Source: Antedon mediterranea
Taxonomy: Eukaryota; Animalia; Echinodermata
DNA: 64,000 bases
Direction of reading: 5' to 3'
NCBI RefSeq assembly: GCF_964355755.1
Contig: NC_092673.1
Coordinates: 4,030,001 to 4,094,000 of the forward strand
Shown: positions 1 through 64,000 of the stretch, piece by piece
How positions within the stretch are numbered: position 1 is the first letter of the stretch
How the letters are laid out: each line of letters starts with the position of its first letter
Notes under the pieces: model-generated
Told to the model about the DNA's origin: nothing
Databases searched by the model: none
What the model saw: only the letters and a program-made list of their open reading frames with translations
Position numbers and translations under genes: made by a program

Positions 1-514
1 CTCACAATCAGTGGAGGCTTAACAAGTCAGAATAAATTCCAACTTTAATTCGCAACGGAACTTTCGCCAATGAGCTATGCTCGATGCGATTAGGAGATCA
101 TGTTCCGAATATGAGCACTGTTTCTATAATTTACAGTATGATTTATATATAATTTACACAGTGCTACGCAACATCATTGATTTACATATACACAATATTA
201 TTTAAAAAAACCGTTGCGAATTAAAGTTGGAATTTATCCTGACTTGTTAAGCCTCCACTGATTGTGAGGGCGATTTTCACCCACCAGATACATTCTCTCA
301 TACAACAATCGCCCTCACAATAAAAGTATCTCTTCGGAGATCCCGCCTCGTGAATAAAAATACTGAAAGATGAAGGCGTATCAATTTGATCTCTGATTTT
401 CACCCACCAGATACATTCTCTCATACAACAATCGCCCTCACAATAAAAGTATCTCTTCGGAGATCCCGCCTCGTGAATAAAAATACTGAAAGATGAAGGC
501 GTATCAATTTGATC
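1..514. repeat. Arm of a foldback/TIR-type repeat running off the left edge
   Basis: 1-58 is the reverse complement of 211-268; a ~123-bp unit is repeated in tandem at ~272-394 and ~395-514. Family not identifiable. Confidence 0.55.
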
Positions 515-520
515 ATGAAA

Positions 521-600
521 GCCCCAGTGGTCTGATGGTTAGGACATCTGCATATCAAGCAGGCGGTCCGAGTTCGAGTCTCGGTTGGGGGCGACTTTTT
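521..600 (+). other. tRNA-like element (tRNA-Asp/Glu-derived SINE head or tRNA pseudogene)
   Basis: A-box-like TGGTCTGATGG, B-box-like GAGTTCGAGTC, perfect T-stem CCGAG/CTCGG, anticodon arm TCTGC-ATATCAA-GCAGG (anticodon ATC), acceptor GCCCCA/TGGGGGC, followed by TTTTT at 596-600. Copies at ~14423-14482 and ~35783-35842 have lost the 3' acceptor strand. Confidence 0.65.
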
Positions 601-717
601 CTCATTCTCACAGAATTCCTCATCTTTATCGTTTAAAATTAATTAATTAAATTTCACTATATCACCCGGGCGGTTTAGAATTACTGTTCTTTGCCTGATT
701 TGTTTATATATATGTAT

Positions 718-2240
718 AAATCCAACTGAAAAAATGACAATGCTGTGGGTATCAGTGGCTGGATCTCAATGGAGATACAAAAAAAAGCGAAAAGCTAAAT
801 CAAAACGATAAAGTAAAACAGCCAGAAAAATTAGCAGAGCTCTCGTGCAACACTAGCCCTTCATCAGTGCAAGTGAAGGAATTTGGATAACGTCATAGTA
901 TAAGAGCTGGCAAGTGCTGCCTGGGTGGACAGGAATAAGAGAAATACAACAAAAGGAGACAGGGTGGAGTCTGAATAAGAGTAGAAGACAAAGAAGTTAG
1001 CTTGGTAGAGATATAAACAATTTTGGAATGAAACTAAAAAAACAGCTTAAATGGTGGTTAATATTGAAACTTAAATTTTGGTAGTCAATGGAATACTTTT
1101 ACCGATCTGGGAGTATGTTCCTAATGCTAAGTCCAAAAGGTTTTGTGGTTTTAAGTTGTAATTCCCAGTGGGTTTTTTTTTTGTCTTTGCGAGTTTTTTC
1201 GCTTCATTTGACATCGTGGTCTATTGCAATAACTCTGAAATTTGCATGATCGAGTGACCAGCTGAATTAAAATGTTCGGCTACAGGTTGATCAAGCTTTA
1301 ATGTTTTGATAGCTGATCTGTATTGTGTCATTCTCATACGGAGAGTGTTTTTTGTTTCTCCGACGTACTGTTTGCCACAAATATTACAGTATATGAGATA
1401 AATGACGTTTTTGGTTAGACAATTAATTGATTGTCTTATCCGAAAAATGCGGCCAGTTTGGTTACTCTTAAATTTTTCAGTAGAATCAACCAATGAACAA
1501 GTTTTGCAAGATTTGCCGCAAAGGTGACTGCCCAAATTTTGGCTGTCATGAGAGTTAATTACACTAAATTTGGATCTGACTAATATATCACGAAGGTTGG
1601 GAGGTCTACGAAATGCAATAATGGGTGGTTCCGGAAAAACAGTCCTGAGACGTTCTGTGGACTGTAATGGGCATATGTTTCTCAATAATAGCCCGTTATG
1701 GGTGATAGGGCGTGACCAATGGCACTCTGGTCGATTTTTTTGGCTGACTTGGTTTGTACATCAGTGTTTCACATCGAGCAATATCTTTTGCTTTCTTTAT
1801 AGCAGTTTCGATGTATTCCTTCTTGTAATTTCTATTTCGGAGATGTCCGGTTAGTTCTTCGGTACGATTCTGAAAATCTAAATCTGAAGAACAGATACGT
1901 AATGCTTGACTGTACGGTATTTTTTAGTAAAGTGTCGGGGATGACAACTGCTAGGGAGCAGGTACATATTTTTATCCGTGGGTTTACGGAATAGGTCAGT
2001 TTTGAGTCCATTTTCTATGGTCACTATAGTGTCCAAAAAATCAACGCTACTAGTGGATTTGGTAGCTGTAAATTTGATAGTTGGGTGGACTGAATTAATA
2101 TTGAAAAGAAAAGATTCCAAATTATCTTCACCATGGGTCCAGATCATGAAGATGTCGTCAATGTATCTAAACCAAACAAGTGGTTTATTAGGTTGGAGGG
2201 ACAGAAAATTGGAGCAACGGCAGCTTAATTTAGTATACAC
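718..2240 (-). mobile_element. 5'-truncated, frameshifted Penelope-like retroelement (RT + GIY-YIG endonuclease), unit A
   Basis: ORF 1878-2312 has the RT motif WFRYIDDIFMIW and LFRKPTD; ORF 1221-1685 has the GIY-YIG motif NVIYLIYCNICGKQYVGET preceded by a CGKSCKTC Cys linker (Neptune-like); the element ends at a (TA)n tract. Confidence 0.9.
831..873 (-). ncRNA. Degenerate minimal hammerhead ribozyme in the Penelope terminal repeat (unit A)
   Basis: Minus strand reads GCA-CTGATGA-A-GGGC-TAGTGTT-GCAC-GAGA-GCTC-TGC. The CTGATGA core is intact but GAAA is mutated to GAGA. Confidence 0.6.
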
Positions 2241-2500
2241 TATTGATAACTTTAATCTTCCAATAGTTAGTAAGTTAAAACTGCTTGGTGTAATAATCCA
2301 AAATGACCTCAAATGGGGTTCAAATGTTCAAATGATAAAAAAGTCGATAAAAAGTCGACCTACGTCGACTTTTTATTGTAATTGTTATTTTCTATATCAT
2401 GTTTTTTTTTTGTATATTTCTCTTGGATGCACCTTCCATTTGGTCGAGTGCCACTGTTGTAAAAGTGTAATCTCCAAATAAATTATTATAAATTATTATT
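2240..2500 (+). mobile_element. Short fragment of a non-LTR (LINE) RT C-terminus with AT-rich tail
   Basis: Translates KLLGVIIQNDLKW (typical post-RT LINE motif) and is followed by an AATAAA/(ATT)n tail. Confidence 0.45.
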
Positions 2501-2785
2501 ATAACATCAAGAGCCTCACGTAGACCAGTCAACAATACTAGAGAAACCAAAGAGATTCATTATTATCTCTATGTGAGTAAACTTACGACCACCAGACTAT
2601 TATTTGATTATGAACTTCGAACTGTACTTAACTACATAAGAGTCTAGACTAGCATTATCTCATGCATTGTGTGTTTTGAAACAGCTCAAACAAAGTATAA
2701 AATATTTTATATTAATTTTGTTTTTCGTATTGTATTTCTAAGCTTTGTATTTTACTGCATTTTACAGGTGCATTAAAAGCGTACA

Positions 2786-5700
2786 ATGGGAGGATGCTGC
2801 TGCAAGTGTAATAAAGTAGGTAAGGCTTCAACGATTTAACGTGAATTACAGTAGAAAAGAGCGCTACGGTCACACATAAACGCCCTTAAAACAAGTTGGA
2901 AGAGTTTCAATAGGATCGGACCAGGAAGTTGTAATTAGAGTTGTAAATAACAAACTTCCTACAAAAGCCAATTAATGCTATTTTAAGTATATGTTTTTCG
3001 AACGTAATCCGTTCTAACGAATTAGTATTTCGTTTGAACGGATTACTAATCTGTTCAAACGAATTAGTAATCCGTTCAAACGAATTGCAACATATACAAC
3101 AAGTGCCATTCAAAGTATATGTTGTAATTCGTTTGAACGGATTACTAATCCGTTCAAACAAATTACTAATTTGTTTAAACAGATTAATAATCTGTTCAAA
3201 CGAATTAGGAATCCGTTCAAACGGATTAGTAATTTGTTTAAACGGATTACTAATTTGTTCAAACGAATTACTATTTCGTTCAAACGAATTACTAATTTGT
3301 TCAAACAGATTAGTAATCCGTTTAAACAAATTATTAATTTGTTTAAACAGGTTAATAATCTGTTTGAACGAATTAGGAATCCGTTCAAACGAATTACTAA
3401 TTCGTTCAAACAGATTAGTAATCCGTTTAAACAAATTATTAAACAGCATTATCTCATGCATTTTGTGTTTTGAAACAGCTCAAACAAAGTATAAAGATTT
3501 AATATTTTATATTAATTTTGTTTTTCGTATTGTATTTCTAAGTTTTGTATTTTACTGCATTTTACAGATCCAAAATGCACGCCTAAAGGTAAGGCTTCAA
3601 CAATTTAACATGAATTACAGTAGAAAGGAGCGCCGCGGTCACATAAACGCCCTTAAACAAGCTGGGGGAAGATTCAGGGGACAGGGTAGAAACATGCACC
3701 ACCCATGAACTACTTTTTGATCTATTTTTTTTACTATACAGTCGGTAGTATTAATATTACTGTATGTTAGCACTTTCTCATTTTATCGATATGCCTCTTG
3801 GCAATTGTAATTGTACCAAATATAATCAATCACCCTAAATGCTTAAAATCACATGCATGCACTGGATATAGGTTTTATTATTATAATTGTGTATTAAAGA
3901 GTTTATTTCAATTTTTAATTTACATACAGTAATTTTATATTTTGCTTTTCAGAAACTGTGTTTGAATCGGGAAAAAAAAAACCAATATATCGGTAATTTT
4001 GAAGATTTAATTGGATTTATTAGAGATCATGTCTAAACTATTCTACTGCAGTATGCAGTAATTATAGCATATTTTGGATAATCATACACATTGTTTTTTC
4101 AGTGACTAACTTTGAAACAAAGTGAATTGCAGTAAAAATGTAGATACTGCAGTAAAAATGTAGATACTGCAGTAAAAATGTAGATACTGCAGTAGAATAA
4201 TTTTGCCATCCTTTTTTTGTTCATTTACTTTTGTCCTTTATAAATTTTAAAACCTTGAATACAGTAGCACACTATAATGCTTGGTCTCAAATTGTTTGTG
4301 GTCTAAAGGTTTAAAACTTTATTTATTTACAATTTTGTTAATTTCTTGTTGATTTCTCCAAATCTGGTGTTTCAGGAATACAATAATGCTTGGTCTCAAA
4401 TTGTTTGTGATTTAAAGGCTTTCAAACTTTATTTACAATTTTGGTAATTTCTTGGTGATTTTTCCCAATTAGCATTCCAGCTTTGGTGTTCCAGAAAGAC
4501 CATTTCTTGGCGTTTTCTGAAAAGCGACTAAATGGATCGGAAGACTATGGAGCAATGAAAATTGTAGTTAAAAGAAGGCCATTAGAAGGTGATAATGTCC
4601 AATGGAGTGATGAGAAATGCCTATATCCTGTGTATCCTGCAGAAAAGGGAAAAAGGTTTGGGATTTTTATTTTACTCTTTTTACTATTTTTAAGTCATTT
4701 TATACATTTTGGAAACACGCCGAACATTTTTAAGTAGTTTATATCAGCTGCTGCTTTTACAGATTTTACAGAGCTTTCCCAACTTTCGTAAGTCCTTGAT
4801 TGACACCGAAGTGTTAATATACAGTGTACATTTGTTTAACATTTACATTTGTGTTTACTCCACCCTTAGCTTAGGGTGGAGTAAACACAAATGTTAAATT
4901 AAAATAATGGAGATGAAAATTCACAATACAAAGATATTAGACGTCCATGTCAAGAACAACGATAAATATACATTTTTTCTACAGAAAACAAAAGAATTAT
5001 AAAAGTTTTCATACGAGAATTATAGAATCTTTGATGAAAATGATCATTTTAGATAATCATTGTAGGGGGTATTATTACCTCAGTGAACTGGGTCACAAAA
5101 TAGCCCCAGTGTTCTGTGGATAAGAAAGGACAGTGATTAATTTGCTGATTAAGTTGCTGATTAATTTGCTGTTTGTCATCCTTGGCCACATGTGCCTAAA
5201 TACATAAAATTAAAATTGTAGTATTAGTAGTTAATTATTCAGCTTAATGACTGGCATCGACTTTTCTCTTTTCTGACACATTTAACATTTCTCAACTCTA
5301 CATTTGAATTGTACAATCCTATTTAGAATTGTTATCCTCTTTCAAATGGAAGCATGCTCTGAAATGTTCCTGTATCTCTCTTTTCTTTTTTTTTAAAGGC
5401 CAATGAATCCCGTTCCTATTGTTATCAGTGATAAGCACGTCATCTTACTGTTCAACACTTTCCCGGAGGATAAGGAGGAAAATAAAGTAAGAAACAGTGC
5501 CACCCGCGTATGGAATTTATTGATCACACAGAGTCATGATGGTGGAAAAACGTGGGAACCTTCCCGTGAACTACCAGTTGACGAGATCTTTTTTAATTAC
5601 GCAAATGGGATACCATCTTGTTGCGCTATTGGTATGTTTATTTATTTTCCAATCCAATCAAAGAATTGTCAATCATGGTTATCTATTAGAATGTAAATAA

Positions 5701-8700
5701 AGTTGTGTTTTGTCCAGATAAAAACGAGCAGTTGAGTAGATAATAGTATCCTATAAATAATCGCAGAATTTGGCCTGATACTTCGACTACGCCCCTTTTG
5801 GTTAACTAAAGCTGAAAATATCCACAATGCACATCAGCATATTTGGAAAGTGCCTGGCTTTAACTATGTTTACAGTACGATAGTGTACTTTAGATGCTGA
5901 TGCCCAGTATTGTTTAAATTGAAAGTGATTTTTAAAAATGCAAATGCCCTCTATGTTTTTTTGCTTAACCCTTTGAAGCGTATCCGGATATTCACCCCCT
6001 GGACATTTACCCCCCGGACAACTACCCCCCGGACAACCACCACCTGGACCACTACCCCCTTAGGACAACTACCCCTTTAGGACAACTACCCCCCGGACAA
6101 ATACCCCCCGGACAACTACCCCCTTAGGACAACAACCCCCTTAGGACAACTACCCCCTGGACAACTACCCCCCGGACAATTACCCCCTAGGAACAATTAC
6201 CCCCCGGACAATTACCTCCCGGACAATTACCCCCCGGACAATTTTACCACCCAGAAAACTATCCCTTTAGAACACCCTAACCACCCAGACCATTCAACAA
6301 CCTGACTCTGCAACTATTAATTAATAACTATATTTTAATTCGTTACTTTGACGAATTACTATTCATTATTGTAAACAAAAGTAAAAGATTGAACATAAAT
6401 ATAGCCTGGTGGTATAAACTGAAGATTGTCACACATGATCATAGGATAGTCGAACGTATTATATAGTACTCCATGTATTTACTGTAAAGACTGGGTTCGC
6501 TAATAATAATAATAATTTTTGCGTCAGGACAATGCTTCGATAACCACTGGTCTTAAAAGAATTAATTTTTGTCTCAAATTTGTCATATATGTATTTTTGT
6601 ACACTTGAAGAATAATATCACTTTTGATATTTGACCTCAATGTTCACTCACCGAATAAACGTCGATCTTTAAATAAATTCCCCTCAAATAAACGGTGACC
6701 ATGTCACTCCCATGAAACATCATATGGAATAATCGGCGTCTATTTCCATTAGATTATACCCCCTCCCATTGAATAAACAACTTTCTTCCAATAAATGTCC
6801 ACCTAAAAACCACATAAACAATAAACAGCCCAGGCCGTTTTTTCAATAAATACGGTACTTTAAATCTAGCACATCTAGGGTCTAGCGTGCTGTTAAACAA
6901 AACAGAATAATCGGTTAAAAACGGGTGTTTCGAAACTAGAGACCCGAGACCAGAGACCAGAGACCCGAGACCCAATACGAAAAGGGAGACCTAAATATAC
7001 GAAAAGGGAGACCCACGTACGAAAAGGGAGACCCCACTATACCAAAAGGGAGACCCCACTATACGAAAAGGGAGACCCTAATATACGAAAAGGGAGACCT
7101 AAATATACGAAAAGGGAGACCAAATATACGAAAAGGGAGACCCAAATATACGAAATGGGAGACCTAAATATACGAAAAGGGAGACCCACTATAAGAAAAG
7201 GGAGACCCCACTATACGAAAAGAGAGACCACACTATACGAAAAGGGAGACCCTAATATACGAAAAGGGAGACCCAAATATAGATCTCCCTTTTCGTATTG
7301 GGTCTCGTGTCAGGTCTCTGGTCTCCGGTCTCTAGTTTCGAAACACCCGTTAAAAACAGATGATTTCATTTTTACAGAAACCGGTCCTATATATTTGTCT
7401 ACTTTTGGATTGGGGGGGGGGGGGGGGTAGTTGACCGGGGGGTAGTTGACCGGGGGGTAGTTGTCCTAAGGGGGTAGTTGTCCTAAGGGGGTGGTTGTCC
7501 GGGGGGTAGTTGTCCGGGGGGTTGTTATCCTAAGGGGGTAGTTGTCCTAAGGGGGTAGTTGTCCGGGGGGTAGTTGTCCGGGGGGTAGTTGTCCTAAGGG
7601 GGTAGTTGTCCGGGTGGTAAACATCCGGGGGGTAACTGTCTAGGGGGTAGGTGTCCTAGAACCCTTTGAAGACGTGGCCCGTATATATACGAGGTAATTT
7701 TTTGGTCACTGAATTGCGCTTTTTGAGCATTTGACCTTTGACCTAGGTCAAAAAATAAAAATGCAATTTTTCGAAAGGCCAAAACATTTCACATAGCAAT
7801 AAAACCAACAATTGCAGAAAGTTACAGTCATAAAAATGTATTTTGCATTTTTCCTAAAACTATTAGAAATACCATATTAGCCAGAGTCACTTGGGGTAGA
7901 AACCTCCTGTTTCAAAACATAAATGTACAGTACCAGCTAATTTTTAAACTACGTACACAATTATATTGTATTATACAGGACCTGGTCATGCTATCAAGCT
8001 AGATTCAGGAAAGTTAATTGTGTCTGGAAATGTTAGATGGCCAGAATCAAAATCGAAACTTACACGTAAGTGGTGTGCTAAAAATAGAATGTCAAAATCC
8101 CCATACAGTTGACCCCGAAATTGACCTCTTTCTGTGTGTACTGTATTTCCAAATGGCATATATATTACAATATACCTTCATTGTAATTTACAGTACATTG
8201 TACAGTATGCAACAAAGCCGTAGCGAGAGGTTAAAGCGTGGTTCCCACTAGCGACGCAACGCAAGGACGTAACGCAACGCAAGTGAATTGACCAATCACA
8301 AGCGATGGCTTATTCGCTTGTGATTGCTAACTGTGTATAACTTCGCTTGTCATTGGTTAAAACGCTTAATTGCGTTGCGTTTACGTCCTTGCGTTACATT
8401 CTAGTGGGAACCAAGCATTAAAAACAGTTGGTTGGTAGGTCATTTTGATCATTCCATTATTAATCAGGAGGTAGGTCATTTGAAATACTAGAGTATTATT
8501 AAAACTGATTACTGTGTACTAATATTGTAACATGTAGAAGCGGCCTACGACTTAAATCATAAAGAAAATATACATCGCGATAGCGCCCACACGTTGAGCC
8601 TTGAATTGAGTTTGCTTAGCTTGGCTAGGCCTAAATGCTAAGCCTACATTTTAAAAGGTGTATACTGTATTACTTTATGATTTAAGTCGTAGGCTGCTAC

Positions 8701-10521
8701 TACAAGTTACAATAATAATTATTATTAGTAAGAAAACGTATAATACTGTAGTATTTCAAACAAGCTACTCTCTATTAATAATGGAACGATCCATTTGATG
8801 ATCTGGGTTTTCTAGTTCCATTTTGGAACTAGAAAAGTCAGATCTTGATATCTGAGTTTTCTAGATCTAGAAAAGTCAGATATAGATCTAGATATATCCC
8901 AATTTTATCTTTTTACTTATATTAACTTTCTTTTTGTTCTTTCTCTTTGTTGTGTGTTCCTTGTTTTCATCGTTTATCAAATTTGTTTTGATGTATTAAC
9001 GAATTTGAATTTGTAAATCCAAAATGGATCAATATATTAAAAAGTGTAGTTCTCATTTTCGCTTGGTTTCTTAATTCACAGGTCAATTTGCTATTATAAG
9101 TGACGATACTGGAAAAACCTGGCATATGGGAGGTTTCATTCCGTTGCCTGAATCTACAAATTGTTGTAAAAAAGGAAACAAAATCTCAGGAGGTGAATGT
9201 CAGGTAGGCCTACCAAAGATATAATTAATTTTCAATGATTATTGTAGAAAGTTATGTCATTTATTGTTTACGAGAAAGTCCGACATATTTGAAATACTTA
9301 TTTCTTTTTTTCAATTAAAATTTAAATTATACTTATCACTTATGTCTACAGAAAAACGAGTTAGATTTCTAAATATGTTCATATATTTTTTCTTTGCCCC
9401 ATTATTAATAAATGATTGTTTTTATTGATGCATAAAGTTCTGTCTTCACTATCAAACTTTATGTGACAAAAAAATGTGATGTGCCCATATATAGACATGA
9501 TGATGTCATATCACTACCATCTTTGGGCATATCACTACCATAGTATTTGGGCACACTTTTTTTGTCAAACTAGTTTGATAGTCTAGACAGAGCTTTAGTT
9601 AAAAACTGTAATTATTTATACAAATAATTTGTTATTATTTGTAGCCAGCTGACATGGGATCAGACAATGTTGTGATAAACTGTAGGACTGGAGACCGCAA
9701 TCCACGTTTCCAGTGCTATAGCTATGATGCATGTAAAACATTTAGTGACTCAGAGATGATGCCAACATTAATTGAACCAAAAAATGGTTGCCAGGTTAGT
9801 TTTTTTTTTCACCCATTTCAGGATTCCACTTTCTATAGTAAAATGCATTCAACACACAGATTCTGCTGTGCCTGATTGTTGTCAGTCAACTAGCTGGGGC
9901 CAAATAAAATAACAATTTATTGAGCGATCCCATTTTTGGAGTTTTGTAATGACTTGCGGCAAGTCTACCTTGCACCCTGCATAGCTGTGAGCTATGTCCA
10001 TGTTCAACAAGTTTGTAGTACGGTATTTGATTTGGTCACTACCAGTGACCAGTTTTCGCAATAAAAGGAAACAATCTCTGTTGAAGCCACTGGGTTGTCA
10101 AAGGCCTCTGTGAAAAAGTGGTCAGGTTGAAACCTTACCAACCATACTGGTGGCTACGGCCCTGACTACTGCTTAATTTCCCAAGTTACATAGGGCCTAG
10201 TTATTAAAATAATGTATGTATTATTTGTAGGGGAGCATTATTGGTTTTAAAGCAAACGATTCGGAACGCTTGGCACTGTTTAGTAATCCAGCTACCAGCT
10301 GTGTATGTAGGAAAAACCTTTCAGTGCGTTTAAGCAAAGACCAATCATGCAAGACTTATGATCCTCCAAACATAGTCATCGAACCTGATGATTCTGCTTA
10401 CTCGGATTTGGCAGCATTCATTCAAGACGGTGGGCAAACGTTTGCGTGTCTTTTTGAACGTAATAAGAAAACACGAAATATTGCGTTTACGACCTTTACA
10501 CTTGATGCACTTTTACACTAG
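2786..10521 (+). CDS. Sialidase (neuraminidase, GH33, NEU2/3/4-like), paralog A, 9 coding exons, 386 aa
   Basis: Exons 2786-2819, 3568-3588, 3953-3992, 4473-4655, 5399-5631, 7979-8065, 9082-9203, 9645-9794, 10231-10521; all GT-AG and phase-compatible (1161 nt). Protein starts MGGCCCKCNKVDPKCTPKETVFESGKKKPIYRIPAL; contains YRIP, EKR..ED, MNPVP, GPGH, GGECQ, INCR, RKNL, SAYSDL and Asp boxes SHDGGKTW, SDDTGKTW, SYDACKTF. Confidence 0.9.
2960..3445. repeat. Truncated foldback element built from a 21-bp palindromic minisatellite (intron 1 of sialidase A)
   Basis: Same left arm and AATTCGTTTAAACGAATT+ACT/AGT units as 17421-18895; right arm missing. Confidence 0.85.
5979..7663. mobile_element. Non-autonomous foldback (MULE-like) element with C-rich/G-rich tandem-repeat arms
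   Basis: Left arm (GGACAACTACCCCC)n at ~5990-6270 is the inverse of right arm (GGGGGTAGTTGTCC)n at ~7412-7663; CTTTGAAG is duplicated on both flanks (5971-5978 and 7664-7671). Confidence 0.75.
6923..7348. mobile_element. MITE (MULE-like, 9-bp TSD) with internal 20-21-bp tandem repeats
   Basis: TIR GGGTGTTTCGAAACTAGAGACC; TSD GTTAAAAAC at 6914-6922 and 7349-7357; internal (ATACGAAAAGGGAGACCCAAAT)n. Confidence 0.85.
8235..8418. mobile_element. Harbinger-type MITE (unit A only)
   Basis: TIR AGCGTGGTTCCCACTAG / CTAGTGGGAACCAAGCAT, TAA on both sides; the corresponding site in unit B lacks it. Confidence 0.75.
9436..9594. mobile_element. ~160-bp Harbinger-type MITE (AGCTCTGTCTACACTATCAAAC family)
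   Basis: TIR-bounded with TWA flanks. Further copies at 29145-29301, 32964-33121, ~33545-33682, ~35035-35128, 49873-50029, 53692-53849, ~54273-54410, 57362-57522, 58449-58595, 61025-61163 and degenerate at ~13658-13794. Confidence 0.8.
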
Positions 10522-10570
10522 CCAACACTTGCTCTTCTTTCTTGACCTCATTTACCTACATAAATAGGTC

Positions 10571-11236
10571 ATTAACTTACCAAGTTAATCTTTAGCTGAC
10601 CTAGTTACTCTTTAACTTACCAAGTTACTCTTTAGCTGACCCAGATACTCTTTAGCTGACCCAGATACTCTTTAGCTGACCCAGATACTCTTTAGCTGAC
10701 CAAGAATGCCCCAGTGCATTTACCCATGAAAGGCTAAACTATTTAAGCCTGGAAGTTAACATTCTTGGATGGTTGTTATATGACAATCTCAGCATTGATT
10801 CTTTGTTATGTTATATATTAATTATACAATTATTTTAGCCGACCTAGTCAATCTTTAGCCGACCCAATTACTCTTTAGCTGACCAAGAATGCCTTCTTGC
10901 CCCAGTGCATTTACCCATGAAAGGCTAAACTATTTAAGCCTGGAAGTTAACATTCTTGGATGGTTGTTATATGACAATCTCAGCATTGATTCTTTGTTAT
11001 GTTATGTTATGTTATATATTAATTATACAATTATTTTAGCCGACCTAGTCAATCTTTAGCCGACCCAATTACTCTTTAGCTGACCAAGAATGCCTTCTTG
11101 CCCCAGTGCATTTACCCATGAAAGGCTAAACTATTTAAGCCTGGAAGTTAACATTCTTGGATGGTCGTTATATTACAATCTCAGCATTGATTCTTTGTTA
11201 TGTTATGTTATATATTAATTATACAATTATTTTAGC
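10571..11236 (+). repeat. Tandem repeats just 3' of the sialidase A stop codon
   Basis: 20-bp unit TTAGCTGACCTAGTTACTCT (~6 copies) followed by three copies of a ~185-bp unit; B/C have more 20-mers but a single long unit. Confidence 0.85.
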
Positions 11237-11849
11237 ATTTAAAAGGACAGAACTGGAATGACATATATTTATAATTGCTGGACGGTTTAAAGTTATATAA
11301 ATATACAATAGTTTTATGCTGTGTAATTGTACTTATCTTGCAATTGAATTAAAGTTGATATACTGTAACTACCTTAAATTGGACATCATGTATCGCATTG
11401 TTGTTTGACTATTAAAATACACTTTAATTACTAGTACTTATTTTTGTTGAAACTAAATTATGCAGTAAGTAAATTACAGTATGACAAGCAGAAATCATGA
11501 AATTAAAAATTCACTTATTAAAGATGATGAAATAAAGATTAATTATGAACATGGTTAGTGTTTTGTATCTTATTCATATTTTATTCCAGTTGAGCTTTCT
11601 CATTTCAATTGAATCTTGTTTTATTTTCCACTATATTGGTGGACTTGTTTGATGTTTGTGTACTTAATTTATCTTAACGGCAAATAGAATTTGCAATACA
11701 GAATATAGCTTTATTATTTACTTTTATAGTACTGTATTATACAGGTATTAAAATTATTTAAAAATAAATTACAAAACATTATTGTTCAATTTTTACTGAA
11801 CACCAAAAAGTGTTTATATTATTTCTAAAAAATATAATACATATTCCTT

Positions 11850-12275
11850 TGCACTTTGAGAGTTTGGTGTAATGGTTATGTATCCACAGTCACAGTTGAG
11901 ATCGCTGGTTCAAGTCCCGCTGAGATTTTTTTAAATTATTATTAGGTCTATTATTTTTTTATTTCTTTTTTCTGACCCTTCAAAATTTAACCACAATTAT
12001 ATGATGAGTCATTGTATGATGAGTCATTGTTCATTGTGGCTAAGTTTGGTGAGAATCGGATAAAAAATAGTTTTTTGTTAGTTGTGACCTTAACCTATGA
12101 CCTTTTCCCCATAAATTTGAACTCGTCCGAGTTTTTGGGGTATAGATCACTGTTTCCAAATTTGGTGAAAATCGGATGAAAACTGTGGCCTCCAGGCTTT
12201 TCACAGACACACACACACACCCACCCACACAAACATACAGGGGTGAAAACATAACCTCCTTGGCGGAGGTAATAA
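11850..12275 (-). mobile_element. Non-autonomous Helentron-type (HINE/DINE-like) repeat with a tRNA-like segment at its far end
   Basis: Terminus TTATTACCTCCGCCAAGGAGGTTATG with a short inverted repeat followed by a (GT)n microsatellite; A/B-box-like TGGTGTAATGG...GGTTCAAGTCC at ~11864-11918. Copies at ~31270-31638 and ~52000-52366. Confidence 0.55.
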
Positions 12276-12619
12276 TATAAAAAACAGTACTATGATGTCT
12301 TAGTGATCATAATAGGAAATACAAAGTTAGTATATTTAACTTGCACTGGCTTTTAAAAGCTGCACTATATACTGTATTTCAAAGCATTTTTTGTCTTGAT
12401 TGTTGCTTTAGAGCCTGTCCTGAATATATTTATTGCTATGCATGTCAATTTGACTTTTATAACTCCATGCGTTTGCTTTTATAGGATATACAGTATTATG
12501 TATATTCTTTTTTAAAGACATCTTTACACTAATAAATGTCGATTACTGTTGTACTTCTTTTTGAATCTGATTATTCTAATGGCAAGTTGACATGATTACT
12601 ACCACTACAATATTAATGT

Positions 12620-12810
12620 ACTGTAAAGGTTCCGTATTAAATTCTGAACATGGGGTAATGAGCTGTTGTAGGGTGGCAAGTTCCTTTCCACAGCACCTTG
12701 TCCTCCCTAGCATTTTCAACCAACTACTCATTTACAGCTGAGTAGACTGGGAGTTGTCAGGAATGGAACCCAGGTCTCTGTATGACAGTCAAGTGTCCTA
12801 ACCACTCAAA
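12620..12810 (-). mobile_element. Degenerate tRNA-derived SINE
   Basis: Minus strand AGTGGTTAGGACAC...GGGTTCCATTCC head and CCCAGTCTACTCAGCTGTAAATGAGTA central motif; similar SINE heads at ~13360-13430 (-) and ~34625-34700 (+). Confidence 0.45.
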
Positions 12811-13111
12811 TACAGTACCTAACTGTACTTTATAATAGCTAGAAACCATAGTATTACAAGATTTAAAGTGTGTCCACATATCAATTGGATATAAATTATT
12901 AGTACTGATGTATATATGCGACCTGAGTATTGAATCTCCCACTCCCTTATAATACCACAACCTCTTGAAGATCCATGATCCTGTGCAATACAAGGAATGC
13001 AACTTAAGTACTGTAAGTACCCACATATTCTAAATATGCATTATTTATATACTCTGTTGATATTCTGTATATCTCTGGATTGATTTGAATGGTTGTCTTG
13101 AATTCCTTGTA

Positions 13112-14370
13112 CTAATTTGGTTCCGATGGATGTCTCTCAATTGCTTTTGGCAAGGTTTCTCCAGCAGGCCCTTTGAAGTGAAAACTGCAATACACATAGA
13201 TAAACATTCCAATAAACCAGAGACCACTATTAACATCTATTTTTATCTCCAGTATCAAGCCATGGCTGTTCAAAAGACAAACATATACACAAGATGCTCT
13301 ACATAAACAAAGTCTTATTACAAGTCTTTGTCAGTGGAGTTGTAATTTGTCATTAGAAAAAATCCAGGACTTGAACCCAGAACCCTTGGATTGGTAGCTA
13401 AGCATCATAACCACCAATCCACAACTCCACTCAACTTATTGACTCAGTACTTACTGAAATCGGCTTGTTGCCGGAGTATCTTCTAAGTTAAACTCGGCAG
13501 TTGGTACCTTGCTATTGTAAGGCCTAAAAGCAGCAGCAGGGTACACAACAGATGAGGTACCCACCTAGGGAAATGATAAATACGTCAATAATTTCATATG
13601 TCTTATACTGTAGGATGTTCACAGATCAAATGTTCTCACTTCAGCTCTCAACCTTAAAGCTAAAGACAAAAAATGTGTGATGTGCCAAAATGGTACTGTA
13701 GTTATATGCCTAAATATGGTAGTAATATGACATCATCATGTACATAGGCACATCACATTTTGTGTCATAAAGTTCGATAATGTACAACAGTGCTGTGTTT
13801 ATAATACCTTAATGCACAGTTATAAAAACCTTTATGCCCAAATTTGTTTCTAATCATTTTGAAATTTATCATGGTATTACACTTACAATGTGTGCCTTGT
13901 TTGGCTCCTTCAATGCAGCTACTTCACGACGATGGCTATAAAACTCCCACACAAGTGATGGATTATCCGCAAAGGCATTAGGACTGACTAAATCCTGTTT
14001 TAAAAAAAAAAGAAGTAATCAAGATTTGTATTGTGACTGTGTCACATGATGATGAAGTATCTTATTGTGATTTTGAAATCTGAAATTATTGTGAAACAAT
14101 AATTAAATCTATATATTATTACTTCACGGGTAATAGCACTTAATTATCCTTGTTCATTGCGCATAACATGTGTCACTTGCCTGAGCACGGTAGGTTCTCC
14201 AGCTCCTCTAAAAGTCGGAATGCCACTCTCTGCACTATCACCCTGCTCCTGTCATTACAACAATGTGTTTTGCTTTCTGGAAATATTCACGAAAAGTAGC
14301 ATAGTCTGAACTTAGACGAGGAGATACCATTTTTACTTGTATCGCTGTTCTGAGGATATATCTCGAATGG
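13112..14370 (-). pseudogene. SIRT5: SIRT5 pseudogene, unit A (exons 1, 2, 7, 8 only)
   Basis: Exon remnants 14181-~14370, 13887-13994, 13455-13564, 13112-13184. Exon 1 has a 1-bp insertion giving GGA GCA GGG TGA and a 10-bp deletion; exons 3-6 are missing. Confidence 0.88.
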
Positions 14371-14586
14371 CCGAGAATGTTAAAGAGTCGCTATCCAATC
14401 GAGTTTGAACAATACCATGAAAGCCCCCAGTGGTCTGATTGTTAGGACATCTGCATATCAAGCAGGCGGTCCGAGTTCGACTTTTACTCATTCTCACAGA
14501 TTTCCTCATCTTTATCGTTTAAAATGAATTAATTAAATTTCAGTATATCACCGGGCGGTTTAGAATTACTGTTCTTTGCCTGATTT

Positions 14587-14616
<30 letters not shown>

Positions 14617-14620
<4 letters not shown>

Positions 14621-16165
14621 CCAACTGAAAAAATGACAATGCTGTGGGTATCAGTGACTGGATCTCAATAGAGATACAAAAAAAAAGCGAAAAGCTAAAT
14701 CAAAATGATAAAGTAAAATAGCCAGAAAAGTTAGCAGAGCTTTCTGGCAACACTAGCCCTTCATCAGTGCAAGTGCAGGAATTTGGATAACGTCATAGTA
14801 TAAGAGCTGGCAAGTGCTGCCTGGGTGGACAGAGAATAAAAGAAAAACAACAAAAGGAGACAGGGTGGAGTCTGAATAAGAGTAGAAGACAAAGAAGTTA
14901 GCTTGGTAGAGATATAAACAATTTTGGAACGAAATTAAAAATTAAAATAGTGGCTAATATTGAAACTTAAATTTTGGTAGTCAATGGAATACTTTTACCG
15001 ATCTGGGAGTATGTTCCTAATATGCTAAGTCCAAAAAGTTTTGTGGTTTTAAGTTGTAATTCCCAGTGGTTTTCTTTGTCTCTGCGAGTTTTGTCGCTCC
15101 ATTTGACATCGTGGTCTATTTGCAATAAACTCTGAAATTTGCAATCGAGTGACCAGCTGAATTAAAATGTTCGGCTACAGGTTGATCAAGCTTTAATGTT
15201 TTGATAGCTGATCTGTATTGTGTCATTCTCATACGGAGAGTGTTTTTTGTTTTTCCGACGTACTGTTTTCCACAAATATTACAGTATATGAGATAAATGA
15301 CGTCTTTGGTTAGACAATTAATTGATTGTCTTATCCGAAAAATGCGGCCAGTTTGGTTACTCTTAAATTTTTCAGTAGAATCAACCAATGAACAAGTTTT
15401 GCAAGATTTGCCACAAAGGTGACTGTCCAAATTTTGGCTGTCATGAGAGTTAATTACACTCTTAAATTTGGATCTGACTAAAATATCACGAAGGTCGGGA
15501 GGTCTACGAAATGCAATATAATGGGTGGTTCCGGAAAAATAGTCCTGAGACGTTCTGTGGACTGTAATGGGCATATGTTTCTCAATAACAGCCCGTAATG
15601 GGTGATAGGTTGTGACGAATGGATCTGGTCAAATATTTTGGCTGACGTGGTTTTTGTACGTCAGTGTTTGACATCGAGCAATATCTTTTGCTTTCTTTAT
15701 AGCAGTTTCAATGTATTCCTTCTTGTAATTTCTATTTCGGAGATGTCCGGTTAGTTCTTCGGTACGATTCTGAAAATCTAAATCTGAAGAACAGATACGT
15801 CTGATATGTAATGCTTGACTGTACGGTGTTTTTAGTACAGTGTTGGGGATGACAACTGCTAGGGAGCAGGTACATATTTTTATCCGTGGTTTACAGAATA
15901 GGTCAGTTTTGAGTCGATTTTCTATGGTCACTATAGTGTCCGTCCAAAAAATCAACGCTACTAGTGGATTTGGTAGCTGTAAATTTTATTGTTGGGTACG
16001 TGGGCTGAATTAATATTGAGAAGAAAAGATTCCAAATTATCTTCACCATGGGTCCAGATCATGAAGATTTCGTCAATGTATAACCAAACAAGTGGTTTTT
16101 TAGGTTGGAAGGACAGAAAATTGGAGCAACGGCAGCTTAATTTAGTATACACTGTTGATAACTCT
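14617..16165 (-). mobile_element. Decayed Penelope-like element, unit B
   Basis: ORFs 15116-15574 (GIY-YIG), 15629-15955 and 15961-16170 (RT, YIDE instead of YIDD); abuts (TA)n. Confidence 0.9.
14731..14773 (-). ncRNA. Minimal hammerhead ribozyme motif in the Penelope repeat (unit B)
   Basis: Minus strand GCA-CTGATGA-A-GGGC-TAGTGTT-GCCA-GAAA-GCTC-TGC: both core boxes present, one mismatch at the base of stem II. Confidence 0.68.
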
Positions 16166-16538
16166 TCCAATAGTTAGTAAGTTAAAACTGCTTGGTGTAA
16201 TAATCCAAAATGACCTCAAATGGGGTTCAAATGTTCAAATGATATAACATCAAGACCCTCACGTAGACCAGTTAACAATACTAGAAACCATAGAGATTAT
16301 GTTCATTATTATCTCTATGTGAGTAAACTTACGCCCACCAGACTATTATTTGATTATGAACTTCGAACTGTACTTAACTACATAAGAGTCTAGACTAGCA
16401 TTATCTCATGCATTGTGTGTTTTGAAACAGCTCAAACAAAGTATAAAGATTTAATATTTTATTTTAATTTTGTTTTTCGTATTGTATTTCTAAGCTTTGT
16501 ATTTTACTGCATTTTACAAGGTGCATTAAAAGTGTACA

Positions 16539-19500
16539 ATGGGAGGATGCTGCCTCAAGTCTAAAGTAGGTAAGGTTTCAACGATTTAACGTGAATTACA
16601 GTAGAAAAGAGCGCTACGGTCACACATAACGCGGCCCTTAAAACAAGTTGGGAGAAAAATGGGACTCAACAGGCTAGAAACATGCACCAGGGAGTTGGGT
16701 CTAACAACAACTCCCTGCATGCACCACCCATTTTACAGCTACAGTGAAATATTTGAACTACTTTTTGATCTATTTTATTACTATACAGATGGTAGTATTA
16801 ATATTACTGTATGTTAGCACTTTCTCATTTTCTCGATATGCCTCTTGCCAATTGTAATTGTACCAAACATAATCAATCACCCTAAATGCTTAAAATCACA
16901 TGCATGCACTGGATATAGGTTTTATTATTATAATTGTGTATAAAATAGTTTATTTCAATTTTTAATTTAAATACAGTAATTTTATATTTTGTTTTCAGCA
17001 ATATATAAATTAACAATGACTGACCGTGATCGACAATCTATCACGTGCACAATCACGAGATCTTTGCTCACGTCACTATCTATTTTGTCACCATTTAAGC
17101 GCTTATCGTGGGGGTGAATCGGTTAAAAAAAGAATTGAATTACCTAATTTGACGCACACAAGAGCGGGCCGTGGCCAAATTTATATCGCGCGCGTATAGT
17201 GTGACGCAAACTCGCGCGCGTATAGTGTGACGCAAACCTATTATACAAATCAATAATATAGGCCCTATCCCCCAGCCCAAAATGATCAAAGGTGCTTAAA
17301 TTATTGTACCCAATTCTCAACAATTAGATTTTTCAATTTTAAATTGGTGAATGTTTGACAAAAGTTGGAGCTCCAAAAGGCATTTCATCAACAACATACC
17401 GGCTGTTAATATCACTCAGATACGAAAGCCCATTAATACGAAAGCCCATTAATGCCATTTTAAGTGTATGTTTTTCGAACGTAATCCGTTCTAACGAATT
17501 AGTAATTCGTTTGAACGGATTAATAATCTGTTCAAACGAATTAGTAATCCGTTCAAACGAATTGCAACATATACAACAAGTGCCATTTAAAGTATATGTT
17601 GTAATTCGTTTGAACGGATTACTAATCCGTTCAAACAAATTACTAATTTGTTTAAACGGATTACTAATTTGTTCAAACGGATTACTAATCCGTTCAAACG
17701 AATTACTAATTTGTTTAAACGGATTACTAATTCGTTCAAACGAATTACTAATTTGTTTAAACGGATTAGTAATCCGTTCAAACGAATTACTAATTCGTTC
17801 AAACGAATTAGTAATCCGTTTAAACGAATTAGTAATTTGTTTAAACAAATTAATAATTTGTTTAAACGGATTATTAATCTGTTTGAACAAATTAGTAATT
17901 CGTTTGAACGAATTAGTAATCCGTTTAAACAAATTATTAATTTGTTTAAACAAATTAATAATTTGTTCAAACGGATTACTAATTCGTTAGAACGAATTAG
18001 TAATTCGTTTGAACAAATTAGTAATCCGTTTAAACAAATTACTAATCCGTTTGAACGGATTCCTAATTCGTTTTAACAGATTAGTAATCTGTTTAAACAA
18101 ATTAGTAATTCGTTTGAACAGATTAGTAATCCGTTCAAACGAATTACAACATATTCTTTAAATGGCACTTGTTGTATATGTTGCAATTGGTTTGAACGGA
18201 TTACTAATTCGTTTGAACAGATTACTAAATCCGTTCAAACGAATTACTAATTTGTTTAAACAGATTAATAATCTGTTCAAACGAATTAGGAATCCGTCCA
18301 AACGGATTAGTAATTTGTTTAAACGGATTACTAATCTGTTTAAACGAATTACTAATTCGTTTAAACGAATTAGTAATCCGTTTAAACAAATTATTAATTT
18401 GTTTAAACAAATTACTAATTTGTTTAAACGGATTACTAATTCGTTCAAACGAATTACTAATTCGTTCAAACAGATTAGTAATCCGTTTAAACAAATTATT
18501 AATTTGTTTAAACAAATTATTAATTTGTTTAAACAAATTATTAATTTGTTTAAACAAATTACTAATTTGTTTAAACGGATTACTAATTCGTTTGAACGAA
18601 TTAGTAATCCGTTTAAACAAATTATTAATTCGTTTGAACGAATTAGTAATTCGTTTGAACAAATTAGTAATCCGTTTAAACAAATTAGTAATTCGTTTGA
18701 ACAGATTAGTAATCCGTTTAAACGAATTACAACATATACTTTAAATGGCACTTGTTGTATATGTTGCAATTCGTTTGAACGGATTACTAATTCGTTTGAA
18801 CAGATTATTAATCCGTTCAAACGAATTACTAATTCGTTAGAACGGATTACGTTCGAAAAACATATACTTAAAATGGCATTAATGGGCTTTCCATATACCG
18901 AAGACCAAGACAAAACTATTTCTAGATTTCATGTACTAAAAACACCTCATTTTTTGGCCTATAGATCAACTTTTTTGTATTTCTACTAAAAACGGTATGT
19001 ATGCTTATCCTTGTGGTTTACAAAAGAGAAATTTATGTTATAATGTAGTTAAATATCAGTGCTAAACAAATACAATGTACAAGTAAAGTATGGTCGCTTG
19101 TTTACCACGGATTTTGTGTAACGAGTGGGTTTTCTATAAAATATGGTAGTGGGGCAAGTTGTCACAACCTGTGACAACTTTATACTGTCATATAAATAAA
19201 TAAACTGCTAGATAGGCTTATTCTTGCTTTGTAGGCCTTAAAGCCCCATTCCCTACGTTTTTTAGATCTAATTTAAGATCACAAACTATATTTAATGTAA
19301 AAATAATACTATATGGTCCTATTGCGATAACTTTTTTCGTCTTTAAACGGTTAAAAATGTGAAAAATAAGTCGATTTTAATAATTATAGCGGCCCGCTAT
19401 AAATCCCAAAATGCATTGCGCGCGGATTGATATTTTTGTTTTTCACCTGTAATTCGCCCACTTTTCGATCGATCGTGAGGCCAAAACAAATGGAAGACTC

Positions 19501-22500
19501 CCAACTTTTCAGCGAAAATATCGGGTTTTCCCCAATTTGTATCAACGGAGTCTGGCAAAAATAGAAAGACAATTAATGCAGCAACTATACAACGTCAGGC
19601 TAGGTATATAGCTAGCGTACGATGTTCGTACGTTACCGATGTTTACCAGCTAGGCCTAAAAAACTAAGCCTAGCCAGGCTAGGCCTAAGACCGTCCACGA
19701 GAGGTCGATCGCCGCGAGCTACTTAGGTAGTGCATTGTTTCTCACTTTTTATCATAATTTACCATAAAACGTACATTTAAGACAAGGAATGACATGGTTT
19801 AATGTTTTTAAAGTGATATACATGTATTATTTTCCAAAAAACGTCCAAAATTGCAGGGAAGGGGTCTTTAACCATTTTGTTTTCTTGTCAATTGGATATA
19901 GGGACCCCTAATAATCGAGAAAACACAATGTTTATATTATTTTTTCTATTTTATTCATATGGTACGCAATTAAAAGCGTTAAAAAAAAGTGTTAGATGAA
20001 CATCAGAACCAAAAAAGAAGAAGAATAAACCTAGCTCAAAAGATAAAGTGCACAAGAAAGAAATTGGATGTGTTTGTACTGCAAAGAAGATTATTCCGTG
20101 TCAGTTTCAGGAGAAATCTGTATCATGTTCTCTGTCTGTGAAGAATAGGCTCATGAAGATTGTGCTGGTATCAATGAATCAGATGCAGACTTCACATGTG
20201 AATTATGTTGCTAGCTAGATTTTATTTAAAGTGACATTGTAGATAAATGTATTGCGGACTCTCTACAACAGGACTATAAATAGACCTATATCGATTACAA
20301 CATACTTTAATACTTATTATTATTGTTTTTAATACATTATTCATCATCTAAACTCACTAACTTATGTATAAACACACTTTCTATAAATAAATAAGTTTTA
20401 AGCAGATCTTTCATGCATATTGTCTTATTTTTAACGATGTGACAAAGTGCCCCACTGCATGTGACAACTTGCCCCATGTACGGGGCAAGTTGTCACATCT
20501 GACCCATTGGGGAAAAAGTGCTCCCCTGGGTCACGGTCAAGAGTATTTTCACAATCAATGGTCCCCTTATATAGACCATACCCTAGGCTATATTTGAAGG
20601 TACAAACTAAGTTAATTTAGGCTAAAACTTAATATTTATAGGAGATTAGAATGAATTTGTGACTTTTAGCCCCTATCTCCCCTAATCGTATAGTTGAAAT
20701 TAATAGGTTTTGTTTTGAGGGTGCAAGAGAGTACCTTACATTTCTCAGACTTCAGCGACATTTTTCAATTGGTCATCCATTGTCCGAGTCATGCTTGGAG
20801 TGCATGTGAGTCGTCTATGGTCGAAATTATTTTATTTATTTTGAAGTCATCAGCAAACATAAGGCATCTGGAATTTTCGAAGAGACTTTTACAAAAATGT
20901 TAAACAATAGGGGCCCTAAAATTGAACCCTGTGGCACTCCAGAGAGGAAAGGGAGGGGGTTAGATGTTTCGCCTTCAAGTGTCACTATCTGGAATCGACC
21001 ACTAAGGTAGCTGTCAAACCAAGAATATAGAATTCCATTTACGCCAAATTTATTAAGTTTAAAGAGCAATAATTTATGCGACAGTTTATCAAATGCTTTA
21101 CTAAAATCTGTGTATATAATATCACATTGCTTTTTTGATTCGATGGCTTCATACACGGTAGTCATGAGAGTTTCGAGGTTTGTTTCACATGATCTACCGG
21201 GAAAGAAGCCATACTGTTGTTCAGAAATTAAGGGGAAAATATGGTTTATCAGTTGTTTACTTACAATCTTTTCAAATATTTTGGATATTGTTGGGAGTAG
21301 AAATATGGGTCTATAATTTTGAACGTTAGTCTTAGAACCACTACTACTATGGGGTAGTATGGGATTACTGATACTCTGCTTGGTTCAATCAAGTAATTAT
21401 AATATACCGGTATGCAACAGAAACATGAATAAGTTTTTATACTGGCATTATTAAACTTTAGACTTTCATACCAGATCCACCTTATTTTTCATTTACTCTA
21501 ATGTGAAAGATAATCATAATCATGATCTTTACTCCATTGAATGAATTTCCAACATTCCGTATTTACTGTATGCTCGCAGTTGATGCCCCGTTGGAAATTT
21601 ATGTGATGTGTCATTTTTGTATTTTTTCTATTATATTGTTTGTGGATGCCGTATGTTCCTATTATTATTGTTATATAGCCTAATTCATAGGCCAGAAACC
21701 ATAAATATTCATTATCTCTAAGCCCACCAGACTATTATTTGATTATATGAACCTCGAACTGTCCTTACATAAGAGTCTAGACTAGCATTACTGTATCTCA
21801 TGCATTGTGTGTTTTGAAACAGCTCAAACAAAGTATAAAGATTTAATATTTTATATTAATTTTGTTTTTCGTATTGTATTTCTAAGTTTGTATTTTACTG
21901 CATTTTACAGGTCCAGTATGCACGCCTAAAGGTAAGGCTTCAACGATTTAACATAAATTACAGTAGAAAAGAGCGCTGCGGTCAATAAACGCCCTTAAAC
22001 AAGTAGAGGGAAGATTCAGGGGACAGGGTAGAAACATGCACCACCCATGAACTACTTTTTGATCTATTTTTTTACTATACACTCGGTAGTATTAATTAAT
22101 ATTACTGTATGTTAGCACTTTCTCATTTTCTCGATATGCCTCTTGCCAATTGTAATTGTACCAAATATAATCAATCACCCTAAATGCTTAAAATCACATG
22201 CATGCACTGGATATAGGTTTTATTATTATAATTGTGTATAAAAGAGTTTATTTCAATTTTTAATTTACATACAGTAATTTTATATTTTGTTTTTCAGTAA
22301 CTGTGTTTGAATCCAGCCGCAAGAAAAAAAAAACAAAATATCGGTAATTTTAAAGATTTAATTGGATTTATTAGAGATCATGTCTAAATTATTCTACTGC
22401 AGTATGCAGTAATTATAGCATATTTTGGATAATCATACACATTGTTTTTTCAGTGACTAACTTTGAAACAAAGTGAATTGCAGTAAAAATGTAGATACTG

Positions 22501-25500
22501 CAGTAAAAATGTAGACACACTATAATGCTTGGTCTCAAATTGTTTGTGGTCTAAAGGTTTAAAACTTTATTTATTTACAATTTTGTTAATTTCTTGTTGA
22601 TTTCTCCAAATCTGGTGTTTCAGGAATACAATAATGCTTGGTCTCAAATTGTTTGTGACAAAACTTTCAAACTTTATTTACAATTTTGTTGATTTTTCCC
22701 AATTAGCATTCCAGCTTTGGTGTTCCAGCATAACCATTTCTTGGCGTTTTCTGAAAAGCGACTAACTGGAAAGCAAGACTATGGACCAATGGAAATTGTA
22801 GTTAAAAGAAGGCCCTTAGAAGGTGGCAACTGGAGTGATGAGACATGCATATATCCTGTAACAGAAACTGGAAAAAGGTTTGGGATTTTTATTTTACTCT
22901 TTTTACTATTTTTAAGTCATTTTATACATTTTGGAAACACGCCGAACATTTCTTAAGTAGTTTATATCAGCTGCTGCTTTTACAGATTTTACAGAGCTTT
23001 CCCAACTTTCGTAAGTCCTTGATTGACACCGAAGTGTTAATATACAGTCTACATTTGTTTAACATTTGTGTTTACTCCACCCTTAGCTTAGGGTGGAGTA
23101 AACACAAATGTTAAATTAAAATAATGGAGATGAAAATTCACAATACAAAGATATTAGACGTCCATGTCAACAACAACGATAAATATACATTTTTTCTACA
23201 GAAAACAAAAGAATTATAAAAGTTTTCATACGAGAATTATAGAATCTTTGATGAAAATAATCATTTTAGATAATCATTGTAGGGGGTATTATTACCTCAG
23301 TGAACTGGGTCACAAAATAGCCCCAGTGTTCTGGGGATAAGAAAGGACAGTGATTAATTAATTTGCTGTTGGTCATCCTTGGCCACATGTGCCTAAATAC
23401 ATAAAATTAAAATAAAATTGTAGTATTAGTAGTTAATTATTCAGCTTAATGACTGGCATCGACTTTTCTCTTTTCTGACACATTTAACATTTCTCAACTC
23501 TACATTTGAATTGTACATTCCTATTTAGAATTGTTATCCTCTTTCAAATGGAAGCATGCTCTGAAATGTGGTCCCTGTATCTCTCTTATCTTTTTTTTTA
23601 AAGGCCAATGAATCCCGTTCCTATTGTTATCGATGAAACTCACATCATCTTACTGTTTAACACTTTCCCGGAGAAAAAGCCGGAAAACGATATAGTAGAA
23701 AGTGACAGACGCTTATGGAATTTATTGATCACACACAGTTATGATGGTGGAAAAACGTGGGGACCTTCCGTTGAACTACCAGTTGACGAGATCTTTTCTA
23801 ATTTCGAAAATGGGATACCATCTTGTTGCGCTATTGGTATGTTTATTTCTTTTCCAATCCAATCAAAGAATTGTCAATCATGGCTATCTGTTAGAATGTA
23901 AATAAAGTTGTGTTTTGTCAAGATAAAAACGAGCAGTTGAGTTGATAATATAGTATCCTATAAATAATCGCAGAATTTGGCCTGATACTTCGACTACGCC
24001 CCTTTTGGTTAACTAAAGCTGAAAATATCCACAATGCACATCAGCATATTTGGAAAGTGCCTGGCTTTAACTATGTTTACAGTACGATACTTTAGATGCT
24101 GATGCCCAGTATTGTTTAAATTGGAAGTGATTTTTAAAATGCCCTCTATGTTTTTTTGCAAAGTTACAGTCATAAAAATGTGTTTTAAATTTTTCTTAAA
24201 AATATTAAAAATACCATATTAGCCACAGTCACTTGGGGTAGAAACCTCCTGTTTCAAAACATAAATGTACAGTACCAGCTAATTTTTTTAAACTACGTAC
24301 ACAATGATATTGTATTATACAGGACCTGGTCATGCTATCAAGCTGGATTCAGGAAAGTTAATTGTGTCTGGAAATGTTAGATGGCCAAAATCAAAATCGA
24401 AACTTACACGTAAGTGGTGTGCTAAAAATAGAATGTCAAAATCCCCATACAGTTGACCCCAAAATTGACCTCTTTCTGTGTGTACTGTATTTCCAAATGG
24501 CATATATATTACAATATACCTTCATTGTAATTTACAGTACATTGTACAGTATGCAACAAAGCCGTAGCGAGAGGTTAAAACCAGCAAGGCACAGATGGTT
24601 CAACAGTTACGGGGAAATGGCAAAATTAGCACTGTGTGGTCATGTTACAAGAGTTGTCAAAACAATATAGATTATCTGATAAAAAGCCTTTTGCCATTTT
24701 CCCCTGACTGTTAAATATAATTATTAATATACAATATGACGATCTCTGATGGGGAATTGTGGTGGGTAGTGAAAATTGAAAATTTAGGACGAGGAGAGCG
24801 CTCATCTGCCTCATGCTGGCCACAGCCCTGGTATTCATAAGCCCTTGATACTCAATCCCCAATTTTAACAAGGCCGTAGCGAGGGGTGTCTAGAAAACTC
24901 AGATCTCAGATATATCTGACTTTTCTAGATCTAGAAAACTCAGATATCTGACTTTTCTAGATCTAGAAAACTCAGATATCAATATCTGACGTTTCTAGTT
25001 CCAGAATGAAACTAGAAAACTCAGATCATCAAATGATTGGTTGGTAGGTCATTTGGATCATTCCATTATTAATCAGAAGGTAGGTCATTTGAAATACTAG
25101 AGTATTATTAAAACTGATTACTGTGTAGGCCTACTAATATTGTAACATGTAAAAGCGTCCTACGACTTAAATCATAAAGAAAATACAGTGCATGTTACAG
25201 TTAAAATGTAGGCTTAAAAATTAGGTATGTACGAGTTGGTGTGGGTACGAGCTGGTTGAGGTACGAGTTAGCCAAGATAGGAATAGGTACGAGTTATTTT
25301 AGGTACGAGTTGACCACTTCTAGCCTTGTAGGGCCAGGCCTACTCTTCGCGATAGGGTGTCTCGAAAACAGAGACCTCGAAAACAGAGACCAGCTGAGAC
25401 CCGAGACCCAGGGTCTCTGTTTTCGAGGAAATCTCGAAAACAGAGACCCCACTAAAACGTCTCAATATTACGTATTATAGGGGTCTCTGTTTCGAGTTCT

Positions 25501-28500
25501 CGAAAACAGAGACCCCCACTAAAACGTCTAAATAATACGTTATTATGGGGTCTCTGTTTTCGAGATTTTATCGAAAACAGAGACCCCCACTAAAGCGTCT
25601 CAATATTACATTATATAGGGGGTCTCTGTTTTCGAGAAAAACTCGAAAACAGAGACCCCCCACTAAAACGTCTCAATATTAAGTCATTAAATTACCTTAT
25701 ATAGGGGGTCTCTGTTTTCGAGAAAAACTCGAAAACAGAGACCCCCACTAAAACGTCTCAATATTAAGTCAATATTACGTTATATAGGGGGTCTCTGTTT
25801 TCGAGAAAAACTCGAAAACAGATACCCCCATTAAAACTTCTTAATATTAAGTCAATGTTACGTTATATATGGGGTCTCTGTTTTCGAGTTTTTCTAGAAA
25901 ACAGAGACCCCCACTAAAACGTCTCAATATTACGTCAATATTATGTTATATAGCGGTCCCCACTAAAACGTCTCAAAATCACAGAATGACGTATCAGTAA
26001 TAAACGGTAACTGATATGCCGATCAAAGAACATGCCGCAACGATAAGAAGAGATTGATGAATTCTTGAACGCGTGTGAAAAGACTGTCATTTTGTAATAC
26101 AAGGTCGACGTCCTAGGAGTAAGATGTATAAATGCATGCTGTGCCTTTTAGAAGCTAAAAAGCTGGAGATTATTTCAAAAGCTGACACTAGTTTCTCGGG
26201 TCTCTGGTCTCTGTTTTCGAGACACCCCTTCGCGATACATCGCGAGATAGCGCCCACACGTTGAGCCTTGAATTGCTTAGCTTGGCTAGTAGAATGAATG
26301 AGGTAGAAGCCAGCCGGAGAGGTAGAAATTCTCATATGACTTTTCTAGACCAGTTTTTTCTGGGGAATCCAAATATATTGGGTAAACAGGCTGTAACCTG
26401 AGAACTTTCGCGTGAGGGCGCTTTTTTCAAAATGGCTGCCAGTTACAATAGACTATGATATCTTGGCAACCACTGGTGATACAGAGTTGATTTTGGTGTC
26501 AAATTGGTCGGAATGTACATGTTCCTATTTGATGTAATAGAACATTTTGTCCGAAAATGGCCGGAAATACCTCTATTGACCTTTGACCCAATATCTAACA
26601 GATACCATATCTCCGTAACTACTTGACACAGAAAGTTGTAATTGGTGTCAAACTATCCAGAATATAGATGTTTATATTCAAACTAATAGAACATTATCTG
26701 TAAAAATGACCGGAAATAACTTTAGTGACCTTTGACCCAAAATGCAAGACATTTCTCCTATCTGATCACGTTTAGTAGTATCTTGTCAATTAATTCATTT
26801 TGTGCCGATTGGAGGTTGACATTCTCATATTATTTTCTGGACCAGTTTTTCATGTGTAATCCTAATATATGAGATGAATAAGCCATAACAAGGCCAAGAA
26901 TTTAATTCTTTTACTACATACATACATGCTTCCCTTTAGTGTTTAAGTCTGTATGTCGTGTATTAATCTTCAAGATCGCTCACATCACTGCCATCTGAAA
27001 AGTCTTCATATTCATAACTGGAAGCTTCTGGAATCAAAAGCAAAATTTGTTGACACATTCTGCAACCTTGGAGTGTCAGCTGTTCCATCAAAAGAGTTGT
27101 ATGAGGAACTTGAAGAGTATGTTTCACTATTGTATGGAGTGAAGGGGAAAAGTGTAAATCAAGCAAGATATGATATCTTCATCAGAAAGTTTTCCAGACA
27201 CAAGATTACTGATATATCATTACTGCCACCATGTCAGCAGACCCCTTGAGTTTCATATACTTAGAGCAAACTTCATTGCAAAAGAATGGCAATCAGCAGA
27301 CGTCAATGATTTTGTCAACAACAGTACACACAATGGATGGAATGAACAAATGGAGCCTAAATGGATTGAGACAGTGATGCCCACTGATGTCCAGGAACTG
27401 TTTACACATAATGAATATGAAGACTTTTCAGATTGCAGTGATGTGAGTGATCTTGAAGATTAATACACGACATACAGACTGAAACACTAAAGGGAAGCAT
27501 GTATGTATGTAGTAAAAGAATTAAATTCTTGGCCTTGTTATGGCTTATTAATCTCATATATTCGGATTGCACATGACAAACTGGTTCAGAAAATAATATG
27601 AGAATGTCAACCTCCAATTGGCACAAAATAAATTAATTGACAAGATATTACTAAATGTGATCAGATAGGAGAAATGTCTTGCATTTTGGGTCAAAGGTCA
27701 GTAACGTTATTTCCGGTCATTTTTACAGATAATGTTCTATTAGTTTGAATATAAACATCTTTATTCTGGACAGTTTGACACCAATTACAACTTTCTGTGT
27801 CGAGTAGTTACGGAGATATGATATCTGTTGGATATTGGGTCAAAGGTCAATAGAGGTATTTCCGGCCATTTTCGGACAAAATGTGCTATTACATCAAATA
27901 GGAACATGTACATTCCAAACATTTTGACACCAAAATCAACTCTCTATGACCAGTGGTTGCCAAGATATCATAGTCTACTGTAACTGGTGGCCATTTTGAA
28001 AAAAGCGCCCTCACGCGAAAGTTCTCAGGTTACAGCCCGTTTACCCAATATATTTGGATTCCCCAGAAAAAACTGGTCTAGAAAAGTCATATGAGAATTT
28101 CTACCTCTCCGGCTGACACCTACCTCATTCATAGCCTAGTCTATAGGCCTAAATGCTAAGCCTACATTTTATAAACAAAAGGTGTATACTGTATTTCTTT
28201 TTTAAGTCGTAGGCTGCTACTACAAGTAGTCTGGGTTCCAGACGGAGTTTTGTCTTAATATTAGTTAAAAGATAAATATTTTGGCACATATGGCGTTTCA
28301 TACGTATACTACTTGATTTTGAAATCGCGGTTGAAATAAAAACAAATAAATAAAAAAAAAAGATAATACAGACTTGGGGCAAGTCTACTACTACAAGTTA
28401 CAATAATAATTATTAATTATTAGTAAGAAAACGTATAATACTGTAGTCTTTCAAACAAGCTACTCTCTACTAATAATGGAACGATCCATTTGATGATCTG

Positions 28501-30259
28501 GGTTTTCTAGTTCCATTTTGGAACTAAAAAACTCAGATCTTGATATCTGAGTTTTCTAGATCTAGAAAAGTCAGATATAGATCTAGATATATCCCAATTT
28601 TTTCTTTTTACTTATATTAACTTTCTTTTTGTTCTTTCTCTTTGTTGTATGTTCCTTGTTTTCATCGTTTATCAAATTTGTTTTGATGTATTAAAGAATT
28701 TGAATTTATATTTGTAAATCCAATATGGAACAATATATTAAAAAGTGTAGTTCTCATTTTCACTGGGTCTCTTAATTCACAGGTCAATTTGCTATCATAA
28801 GTGACATTAACAATAATGACAATAATGGAGCAACCTGGCATATGGGAGGTTTAATTTCGTTGCCTGAATCTAAAAATTGTAAAAAAATAAAGAAAATCTC
28901 AGGAGGTGAATGTCAGGTAGGCCCACCAAAGATAATTAATATTCAATGATTATTGTAGAAAGTTATGTCATTTATTGTTTACGAGAAAGTCCGACATATT
29001 TGAAATACTTATTTCTTTTTTTCAATTAAAATTTAAATTACTTATCACTTATGTCTACAGAAAAACGAGTTAGATTTCTAAATATGTTCATATATTTTTT
29101 CTTTGCCCCATTATTAATAAATGATTTTTTTTATTGATGCATAAAGTTCTGTCTTCACTATCAAACGTTATGTGACAAAAAAATGTGATGTGCCCATATA
29201 TAGACATGATGATGTCATATCACTGCCATCTTTGGGCATATCACTACCATTATTTGGGCACACTTTTTTTGTCAAACTAGTTTGATAGTCTAGACAGAGC
29301 TTTAGTTAAAAACTGTAATTATTTATACAAATAATTTGTTATTATTTGTAGCCAGCTGACATGGGATCAGACAATGTTGTGATAAACTGTAGGACTGGAG
29401 ACAGCAATCCACGTTTCCAGTGCCATAGCTCTGATGCATGTGAAACATTTAGTGACTCACAGTTGATGCCAACATTAATTGAACCAAAAGGTGGTTGCCA
29501 GGTTAGTTTTTTTTTTCACCCATTTCAGGATTCCACTTACTAATATAGTAAAATGCATTCAACATACAGATTCTGTGCCTGATTGTTGTCAGTCAACTAG
29601 CTGGGGCTAAATCAAATAAAAATTTATCGAGCGATCCCATTTTTGGAGTTTTGTAATGACTTGCGGCAAGTCTACCTTGCACCCTGCATAGCTGTGAACT
29701 ATGTCCATGTTCAACAAGTTTGTATTATTTGATTTGGTCACTACCAGTGATGTAGTCACAATATAAGTGGTCCGGTTTTCGCAATAAAAGGAAACAATCT
29801 CTGTTGAAGCCACTGGGTTGTCAAAGGCCTCTGTGAAAAAGAGGTCAGGTTGAAACCTTACCCGCCATACTGGTGGCTACGGCCCTGACTACTGCTTAAT
29901 TTCCCAAGTTACATAGGGCCTAGTTATTAAAATAATGTATGTATTATTTGTAGGGGAGCATTATTGGTTTTAAAGCAAACGATTCGAAGCTTCCTGAAGA
30001 CCCTGAACGCTGGGCACTGTTTAGTAATCCAGCGAACAGCAAATCGAGGAAGAACCTTTCAGTGCGTTTAAGCAAGGGCCAATGCCAGAATTGGTATGAC
30101 CCTCCAAACATAGTCATCGAACGTCATGGTTCTGCTTACTCAGATTTGGCAGCATTCATTCAAGACGGTGAGCAAAAGTTTGCGTGTCTTTTTGAACGTA
30201 ATAAGACATCGAGACGACGATATATTGAGTTTACGACCTTTACACTTGGTAAAGTGTAA
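16539..30259 (+). CDS. Sialidase (NEU2/3/4-like), paralog B, 9 coding exons, 392 aa
   Basis: Exons 16539-16569, 21911-21931, 22298-22343, 22707-22877, 23604-23836, 24323-24409, 28783-28916, 29352-29501, 29954-30259 (1179 nt, no internal stop). Starts MGGCCLKSKVGPVCTPKVTVFESSRKKKKTKYRIPAL; all catalytic motifs retained. Confidence 0.9.
17421..18895. mobile_element. Foldback DNA element with long TIRs and an internal 21-bp palindromic minisatellite
   Basis: Left end TACGAAAGCCCATTAATGCCATTTTAAG mirrors right end CTTAAAATGGCATTAATGGGCTTTCCATA over >180 bp; interior is ~60 units of an 18-bp palindrome plus a 3-bp spacer. Confidence 0.88.
18900..20682 (+). mobile_element. Remnant of a pogo-like DNA transposon with a decayed PHD finger
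   Basis: 20062-20214 translates NWMCLYCKEDY...GEICIMFSVCEE*AHEDCAG...FTCELCC*; repeated GGGGCAAGTTGTCACA motifs; right end ...CTCCCC followed by TA. Left boundary uncertain. Copy at ~40258-41410. Confidence 0.5.
19242..19867. mobile_element. 626-bp non-autonomous Kolobok-like element (unit B only)
   Basis: TTAA at 19238-19241 and 19868-19871; imperfect TIR AGCCCCATTCCCTAC / GCAGGGAAGGGGTCT (RR...YY termini); unit C has a single TTAA at the empty site (~40596-40599). Confidence 0.85.
20690..21350 (-). mobile_element. LINE (CR1/L2-like) reverse transcriptase fragment
   Basis: YTDFSKAFDKL and GVPQGSILGPLLFNIF motifs in ORF 20836-21165, FADD after a frameshift. Copy at ~41418-42078. Confidence 0.88.
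25355..26227. mobile_element. MULE-like non-autonomous element with internal hairpin-repeat array
   Basis: TIR GGGTGTCTCGAAAACAGAGACC; TSD CTTCGCGATA at 25345-25354 and 26228-26237; internal GGGTCTCTGTTTTCGAG...CTCGAAAACAGAGACCC units. Copy at 46083-46955. Confidence 0.85.
26290..28143. mobile_element. Academ-like non-autonomous transposon with ~725-bp TIRs
   Basis: TAG...CTA termini, 3-bp TSD TAG (empty site GGCTAGGCC in unit A at ~8623); interior encodes frameshifted VNQARY...LLPPCQQT/LEFHILRANFIAKEW...HNGW...PKW, resembling the C-terminal region of Academ-type proteins. Confidence 0.8.
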
Positions 30260-30319
30260 AGGACTAGCCAACACTTGCTCTTCTTTCTTGACCTCATTTA
30301 CCTACAAATATAATAGGTC

Positions 30320-30510
30320 ATTAACTTACCAAGTTACTCTTTAACTGACCTAGTTACTCTTTAGCTGACCTAGTTACTCTTTAGCTGACCCAGATACTCT
30401 TTAGCTGACCTAGTTACTCATTAGCTGACCTAGTTACTCTTTAGCTGACCTAGTTATTCATTAGCTGACCTAGTTACTCATTAGCTGACCTAGTTACTCT
30501 TTAGCTGACC
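30320..30510 (+). repeat. 20-bp minisatellite 3' of the sialidase B stop codon
   Basis: (TTAGCTGACCTAGTTACTCT)n, ~9 copies; same at ~51048-51238. Confidence 0.9.
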
Positions 30511-32487
30511 AAGAATGCCTTCTTGCCCCAGGGCATTTACCCATGAAAGGCTAAACTATTTAAGCCTGGAAGTTAACATTCTTGGATGGTTGTTATATGA
30601 CAATCACAGCATTGATTCTATGTTATTCTATGTATATTAATTATATAATTATTTTAGCGTTTTAAAAGGACAGAACTGGAATGACATATATTTATAATTG
30701 CTGGACGGTTTAAAATTATATAAATATACAGTAGATTTATGCTGTGTAATTGTACTTATCTTGCAATTGAATTAAAGTTGATATACTGTAACTACCTCAA
30801 ATTGGACATCATGTATCGTATTGTTGTTTGACTATTAAAATACACTTTAATTACTAGTACTTATTTTTGTTGAAACTAAATTATGCAGTAAGTAAATTAC
30901 AGTATGACAAGCATAAATCATGAAATTAAAAATTCACTTATTAAACATGATGAAATAAAGATCAATTATGAACATGGTTAGTGTTTTTGTATCTTATTCA
31001 TATTTTATTCCAGTTGAGCTTTCTCATTTCAATTGAATCTTGTTTTATTTTCCACTATATTGGTGGACTTTTTTGATGTTTGTGTACTTAATTTATCTTA
31101 ACAGCAAATAGAATTTGCAATACAGAATATAGCTTTATTATTTACTTTTATAGTACTGTATTATACAGGTATTAAAATTATTTAAAAATAAATTACAAAA
31201 CATTATTTTTCAATTTTTACTGAACACCAAAAAGTGTTTATATTATTTCTAAAAAATATAATACATATTCCTTTGCACTTTGAGAGTTTGGTGTAATGGT
31301 TATGTATCCACAGTCACAGTTGAGATCGCTGGTTCAAGTCCCGCTGAGATTTTTTAAAATTATTATTAGGTCTATTATTTTTTTATTTCTTTTTTCTGAC
31401 CCTTCAAAATTTAACCACAATTATATGATGAGTCATTGTTCATTGTGGCTAAGTTTGGTGAGAATCGGATAAAATTTGAACTCGTCCGAGCTTTTGGGGT
31501 ATAGATCACTGTTTCCAAATTTGGTGAGAATCGGATGAAAACTGTGGCCTCCAGGCTGTTCACAGACACACACACACACACACCCACCCACACAAACATA
31601 CAGGGGTGAAAACATAACCTCCTTGGCGGAGGTAATAATATAAAAAACAGTACTATGATGTCTTAGTGATCATAATAGGAAATACAAAGTTAGTATATTT
31701 AACTTGCACTGGCTTTTAAAAGCTGCACTATATACTGTATTTCAAAGCATTTTTTGTCTTGATTGTTGCTTTAGAGCCTGTCCTGAATATATTTATTGCT
31801 ATGCATGTCAATTTGACTTTTATAACTCCATGCGTTTGCTTTTATAGGATATACAGTATTATGTATATTCTTTTTTAAAGACATCTTTACACTAATAAAT
31901 GTCGATTACTGTTGTACTTCTTTTTGAATCTGATTATTCTAATGGCAAGTTGACATGATTACTACCATTACAATAATGTACTGTAAAGGTAAAGGTCCTG
32001 TATTAAATTCTGAACATAAGCCTCGGCATTATGTGGTAGGGTGGCCAGTTTCTTTCCACAGCACCTTGTCCTCCCTAGTATTTTCAACCAAGTACTCATT
32101 TACAGCTGAGTAGACTGGGAGTTGTCAAGAATGGAACCCAAGTCTATCTGTATGACAGTCAAGTGTCCTAACCACTCAAATACAGTACCTAACTGTACTG
32201 TGTAATAGCTAGAAACCATAGTATTACAAGATTTAAAGTCAATTTCAAATCAATTGGATATAAATTATTAGTACTGATGTATATATGCGACCTGAGTATT
32301 GAATCTCCCCGTCCCTTATAATACCACAACCACAACCCTCTTGAAGATCCATGATCCTGTGCAATACAAGGACTGCAACATGAGTACTGCAAGTACCCAC
32401 AAATTCTAAATATGCATTATTTATATACTCTGTTGATATTCTGTATATCTCTGGATTAATTTGAATGGTTGTCTTGAATTCCTTGTA

Positions 32488-35400
32488 CTAATTTGGTTCC
32501 GATGGATGTCTCTCAATTGCTTTTGGCAAGGTTTCTCCAGCAGGCCCTTTGAAGTGGAAACTGCAATAAACGTAATTTACATAAATAAACATTCTAATAA
32601 ACCAGAGACCACTATTAACATCTATTTTTATCTCCATTATCAAGCCATGGCTGTTCACAAGACAAACATATACAGAAGATGCTCTACATATATAGCCTTC
32701 AGGCTAACATAATGTATGCCAGAGCCCTTCGATTGGTAGCGAAGCCACAACTCAACTTGATTGACTCAGTACTTACTGAAATCGGCTTGTTGCCGGAGTA
32801 TCTTCCAAGTTAAACTCGGCAGTTGGCACCTTGCTATCGTACGGCCTAAAGGCAGCAGCAGGGTACACAACAGATGAGGTGCCCACCTAGAGAAATGATA
32901 AATACATTTCATAAACATATTGTAGGCATGATCGAATGTTGTCACTTCAGCTATCAACCCTAAAGCTCTGTCTACACTATCAAACTAGTTGGGCAAAAAA
33001 AGTGTGATGTGCCCAAATATGGTAGTGATATGCTAAAATATGGTAGTGATATGACATCATCGCCCTATATGGGCACATCACATTGTTTTGTCACATAAAG
33101 TTTGATAGTGTAGACAGAGCTTAATATGAATACGTAGACTTGTGATTTCTCTCACCCATCTTTGAAGAAAGAGCTGTGCCATTGTTTAAGAGGAATTGGT
33201 AAAATGAAGAAACGAATAGAAGGCTCCAAAATGTAATTATATAATAACTTAAGTTTCTTTTTTTTTGCTAAAACCTTTTCTTCTATTGAAATGATTAAAA
33301 TAATCTGTTTTGATTACTATAAATAGTAAATAAGAGGCGTTTTACTACAAATGATTGAAAATCACCTACCACCAAATAAAGATCGCATTTTTCAAGATGT
33401 TTCTCAATTTCCATTAGTGTGTCTGGACAAAGTGGTTCACCAAACCAGACAACGTCGGGCCTGGTGAGTGCTGAACATTCACCGCACCTGAAGAGAAAAA
33501 TATTCATGCCATCTATATTAAAATTATGCAGGGAACAATGATTCTGAAAACTAGTTGGACAAAAAATGTGTGATGCACCCAAATATGGTAGTGATATGCT
33601 TCAATATGGTAGTGATATGACATCATCACATCTACACATCACATTTTTTTGTCACATAAAGTTTGATAGTGTAGACAGAGCTTTACATTAGTAAGTCATT
33701 TGTACCTGAGGCTTATAATGTTGATATTCGCAAAGGCACCCCCCAATCACCTTCCCACTTGCATTATATCAGTCTCATGACCCCTCTTTTGAAGTTTGTG
33801 TATAATTTGTGTTGTCTGGCACTACATACAGTATATTACCACTATCAGTAGGAATGTTTACCTTGGTAAATCTTCTACAGGTATTCTGTCACCTTTTGCA
33901 TTTGGATCTGGTGAACTTTTAAAAAAGATAAAGAACAAGATTAGCAAAATATACTACTGATAAATAGATCATTTATTAAGAACAGTGTGAAATCTATTGG
34001 CAGCCATGACAAAAATACATAGAAATTTATACAGGTTTAACAACATAGGATTCTTTGTAAAGTAATATTATTATTGAAATATAATATACTACTTACCCTC
34101 TACCAGCAAGAGCAGGAACTATGGGATTGTTGTAATTGCTGAGAATAATACCACATTTTGTACATCTGGTCTTGTATAGAGATCCTACAAAAATAGCAAA
34201 AGTAAATAAAAATATATTTAGTTAGCACATTTATTTATTCACCAATAGCAAATGAATTAGAGCAAACAAAAATAGCTTTTTGCCCCATACTAACAAATAC
34301 ATTGTATACAGTATGAACAATAGCAATGAAATAGATATAACAATATATAGTATATATAAATATACTAAGTGAAAAAATATGATTGCTTTCCATTAAATGT
34401 GTTCAATGCCAAACAAATAAAAGAGTTCCTATTTATTCTGAAAATCACTATCGGCATGGTTATCTGTGCAAATAGCACAATCATGCATGATATTTACTAT
34501 TTTCTATGCAGTGGACTGTACTGGATAGAACGGGGATAAAAAAACAGAATTAAGAAGAATGGTGGAACTTGCCAATAGAAAACTATTACAATTTTGCTGG
34601 TGATAGTCTCAAGTTATTCTAAATAGCGGAGCTGTAGCTTGGTGATTAACATGCTTGCCTTCTAATCCCAAGGTCTATGGTTCAATCCTTACCTATGTGC
34701 CAGGGTTGTAACTCATGACTCTTTCAACTCCGTTCGCTAAGCCTCAAATGAGACATACAGAGTTTATAAGCGCGATAAATTAAAAAATAGTTCATCCATT
34801 CTGTAACTGCTTGCTGATGGATGAAAAAAAAAATAAATAGGAACAAATTAAATGGACTACTGTACCAACCATGAATCTCTAAGACTTTTAAAGATCCAGC
34901 ACGGCGATGAAGTTCATCAATGTTCTGTGTGATAACAACAACTGTTCGTCCTTGTCTTGCAAGTCGTGCCTCACATTCTGCAATAGCCTGAGAAAGATAA
35001 AGAAAAATAAAAAAAGAAAAGAAAGAGAAGATAAAGCTCTGTCTACACTATCAAACTAGTTTGACAAAAAATGTGTGATATGCCCAAATATGGTAGTAAT
35101 ATGAAATCATCATGTAGTAGACAGAGCTGTGTTTATCATACCTTAATGCACAGTTAAAAACCTTTATGCCCAAATGTTTGTTTCTAATCGTTTATAGCCA
35201 GTATTTGGCAATTTATTATGATATTGCACTTACAATGTGTGCCTTGTTTGGCTCCTTCGATGCAGCTACTTCACGACGATGGCTCCCGCGATGGCTATAA
35301 AACTCCCACACAAGTGATGGATTATCCGCAAAGGCATTAGGACTGACTAAATCCTGTTTTAAAAAAAAGGAGTGATAGTGATAGACACTGTATTGTAACT

Positions 35401-35730
35401 GTCACATGATGATAAAGTATCTTATTGTGATTTTGAATTCTAAAATTATTGTGAAACAATAATTAAATCTATATATTATTACTTCACGGGTAATAGCACT
35501 TAATTATCCTTGTTCATTGCGCATAACATGTGTCACTTGCCTGAGCACGGTAGGTTCTCCAGCTCCTCTAAAAGTCGGAATGCCACTCTCTGCACTATCA
35601 CCCTGCTCCTGTCATTACAACAATGTGTTTTGCTTTCTGGAAATATTCACGAAAAGTAGCATAGTCTGAACTTGGACGAGGAGATACCATTTTTACTTGT
35701 ATCGCTGTTCTGAGGATATATCTCGAATGG
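32488..35730 (-). pseudogene. SIRT5: SIRT5 pseudogene, unit B
   Basis: Exons 3-8 match the intact copy; exon 2 has a 12-bp insertion ([11 protein letters not shown]); exon 1 has the same frameshift-stop and 10-bp deletion as copy A and lacks the native start region. Confidence 0.88.
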
Positions 35731-35974
35731 CCGAGAATGTTAAAGAGTCGCTATCCAATCGAGTTTGAACAATACCATGAAAGCCCCCAGTGGTCTGATT
35801 GTTAGGACATCTGCATATCAAGCAGGCGGTCCGAGTTCGACTTTTACTCATTCTCACAGATTTCCTCATCTTTATCGTTTAAAATGAATTAATTAAATTT
35901 CAGTATATCACCGGGCGGTTTAGAATTACTGTTCTTTGCCTGATTTGTTTATATATATATATATATATATATAT

Positions 35975-37523
35975 AAATCCAACTGAAAAAATGACAATGC
36001 TGTGGGTATCAGTGACTGGATCTCAATAGAGATACAAAAAAAAAGCGAAAAGCTAAATCAAAATGATAAAGTAAAATAGCCAGAAAAGTTAGCAGAGCTT
36101 TCTGGCAACACTAGCCCTTCATCAGTGCAAGTGCAGGAATTTGGATAACGTCATAGTATAAGAGCTGGCAAGTGCTGCCTGGGTGGACAGAGAATAAAAG
36201 AAAAACAACAAAAGGAGACAGGGTGGAGTCTGAATAAGAGTAGAAGACAAAGAAGTTAGCTTGGTAGAGATATAAACAATTTTGGAACGAAATTAAAAAT
36301 TAAAATAGTGGCTAATATTGAAACTTAAATTTTGGTAGTCAATGGAATACTTTTACCGATCTGGGAGTATGTTCCTAATATGCTAAGTCCAAAAAGTTTT
36401 GTGGTTTTAAGTTGTAATTCCCAGTGGTTTTCTTTGTCTCTGCGAGTTTTGTCGCTCCATTTGACATCGTGGTCTATTTGCAATAAACTCTGAAATTTGC
36501 AATCGAGTGACCAGCTGAATTAAAATGTTCGGCTACAGGTTGATCAAGCTTTAATGTTTTGATAGCTGATCTGTATTGTGTCATTCTCATACGGAGAGTG
36601 TTTTTTGTTTTTCCGACGTACTGTTTTCCACAAATATTACAGTATATGAGATAAATGACGTCTTTGGTTAGACAATTAATTGATTGTCTTATCCGAAAAA
36701 TGCGGCCAGTTTGGTTACTCTTAAATTTTTCAGTAGAATCAACCAATGAACAAGTTTTGCAAGATTTGCCACAAAGGTGACTGTCCAAATTTTGGCTGTC
36801 ATGAGAGTTAATTACACTCTTAAATTTGGATCTGACTAAAATATCACGAAGGTCGGGAGGTCTACGAAATGCAATATAATGGGTGGTTCCGGAAAAATAG
36901 TCCTGAGACGTTCTGTGGACTGTAATGGGCATATGTTTCTCAATAACAGCCCGTAATGGGTGATAGGTTGTGACGAATGGATCTGGTCAAATATTTTGGC
37001 TGACGTGGTTTTTGTACGTCAGTGTTTGACATCGAGCAATATCTTTTGCTTTCTTTATAGCAGTTTCAATGTATTCCTTCTTGTAATTTCTATTTCGGAG
37101 ATGTCCGGTTAGTTCTTCGGTACGATTCTGAAAATCTAAATCTGAAGAACAGATACGTCTGATATGTAATGCTTGACTGTACGGTGTTTTTAGTACAGTG
37201 TTGGGGATGACAACTGCTAGGGAGCAGGTACATATTTTTATCCGTGGTTTACAGAATAGGTCAGTTTTGAGTCGATTTTCTATGGTCACTATAGTGTCCG
37301 TCCAAAAAATCAACGCTACTAGTGGATTTGGTAGCTGTAAATTTTATTGTTGGGTACGTGGGCTGAATTAATATTGAGAAGAAAAGATTCCAAATTATCT
37401 TCACCATGGGTCCAGATCATGAAGATTTCGTCAATGTATAACCAAACAAGTGGTTTTTTAGGTTGGAAGGACAGAAAATTGGAGCAACGGCAGCTTAATT
37501 TAGTATACACTGTTGATAACTCT
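35975..37523 (-). mobile_element. Decayed Penelope-like element, unit C (hammerhead motif at 36089-36131)
   Basis: Same ORF translations as unit B (36474-36932, 36987-37313, 37319-37528). Confidence 0.9.
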
Positions 37524-37896
37524 TCCAATAGTTAGTAAGTTAAAACTGCTTGGTGTAATAATCCAAAATGACCTCAAATGGGGTTCAAATGTTCAAATGA
37601 TATAACATCAAGACCCTCACGTAGACCAGTTAACAATACTAGAAACCATAGAGATTATGTTCATTATTATCTCTATGTGAGTAAACTTACGCCCACCAGA
37701 CTATTATTTGATTATGAACTTCGAACTGTACTTAACTACATAAGAGTCTAGACTAGCATTATCTCATGCATTGTGTGTTTTGAAACAGCTCAAACAAAGT
37801 ATAAAGATTTAATATTTTATTTTAATTTTGTTTTTCGTATTGTATTTCTAAGCTTTGTATTTTACTGCATTTTACAAGGTGCATTAAAAGTGTACA

Positions 37897-40800
37897 ATGG
37901 GAGGATGCTGCCTCAAGTCTAAAGTAGGTAAGGTTTCAACGATTTAACGTGAATTACAGTAGAAAAGAGCGCTACGGTCACACATAACGCGGCCCTTAAA
38001 ACAAGTTGGGAGAAAAATGGGACTCAACAGGCTAGAAACATGCACCAGGGAGTTGGGTCTAACAACAACTCCCTGCATGCACCACCCATTTTACAGCTAC
38101 AGTGAAATATTTGAACTACTTTTTGATCTATTTTATTACTATACAGATGGTAGTATTAATATTACTGTATGTTAGCACTTTCTCATTTTCTCGATATGCC
38201 TCTTGCCAATTGTAATTGTACCAAACATAATCAATCACCCTAAATGCTTAAAATCACATGCATGCACTGGATATAGGTTTTATTATTATAATTGTGTATA
38301 AAATAGTTTATTTCAATTTTTAATTTAAATACAGTAATTTTATATTTTGTTTTCAGCAATATATAAATTAACAATGACTGACCGTGATCGACAATCTATC
38401 ACGTGCACAATCACGAGATCTTTGCTCACGTCACTATCTATTTTGTCACCATTTAAGCGCTTATCGTGGGGGTGAATCGGTTAAAAAAAGAATTGAATTA
38501 CCTAATTTGACGCACACAAGAGCGGGCCGTGGCCAAATTTATATCGCGCGCGTATAGTGTGACGCAAACTCGCGCGCGTATAGTGTGACGCAAACCTATT
38601 ATACAAATCAATAATATAGGCCCTATCCCCCAGCCCAAAATGATCAAAGGTGCTTAAATTATTGTACCCAATTCTCAACAATTAGATTTTTCAATTTTAA
38701 ATTGGTGAATGTTTGACAAAAGTTGGAGCTCCAAAAGGCATTTCATCAACAACATACCGGCTGTTAATATCACTCAGATACGAAAGCCCATTAATACGAA
38801 AGCCCATTAATGCCATTTTAAGTGTATGTTTTTCGAACGTAATCCGTTCTAACGAATTAGTAATTCGTTTGAACGGATTAATAATCTGTTCAAACGAATT
38901 AGTAATCCGTTCAAACGAATTGCAACATATACAACAAGTGCCATTTAAAGTATATGTTGTAATTCGTTTGAACGGATTACTAATCCGTTCAAACAAATTA
39001 CTAATTTGTTTAAACGGATTACTAATTTGTTCAAACGGATTACTAATCCGTTCAAACGAATTACTAATTTGTTTAAACGGATTACTAATTCGTTCAAACG
39101 AATTACTAATTTGTTTAAACGGATTAGTAATCCGTTCAAACGAATTACTAATTCGTTCAAACGAATTAGTAATCCGTTTAAACGAATTAGTAATTTGTTT
39201 AAACAAATTAATAATTTGTTTAAACGGATTATTAATCTGTTTGAACAAATTAGTAATTCGTTTGAACGAATTAGTAATCCGTTTAAACAAATTATTAATT
39301 TGTTTAAACAAATTAATAATTTGTTCAAACGGATTACTAATTCGTTAGAACGAATTAGTAATTCGTTTGAACAAATTAGTAATCCGTTTAAACAAATTAC
39401 TAATCCGTTTGAACGGATTCCTAATTCGTTTTAACAGATTAGTAATCTGTTTAAACAAATTAGTAATTCGTTTGAACAGATTAGTAATCCGTTCAAACGA
39501 ATTACAACATATTCTTTAAATGGCACTTGTTGTATATGTTGCAATTGGTTTGAACGGATTACTAATTCGTTTGAACAGATTACTAAATCCGTTCAAACGA
39601 ATTACTAATTTGTTTAAACAGATTAATAATCTGTTCAAACGAATTAGGAATCCGTCCAAACGGATTAGTAATTTGTTTAAACGGATTACTAATCTGTTTA
39701 AACGAATTACTAATTCGTTTAAACGAATTAGTAATCCGTTTAAACAAATTATTAATTTGTTTAAACAAATTACTAATTTGTTTAAACGGATTACTAATTC
39801 GTTCAAACGAATTACTAATTCGTTCAAACAGATTAGTAATCCGTTTAAACAAATTATTAATTTGTTTAAACAAATTATTAATTTGTTTAAACAAATTATT
39901 AATTTGTTTAAACAAATTAGTAATTCGTTTAAACGGATTACTAATTCGTTTGAACGAATTAGTAATCCGTTTAAACAAATTATTAATTCGTTTGAACGAA
40001 TTAGTAATTCGTTTGAACAAATTAGTAATCCGTTTAAACAAATTAGTAATTCGTTTGAACAGATTAGTAATCCGTTTAAACGAATTACAACATATACTTT
40101 AAATGGCACTTGTTGTATATGTTGCAATTCGTTTGAACGGATTACTAATTCGTTTGAACAGATTATTAATCCGTTCAAACGAATTACTAATTCGTTAGAA
40201 CGGATTACGTTCGAAAAACATATACTTAAAATGGCATTAATGGGCTTTCCATATACCGAAGACCAAGACAAAACTATTTCTAGATTTCATGTACTAAAAA
40301 CACCTCATTTTTTGGCCTATAGATCAACTTTTTTGTATTTCTACTAAAAACGGTATGTATGCTTATCCTTGTGGTTTACAAAAGAGAAATTTATGTTATA
40401 ATGTAGTTAAATATCAGTGCTAAACAAATACAATGTACAAGTAAAGTATGGTCGCTTGTTTACCACGGATTTTGTGTAACGAGTGGGTTTTCTATAAAAT
40501 ATGGTAGTGGGGCAAGTTGTCACAACCTGTGACAACTTTATACTGTCATATAAATAAATAAACTGCTAGATAGGCTTATTCTTGCTTTGTAGGCCTTAAC
40601 CATTTTGTTTTCTTGTCAATTGGATATAGGGACCCCTAATAATCGAGAAAACACAATGTTTATATTATTTTTTCTATTTTATTCATATGGTACGCAATTA
40701 AAAGCGTTAAAAAAAAGTGTTAGATGAACATCAGAACCAAAAAAGAAGAAGAATAAACCTAGCTCAAAAGATAAAGTGCACAAGAAAGAAATTGGATGTG

Positions 40801-43800
40801 TTTGTACTGCAAAGAAGATTATTCCGTGTCAGTTTCAGGAGAAATCTGTATCATGTTCTCTGTCTGTGAAGAATAGGCTCATGAAGATTGTGCTGGTATC
40901 AATGAATCAGATGCAGACTTCACATGTGAATTATGTTGCTAGCTAGATTTTATTTAAAGTGACATTGTAGATAAATGTATTGCGGACTCTCTACAACAGG
41001 ACTATAAATAGACCTATATCGATTACAACATACTTTAATACTTATTATTATTGTTTTTAATACATTATTCATCATCTAAACTCACTAACTTATGTATAAA
41101 CACACTTTCTATAAATAAATAAGTTTTAAGCAGATCTTTCATGCATATTGTCTTATTTTTAACGATGTGACAAAGTGCCCCACTGCATGTGACAACTTGC
41201 CCCATGTACGGGGCAAGTTGTCACATCTGACCCATTGGGGAAAAAGTGCTCCCCTGGGTCACGGTCAAGAGTATTTTCACAATCAATGGTCCCCTTATAT
41301 AGACCATACCCTAGGCTATATTTGAAGGTACAAACTAAGTTAATTTAGGCTAAAACTTAATATTTATAGGAGATTAGAATGAATTTGTGACTTTTAGCCC
41401 CTATCTCCCCTAATCGTATAGTTGAAATTAATAGGTTTTGTTTTGAGGGTGCAAGAGAGTACCTTACATTTCTCAGACTTCAGCGACATTTTTCAATTGG
41501 TCATCCATTGTCCGAGTCATGCTTGGAGTGCATGTGAGTCGTCTATGGTCGAAATTATTTTATTTATTTTGAAGTCATCAGCAAACATAAGGCATCTGGA
41601 ATTTTCGAAGAGACTTTTACAAAAATGTTAAACAATAGGGGCCCTAAAATTGAACCCTGTGGCACTCCAGAGAGGAAAGGGAGGGGGTTAGATGTTTCGC
41701 CTTCAAGTGTCACTATCTGGAATCGACCACTAAGGTAGCTGTCAAACCAAGAATATAGAATTCCATTTACGCCAAATTTATTAAGTTTAAAGAGCAATAA
41801 TTTATGCGACAGTTTATCAAATGCTTTACTAAAATCTGTGTATATAATATCACATTGCTTTTTTGATTCGATGGCTTCATACACGGTAGTCATGAGAGTT
41901 TCGAGGTTTGTTTCACATGATCTACCGGGAAAGAAGCCATACTGTTGTTCAGAAATTAAGGGGAAAATATGGTTTATCAGTTGTTTACTTACAATCTTTT
42001 CAAATATTTTGGATATTGTTGGGAGTAGAAATATGGGTCTATAATTTTGAACGTTAGTCTTAGAACCACTACTACTATGGGGTAGTATGGGATTACTGAT
42101 ACTCTGCTTGGTTCAATCAAGTAATTATAATATACCGGTATGCAACAGAAACATGAATAAGTTTTTATACTGGCATTATTAAACTTTAGACTTTCATACC
42201 AGATCCACCTTATTTTTCATTTACTCTAATGTGAAAGATAATCATAATCATGATCTTTACTCCATTGAATGAATTTCCAACATTCCGTATTTACTGTATG
42301 CTCGCAGTTGATGCCCCGTTGGAAATTTATGTGATGTGTCATTTTTGTATTTTTTCTATTATATTGTTTGTGGATGCCGTATGTTCCTATTATTATTGTT
42401 ATATAGCCTAATTCATAGGCCAGAAACCATAAATATTCATTATCTCTAAGCCCACCAGACTATTATTTGATTATATGAACCTCGAACTGTCCTTACATAA
42501 GAGTCTAGACTAGCATTACTGTATCTCATGCATTGTGTGTTTTGAAACAGCTCAAACAAAGTATAAAGATTTAATATTTTATATTAATTTTGTTTTTCGT
42601 ATTGTATTTCTAAGTTTGTATTTTACTGCATTTTACAGGTCCAGTATGCACGCCTAAAGGTAAGGCTTCAACGATTTAACATAAATTACAGTAGAAAAGA
42701 GCGCTGCGGTCAATAAACGCCCTTAAACAAGTAGAGGGAAGATTCAGGGGACAGGGTAGAAACATGCACCACCCATGAACTACTTTTTGATCTATTTTTT
42801 TACTATACACTCGGTAGTATTAATTAATATTACTGTATGTTAGCACTTTCTCATTTTCTCGATATGCCTCTTGCCAATTGTAATTGTACCAAATATAATC
42901 AATCACCCTAAATGCTTAAAATCACATGCATGCACTGGATATAGGTTTTATTATTATAATTGTGTATAAAAGAGTTTATTTCAATTTTTAATTTACATAC
43001 AGTAATTTTATATTTTGTTTTTCAGTAACTGTGTTTGAATCCAGCCGCAAGAAAAAAAAAACAAAATATCGGTAATTTTAAAGATTTAATTGGATTTATT
43101 AGAGATCATGTCTAAATTATTCTACTGCAGTATGCAGTAATTATAGCATATTTTGGATAATCATACACATTGTTTTTTCAGTGACTAACTTTGAAACAAA
43201 GTGAATTGCAGTAAAAATGTAGATACTGCAGTAAAAATGTAGACACACTATAATGCTTGGTCTCAAATTGTTTGTGGTCTAAAGGTTTAAAACTTTATTT
43301 ATTTACAATTTTGTTAATTTCTTGTTGATTTCTCCAAATCTGGTGTTTCAGGAATACAATAATGCTTGGTCTCAAATTGTTTGTGACAAAACTTTCAAAC
43401 TTTATTTACAATTTTGTTGATTTTTCCCAATTAGCATTCCAGCTTTGGTGTTCCAGCATAACCATTTCTTGGCGTTTTCTGAAAAGCGACTAACTGGAAA
43501 GCAAGACTATGGACCAATGGAAATTGTAGTTAAAAGAAGGCCCTTAGAAGGTGGCAACTGGAGTGATGAGACATGCATATATCCTGTAACAGAAACTGGA
43601 AAAAGGTTTGGGATTTTTATTTTACTCTTTTTACTATTTTTAAGTCATTTTATACATTTTGGAAACACGCCGAACATTTCTTAAGTAGTTTATATCAGCT
43701 GCTGCTTTTACAGATTTTACAGAGCTTTCCCAACTTTCGTAAGTCCTTGATTGACACCGAAGTGTTAATATACAGTCTACATTTGTTTAACATTTGTGTT

Positions 43801-46800
43801 TACTCCACCCTTAGCTTAGGGTGGAGTAAACACAAATGTTAAATTAAAATAATGGAGATGAAAATTCACAATACAAAGATATTAGACGTCCATGTCAACA
43901 ACAACGATAAATATACATTTTTTCTACAGAAAACAAAAGAATTATAAAAGTTTTCATACGAGAATTATAGAATCTTTGATGAAAATAATCATTTTAGATA
44001 ATCATTGTAGGGGGTATTATTACCTCAGTGAACTGGGTCACAAAATAGCCCCAGTGTTCTGGGGATAAGAAAGGACAGTGATTAATTAATTTGCTGTTGG
44101 TCATCCTTGGCCACATGTGCCTAAATACATAAAATTAAAATAAAATTGTAGTATTAGTAGTTAATTATTCAGCTTAATGACTGGCATCGACTTTTCTCTT
44201 TTCTGACACATTTAACATTTCTCAACTCTACATTTGAATTGTACATTCCTATTTAGAATTGTTATCCTCTTTCAAATGGAAGCATGCTCTGAAATGTGGT
44301 CCCTGTATCTCTCTTTTCTTTTTTTTTAAAGGCCAATGAATCCCGTTCCTATTGTTATCGATGAAACTCACATCATCTTACTGTTTAACACTTTCCCGGA
44401 GAAAAAGCCGGAAAACGATATAGTAGAAAGTGACAGACGCTTATGGAATTTATTGATCACACACAGTTATGATGGTGGAAAAACGTGGGGACCTTCCGTT
44501 GAACTACCAGTTGACGAGATCTTTTCTAATTTCGAAAATGGGATACCATCTTGTTGCGCTATTGGTATGTTTATTTCTTTTCCAATCCAATCAAAGAATT
44601 GTCAATCATGGCTATCTGTTAGAATGTAAATAAAGTTGTGTTTTGTCAAGATAAAAACGAGCAGTTGAGTTGATAATATAGTATCCTATAAATAATCGCA
44701 GAATTTGGCCTGATACTTCGACTACGCCCCTTTTGGTTAACTAAAGCTGAAAATATCCACAATGCACATCAGCATATTTGGAAAGTGCCTGGCTTTAACT
44801 ATGTTTACAGTACGATACTTTAGATGCTGATGCCCAGTATTGTTTAAATTGGAAGTGATTTTTAAAATGCCCTCTATGTTTTTTTGCAAAGTTACAGTCA
44901 TAAAAATGTGTTTTAAATTTTTCTTAAAAATATTAAAAATACCATATTAGCCACAGTCACTTGGGGTAGAAACCTCCTGTTTCAAAACATAAATGTACAG
45001 TACCAGCTAATTTTTTTAAACTACGTACACAATGATATTGTATTATACAGGACCTGGTCATGCTATCAAGCTGGATTCAGGAAAGTTAATTGTGTCTGGA
45101 AATGTTAGATGGCCAAAATCAAAATCGAAACTTACACGTAAGTGGTGTGCTAAAAATAGAATGTCAAAATCCCCATACAGTTGACCCCAAAATTGACCTC
45201 TTTCTGTGTGTACTGTATTTCCAAATGGCATATATATTACAATATACCTTCATTGTAATTTACAGTACATTGTACAGTATGCAACAAAGCCGTAGCGAGA
45301 GGTTAAAACCAGCAAGGCACAGATGGTTCAACAGTTACGGGGAAATGGCAAAATTAGCACTGTGTGGTCATGTTACAAGAGTTGTCAAAACAATATAGAT
45401 TATCTGATAAAAAGCCTTTTGCCATTTTCCCCTGACTGTTAAATATAATTATTAATATACAATATGACGATCTCTGATGGGGAATTGTGGTGGGTAGTGA
45501 AAATTGAAAATTTAGGACGAGGAGAGCGCTCATCTGCCTCATGCTGGCCACAGCCCTGGTATTCATAAGCCCTTGATACTCAATCCCCAATTTTAACAAG
45601 GCCGTAGCGAGGGGTGTCTAGAAAACTCAGATCTCAGATATATCTGACTTTTCTAGATCTAGAAAACTCAGATATCTGACTTTTCTAGATCTAGAAAACT
45701 CAGATATCAATATCTGACGTTTCTAGTTCCAGAATGAAACTAGAAAACTCAGATCATCAAATGATTGGTTGGTAGGTCATTTGGATCATTCCATTATTAA
45801 TCAGAAGGTAGGTCATTTGAAATACTAGAGTATTATTAAAACTGATTACTGTGTAGGCCTACTAATATTGTAACATGTAAAAGCGTCCTACGACTTAAAT
45901 CATAAAGAAAATACAGTGCATGTTACAGTTAAAATGTAGGCTTAAAAATTAGGTATGTACGAGTTGGTGTGGGTACGAGCTGGTTGAGGTACGAGTTAGC
46001 CAAGATAGGAATAGGTACGAGTTATTTTAGGTACGAGTTGACCACTTCTAGCCTTGTAGGGCCAGGCCTACTCTTCGCGATAGGGTGTCTCGAAAACAGA
46101 GACCTCGAAAACAGAGACCAGCTGAGACCCGAGACCCAGGGTCTCTGTTTTCGAGGAAATCTCGAAAACAGAGACCCCACTAAAACGTCTCAATATTACG
46201 TATTATAGGGGTCTCTGTTTCGAGTTCTCGAAAACAGAGACCCCCACTAAAACGTCTAAATAATACGTTATTATGGGGTCTCTGTTTTCGAGATTTTATC
46301 GAAAACAGAGACCCCCACTAAAGCGTCTCAATATTACATTATATAGGGGGTCTCTGTTTTCGAGAAAAACTCGAAAACAGAGACCCCCCACTAAAACGTC
46401 TCAATATTAAGTCATTAAATTACCTTATATAGGGGGTCTCTGTTTTCGAGAAAAACTCGAAAACAGAGACCCCCACTAAAACGTCTCAATATTAAGTCAA
46501 TATTACGTTATATAGGGGGTCTCTGTTTTCGAGAAAAACTCGAAAACAGATACCCCCATTAAAACTTCTTAATATTAAGTCAATGTTACGTTATATATGG
46601 GGTCTCTGTTTTCGAGTTTTTCTAGAAAACAGAGACCCCCACTAAAACGTCTCAATATTACGTCAATATTATGTTATATAGCGGTCCCCACTAAAACGTC
46701 TCAAAATCACAGAATGACGTATCAGTAATAAACGGTAACTGATATGCCGATCAAAGAACATGCCGCAACGATAAGAAGAGATTGATGAATTCTTGAACGC

Positions 46801-49800
46801 GTGTGAAAAGACTGTCATTTTGTAATACAAGGTCGACGTCCTAGGAGTAAGATGTATAAATGCATGCTGTGCCTTTTAGAAGCTAAAAAGCTGGAGATTA
46901 TTTCAAAAGCTGACACTAGTTTCTCGGGTCTCTGGTCTCTGTTTTCGAGACACCCCTTCGCGATACATCGCGAGATAGCGCCCACACGTTGAGCCTTGAA
47001 TTGCTTAGCTTGGCTAGTAGAATGAATGAGGTAGAAGCCAGCCGGAGAGGTAGAAATTCTCATATGACTTTTCTAGACCAGTTTTTTCTGGGGAATCCAA
47101 ATATATTGGGTAAACAGGCTGTAACCTGAGAACTTTCGCGTGAGGGCGCTTTTTTCAAAATGGCTGCCAGTTACAATAGACTATGATATCTTGGCAACCA
47201 CTGGTGATACAGAGTTGATTTTGGTGTCAAATTGGTCGGAATGTACATGTTCCTATTTGATGTAATAGAACATTTTGTCCGAAAATGGCCGGAAATACCT
47301 CTATTGACCTTTGACCCAATATCTAACAGATACCATATCTCCGTAACTACTTGACACAGAAAGTTGTAATTGGTGTCAAACTATCCAGAATATAGATGTT
47401 TATATTCAAACTAATAGAACATTATCTGTAAAAATGACCGGAAATAACTTTAGTGACCTTTGACCCAAAATGCAAGACATTTCTCCTATCTGATCACGTT
47501 TAGTAGTATCTTGTCAATTAATTCATTTTGTGCCGATTGGAGGTTGACATTCTCATATTATTTTCTGGACCAGTTTTTCATGTGTAATCCTAATATATGA
47601 GATGAATAAGCCATAACAAGGCCAAGAATTTAATTCTTTTACTACATACATACATGCTTCCCTTTAGTGTTTAAGTCTGTATGTCGTGTATTAATCTTCA
47701 AGATCGCTCACATCACTGCCATCTGAAAAGTCTTCATATTCATAACTGGAAGCTTCTGGAATCAAAAGCAAAATTTGTTGACACATTCTGCAACCTTGGA
47801 GTGTCAGCTGTTCCATCAAAAGAGTTGTATGAGGAACTTGAAGAGTATGTTTCACTATTGTATGGAGTGAAGGGGAAAAGTGTAAATCAAGCAAGATATG
47901 ATATCTTCATCAGAAAGTTTTCCAGACACAAGATTACTGATATATCATTACTGCCACCATGTCAGCAGACCCCTTGAGTTTCATATACTTAGAGCAAACT
48001 TCATTGCAAAAGAATGGCAATCAGCAGACGTCAATGATTTTGTCAACAACAGTACACACAATGGATGGAATGAACAAATGGAGCCTAAATGGATTGAGAC
48101 AGTGATGCCCACTGATGTCCAGGAACTGTTTACACATAATGAATATGAAGACTTTTCAGATTGCAGTGATGTGAGTGATCTTGAAGATTAATACACGACA
48201 TACAGACTGAAACACTAAAGGGAAGCATGTATGTATGTAGTAAAAGAATTAAATTCTTGGCCTTGTTATGGCTTATTAATCTCATATATTCGGATTGCAC
48301 ATGACAAACTGGTTCAGAAAATAATATGAGAATGTCAACCTCCAATTGGCACAAAATAAATTAATTGACAAGATATTACTAAATGTGATCAGATAGGAGA
48401 AATGTCTTGCATTTTGGGTCAAAGGTCAGTAACGTTATTTCCGGTCATTTTTACAGATAATGTTCTATTAGTTTGAATATAAACATCTTTATTCTGGACA
48501 GTTTGACACCAATTACAACTTTCTGTGTCGAGTAGTTACGGAGATATGATATCTGTTGGATATTGGGTCAAAGGTCAATAGAGGTATTTCCGGCCATTTT
48601 CGGACAAAATGTGCTATTACATCAAATAGGAACATGTACATTCCAAACATTTTGACACCAAAATCAACTCTCTATGACCAGTGGTTGCCAAGATATCATA
48701 GTCTACTGTAACTGGTGGCCATTTTGAAAAAAGCGCCCTCACGCGAAAGTTCTCAGGTTACAGCCCGTTTACCCAATATATTTGGATTCCCCAGAAAAAA
48801 CTGGTCTAGAAAAGTCATATGAGAATTTCTACCTCTCCGGCTGACACCTACCTCATTCATAGCCTAGTCTATAGGCCTAAATGCTAAGCCTACATTTTAT
48901 AAACAAAAGGTGTATACTGTATTTCTTTTTTAAGTCGTAGGCTGCTACTACAAGTAGTCTGGGTTCCAGACGGAGTTTTGTCTTAATATTAGTTAAAAGA
49001 TAAATATTTTGGCACATATGGCGTTTCATACGTATACTACTTGATTTTGAAATCGCGGTTGAAATAAAAACAAATAAATAAAAAAAAAAGATAATACAGA
49101 CTTGGGGCAAGTCTACTACTACAAGTTACAATAATAATTATTAATTATTAGTAAGAAAACGTATAATACTGTAGTCTTTCAAACAAGCTACTCTCTACTA
49201 ATAATGGAACGATCCATTTGATGATCTGGGTTTTCTAGTTCCATTTTGGAACTAAAAAACTCAGATCTTGATATCTGAGTTTTCTAGATCTAGAAAAGTC
49301 AGATATAGATCTAGATATATCCCAATTTTTTCTTTTTACTTATATTAACTTTCTTTTTGTTCTTTCTCTTTGTTGTATGTTCCTTGTTTTCATCGTTTAT
49401 CAAATTTGTTTTGATGTATTAAAGAATTTGAATTTATATTTGTAAATCCAATATGGAACAATATATTAAAAAGTGTAGTTCTCATTTTCACTGGGTCTCT
49501 TAATTCACAGGTCAATTTGCTATCATAAGTGACATTAACAATAATGACAATAATGGAGCAACCTGGCATATGGGAGGTTTAATTTCGTTGCCTGAATCTA
49601 AAAATTGTAAAAAAATAAAGAAAATCTCAGGAGGTGAATGTCAGGTAGGCCCACCAAAGATAATTAATATTCAATGATTATTGTAGAAAGTTATGTCATT
49701 TATTGTTTACGAGAAAGTCCGACATATTTGAAATACTTATTTCTTTTTTTCAATTAAAATTTAAATTACTTATCACTTATGTCTACAGAAAAACGAGTTA

Positions 49801-50987
49801 GATTTCTAAATATGTTCATATATTTTTTCTTTGCCCCATTATTAATAAATGATTTTTTTTATTGATGCATAAAGTTCTGTCTTCACTATCAAACGTTATG
49901 TGACAAAAAAATGTGATGTGCCCATATATAGACATGATGATGTCATATCACTGCCATCTTTGGGCATATCACTACCATTATTTGGGCACACTTTTTTTGT
50001 CAAACTAGTTTGATAGTCTAGACAGAGCTTTAGTTAAAAACTGTAATTATTTATACAAATAATTTGTTATTATTTGTAGCCAGCTGACATGGGATCAGAC
50101 AATGTTGTGATAAACTGTAGGACTGGAGACAGCAATCCACGTTTCCAGTGCCATAGCTCTGATGCATGTGAAACATTTAGTGACTCACAGTTGATGCCAA
50201 CATTAATTGAACCAAAAGGTGGTTGCCAGGTTAGTTTTTTTTTTCACCCATTTCAGGATTCCACTTACTAATATAGTAAAATGCATTCAACATACAGATT
50301 CTGTGCCTGATTGTTGTCAGTCAACTAGCTGGGGCTAAATCAAATAAAAATTTATCGAGCGATCCCATTTTTGGAGTTTTGTAATGACTTGCGGCAAGTC
50401 TACCTTGCACCCTGCATAGCTGTGAACTATGTCCATGTTCAACAAGTTTGTATTATTTGATTTGGTCACTACCAGTGATGTAGTCACAATATAAGTGGTC
50501 CGGTTTTCGCAATAAAAGGAAACAATCTCTGTTGAAGCCACTGGGTTGTCAAAGGCCTCTGTGAAAAAGAGGTCAGGTTGAAACCTTACCCGCCATACTG
50601 GTGGCTACGGCCCTGACTACTGCTTAATTTCCCAAGTTACATAGGGCCTAGTTATTAAAATAATGTATGTATTATTTGTAGGGGAGCATTATTGGTTTTA
50701 AAGCAAACGATTCGAAGCTTCCTGAAGACCCTGAACGCTGGGCACTGTTTAGTAATCCAGCGAACAGCAAATCGAGGAAGAACCTTTCAGTGCGTTTAAG
50801 CAAGGGCCAATGCCAGAATTGGTATGACCCTCCAAACATAGTCATCGAACGTCATGGTTCTGCTTACTCAGATTTGGCAGCATTCATTCAAGACGGTGAG
50901 CAAAAGTTTGCGTGTCTTTTTGAACGTAATAAGACATCGAGACGACGATATATTGAGTTTACGACCTTTACACTTGGTAAAGTGTAA
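37897..50987 (+). CDS. Sialidase (NEU2/3/4-like), paralog C, coding sequence apparently identical to B
   Basis: Exons 37897-37927, 42639-42659, 43026-43071, 43435-43605, 44332-44564, 45051-45137, 49511-49644, 50080-50229, 50682-50987. Confidence 0.88.
38779..40253. mobile_element. Foldback element with 21-bp palindromic minisatellite, unit C
   Basis: Copy of 17421-18895 with two substitutions in one unit near 39920. Confidence 0.88.
47018..48871. mobile_element. Academ-like palindromic element, unit C
   Basis: Copy of 26290-28143. Confidence 0.8.
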
Positions 50988-53215
50988 AGGACTAGCCAAC
51001 ACTTGCTCTTCTTTCTTGACCTCATTTACCTACAAATATAATAGGTCATTAACTTACCAAGTTACTCTTTAACTGACCTAGTTACTCTTTAGCTGACCTA
51101 GTTACTCTTTAGCTGACCCAGATACTCTTTAGCTGACCTAGTTACTCATTAGCTGACCTAGTTACTCTTTAGCTGACCTAGTTATTCATTAGCTGACCTA
51201 GTTACTCATTAGCTGACCTAGTTACTCTTTAGCTGACCAAGAATGCCTTCTTGCCCCAGGGCATTTACCCATGAAAGGCTAAACTATTTAAGCCTGGAAG
51301 TTAACATTCTTGGATGGTTGTTATATGACAATCACAGCATTGATTCTATGTTATTCTATGTATATTAATTATATAATTATTTTAGCGTTTTAAAAGGACA
51401 GAACTGGAATGACATATATTTATAATTGCTGGACGGTTTAAAATTATATAAATATACAGTAGATTTATGCTGTGTAATTGTACTTATCTTGCAATTGAAT
51501 TAAAGTTGATATACTGTAACTACCTCAAATTGGACATCATGTATCGTATTGTTGTTTGACTATTAAAATACACTTTAATTACTAGTACTTATTTTTGTTG
51601 AAACTAAATTATGCAGTAAGTAAATTACAGTATGACAAGCATAAATCATGAAATTAAAAATTCACTTATTAAACATGATGAAATAAAGATCAATTATGAA
51701 CATGGTTAGTGTTTTTGTATCTTATTCATATTTTATTCCAGTTGAGCTTTCTCATTTCAATTGAATCTTGTTTTATTTTCCACTATATTGGTGGACTTTT
51801 TTGATGTTTGTGTACTTAATTTATCTTAACAGCAAATAGAATTTGCAATACAGAATATAGCTTTATTATTTACTTTTATAGTACTGTATTATACAGGTAT
51901 TAAAATTATTTAAAAATAAATTACAAAACATTATTTTTCAATTTTTACTGAACACCAAAAAGTGTTTATATTATTTCTAAAAAATATAATACATATTCCT
52001 TTGCACTTTGAGAGTTTGGTGTAATGGTTATGTATCCACAGTCACAGTTGAGATCGCTGGTTCAAGTCCCGCTGAGATTTTTTAAAATTATTATTAGGTC
52101 TATTATTTTTTTATTTCTTTTTTCTGACCCTTCAAAATTTAACCACAATTATATGATGAGTCATTGTTCATTGTGGCTAAGTTTGGTGAGAATCGGATAA
52201 AATTTGAACTCGTCCGAGCTTTTGGGGTATAGATCACTGTTTCCAAATTTGGTGAGAATCGGATGAAAACTGTGGCCTCCAGGCTGTTCACAGACACACA
52301 CACACACACACCCACCCACACAAACATACAGGGGTGAAAACATAACCTCCTTGGCGGAGGTAATAATATAAAAAACAGTACTATGATGTCTTAGTGATCA
52401 TAATAGGAAATACAAAGTTAGTATATTTAACTTGCACTGGCTTTTAAAAGCTGCACTATATACTGTATTTCAAAGCATTTTTTGTCTTGATTGTTGCTTT
52501 AGAGCCTGTCCTGAATATATTTATTGCTATGCATGTCAATTTGACTTTTATAACTCCATGCGTTTGCTTTTATAGGATATACAGTATTATGTATATTCTT
52601 TTTTAAAGACATCTTTACACTAATAAATGTCGATTACTGTTGTACTTCTTTTTGAATCTGATTATTCTAATGGCAAGTTGACATGATTACTACCATTACA
52701 ATAATGTACTGTAAAGGTAAAGGTCCTGTATTAAATTCTGAACATAAGCCTCGGCATTATGTGGTAGGGTGGCCAGTTTCTTTCCACAGCACCTTGTCCT
52801 CCCTAGTATTTTCAACCAAGTACTCATTTACAGCTGAGTAGACTGGGAGTTGTCAAGAATGGAACCCAAGTCTATCTGTATGACAGTCAAGTGTCCTAAC
52901 CACTCAAATACAGTACCTAACTGTACTGTGTAATAGCTAGAAACCATAGTATTACAAGATTTAAAGTCAATTTCAAATCAATTGGATATAAATTATTAGT
53001 ACTGATGTATATATGCGACCTGAGTATTGAATCTCCCCGTCCCTTATAATACCACAACCACAACCCTCTTGAAGATCCATGATCCTGTGCAATACAAGGA
53101 CTGCAACATGAGTACTGCAAGTACCCACAAATTCTAAATATGCATTATTTATATACTCTGTTGATATTCTGTATATCTCTGGATTAATTTGAATGGTTGT
53201 CTTGAATTCCTTGTA

Positions 53216-56200
53216 CTAATTTGGTTCCGATGGATGTCTCTCAATTGCTTTTGGCAAGGTTTCTCCAGCAGGCCCTTTGAAGTGGAAACTGCAATAAACG
53301 TAATTTACATAAATAAACATTCTAATAAACCAGAGACCACTATTAACATCTATTTTTATCTCCATTATCAAGCCATGGCTGTTCACAAGACAAACATATA
53401 CAGAAGATGCTCTACATATATAGCCTTCAGGCTAACATAATGTATGCCAGAGCCCTTCGATTGGTAGCGAAGCCACAACTCAACTTGATTGACTCAGTAC
53501 TTACTGAAATCGGCTTGTTGCCGGAGTATCTTCCAAGTTAAACTCGGCAGTTGGCACCTTGCTATCGTACGGCCTAAAGGCAGCAGCAGGGTACACAACA
53601 GATGAGGTGCCCACCTAGAGAAATGATAAATACATTTCATAAACATATTGTAGGCATGATCGAATGTTGTCACTTCAGCTATCAACCCTAAAGCTCTGTC
53701 TACACTATCAAACTAGTTGGGCAAAAAAAGTGTGATGTGCCCAAATATGGTAGTGATATGCTAAAATATGGTAGTGATATGACATCATCGCCCTATATGG
53801 GCACATCACATTGTTTTGTCACATAAAGTTTGATAGTGTAGACAGAGCTTAATATGAATACGTAGACTTGTGATTTCTCTCACCCATCTTTGAAGAAAGA
53901 GCTGTGCCATTGTTTAAGAGGAATTGGTAAAATGAAGAAACGAATAGAAGGCTCCAAAATGTAATTATATAATAACTTAAGTTTCTTTTTTTTTGCTAAA
54001 ACCTTTTCTTCTATTGAAATGATTAAAATAATCTGTTTTGATTACTATAAATAGTAAATAAGAGGCGTTTTACTACAAATGATTGAAAATCACCTACCAC
54101 CAAATAAAGATCGCATTTTTCAAGATGTTTCTCAATTTCCATTAGTGTGTCTGGACAAAGTGGTTCACCAAACCAGACAACGTCGGGCCTGGTGAGTGCT
54201 GAACATTCACCGCACCTGAAGAGAAAAATATTCATGCCATCTATATTAAAATTATGCAGGGAACAATGATTCTGAAAACTAGTTGGACAAAAAATGTGTG
54301 ATGCACCCAAATATGGTAGTGATATGCTTCAATATGGTAGTGATATGACATCATCACATCTACACATCACATTTTTTTGTCACATAAAGTTTGATAGTGT
54401 AGACAGAGCTTTACATTAGTAAGTCATTTGTACCTGAGGCTTATAATGTTGATATTCGCAAAGGCACCCCCCAATCACCTTCCCACTTGCATTATATCAG
54501 TCTCATGACCCCTCTTTTGAAGTTTGTGTATAATTTGTGTTGTCTGGCACTACATACAGTATATTACCACTATCAGTAGGAATGTTTACCTTGGTAAATC
54601 TTCTACAGGTATTCTGTCACCTTTTGCATTTGGATCTGGTGAACTTTTAAAAAAGATAAAGAACAAGATTAGCAAAATATACTACTGATAAATAGATCAT
54701 TTATTAAGAACAGTGTGAAATCTATTGGCAGCCATGACAAAAATACATAGAAATTTATACAGGTTTAACAACATAGGATTCTTTGTAAAGTAATATTATT
54801 ATTGAAATATAATATACTACTTACCCTCTACCAGCAAGAGCAGGAACTATGGGATTGTTGTAATTGCTGAGAATAATACCACATTTTGTACATCTGGTCT
54901 TGTATAGAGATCCTACAAAAATAGCAAAAGTAAATAAAAATATATTTAGTTAGCACATTTATTTATTCACCAATAGCAAATGAATTAGAGCAAACAAAAA
55001 TAGCTTTTTGCCCCATACTAACAAATACATTGTATACAGTATGAACAATAGCAATGAAATAGATATAACAATATATAGTATATATAAATATACTAAGTGA
55101 AAAAATATGATTGCTTTCCATTAAATGTGTTCAATGCCAAACAAATAAAAGAGTTCCTATTTATTCTGAAAATCACTATCGGCATGGTTATCTGTGCAAA
55201 TAGCACAATCATGCATGATATTTACTATTTTCTATGCAGTGGACTGTACTGGATAGAACGGGGATAAAAAAACAGAATTAAGAAGAATGGTGGAACTTGC
55301 CAATAGAAAACTATTACAATTTTGCTGGTGATAGTCTCAAGTTATTCTAAATAGCGGAGCTGTAGCTTGGTGATTAACATGCTTGCCTTCTAATCCCAAG
55401 GTCTATGGTTCAATCCTTACCTATGTGCCAGGGTTGTAACTCATGACTCTTTCAACTCCGTTCGCTAAGCCTCAAATGAGACATACAGAGTTTATAAGCG
55501 CGATAAATTAAAAAATAGTTCATCCATTCTGTAACTGCTTGCTGATGGATGAAAAAAAAAATAAATAGGAACAAATTAAATGGACTACTGTACCAACCAT
55601 GAATCTCTAAGACTTTTAAAGATCCAGCACGGCGATGAAGTTCATCAATGTTCTGTGTGATAACAACAACTGTTCGTCCTTGTCTTGCAAGTCGTGCCTC
55701 ACATTCTGCTATAGCCTTAGAACAAGATTAGTTTATCATACCTTAATGTACAGTTATAAAAATCTTTGTGCCCAAATATTTGTTTCTAATTATTTAGCAG
55801 TATTGGCAATTTATTTTGATATTGCACTTACAATGTGTGCCTTGTTTGGCTCCTTCGATGCAGCTACTTCACGACGATGGCTATAAAACTCCCACACAAG
55901 TGATGGATTATCCGCAAAGGCAGTAGGACTGACTAAATCCTGTTTTTAAAAAAAGGAAGTAATCAAGATTTGTATTGTGACTGTCACATGATGATGAAGT
56001 ATCTTATTGTGATTTTGAAATTTGAAATTATTGTGAAACATTAATTAAATCTATAATTTATACAAGAAACATTGATATTACTGATTTACAACTTCAGAGG
56101 TATTAGCACTTAATTTATACCGTTTAAATTTGTGTGTTATGCGCAATTCTGAATATGAACAATTCTGGAAAAATCCTTGCCTGAGCACGGTAGGTTCTCC

Positions 56201-56444
56201 AGAGTCCTCCAGCTCCTCTAAAAGTTGGGATGCCACTCTCTGCACTACACCCTGCTCCTGTCATTACAACAATGTGTTTTGCTTTCTGGAAATATTCACG
56301 AAAAGTAGCATAGTCTGAACTTGGACGAGGAGATACCATTTTTACTTGTATTGCTGTTGTCAGGAGATATCTCGAATGGAAGTTAGATAGGCCTATCAAT
56401 TTACACAAATATTTCATTTTCCGGGTTACGTATTGGAAGTTCAT
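53216..56444 (-). CDS. SIRT5: NAD-dependent protein deacylase sirtuin-5 (intact copy), 8 exons, 301-310 aa
   Basis: Exons 56444 (or 56417)-56181, 55939-55832, 55715-55598, 54912-54825, 54643-54590, 54215-54098, 53614-53505, 53288-53216. Motifs [23 protein letters not shown] (Tyr/Arg pair of desuccinylases), [20 protein letters not shown] zinc ligands, [28 protein letters not shown]. Intron 1 needs a GC donor. Confidence 0.93.
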
Positions 56445-56560
56445 TCATCGATAGTTGATATCAATCGATTTTTCATATCGCGATCGCTGAGGGCGTCATC
56501 AATGTTGTTATTGATCTTTTTTGTGGTTGCTGGTGGCGTGTAATTTGTGAAATCGTGGGT
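56445..56560. promoter_or_regulatory. Candidate bidirectional promoter between SIRT5 and TMEM230
   Basis: Short CpG-enriched patch (ATCGATAG, ATCGAT, TATCGCGATCGC) in AT-rich DNA between head-to-head genes; TMEM230's first coding exon is preceded by an acceptor (~57158), implying an upstream UTR exon. Confidence 0.4.
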
Positions 56561-57222
56561 ATTTTTATCATGTTTTTGACAAATTTCAATTAACTTTATT
56601 GTAATAATAGTCGGTTAGTTATGTACTTATGTACATTCATTATATATGGTAGGAAAATTTGAATAAAAACGTGGTTAGTAGTGCAAATTTACAACAAAAA
56701 TAGTCTAGCCTAGGCCTAGCCTAGTTAGGCCCTAGTTTAGTAGGCTATCTATCTATCTACTACGCTATAGTGCCGGCCGTGAGCTTTTACCTAAACCAGT
56801 TTAAGCATTGTCAATAGGTCAAAGGCCACGGATATGATATATATTGGAACTTGTTATTATTGAAGGTTTTAGACCTGTAATAATATTAGGCTTAGCCTAA
56901 AATATGTGACATTCTAATTTAACTTTTGTTAAATAATTCTCAAAGAACAAAAAAATCATTGAAAATGAAGATGACCAGAAAGTGAAACAACTAAATTAAT
57001 ATATAATAATAGTATGGTCAGTTTAACATTATTTTTATTTTATAGTTTACAGTATTTAGTTTTTTCAGGATTAGGCCTGTTATTAATACTAGGAACTATT
57101 TTGTTTATTTTAAAAATTTATCCAAATTGTATTTTCATTTTTCTACCTCTATGGACAGGTCTTGTAACGCAACAGCTTTGTAAATTTTCATTCTGGATTC
57201 ATTTAAGAAAAAAGAAGTAGAG

Positions 57223-57977
57223 ATGACGAAGAAGAATGCCAACGATAGCAGCTTGAAATATGTGCGTATGAAGAATGAGAGTGAGTTCTCTGATCTCCAA
57301 GTAAGTTATTAACGTAGTGGGTAAGAAAAACAATCTTTCAAACTAACATTATTTTGCTTAAAGCTCTGTCTACACTATCAACCTTTATGTGGAAGAATGT
57401 TGTGATGTGCCCATATTTGGACATGATGATGTCATATCACTACCATATTTAAGCATATCACTACCATATTTGGACACATCACACTTTTTTTGTCAAACTA
57501 GTTTGATAGTGTAGACAGAGCTTAAGAGCAATTTTACTGACAGAGTATTGTCAAATAAGTGCAGTAATATTCTATGTTAATGAGCTTGAGTATCACCCAT
57601 ATATATTATATGAACATGTATTGATATTGATTGATTGATTGATTGATTGACTATATATTGATTCCACTTTACTTACTTTGAATTTTCTTTTATATTGTTT
57701 GTAGTGGAAGACTCTTGATGAACCAAAGATCCCTAAAAGGTCCATTCTCATTGCCTTCCTTCTGTTTGTGATGGGAACCATTTTGTTAACAGTCGGAGTC
57801 CTTCTGTTTACCAACACATGGTTTGACGTCAAATACCACGATCGTACTTGGCCAGTGATAGTCATCGGATGTATCCTGTTCATTCCTGGTGCTTACCACG
57901 TCCGTCTAGCTTACTACGCTTACAAGGGATATAAAGGTTACAAGTTTGATGACATACCAGATTATGATGATGAGTGA
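57223..57977 (+). CDS. TMEM230: Transmembrane protein 230, 2 coding exons, 116 aa
   Basis: Exons 57223-57300 and 57705-57977: MTKK...FSDLQ|WKTLDEPKIP, two hydrophobic segments, and the family C-terminus FIPGAYHVRLAYYAYKGYKGYKFDDIPDYDDE. Confidence 0.92.
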
Positions 57978-60900
57978 TGGTGAACCAGTGACTGCATCTA
58001 CTTCAACATCTATATTAAGTCTAAGCCCATAGCCAGGATTGGGAAGGAGGGTTCAAGTGGTCACACAAACCCCTTTTTTCTGAAGTGCCCTTTTCAAAAT
58101 GGAGACCAGAAGCAAGAATGCTAGTAAACAGCTTAAAGGTCAAGATGATTTTTCCCCCTTTTGTAAAAACATAACCTTCCTGTAATAATCCTGGCTACAG
58201 TCCTGAAGTCTACTGTAACGTATATCATTATTAAAAGTAGAATACATTTCAGTTTATTATAGGAAAAGATGCAGATTAATTAAATTTAAAGGGAAGTGGT
58301 TCACCTGTGCTCGGCATTATGCAAATTTTACACACACATTTTAAATACAGTGCTATCAGCCTGTAGTAAAGTAATACATTCCATGCAATAAACTTGCTTA
58401 CAATGTTAATTCATTTTGTCAGTAACAGTTAAACCACTTTTCATTTAAAGCTCTGTCTGTCTACACTATCAAACTTTATGTGACAAAATGTAATGTGCCC
58501 ATATATAGACATGATGTCATATCACTACCATATTTGGACATATCGCTACCATATTTGGGCACATTAACACTTTTTTTTATAGTGTTGTCAGAGCTTACAC
58601 AAGGTTTAGTATACATAAACCAAAAGATTTTATCTATCATACTTTGTTATCAGTGAGTGCCTTATGTTTATTTATTAAGTGCAATTTTAACATTTTGTAA
58701 GCATCATTGTTTTTCCAATATTTTATCGATATTTAAGTCTGGTATAATGTGTTTAGTCAATTGTGATGATTATTCTAACTGTAATTTTTTATACAAGGTA
58801 TTGCGTAAAAATACTAGTGTTTTACTTATTTCAGGTCAAGAGTCCTATCACATTAGGTCATTTCCAACAATTATTACGTAATTAGGTATTGAAGAAATTA
58901 GTCAAACATGAATTTGCGAATTTGATGATTTTCATAGATATTTTTTTTTAATTGTTATTGTTTATTTGTCATCTCATATGAGTGATATATAGTCTCTCTG
59001 AAACATGAGCTTGTAAAAAGTGTCCAGTTTTTCTGGATAGTACAGTTTTAAAAATGCATTTGGCTACTGGATTTGTCTTTGCAGCACTCACAGTTTGAAA
59101 AGAGGTGACTAATCTGATAAAAACAAAAGTCAGGAAATTTATCTTTAAGATTTTTATTAATATCAACACAATTATAGAGATATAAATTAATACAAAATGG
59201 AACTACAGTACTCAAGCAATGACTTAAGAAAAAGTATATAACGTTTATAATCAGGAAGGAATGAATAAATGTGATAATGTTTATAAAATTAGGAATAGCT
59301 TATGTTTTGAGAGCAGAGCTCACTGTTTGCATATTGTGGCTCCTACATGGGTGGGCCTACAGTAGTTGGTTGTGAAGCCTCTCATTTCGATTTTTAAAAT
59401 CTACTTCACTACAAATCGGCCTAATTCTTAATATTCACTAATAATAGGTATTAATTATAGATTGTAGAATTTATTGGATTTGAAACGTTTTACTATGGTT
59501 TGTACATATTGAATACATAAAGAATTGGAAATTTACCATTAGTACAGTAAGTGTACTGTTAAGTACAGTAATTTTACTGCTTAGTACATAGTAATTGTAC
59601 TGTTTAGTACAGTAATTGTACTGTTTAGTACAGGCATGGCTTATTTCTCCATGGTACATTTTTCTTTAGAATGTGACGGACGTTTAAAATAGTCATGCTA
59701 CATTAGTAGTAAAATAAAATAAATCCCTTTAAACAAAATGTGTAAATTATATTGTAAATTATATATATTTTATATTCAAACTTTCATAAGGATTTCTGAA
59801 TACATATTGTAATTATTGTACGGTATATTATAATTACTAGTTTTACAACTATGTCAATATTTGTGTAACACATCGTGTGCGAAATAGATCAATATTATTG
59901 TGAAAATCAATACCTATGGTCAAATGTCAATTTATCTGTTTTTACAGAATACCTCAATGTCTTTGTCTCTGAATTAATAAACTTGGTGGGCTAATATCAC
60001 TTTGGGTGGGCTTATATAAAGGCCAGTATCATAATATCAAAGGTTATAAACACTAAAATCAAATTAACACATGTTTAAATATACATTTTAATAATGTGAA
60101 TAACTGAAAATAAAAAGTCTACACTATTTCAATAATTGTAATTCTGACGTAATTATGTGCCAATAAATATAACTGCTAACGTAATTGTATTTATTTATTT
60201 ACATTATTTTATATACTGTATCAAGGTATAAGTAAAATATTTTGAGTTAAATGGATAAAGATGGAAGATACATTTGCTGCATAATTGAATACAGTAATAC
60301 TGTTTTATTTTTACGTTGATATTTCAATCTTCTGTACCATATTTCACTTTCCATAATATGTTCCAATTTTTTTCCAGTTTGGCCTGGAAATGTTTCCCTG
60401 TATTTAATTTTTTTAGTACTTTATTTGAAATAACATACTTTATTTTTAATATATATTATTTTTCGTATAGGTATATGTAGAAAATCACTGGTATTTTATC
60501 ATTATGGTTCAAAATGGTTATTCTATAAAAATAGAATAGGAATTACTGTGTTACAACAATTTCAGGTAAGAACTTATGTACTTTATTTTTCAATTCAGTT
60601 TCCAATTTTTAATTAGTTATTTAAAACGTCAAATGTTAACATTCAACTTATGTAAGGAGAAGTTATTTTTATATCTCCATGTATAAGGTGCCAGTTTTAA
60701 ATCTATTAACCCTAGCCTTACCAAATATTGTTGGCACAATATGTGTTCCTCATTTCCCAGACACAAATTGTCATGGCAATAAATTATACATTGTAATCAT
60801 TACATTATTATGTTATAAACACGCTTTATATCTTATAAGTCCTTACAAATTAAAAATTTATATTTTAATCTTAAACAAATGTATAATATTTTTTTAAAAA

Positions 60901-61425
60901 ACCAAAAGAAAATAATTACATAAATTACTGTTTACTGTCTCCCACAAGATTCACATTATAACAAAAATTGTTGCATGTGAGTATTTCCTATAAATGTCAA
61001 CTTGCAGTAAAATATTGTATCTATAGCCCTGTCTACACTATTAAACTTTATGTGACAAAAAAATGTGCCCATATATGGACATGATATGTCATATCACTAC
61101 CATATTTGAGCATATCACATCACACTTTTTTTGTCAAACAAGTTTGATTGTGTAGACAGAGCTTAATAGATTAATTAAAGTCGTTTATCTATTGTTATCC
61201 TATATATATTCTATTTCTTGGTCAATAGGCATTACCTGTCTCCTGAGTGTATCATGGGACTACACCTGGTCCTTTAAGGATAATCTATTGTTTTGGTAAT
61301 TAACAGAATTGTACAAAATTTAAATTCTATTTATATAAGATAATGTACAAGTTATTGATTTTATTAAAATATTTGATAAAAATACTTATTCTTATACTGA
61401 TAAAAAAAAATTTCTAAAATCTCTT

Positions 61426-64000
61426 TTAATTTACATTTTCTTCAAAGTCTATGTTTACTTTGACACAGTGACCAGTAAGAACGTCCAACGCGCTAACTTT
61501 AATCTCGGTGTCGCCATACTGCATTGTAAGCCGAATTTCTCGTCGTTGCAAATCATTCAATTGTTCTATCATTGACAAATCAATTTTTAATGTTCCAAAC
61601 TTTTTAACGCCTGCATCTGTGATAAATTTAACGTTCTTCTTCTCGCTACAATAAATACTGATTAAAATCTCTTTTTGATCTGGTTTTGCAGGCGTGTAAC
61701 TCCGACATACTTTTTCGCCAGTTTGGACTGCCTGATCAACCTCAACCAACTTGTCAAAAACATCTAAGCACCATTCTACATTATCTTTGACAACTTTCTT
61801 TTTCTGCGGGTGCTTTTGTGAATCAAACTTGTTCAGCACGCCGACACCGTACGTCAACTTCGATTTACGTACTCTAATAACCGTAGGATCCATACCGTAC
61901 ATTACCGCGCCTTTCAAGACCGCCATCGTAACGTCCGGAGGAATGATCACCTGTAGGCGATCTTGGAATTGGTTGCGTATTGTGTTTTTAACAAAAGGCG
62001 ATTCAGCAAAGCCTCCGACTATGAAAAGGTGAGAAATGTTTCCAATGTTTGGTTCATTCAATACTTGTTCGATGCATTCTGTGATGTTATTTATAGATGG
62101 TTGGAAAAGGGACTGCATTCCTTCTAACGAGAAACGTATCATTCCTGTAATTCAAGAAAAAAAAAGTTAATTTGCATTAAGTATTACCAGGGAGTAGGAC
62201 TCGGGGCGGCGCATTTCTTTCATTGGACACCTAAAATAAATTGTGAACTAATTTATGATATCTATTTTTGACAGACTATTGATATTATACGTTAGCGCTC
62301 AACCGTGACAAATCCGCACCTGAATATGAAAAGGTAAGATAAAAACAAATATGGTATAGAATCCAAAAATCGTTTGTTTAAATCAATCAATCAATCAATG
62401 TCTTTATTCATGAAATACATACACATCAATTAAAAAAAACATGAAAGTTTGATGATGTAATATATTACAAAACAAATCTTAAAATTGGTAGTCAACGCGA
62501 TACTATGAATCAAAAAAATATATAATATACCTTGAGGAGACCATTTCACATCTTCACTGTTGTAATCTTTCAATGCATTTTCAACTGTTGACGTCTTTGT
62601 AAACTTTTTGTAATAGTCAATGAATGAGAATGGGAGCGACACATTCAATGGGTTGCTTTTCCATGGCTGTATGTTTCGTTTTCTTGCTTCAAATGCTATC
62701 ATTAGATCCACCCATCCAGCTGGCCGTTTTACCTATGGAAAGTAAAAGAGGCATGTCAAAGGTTAAACTTTGTTAAACTTCTTAGGACTAGACATTTACT
62801 GATTCTGTAGTTAGATAGAGTTGTGTATGCATTTGTCCATACAGCAATTAAACAATATACAAGCAGCTTTCCAAGGTTTATTTTTACATTCACACTGACT
62901 AAATACAGCCCCCCTATCACTCCTGACTATCTCTTAAAGCAATGTGAAAGAGATAATATAAATTTTTAATTACTAAATAAATGAGCATTTACTTTGAACT
63001 CATCAATAAAATCTTGTCCACAGATCTCAACCAGAAGTTTTTGAAACTGCCTATCAACACTGATCGAACCAAACGTTCCTCCTGATGCCCTATGAACTTC
63101 CACTAGACCATTATGATCTTCAATTTGATGGACAGTGATGTCGACAGTTCCTCCACCGCAGTCTACAACAATGTATCTACAACCTAATTGTGAGAACAAA
63201 ACAAAAACATGTTGTTTCTGCTAAATTTAAAGGTATTGTTTTTTTCTATCCTGGTGGAAATTAAGAATCTGTCCCATACCAATGGGCAGGGATATTAGCT
63301 TTGAGAATACCTCTTTACACTATTTGATAGTGTGCAGTAATATACATTATTTAATAATCCATAAAATGCTAAAAAGTTGATCCATTCAAATGCTCAAGAT
63401 CTATTAGTCCTCTCCATCGCCATAAAACAAATATGTATTTCTCATAACCTTTGAACAAAATACTATATGGCATTTTTATCTCTATGGAGTTTTCCTCAAT
63501 GACCAAAGGTACCTTTTGTGAGATTCTCTGGAACAGTATACAGTGATGCATTCATATTTTCCACTTCAATAATGCTTTTTCTTTTACTTTTATCAGGCAC
63601 AAATTCTGTTTTCTTAAGCTGACGAATATAGATAGATGCAGCTTCTGGCTCCAGGGCAATTGTCAACTGATCTGGGTTAGACGGAGAACCAATACCAGCC
63701 TAAAAAACAAGGATAAATAAAGTAACAATATATATATTTTATAACAAAATGATTTCATAGTTTAGTACAGTGGAAGCATATATTCATTTACCAAATAAGT
63801 TGCTTTCCTTATGAACTGTTTAGCTTGCTGTTTCCAAATTGCTGGCACGGTCAGAACCCAGCGAATGTCCTGCTGGTCCACGTGATGGTCACTGCGGTCA
63901 GACACATCTTTTAATGCACGGTCCTTAAAGAATGCAAGGGCTAATTCAAACAGCTTGATGGCTGGTACATGAATGCCATTGCCTGCCTCTATCTCCGTAT
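61426..64000 (-). CDS. HSPA12: Heat shock 70 kDa protein 12-like (3' part; 5' end outside the window)
   Basis: Exons >64000-63792, 63699-63513, 63183-62993, 62732-62531, 62144-61426; motifs IRWVLTVPAIWKQ, IALEPEAASIY, YIVVDCGGGTVDITVH, KRPAGWVDLMIAFEARKR, VGGFAESP, AVLKGAVMYG. Confidence 0.92.

What the first reader, a model, noticed from the sequence alone, without database searches (positions are those of the whole stretch)
2786..30259. Tandem sialidase paralogs with exons far more divergent than their introns (apparent diversifying selection)
Seen: hand alignment of A vs B gives about 12 replacement vs 3 synonymous-only codons in exon 4 (plus two in-frame indels), 20 vs 2 in exon 5 (~31 nt differences in 233) and 7 vs 0 in exon 8. 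Intron 4 between them differs by only about 10 substitutions and a few indels in ~720 nt. All indels in the coding exons preserve frame, and the Arg triad, Asp, Glu and Tyr catalytic motifs are unchanged. Changes cluster in the EKR..D loop (LNGSED vs LTGKQD) and the FPEDKEENKVRNSATR/FPEKKPENDIVESDRR loop. Established: these align to the two mobile substrate-contacting loops of human NEU2 (around Asp46 and Glu111), and exon-faster-than-intron divergence is typical of toxin, immune and gamete-recognition gene families. Internal control: the linked SIRT5 exon 7 shows the opposite pattern (5 synonymous, 1 replacement). Inference: an expanding sialidase family under arms-race-type selection on glycan specificity or inhibitor evasion, possibly with gene conversion homogenising the introns.
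Basis: partly seen in the sequence, partly recalled or inferred. Interest (0 to 1): 0.9.

Follow-up and report, generated by a model that had tools for sequence, protein, structure and literature searches.

The report
Fast-evolving tandem feather star sialidases
A feather star carries three side-by-side copies of a sialic-acid-cutting enzyme gene whose surface loops differ far more than the surrounding DNA, which points to positive selection, likely from conflict with microbes or parasites, although the driver and the expression of these copies are untested.

Summary
Observation confirmed. Whole-gene dN/dS is only borderline (1.70, p=0.066), but active-site-face loops give 3.3 (p=0.0002), opposite-face loops 2.2, strands 0.65; neutral loops of any age reproduce the pattern in at most 1 of 1500 simulations. 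Catalytic residues and frames are intact. Replacements favour loops in general; the two faces do not differ significantly. The genes belong to a long-branch, repeatedly expanding clade, found here only in crinoids, with a predicted N-terminal lipid anchor, distinct from two conserved echinoderm sialidases. Introns look partly homogenised. Expression and the selective agent are unknown. The scan noted a similar exon-over-intron pattern in another genome (boule-like paralogs) and found selection unproven there; here it holds. The pattern is known from opsins and venom genes; my searches found no report of it for an animal sialidase.

The parts
2786..10521 (+). Sialidase A, 9 coding exons (2786-2819, 3568-3588, 3953-3992, 4473-4655, 5399-5631, 7979-8065, 9082-9203, 9645-9794, 10231-10521), 386 aa
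   Evidence: exon 9 is 100% identical to the 172-aa partial model P0001 of Antedon mediterranea
16539..30259 (+). Sialidase B, 9 coding exons (16539-16569, 21911-21931, 22298-22343, 22707-22877, 23604-23836, 24323-24409, 28783-28916, 29352-29501, 29954-30259), 392 aa, 79% identical to A
37897..50987 (+).
514..14415 (.). Repeat unit A (upstream region, sialidase A, broken SIRT5)
   Evidence: self-alignment
14416..35775 (.). Repeat unit B; matches unit C up to about 34980 except for 4 substitutions, one 2-nt indel and one 630-nt insertion, then continues into a different, broken SIRT5 5' end
35776..56444 (.). Repeat unit C, ending in the only SIRT5 copy with an intact first coding exon
3568..3588 (+). 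21-nt micro-exon 2; its flanks resemble those of exon 1 (2651-2899 vs 3445-3665, 79%), so it likely arose by internal duplication; lengthens the Cys-rich N-terminus
4473..4655 (+). Exon 4 of A with the Asp56 loop (NEU2 loop 42-49); 19 of 171 nt differ from B
5399..5631 (+). Exon 5 of A with the Glu120 loop (NEU2 loop 107-122); 31 of 233 nt differ from B; peak of 20 differences in 100 nt at 5435-5534
10231..10521 (+). Exon 9 of A with Arg317 and Tyr347 and their variable loops; 37 of 288 nt differ from B
4656..5398 (+). Intron 4 of A, 8 substitutions in 717 aligned nt vs B
13100..14370 (-).
32480..35730 (-). Broken SIRT5 of unit B: same first-exon lesions as in A plus a 12-nt insertion in the next exon (low end approximate)
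53219..56444 (-). SIRT5 of unit C, first coding exon open from an ATG at 56444; SIR2 match (low end approximate)
19242..19871 (.). 630-nt insertion flanked by a TTAA duplication, in intron 1 of B and absent from C; distinguishes the two copies

Best explanation
These are tandem duplicates of a crinoid sialidase whose loops have fixed amino-acid changes two to four times faster than silent sites while the catalytic core stayed intact, likely because each copy was selected to act on different sialylated targets in a conflict with microbes or parasites. Shown: the array, the open frames, the excess of replacements in loops, and the place of the genes in a long-branch clade found here only in crinoids. 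Inferred steps: (1) a copy of an unlinked parental-type gene (P0002, here D) came to lie next to SIRT5 and the sialidase-SIRT5 block was duplicated in tandem, breaking the extra SIRT5 copies; (2) A and B each accumulated loop changes under positive selection (31 residues derived in A, 24 in B, 18 unpolarised against D), while unequal exchange partly homogenised introns and recently copied the C-type block over unit B; (3) the proteins are predicted to be lipid-anchored to a membrane through Gly2 and nearby cysteines, with no signal peptide; (4) changed loops would alter which linkages, sialic-acid modifications or carrier molecules are cleaved, or which foreign proteins can bind the enzyme. 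Positive selection about 0.85; a microbe or parasite conflict as its cause about 0.5.
For: GY94 F3x4 on 376 codon pairs: active-site-face loops w=3.29 (p=0.0002), opposite-face loops 2.19 (p=0.035), strands 0.65; nine loops defined beforehand in PMC3431349 w=3.95 (p=5e-5); site mixture 2dL=27.2 (35% of sites, w about 7). Second positions 43/376 vs four-fold sites 6/122, p=0.022. Simulated neutral loops at 8 divergence levels and 0-20% doublet mutations gave 38 or more top-loop replacements with 12 or fewer silent codons in at most 1 of 1500 runs in each of 24 settings. Frames and catalytic residues kept. Conserved echinoderm sialidases are 79-80% identical between Antedon and Anneissia, this clade 49-59%, and A vs B is 79%. 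Both faces of the propeller vary, which fits whole-surface antagonism (inference). Crinoids have unusual gangliosides (passage and reference titles, PMC4393008).
Against: Whole-gene w is 1.70, p=0.066 (F3x4), and 1.32 with bootstrap CI 0.87-2.15 by NG86. Only two distinct sequences; 12 silent-only codons. Sialidase loops are variable across the family anyway (58% and 56% of top and bottom loop residues differ between D and Anneissia P0008). No evidence here names the selective agent. A cytosol-side anchor places the enzyme away from most sialoglycans (the same unresolved topology problem is described for human NEU3, abstract of PMC5482835). Public annotation holds only a 172-aa piece of A and no B/C protein came up in three searches.
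Confidence: 0.5

Rival explanations
1. Positive selection is real but driven by reproduction: gamete or brooding-stage sialidases tracking species-specific egg-coat or sperm sialoglycans.
For: Same selection statistics. Echinoderm egg-jelly polysialic acids are species-specific and mammalian sperm shed NEU1 and NEU3 (passages, PMC9630641); PMC3431349 links the NEU5 group to gamete glycans. Restricted expression would fit the incomplete annotation (inference).
Against: No expression data; divergence is between paralogs in one genome, not between species; no crinoid sperm sialidase paper found.
Confidence: 0.22
2. A burst of ordinary neofunctionalisation after duplication: copies specialise on the animal's own varied gangliosides or dietary glycans, with no antagonist.
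For: Highest w in the nine loops around the catalytic crevice (27/73 replaced vs 45/283 elsewhere, p=1.3e-4), which PMC3431349 proposes tune substrate range.
Against: Opposite-face loops are also above 1; fast change spans the whole clade, including stem branches and Anneissia copies, rather than one burst.
Confidence: 0.16
3. No positive selection: an old duplication with relaxed exons, whose introns were homogenised by gene conversion.
For: Introns (2.1%) are below flanks (3.9%) and four-fold sites (4.9%, p=0.047) and are heterogeneous; a SIRT5 exon has 5 silent changes in 110 nt; strands have w=0.65, high for an enzyme core; a similar case in this scan was read this way.
Against: Silent sites in the same exons are at 4.9%, not 11-13%; neutral loops fail at every age simulated; intron divergence does not clearly rise toward exon edges (12/373 within 25 nt vs about 2% further in); nine frame-keeping indels and no stops.
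Confidence: 0.08
4. Exon segments were imported by short gene conversion from a diverged donor paralog or its cDNA, mimicking acceleration.
For: Divergence stops at exon edges; 24 of 88 differing codons carry two changes; at least two other paralogs exist.
Against: Derived states alternate between A and B without long runs and by definition do not match D; in exon 5 the fourth paralog shares one listed site with B; imported sequence from a constrained donor should be rich in silent changes, which it is not.
Confidence: 0.04

Closest known systems
NEU5 group of invertebrate deuterostome sialidases (Giacopuzzi et al. 2012, PMC3431349)
   Same: GH33 propeller with all six catalytic residues, many exons, branches among echinoderm, hemichordate and amphioxus sequences outside vertebrate NEU2/3/4; duplications already known in sea urchins.
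   Different: Forms a separate long-branch clade, recovered only from crinoids (SH-aLRT 100, stem 1.24), beside the two conserved Antedon/Anneissia types; lacks the longer loop 6; has Gly2 and, in A/B, a cysteine cluster; dN/dS above 1 in loops is not described in the passages read.
Human NEU2 (PDB 1vcu) and NEU3
   Same: Best solved-structure match for paralog D (TM-score 0.81); no signal peptide; NEU3 is S-acylated (abstract); NEU3 is tandemly duplicated in fish, frog and lizard.
   Different: About 28% identity; 9 coding exons vs 2; residues at NEU2 Tyr179, Tyr181 and Leu217 differ.
Primate red/green opsin duplicates (Fawcett and Innan review, PMC3924837)
   Same: Tandem paralogs with exons more divergent than introns, attributed to conversion in introns plus selection keeping exon differences (passages).
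   Different: There a narrow peak around two key residues; here 76 replaced codons over most exons with w above 1, and four-fold sites close to flank level, so acceleration contributes more than conversion.
Snake venom three-finger toxin and PLA2 gene families
   Same: Introns highly similar, exon segments divergent after duplication (passages, PMC2474615; listing).
   Different: Those are secreted toxins; this is an enzyme without a signal peptide in a suspension feeder, with no sign of a venom role.

Membership tests
GH33 exo-alpha-sialidase | Arg triad, Asp acid/base, Glu/Tyr nucleophile pair (NEU2 R21, R237, R304, D46, E218, Y334) | tested here: met
   A Arg32, Arg254, Arg317, Asp56, Glu238, Tyr347, all identical in B; mapped NEU2 to P0002 (the HMMER alignment slips at E218, placed by motif) and P0002 to A/B
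GH33 exo-alpha-sialidase | Six-bladed beta-propeller with Asp boxes | tested here: met
   Shown for paralog P0002 (72-74% identical): pLDDT 93, TM-score 0.81 to NEU2, Pfam BNR_2. A and B themselves were not folded; A lacks the Trp of the last Asp box by the codon alignment
GH33 exo-alpha-sialidase | Sialidase activity | not testable with these tools
   needs an enzyme assay
NEU5 subgroup | Groups with invertebrate deuterostome NEU5 outside NEU2/3/4 | tested here: inconclusive
   Quick IQ-TREE tree of 38 rows: outside the vertebrate clade, joined to ambulacrarian sequences with SH-aLRT 84 only, long branch, no NEU1 row
NEU5 subgroup | Loop 6 longer than in NEU2-4 | tested here: not met
   Hemichordate P0005/P0006 carry an insertion of about 12 residues there; A, B, D and Anneissia copies do not. 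Hence not filed as NEU5 proper
NEU5 subgroup | Subgroup residues E92, L223, E245, F294, C355 | tested here: inconclusive
   The numbering does not fit the amphioxus sequence held (P0132), 0 of 5 match, so it could not be mapped
NEU5 subgroup | Exon structure unlike NEU2/3 (2 exons) and NEU4 (3) | tested here: met
   9 coding exons; junction positions not compared with the paper's figure
Positively selected gene duplicates | dN/dS above 1 at a class of sites | tested here: met
   whole-gene value borderline
Positively selected gene duplicates | Both copies functional and expressed | tested here: inconclusive
   Frames kept through 9 indels and about 100 changes; no transcript data for A or B/C
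Concerted evolution with selected peaks (opsin type) | Introns cluster by species, exons by ortholog | not testable with these tools
   No A or B ortholog from a second species was available
N-myristoylated / S-acylated proteins | Gly2 with small residue at position 6, nearby Cys (motif recalled, no predictor run) | tested here: inconclusive
   Gly2 in A, B, D and 2 of 2 Anneissia models with an intact start; Ser/Thr6 in D and both; Cys6 in A, Leu6 in B

The most novel reading that the evidence does not exclude
Crinoids have their own third class of NEU5-like sialidase, lipid-anchored and evolving like an immune or venom gene family: repeated birth and death, copy-number variation between haplotypes and strong selection on the whole propeller surface, making it a host-encoded weapon in a glycan arms race (for example stripping sialic acid from microbes or parasites) rather than a housekeeping enzyme.
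Probability: 0.3. Interest if true: 0.75.

Novelty: new variant of a known kind. Interest (0 to 1): 0.5.

Why it matters
Animal sialidases are usually treated as conserved housekeeping or signalling enzymes, with the arms race running between host sialic acids and microbial sialidases or lectins. A host sialidase pair that differs at 21% of residues while neighbouring non-coding DNA differs by 2-4% is a natural mutagenesis series: three closely related enzymes (A, B, D) with identical catalytic residues and different loops make it directly testable how loops set linkage and modification specificity on the unusual echinoderm sialic acids. It also corrects annotation: the public set holds only a fragment of A.

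Tried and rejected
No whole genome is held for this window, so flanking paralogs and the second haplotype could not be read. A homolog search with the full spliced protein A was not run; family placement therefore rests on exon 9, paralog P0002 and alignments, and A and B were not folded, so loop classes are transferred from the P0002 model. No RNA holder listed for the stretch; run X7 (RNA is a guess) holds a contig joining exons 4 and 5 of paralog D and a contig of a fourth paralog, and none of A or B/C type in exon 5: not evidence on expression. Run X5 (organism B) showed only a D-like exon 5. ML values were dropped because the optimiser failed (negative LRTs); one search replaces them. CpG hypermutation rejected: 8 of 99 exonic differences are CpG-type transitions vs 6 of 71 in introns. 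Multi-nucleotide mutation as sole cause rejected (adjacent mismatches are about 2-2.4 times random in exons, introns and flanks alike; simulations). Assembly artefact for A vs B rejected: both exon-5 types are present as contigs in DNA runs. The careful tree did not finish; the quick one is cited. Paper searches without a report of this locus or of selection on an animal sialidase: (open-access library only). No supplements were read.
Full report
Anatomy. Self-alignment shows three tandem units: A 514-14415, B 14416-35775, C 35776 to about 56444. Each has a nine-exon sialidase on the plus strand and SIRT5 sequence on the minus strand. All splice sites are GT-AG and the frames are open: A 386 aa, B and C 392 aa with identical coding sequence. 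B and C differ over about 20.7 kb by 4 substitutions, one 2-nt indel and a 630-nt TTAA-flanked insertion in B. Only unit C has a SIRT5 with an intact first coding exon; the A and B copies are 5'-truncated with a 10-nt deletion and a 1-nt insertion, A also lacks middle exons, and the 5' end in B differs from both others (SIR2 match). This third version suggests, by inference, that unit B is a recent recombinant in which C-type sequence replaced an older unit.

Organism and relatives. Exon 9 of A is 100% identical to a 172-aa partial model from the feather star Antedon mediterranea; the next hit is a 376-aa paralog, P0002 (D), on a different chromosome-sized contig. No B/C protein appeared among the listed hits (7 of 7, 120 of 146 and 120 of 402 hits shown). 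In three DNA runs of one sample, exon 5 occurs as A, B/C and a third type whose changes match D codon by codon (read by hand), at contig depths near 1:2:2 (17.9:35.3:35.7, 145.6:317.5:299, 13.9:29.5:30.3; the first two A values by subtraction). Contig depth is not a copy number; the ratio is compatible both with A-B-C on one haplotype and no close copy on the other, and with B and C being two haplotypes assembled in tandem. A fourth, more distant paralog is also present.

The observation. After trimming 5 nt around gaps, exons differ at 99 of 1040 sites, introns at 71 of 3432 and flanks at 195 of 5018 (p=1.5e-23 and 1.8e-12). Merging mismatches within 2 nt still leaves 6.2%, 2.0% and 3.1%. Exon 6 (2 of 87) is the exception. 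Large insertions in introns 1, 5 and 6 were left out as unalignable.

Is it selection? Four-fold degenerate sites differ at 6 of 122 (4.9%, CI 1.8-10.4), similar to flanks (p=0.48) and slightly above introns (p=0.047); first, second and third codon positions carry 42, 43 and 27 differences. Whole-gene dN/dS is 1.32 by NG86 (bootstrap CI 0.87-2.15) and 1.70, 1.81 or 2.11 by pairwise GY94 with F3x4, F1x4 or equal frequencies (p=0.066, 0.043, 0.009); leaving out codons within three of a gap (310 of 376 kept) gives 2.9, p=0.005. Classes were set from the AlphaFold model of D (pLDDT 93) and from nine loops published for NEU2 (PMC3431349), not from the A/B differences. Active-site-face loops: 38 of 114 codons replaced, w=3.29; opposite-face loops 19 of 71, w=2.19; strands 15 of 171, w=0.65. 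The nine published loops: 27 of 73 vs 45 of 283 (p=1.3e-4), but against opposite-face loops alone p=0.21, and top vs bottom p=0.41. A neutral-versus-selection site mixture gives 2dL=27.2. Simulations with neutral loops, constrained strands, divergence 0.03-0.18 and 0-20% doublets met the observed top-loop and silent counts jointly in at most 1 of 1500 runs per setting; the loop-to-silent ratio alone reached p=0.055 only at divergence 0.03, where the simulated counts are a fifth of those observed. All nine internal indels keep frame, against 26 of 86 in non-coding DNA, so both lineages were under selection to make protein. Polarised on D, 31 changes are A-derived, 24 B-derived and 18 unresolved, interleaved.

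Conversion. Introns are more alike than flanks (p=1.7e-6) and unequal among themselves (0.9-5.3%, p=0.002), and the SIRT5 control exon has 5 silent changes in 110 nt. Some homogenisation or constraint of introns is therefore likely and inflates the exon-intron contrast, but silent sites in the same exons show that it cannot create the loop excess.

Family context. In a quick IQ-TREE tree of 38 rows, A and B pair (99), join D (99) and four Anneissia models (100) on a stem of 1.24 changes per site. Antedon also has two conserved types, 80% and 79% identical to their Anneissia partners, while this clade is 49-59% identical between the genera; the A-B path (0.27) exceeds that between those conserved orthologs (0.20-0.22). 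Some Anneissia models are fragments, so their count is soft. The clade lacks the longer loop 6 of NEU5, so I call it NEU5-like, not NEU5. D and two Anneissia models start with Gly2 and Ser/Thr6; A and B add cysteines and a duplicated micro-exon, predicting lipid anchoring (motif recalled; no predictor run).

Mechanism. Shown: array, intact catalytic set, excess loop replacements. Inferred: duplication from a D-like gene, selection on both copies, partial intron homogenisation, membrane anchoring, altered substrate or partner range. I commit to conflict with microbes or parasites as the driver (about 0.5) because change covers both faces and persists across the clade with repeated expansion; reproduction (0.22) and plain substrate specialisation (0.16) remain open. 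Nothing here shows expression.

Literature seen: passages of PMC3431349, PMC3924837, PMC4393008, PMC9630641, PMC2474615; abstract and outline of PMC5482835; listings only. None of these listings showed this locus or positive selection on an animal sialidase; subscription papers are not covered. Earlier findings: none near this window; one analogous case.

Verdict. Real and statistically supported, a known evolutionary pattern in an unexpected gene class, within a fast clade so far seen only in crinoids. New variant of a known kind; interest 0.5.

Noticed in passing
window 17437-18890 (and 38795-40248; shorter at 2960-3442): Long inverted-repeat element built of 21-nt subrepeats (foldback-like) in intron 1; gives spurious stop-free frames of 215-275 codons
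   Followed up: no
window 20839-21384 minus strand (copy in unit C): Reverse-transcriptase fragment of a LINE, RVT_1 E=2e-25, in intron 1 of B
   Followed up: partly
window 26294-28132: DNA-transposon-like insertion in intron 6 of B with 722-nt inverted arms (95.6%) and a broken internal frame without Pfam match
   Followed up: partly
window 20040-20210: Degenerate Cys/His-rich, PHD-finger-like frame with a stop, read by eye; probably part of a transposon
   Followed up: no
window 57158-57977 plus strand: TMEM230-like gene head-to-head with the intact SIRT5 (Pfam E=1e-19)
   Followed up: partly
window 61429-64000 minus strand: Exons of an HSP70-family gene (weak HSP70 match; HSPA12-like by recalled motif)
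   Followed up: partly
window 13455-13564 vs 53505-53614: The broken A-unit SIRT5 differs from the intact copy here by 5 silent and 1 replacement change, as if this exon came from a long-diverged functional allele; unexplained
   Followed up: partly
window 5399-5631, runs X7 and X5: D-type exon 5 of organism A vs organism B differs by 7 replacement and 4 silent changes among the 40 rows shown of 57 (hand count): the parental-type gene also changes quickly
   Followed up: partly
window 9432-9598, 32960-33125, 57355-57526 and others: A short high-copy inverted-repeat element of about 165 nt, many copies in the window
   Followed up: no
window 272-514 and 10651-11236: Local tandem duplications: 120-nt perfect repeat at the left edge of unit A and a three-copy repeat of about 200 nt behind the A stop codon
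   Followed up: no
P0127/P0128 and P0130/P0131: Crinoids keep two conserved NEU5-like types, one with a hydrophobic N-terminal stretch resembling a membrane anchor
   Followed up: partly

Follow-up and report, generated by a model that had tools for sequence, protein, structure and literature searches.

We analysed a 64,000-nt stretch of the Antedon mediterranea genome (the window; NC_092673.1, positions 4,030,001 to 4,094,000). Comparing the window with itself revealed three tandem copies of one gene, all on the + strand, which start at 2786 (A), 16539 (B) and 37897 (C). Each copy begins with three micro-exons, and the six further exons of each model were located by tblastn. The model of copy A comprises nine exons and encodes 386 amino acids in a frame free of stops. 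In the same self-comparison B and C are 99.98% identical across 15,127 nt, and their coding sequences (nine exons, 392 amino acids each) are identical. We thus rejected the idea of three independent copies and counted B and C as one; from its sequence, C may be either a very recent duplicate or an assembly duplication. A retroelement remnant lies directly upstream of that segment of copy A which is homologous to a sister gene described below. The features are listed in Table 1.

Table 1. Exons of copy A and extent of copies B and C (window coordinates).
Feature	Position	Strand	Remark
5' untranslated part of exon 1, copy A	2768..2785	+	after AG acceptor 2766-2767; contains in-frame TAA 2774-2776
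Exon 1, copy A (34 nt): start codon, Gly2, Cys4/5/6/8, Lys7	2786..2819	+	homologous to P0001 start exon
Exon 2, copy A (21 nt), phase 1-1, in-frame skippable: 7-residue linker with one Cys	3568..3588	+	flanks nearly match those of exon 1
Exon 3, copy A (40 nt): first propeller strand and basic loop before YRIP, catalytic domain	3953..3992	+	P0001 counterpart aligns with NEU2 in PDB
Exon 4, copy A: RIP, SEKR, catalytic Asp	4473..4655	+	
Exon 5, copy A: MNP motif, Asp box	5399..5631	+	
Exon 6, copy A	7979..8065	+	
Exon 7, copy A: catalytic Glu, Met215	9082..9203	+	public 172-aa model begins at Met215
Exon 8, copy A: second Arg	9645..9794	+	
Exon 9, copy A: third Arg, Tyr nucleophile, stop	10231..10521	+	
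Copy B, 9 exons, 392 aa	16539..30259	+	micro-exons 16539-16569, 21911-21931, 22298-22343
Copy C, coding sequence as B	37897..50987	+	micro-exons 37897-37927, 42639-42659, 43026-43071

An earlier reading of the locus, made from the sequence only, had proposed that micro-exons of 34, 21 and 40 nt in A (31, 21 and 46 nt in B/C) splice in phase onto the YRIP motif, and both points were confirmed: the exons have AG and GT ends, run through phases 1, 1 and 2 and keep the frame, and the junction of exon 3 with exon 4 (4473) falls at the Arg of the motif. Between A and B 12 of the 92 micro-exon sites differ, as compared to 17 of 613 in the flanks (Fisher p 1e-4). For all exons the numbers are 104/1128, and for four introns 37/1942, i.e. 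the divergence of the exons is about five times that of the introns. Every exon length difference between A and B/C is a multiple of three, and zero stops occur in A and B despite 126 coding substitutions. In a neutral simulation, where 126 coding substitutions were scattered randomly in 5000 runs, about six stops are expected and 0.12% of the runs were stop-free (P 0.0012). The pN/pS ratio of A versus B amounts to 1.4, its difference from 1 not being significant (Fisher p 0.20). Because of the exon-like divergence, the multiple-of-three length changes and the lack of stops we conclude that the micro-exons behave as coding exons. A second GT donor, located 4 nt upstream of 2819 (after 2815), scores equally in a crude count; its use would disrupt the frame.

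As to the start codon, an in-frame TAA precedes ATG 2786 by four codons; the start context is good, with an A at -3 and a G at +4. Five candidates in which an ATG is followed by a phase-1 donor are present in 1-3952. The candidate at 2786 is the only one inside the stretch that A has in common with the sister gene, and the other four, which sit in the upstream retroelement remnant and hence outside this stretch, were rejected as first exon. One of these four also starts with MG by chance, so that MG alone proves little. An ATG within exon 2 was rejected as start, too, as it is out of frame and followed by a stop after three codons. Exon 1 is preceded by a good splice acceptor (2766-2767), which points to an upstream untranslated exon, exon 1 probably not being the first one transcribed.

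The sister gene is a fourth gene, about 87% identical to A, and is represented by a 1110-nt contig (26/15) in run X5, a run typed as RNA by guess only. This contig is devoid of introns, with exon 5 following directly on exon 4 and the 743-nt intron missing. As a DNA contig (run X1) with the same differences retains the introns, we infer that the X5 contig derives from spliced RNA. It matches 2562-2777, with no listed difference in 2748-2777, and continues with an ATG and codons for MGGSTSK. This ATG is separated from exon 4 by 65 nt, precisely the length needed for the first 21 residues of P0001, an Antedon sialidase introduced below. These features suggest that the sister gene splices the homologous ATG exon onto the propeller, without a signal peptide, and by homology through the sister gene a start at ATG 2786 is well supported for A. 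The homology to the 5' region of the sister gene stops near 2562, which, together with the adjoining retroelement remnant, indicates that the ancestral promoter may have been lost in A. No X5 contig matched exon 1 of A or B, a result that says nothing on expression. The spliced-transcript evidence belongs to the sister gene, whose start has no Cys.

Protein database searches returned no full-length A or B protein. The only public protein matching gene A is one 172-aa A. mediterranea model, which has three accessions and agrees with residues 215-386 at every position; it contains neither the N-terminus nor the first Arg nor the catalytic Asp, and the public annotation of gene A misses the N-terminal half. 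This model may stem from micro-exons that were overlooked, from incomplete RNA or from genuine mis-splicing.

All of the 10 active-site positions checked are occupied as expected in A and B (10/10), including the Arg triad, the Tyr/Glu nucleophile pair and the Asp acid/base, the roles of the residues being taken from PMC3431349. The (F/Y)RIP motif near the N-terminus is formed across the exon 3/4 junction, and a relaxed pattern of our own detects three Asp boxes in A and two in B. By sequence, gene A/B is an intact GH33 animal sialidase (NEU2-5 type) with predicted activity. One protein among the seven candidates obtained in a search with exon 5 is the sialidase-3-like P0001 of Antedon mediterranea, which is about 72-73% identical to A. 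The structure model of P0001 has a pLDDT of 92 and its best PDB matches are NEU2 (TM-score ~0.8), so that, via this model, a six-bladed β-propeller like that of NEU2 is predicted for A. A phmmer search of the PDB with exon 4 alone found nothing. The P0001 residues matching exon 3 correspond in the alignment to the first segment of human NEU2, and in the P0001 model they make up strand 8-11; according to the model, exon 3 is the conserved first propeller strand and part of the catalytic domain. GKKK/RKKKK, previously regarded as part of the anchor, had to be reassigned, as the NEU2 alignment and the P0001 model put the lysine run into propeller loop 1, which is listed on the active-site face of the propeller (PMC3431349). 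In this position the lysine run may affect substrate or membrane contact.

A quick tree (62 rows) unites A and B with P0001 as its sisters, in a clade of crinoids only (SH-aLRT 99 and 100) and outside the 37-row vertebrate NEU2-4 clade (SH-aLRT 100); they are thus not the orthologue of vertebrate NEU3. The genes here have nine coding exons versus two for NEU3 (PMC3431349). In this unrooted tree the crinoid clade falls apart both from the vertebrate clade and from a group of sialidases with hydrophobic anchors. As to a grouping with NEU5, midpoint rooting places the crinoid clade on a long branch (1.37) in a group that also includes bacterial rows.

Exon 1 of copy A is predicted to encode a myristoylation and palmitoylation signal, with Gly2, Cys4, Cys5, Cys6, Cys8 and Lys7; the corresponding residues of B/C are Gly2, Cys4, Cys5 and Leu6. 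The residues preferred at position 6 for myristoylation are Ser, Thr and Cys (PMC4692089). By this rule residue 6 of A (Cys) is in the preferred set and that of B/C (Leu) is outside, and the predicted motif of B/C is the weaker one. Myristoylation predictions are known to yield false positives (PMC4692089). Neither A nor B/C shows the Met-Gly-Cys arrangement of Fyn and Gαo, residue 3 being Gly; a Cys at position 3 is essential for the rapid anchoring of Fyn (PMC2132482). A contains four spaced Lys within residues 7-18, separate from the KKK run that maps to loop 1. Thus, the N-terminus of myristoylation/palmitoylation type put forward previously stands as to the Gly2 signal with nearby Cys, which is kept in the crinoid relatives, but the basic run is not in the anchor and B/C carry Leu6. 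The retention of MGGCC had been taken as evidence of conservation as well. However, the motif would stay unchanged between A and B by chance at 0.235, and we dropped the notion that selection kept it between the copies.

A hydrophobic stretch is found neither before RIP nor in the whole A or B protein. The best 9-residue hydropathy before RIP is 0.41 (A) and 1.22 (B), and it is >1.8 in 16 of 22 non-animal hits. The absence of a signal peptide claimed before thus agrees with the lack of an N-terminal hydrophobic segment, but it is ordinary in the family, human NEU3 having none either.

P0001 starts with MGGSTSK and both complete Anneissia starts (P0002, P0141) read MGNTNTK; a search for short N-terminal fragments gave P0141 of Anneissia as the only match. 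Similar N-termini were looked for, as had been suggested. We found 127 homologues, 120 of which were listed; going by their names, or for a few unnamed ones by the sequence, we assigned 94 to animals; six of the 94 had no Met start or no early RIP and were left out, giving n=88. Among the matches listed, 36 of the 88 animal homologues have MG starts, as compared to 4.4% Gly at positions 3-12, these counts being dominated by related teleosts so that the rows are not independent. MG starts occur in 1 of 25 non-animal homologues among the matches listed. Within the same matches, the full pattern with Ser/Thr at residue 6 is present in 31 of the 36 MG starts versus 305 of 2310 internal Gly, and 13 of the 36 have a Cys within residues 3-10, including MGCGCS and MGCGHS of cichlids. 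Fifteen others among the 88 listed show an NKPS-like start with Gly2 lost, and in four longer models listed the motif is hidden within the protein, at an internal Met. Sialidases of cichlids and of a turtle acquired MG plus Cys separately.

A profile search (best 150 of 9206 hits) added enzymes from amphioxus and other ambulacrarians. A hydrophobic N-terminal segment (17-residue mean >1.7) is present in 8 of 18 deuterostome-invertebrate proteins, including P0126, a second Antedon sialidase, and among these 18 neither an MG signal nor a hydrophobic segment is seen in the amphioxus and two acorn-worm proteins. The simplest reading of the quick tree, which is unrooted, is that Gly2 was gained separately in crinoids and fishes. 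Judged from these N-termini, the predicted fatty-anchor-type start is a wider feature of crinoid and many fish sialidases and not a one-off.

The surroundings of the micro-exons suggest how the Cys-rich start came about. In A as well as in B, exons 1 and 2 lie in nearly identical surroundings, over about 120 nt upstream and about 70 nt downstream. In the sister gene this unit occurs once, the start exon being located ~380 nt before exon 3 (DNA contig, our own arithmetic); the second intron of A measures 364 nt. Of the final 12 nt of exon 2 of A 11 match the start exon of the sister gene, and exon 2 is 18 nt shorter and has no ATG. Since the flanks of exons 1 and 2 are near-identical, the sister gene has a single unit and exon 2 resembles the end of the start exon, we propose that the start exon was duplicated and that exon 2 is a copy of the exon-1 unit with the ATG lost. 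The ancestor would have had a single start exon of the MGGSTSK/MGNTNTK type, spliced directly onto the first propeller strand. In the A-C lineage this exon would then have been duplicated together with its flanks, the duplication being read from the sequence and the order of events being our reconstruction. The upstream duplicate would have turned Cys-rich by gaining a TGC run, and the downstream one would have dropped 18 nt including the ATG and been kept as an in-frame, skippable 7-residue linker. In this scheme the A/B lineage acquired its cysteines recently.

Human NEU3 is S-acylated and has no predicted signal peptide, and its topology is disputed (PMC5482835, PMC13770669). Like NEU3, the crinoid enzyme is a β-propeller sialidase with neither signal peptide nor predicted membrane helix, for which fatty acylation at the cytosolic face raises the puzzle of topology versus substrate; the acylated Cys is, however, unmapped in the available accounts of NEU3, whereas the crinoid enzyme has an explicit predicted N-terminal Gly2 plus Cys signal. 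NEU2, zebrafish Neu3.2 and medaka Neu3b share the fold, the cytosolic synthesis and the first strand before YRIP (PMC10487903, PMC4598761), but are described as soluble, a lipid-anchor start being unreported in the accessible parts of these sources. Of the zebrafish enzymes, Neu3.1, Neu3.3 and Neu4 associate with membranes and Neu3.2 is soluble (PMC10487903). NEU5, a subgroup established for echinoderms, hemichordates, amphioxus and lamprey, was speculated to be membrane-associated (PMC3431349). The NEU5 enzymes are similar in being invertebrate-deuterostome sialidases near NEU2-4 with varied exon structure (PMC3431349). They differ in that many members from sea urchins, sea cucumbers, brittle stars and acorn worms carry an N-terminal hydrophobic anchor instead, and the accessible part of PMC3431349 mentions neither a crinoid sequence nor acylation.

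The SH4 motif of Fyn/Src-family kinases and Gαo also combines Gly2, a Cys in the first ten residues and nearby Lys (PMC2132482). In contrast to this motif, the Cys residues are at 4-8 and not at 3 and B/C have Leu6, so that the likeness is one of signal kind only, without sequence homology. The MGNKPS/MGCGCS starts of teleost sialidase-3/4-like proteins represent the same predicted myristoylation signal shortly before the first propeller strand, with Cys in cichlids, but they lie on a separate tree branch and are probably an independent gain; we found no paper noting the motif. In the earlier reading, an anchor of this type was not known to be described for an animal sialidase. This holds insofar as we found no myristoylated one in the literature, i.e. 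in titles and abstract beginnings among the matches listed, most fish-sialidase journals lying outside the search coverage, and as 'myrist' has 0 occurrences in the accessible text of PMC5482835, PMC3431349, PMC11416241, PMC13770669, PMC10487903 and PMC13214540. However, NEU3, fatty-acylated at the cytosolic face and signal-less, was already known (PMC5482835, PMC13770669).

We consider it fairly probable that the locus encodes an intact crinoid sialidase whose Gly2 start is likely myristoylated and likely palmitoylated on the new Cys, and which is thereby held at the cytosolic membrane face. The enzyme would be synthesised on free ribosomes. Following removal of Met, Gly2 would be co-translationally myristoylated, as expected from established N-myristoyltransferase biology, and Cys4-8 would be palmitoylated at the membrane, in line with S-acylation biology, turning a weak single-lipid anchor into a stable dual anchor on a tether of ~18 residues. 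Likely substrates would be sialoglycans reaching the cytosol or endomembranes, as for NEU2, and some enzyme may exit via vesicles, as reported for NEU3. Free sialylated glycans are present in the cytosol, and NEU2 lowers their amount (PMC4598761); NEU3 has been reported in extracellular vesicles (PMC11416241, PMC13770669). Cytosolic glycans and a vesicle route thus offer ordinary substrates and an export path without invoking vacuole damage.

Other explanations have to be weighed against this proposal. The start could be real and A-C nevertheless be mostly non-productive recent duplicates that lack the ancestral promoter and are partly transcribed or mis-spliced, the Cys-rich start seldom being made. 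The public annotation of A, a C-terminal 172-aa product only (three accessions), would fit such a state, as would the lack of an annotated full-length A or B, a pN/pS (A versus B) of 1.4 that is not significantly off 1, and the upstream retroelement remnant. Yet the 126 coding substitutions brought zero stops and only frame-keeping length changes (neutral P 0.0012), every catalytic residue is retained, and the ~5x excess of exon over intron divergence (104/1128 vs 37/1942) is not given by drift alone, so that we regard this explanation as rather unlikely. It also appears unlikely that the protein is made with its Cys not palmitoylated or, in B/C, Gly2 not myristoylated. The Cys run would then be neutral TGC slippage, a metal or disulfide site, or a change that abolishes the anchor, leaving some copies soluble like NEU2 or zebrafish Neu3.2. 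The Cys codons do form a TGC run, the total number of Cys is 19 in A and 14 in B versus 9 in P0001, B/C have Leu6, and loss of the anchor is common in the family, with 15 fish-type NKPS starts lacking Gly2 among the 88 homologues in the matches listed. On the other hand, A still fits the motif (Cys6, Lys7), a Cys beside a myristoylated Gly is S-acylated in Src-family kinases (PMC2132482), and MG plus Cys has separate origins in cichlid and turtle sialidases.

The sequence-only reading had raised special roles, in which the enzyme would respond like a sensor to damaged vacuoles or to microbes inside the cell or, exported in the HASPB manner through its dual acylation, would work extracellularly, and we deem these quite improbable. 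In Leishmania HASPB, an N-terminus of this kind supports export to the cell surface by a non-classical route. The rapid, exon-limited divergence of A and B would suit a host-microbe or recognition role, and NEU3 gets outside without a signal peptide, vesicles being among the routes (PMC13770669, PMC11416241), but we found nothing that links the gene to infection or vacuole damage. Moreover, a housekeeping pool of cytosolic substrates exists (PMC4598761), and the outer or luminal side could be served by P0126, the separate Antedon sialidase with an N-terminal hydrophobic anchor.

Our preferred reading, a sialidase that is likely myristoylated and has gained palmitoylatable Cys, touches on a known problem. 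The cytosol-side paradox is the existing puzzle of the sialidase family, and a 2026 review calls membrane attachment and working side of NEU3-type sialidases unresolved (PMC13770669). What seems new, and apparently unreported, is an explicit N-terminal signal of predicted myristoylation type that is common to the crinoid and many fish enzymes and Cys-upgraded here. The NEU3 membrane question becomes directly testable in a family member whose anchor is a single mutable Gly2, which has natural paralogues both carrying and lacking it, and whose sister group is anchored oppositely. The Gly2 anchor may also account for the split of fish Neu3 paralogues into soluble and membrane-bound ones (PMC10487903). 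More tentatively, we suggest that an N-terminal myristoylation signal arose repeatedly, in independent events, among signal-less animal sialidases (crinoids, teleosts, turtle) and was several times Cys-upgraded to a dual anchor, with tandem paralogues switching off by loss of Gly2 and the sister NEU5 being anchored oppositely via a hydrophobic helix. If so, lipid anchoring at the cytosolic face would be the general rule for NEU3-like enzymes, and the proteins of crinoids and fishes would offer the first mapped and mutable anchor with which to resolve how enzyme and substrate meet. The locus itself illustrates how a one-lipid signal may be converted into a two-lipid signal through exon duplication.

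Comparison of sialidase gene copies A (2786-10521) and B (16539-30259) revealed that their exons differ by 9.2% and their introns by 1.9%, an approximately five-fold difference, and the upstream non-coding DNA, with 3.5%, likewise diverges less than the exons. Within the coding sequence pN amounts to 0.118 and pS to 0.086. This excess of exon over intron divergence would suit diversifying selection, or else gene conversion acting to homogenise the introns and sparing the exons.

The units carrying copies B (19868-34994) and C (40596-55722) are 99.98% identical. In X1, a sequencing run yielding intron-keeping DNA contigs, depth was ~145 for A-specific contigs, 280-320 for B-type contigs and 240-300 for those of the sister gene, a fourth gene beside A-C; these values are a poor gauge of copy number but hint that one copy is hemizygous or was duplicated during assembly. 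The Sir2-family gene of the window, which we take to be SIRT5-like, was partly duplicated together with the sialidase. A retroelement remnant, presumably Penelope-like, lies a few hundred bases upstream of the start exon of each copy, and the element in intron 1 forms a large inverted repeat arrangement in B and C. The Hsp70-family exon is assumed to be HSPA12-like.

Repeats and neighbouring genes in the window
Feature	Position	Strand	Remarks
Retroelement remnants	1221-2327, 15116-15985, 36474-37343		GIY-YIG match
High-copy element	2960-3442, 17440-18890, 38798-40249		Tandem repeats of ~21 nt; within intron 1
Sir2-family gene	33295-35047, 54023-56444; piece near 13797-14370	-	Tail to tail with sialidase
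Hsp70-family exon	61426-62151	-	Weak Pfam match

Many sialidases of the NEU5 type, from sea urchin, sea cucumber, brittle star, crinoid and acorn worm, carry a hydrophobic N-terminal segment and a stem (P0121, P0124, P0125, P0126, P0128, P0131, P0137 and P0278), resembling type II Golgi enzymes in this respect; PMC3431349 makes no mention of this. Among fish, MGNKPS and MANKPS starts are paired in paralogues of one species, e.g. mackerel P0077 and P0056, so that nature itself provides versions with the predicted myristoylation site switched on and off. In several of the longer fish sialidase models, the motif is concealed at an internal Met.

In the presumably spliced transcript of the sister gene, a 1110-nt contig of run X5 (presumed RNA), 634 nt precede the ATG, including the acceptor-like segment in unspliced form, and represent either intron retention or a 5' UTR of considerable length.
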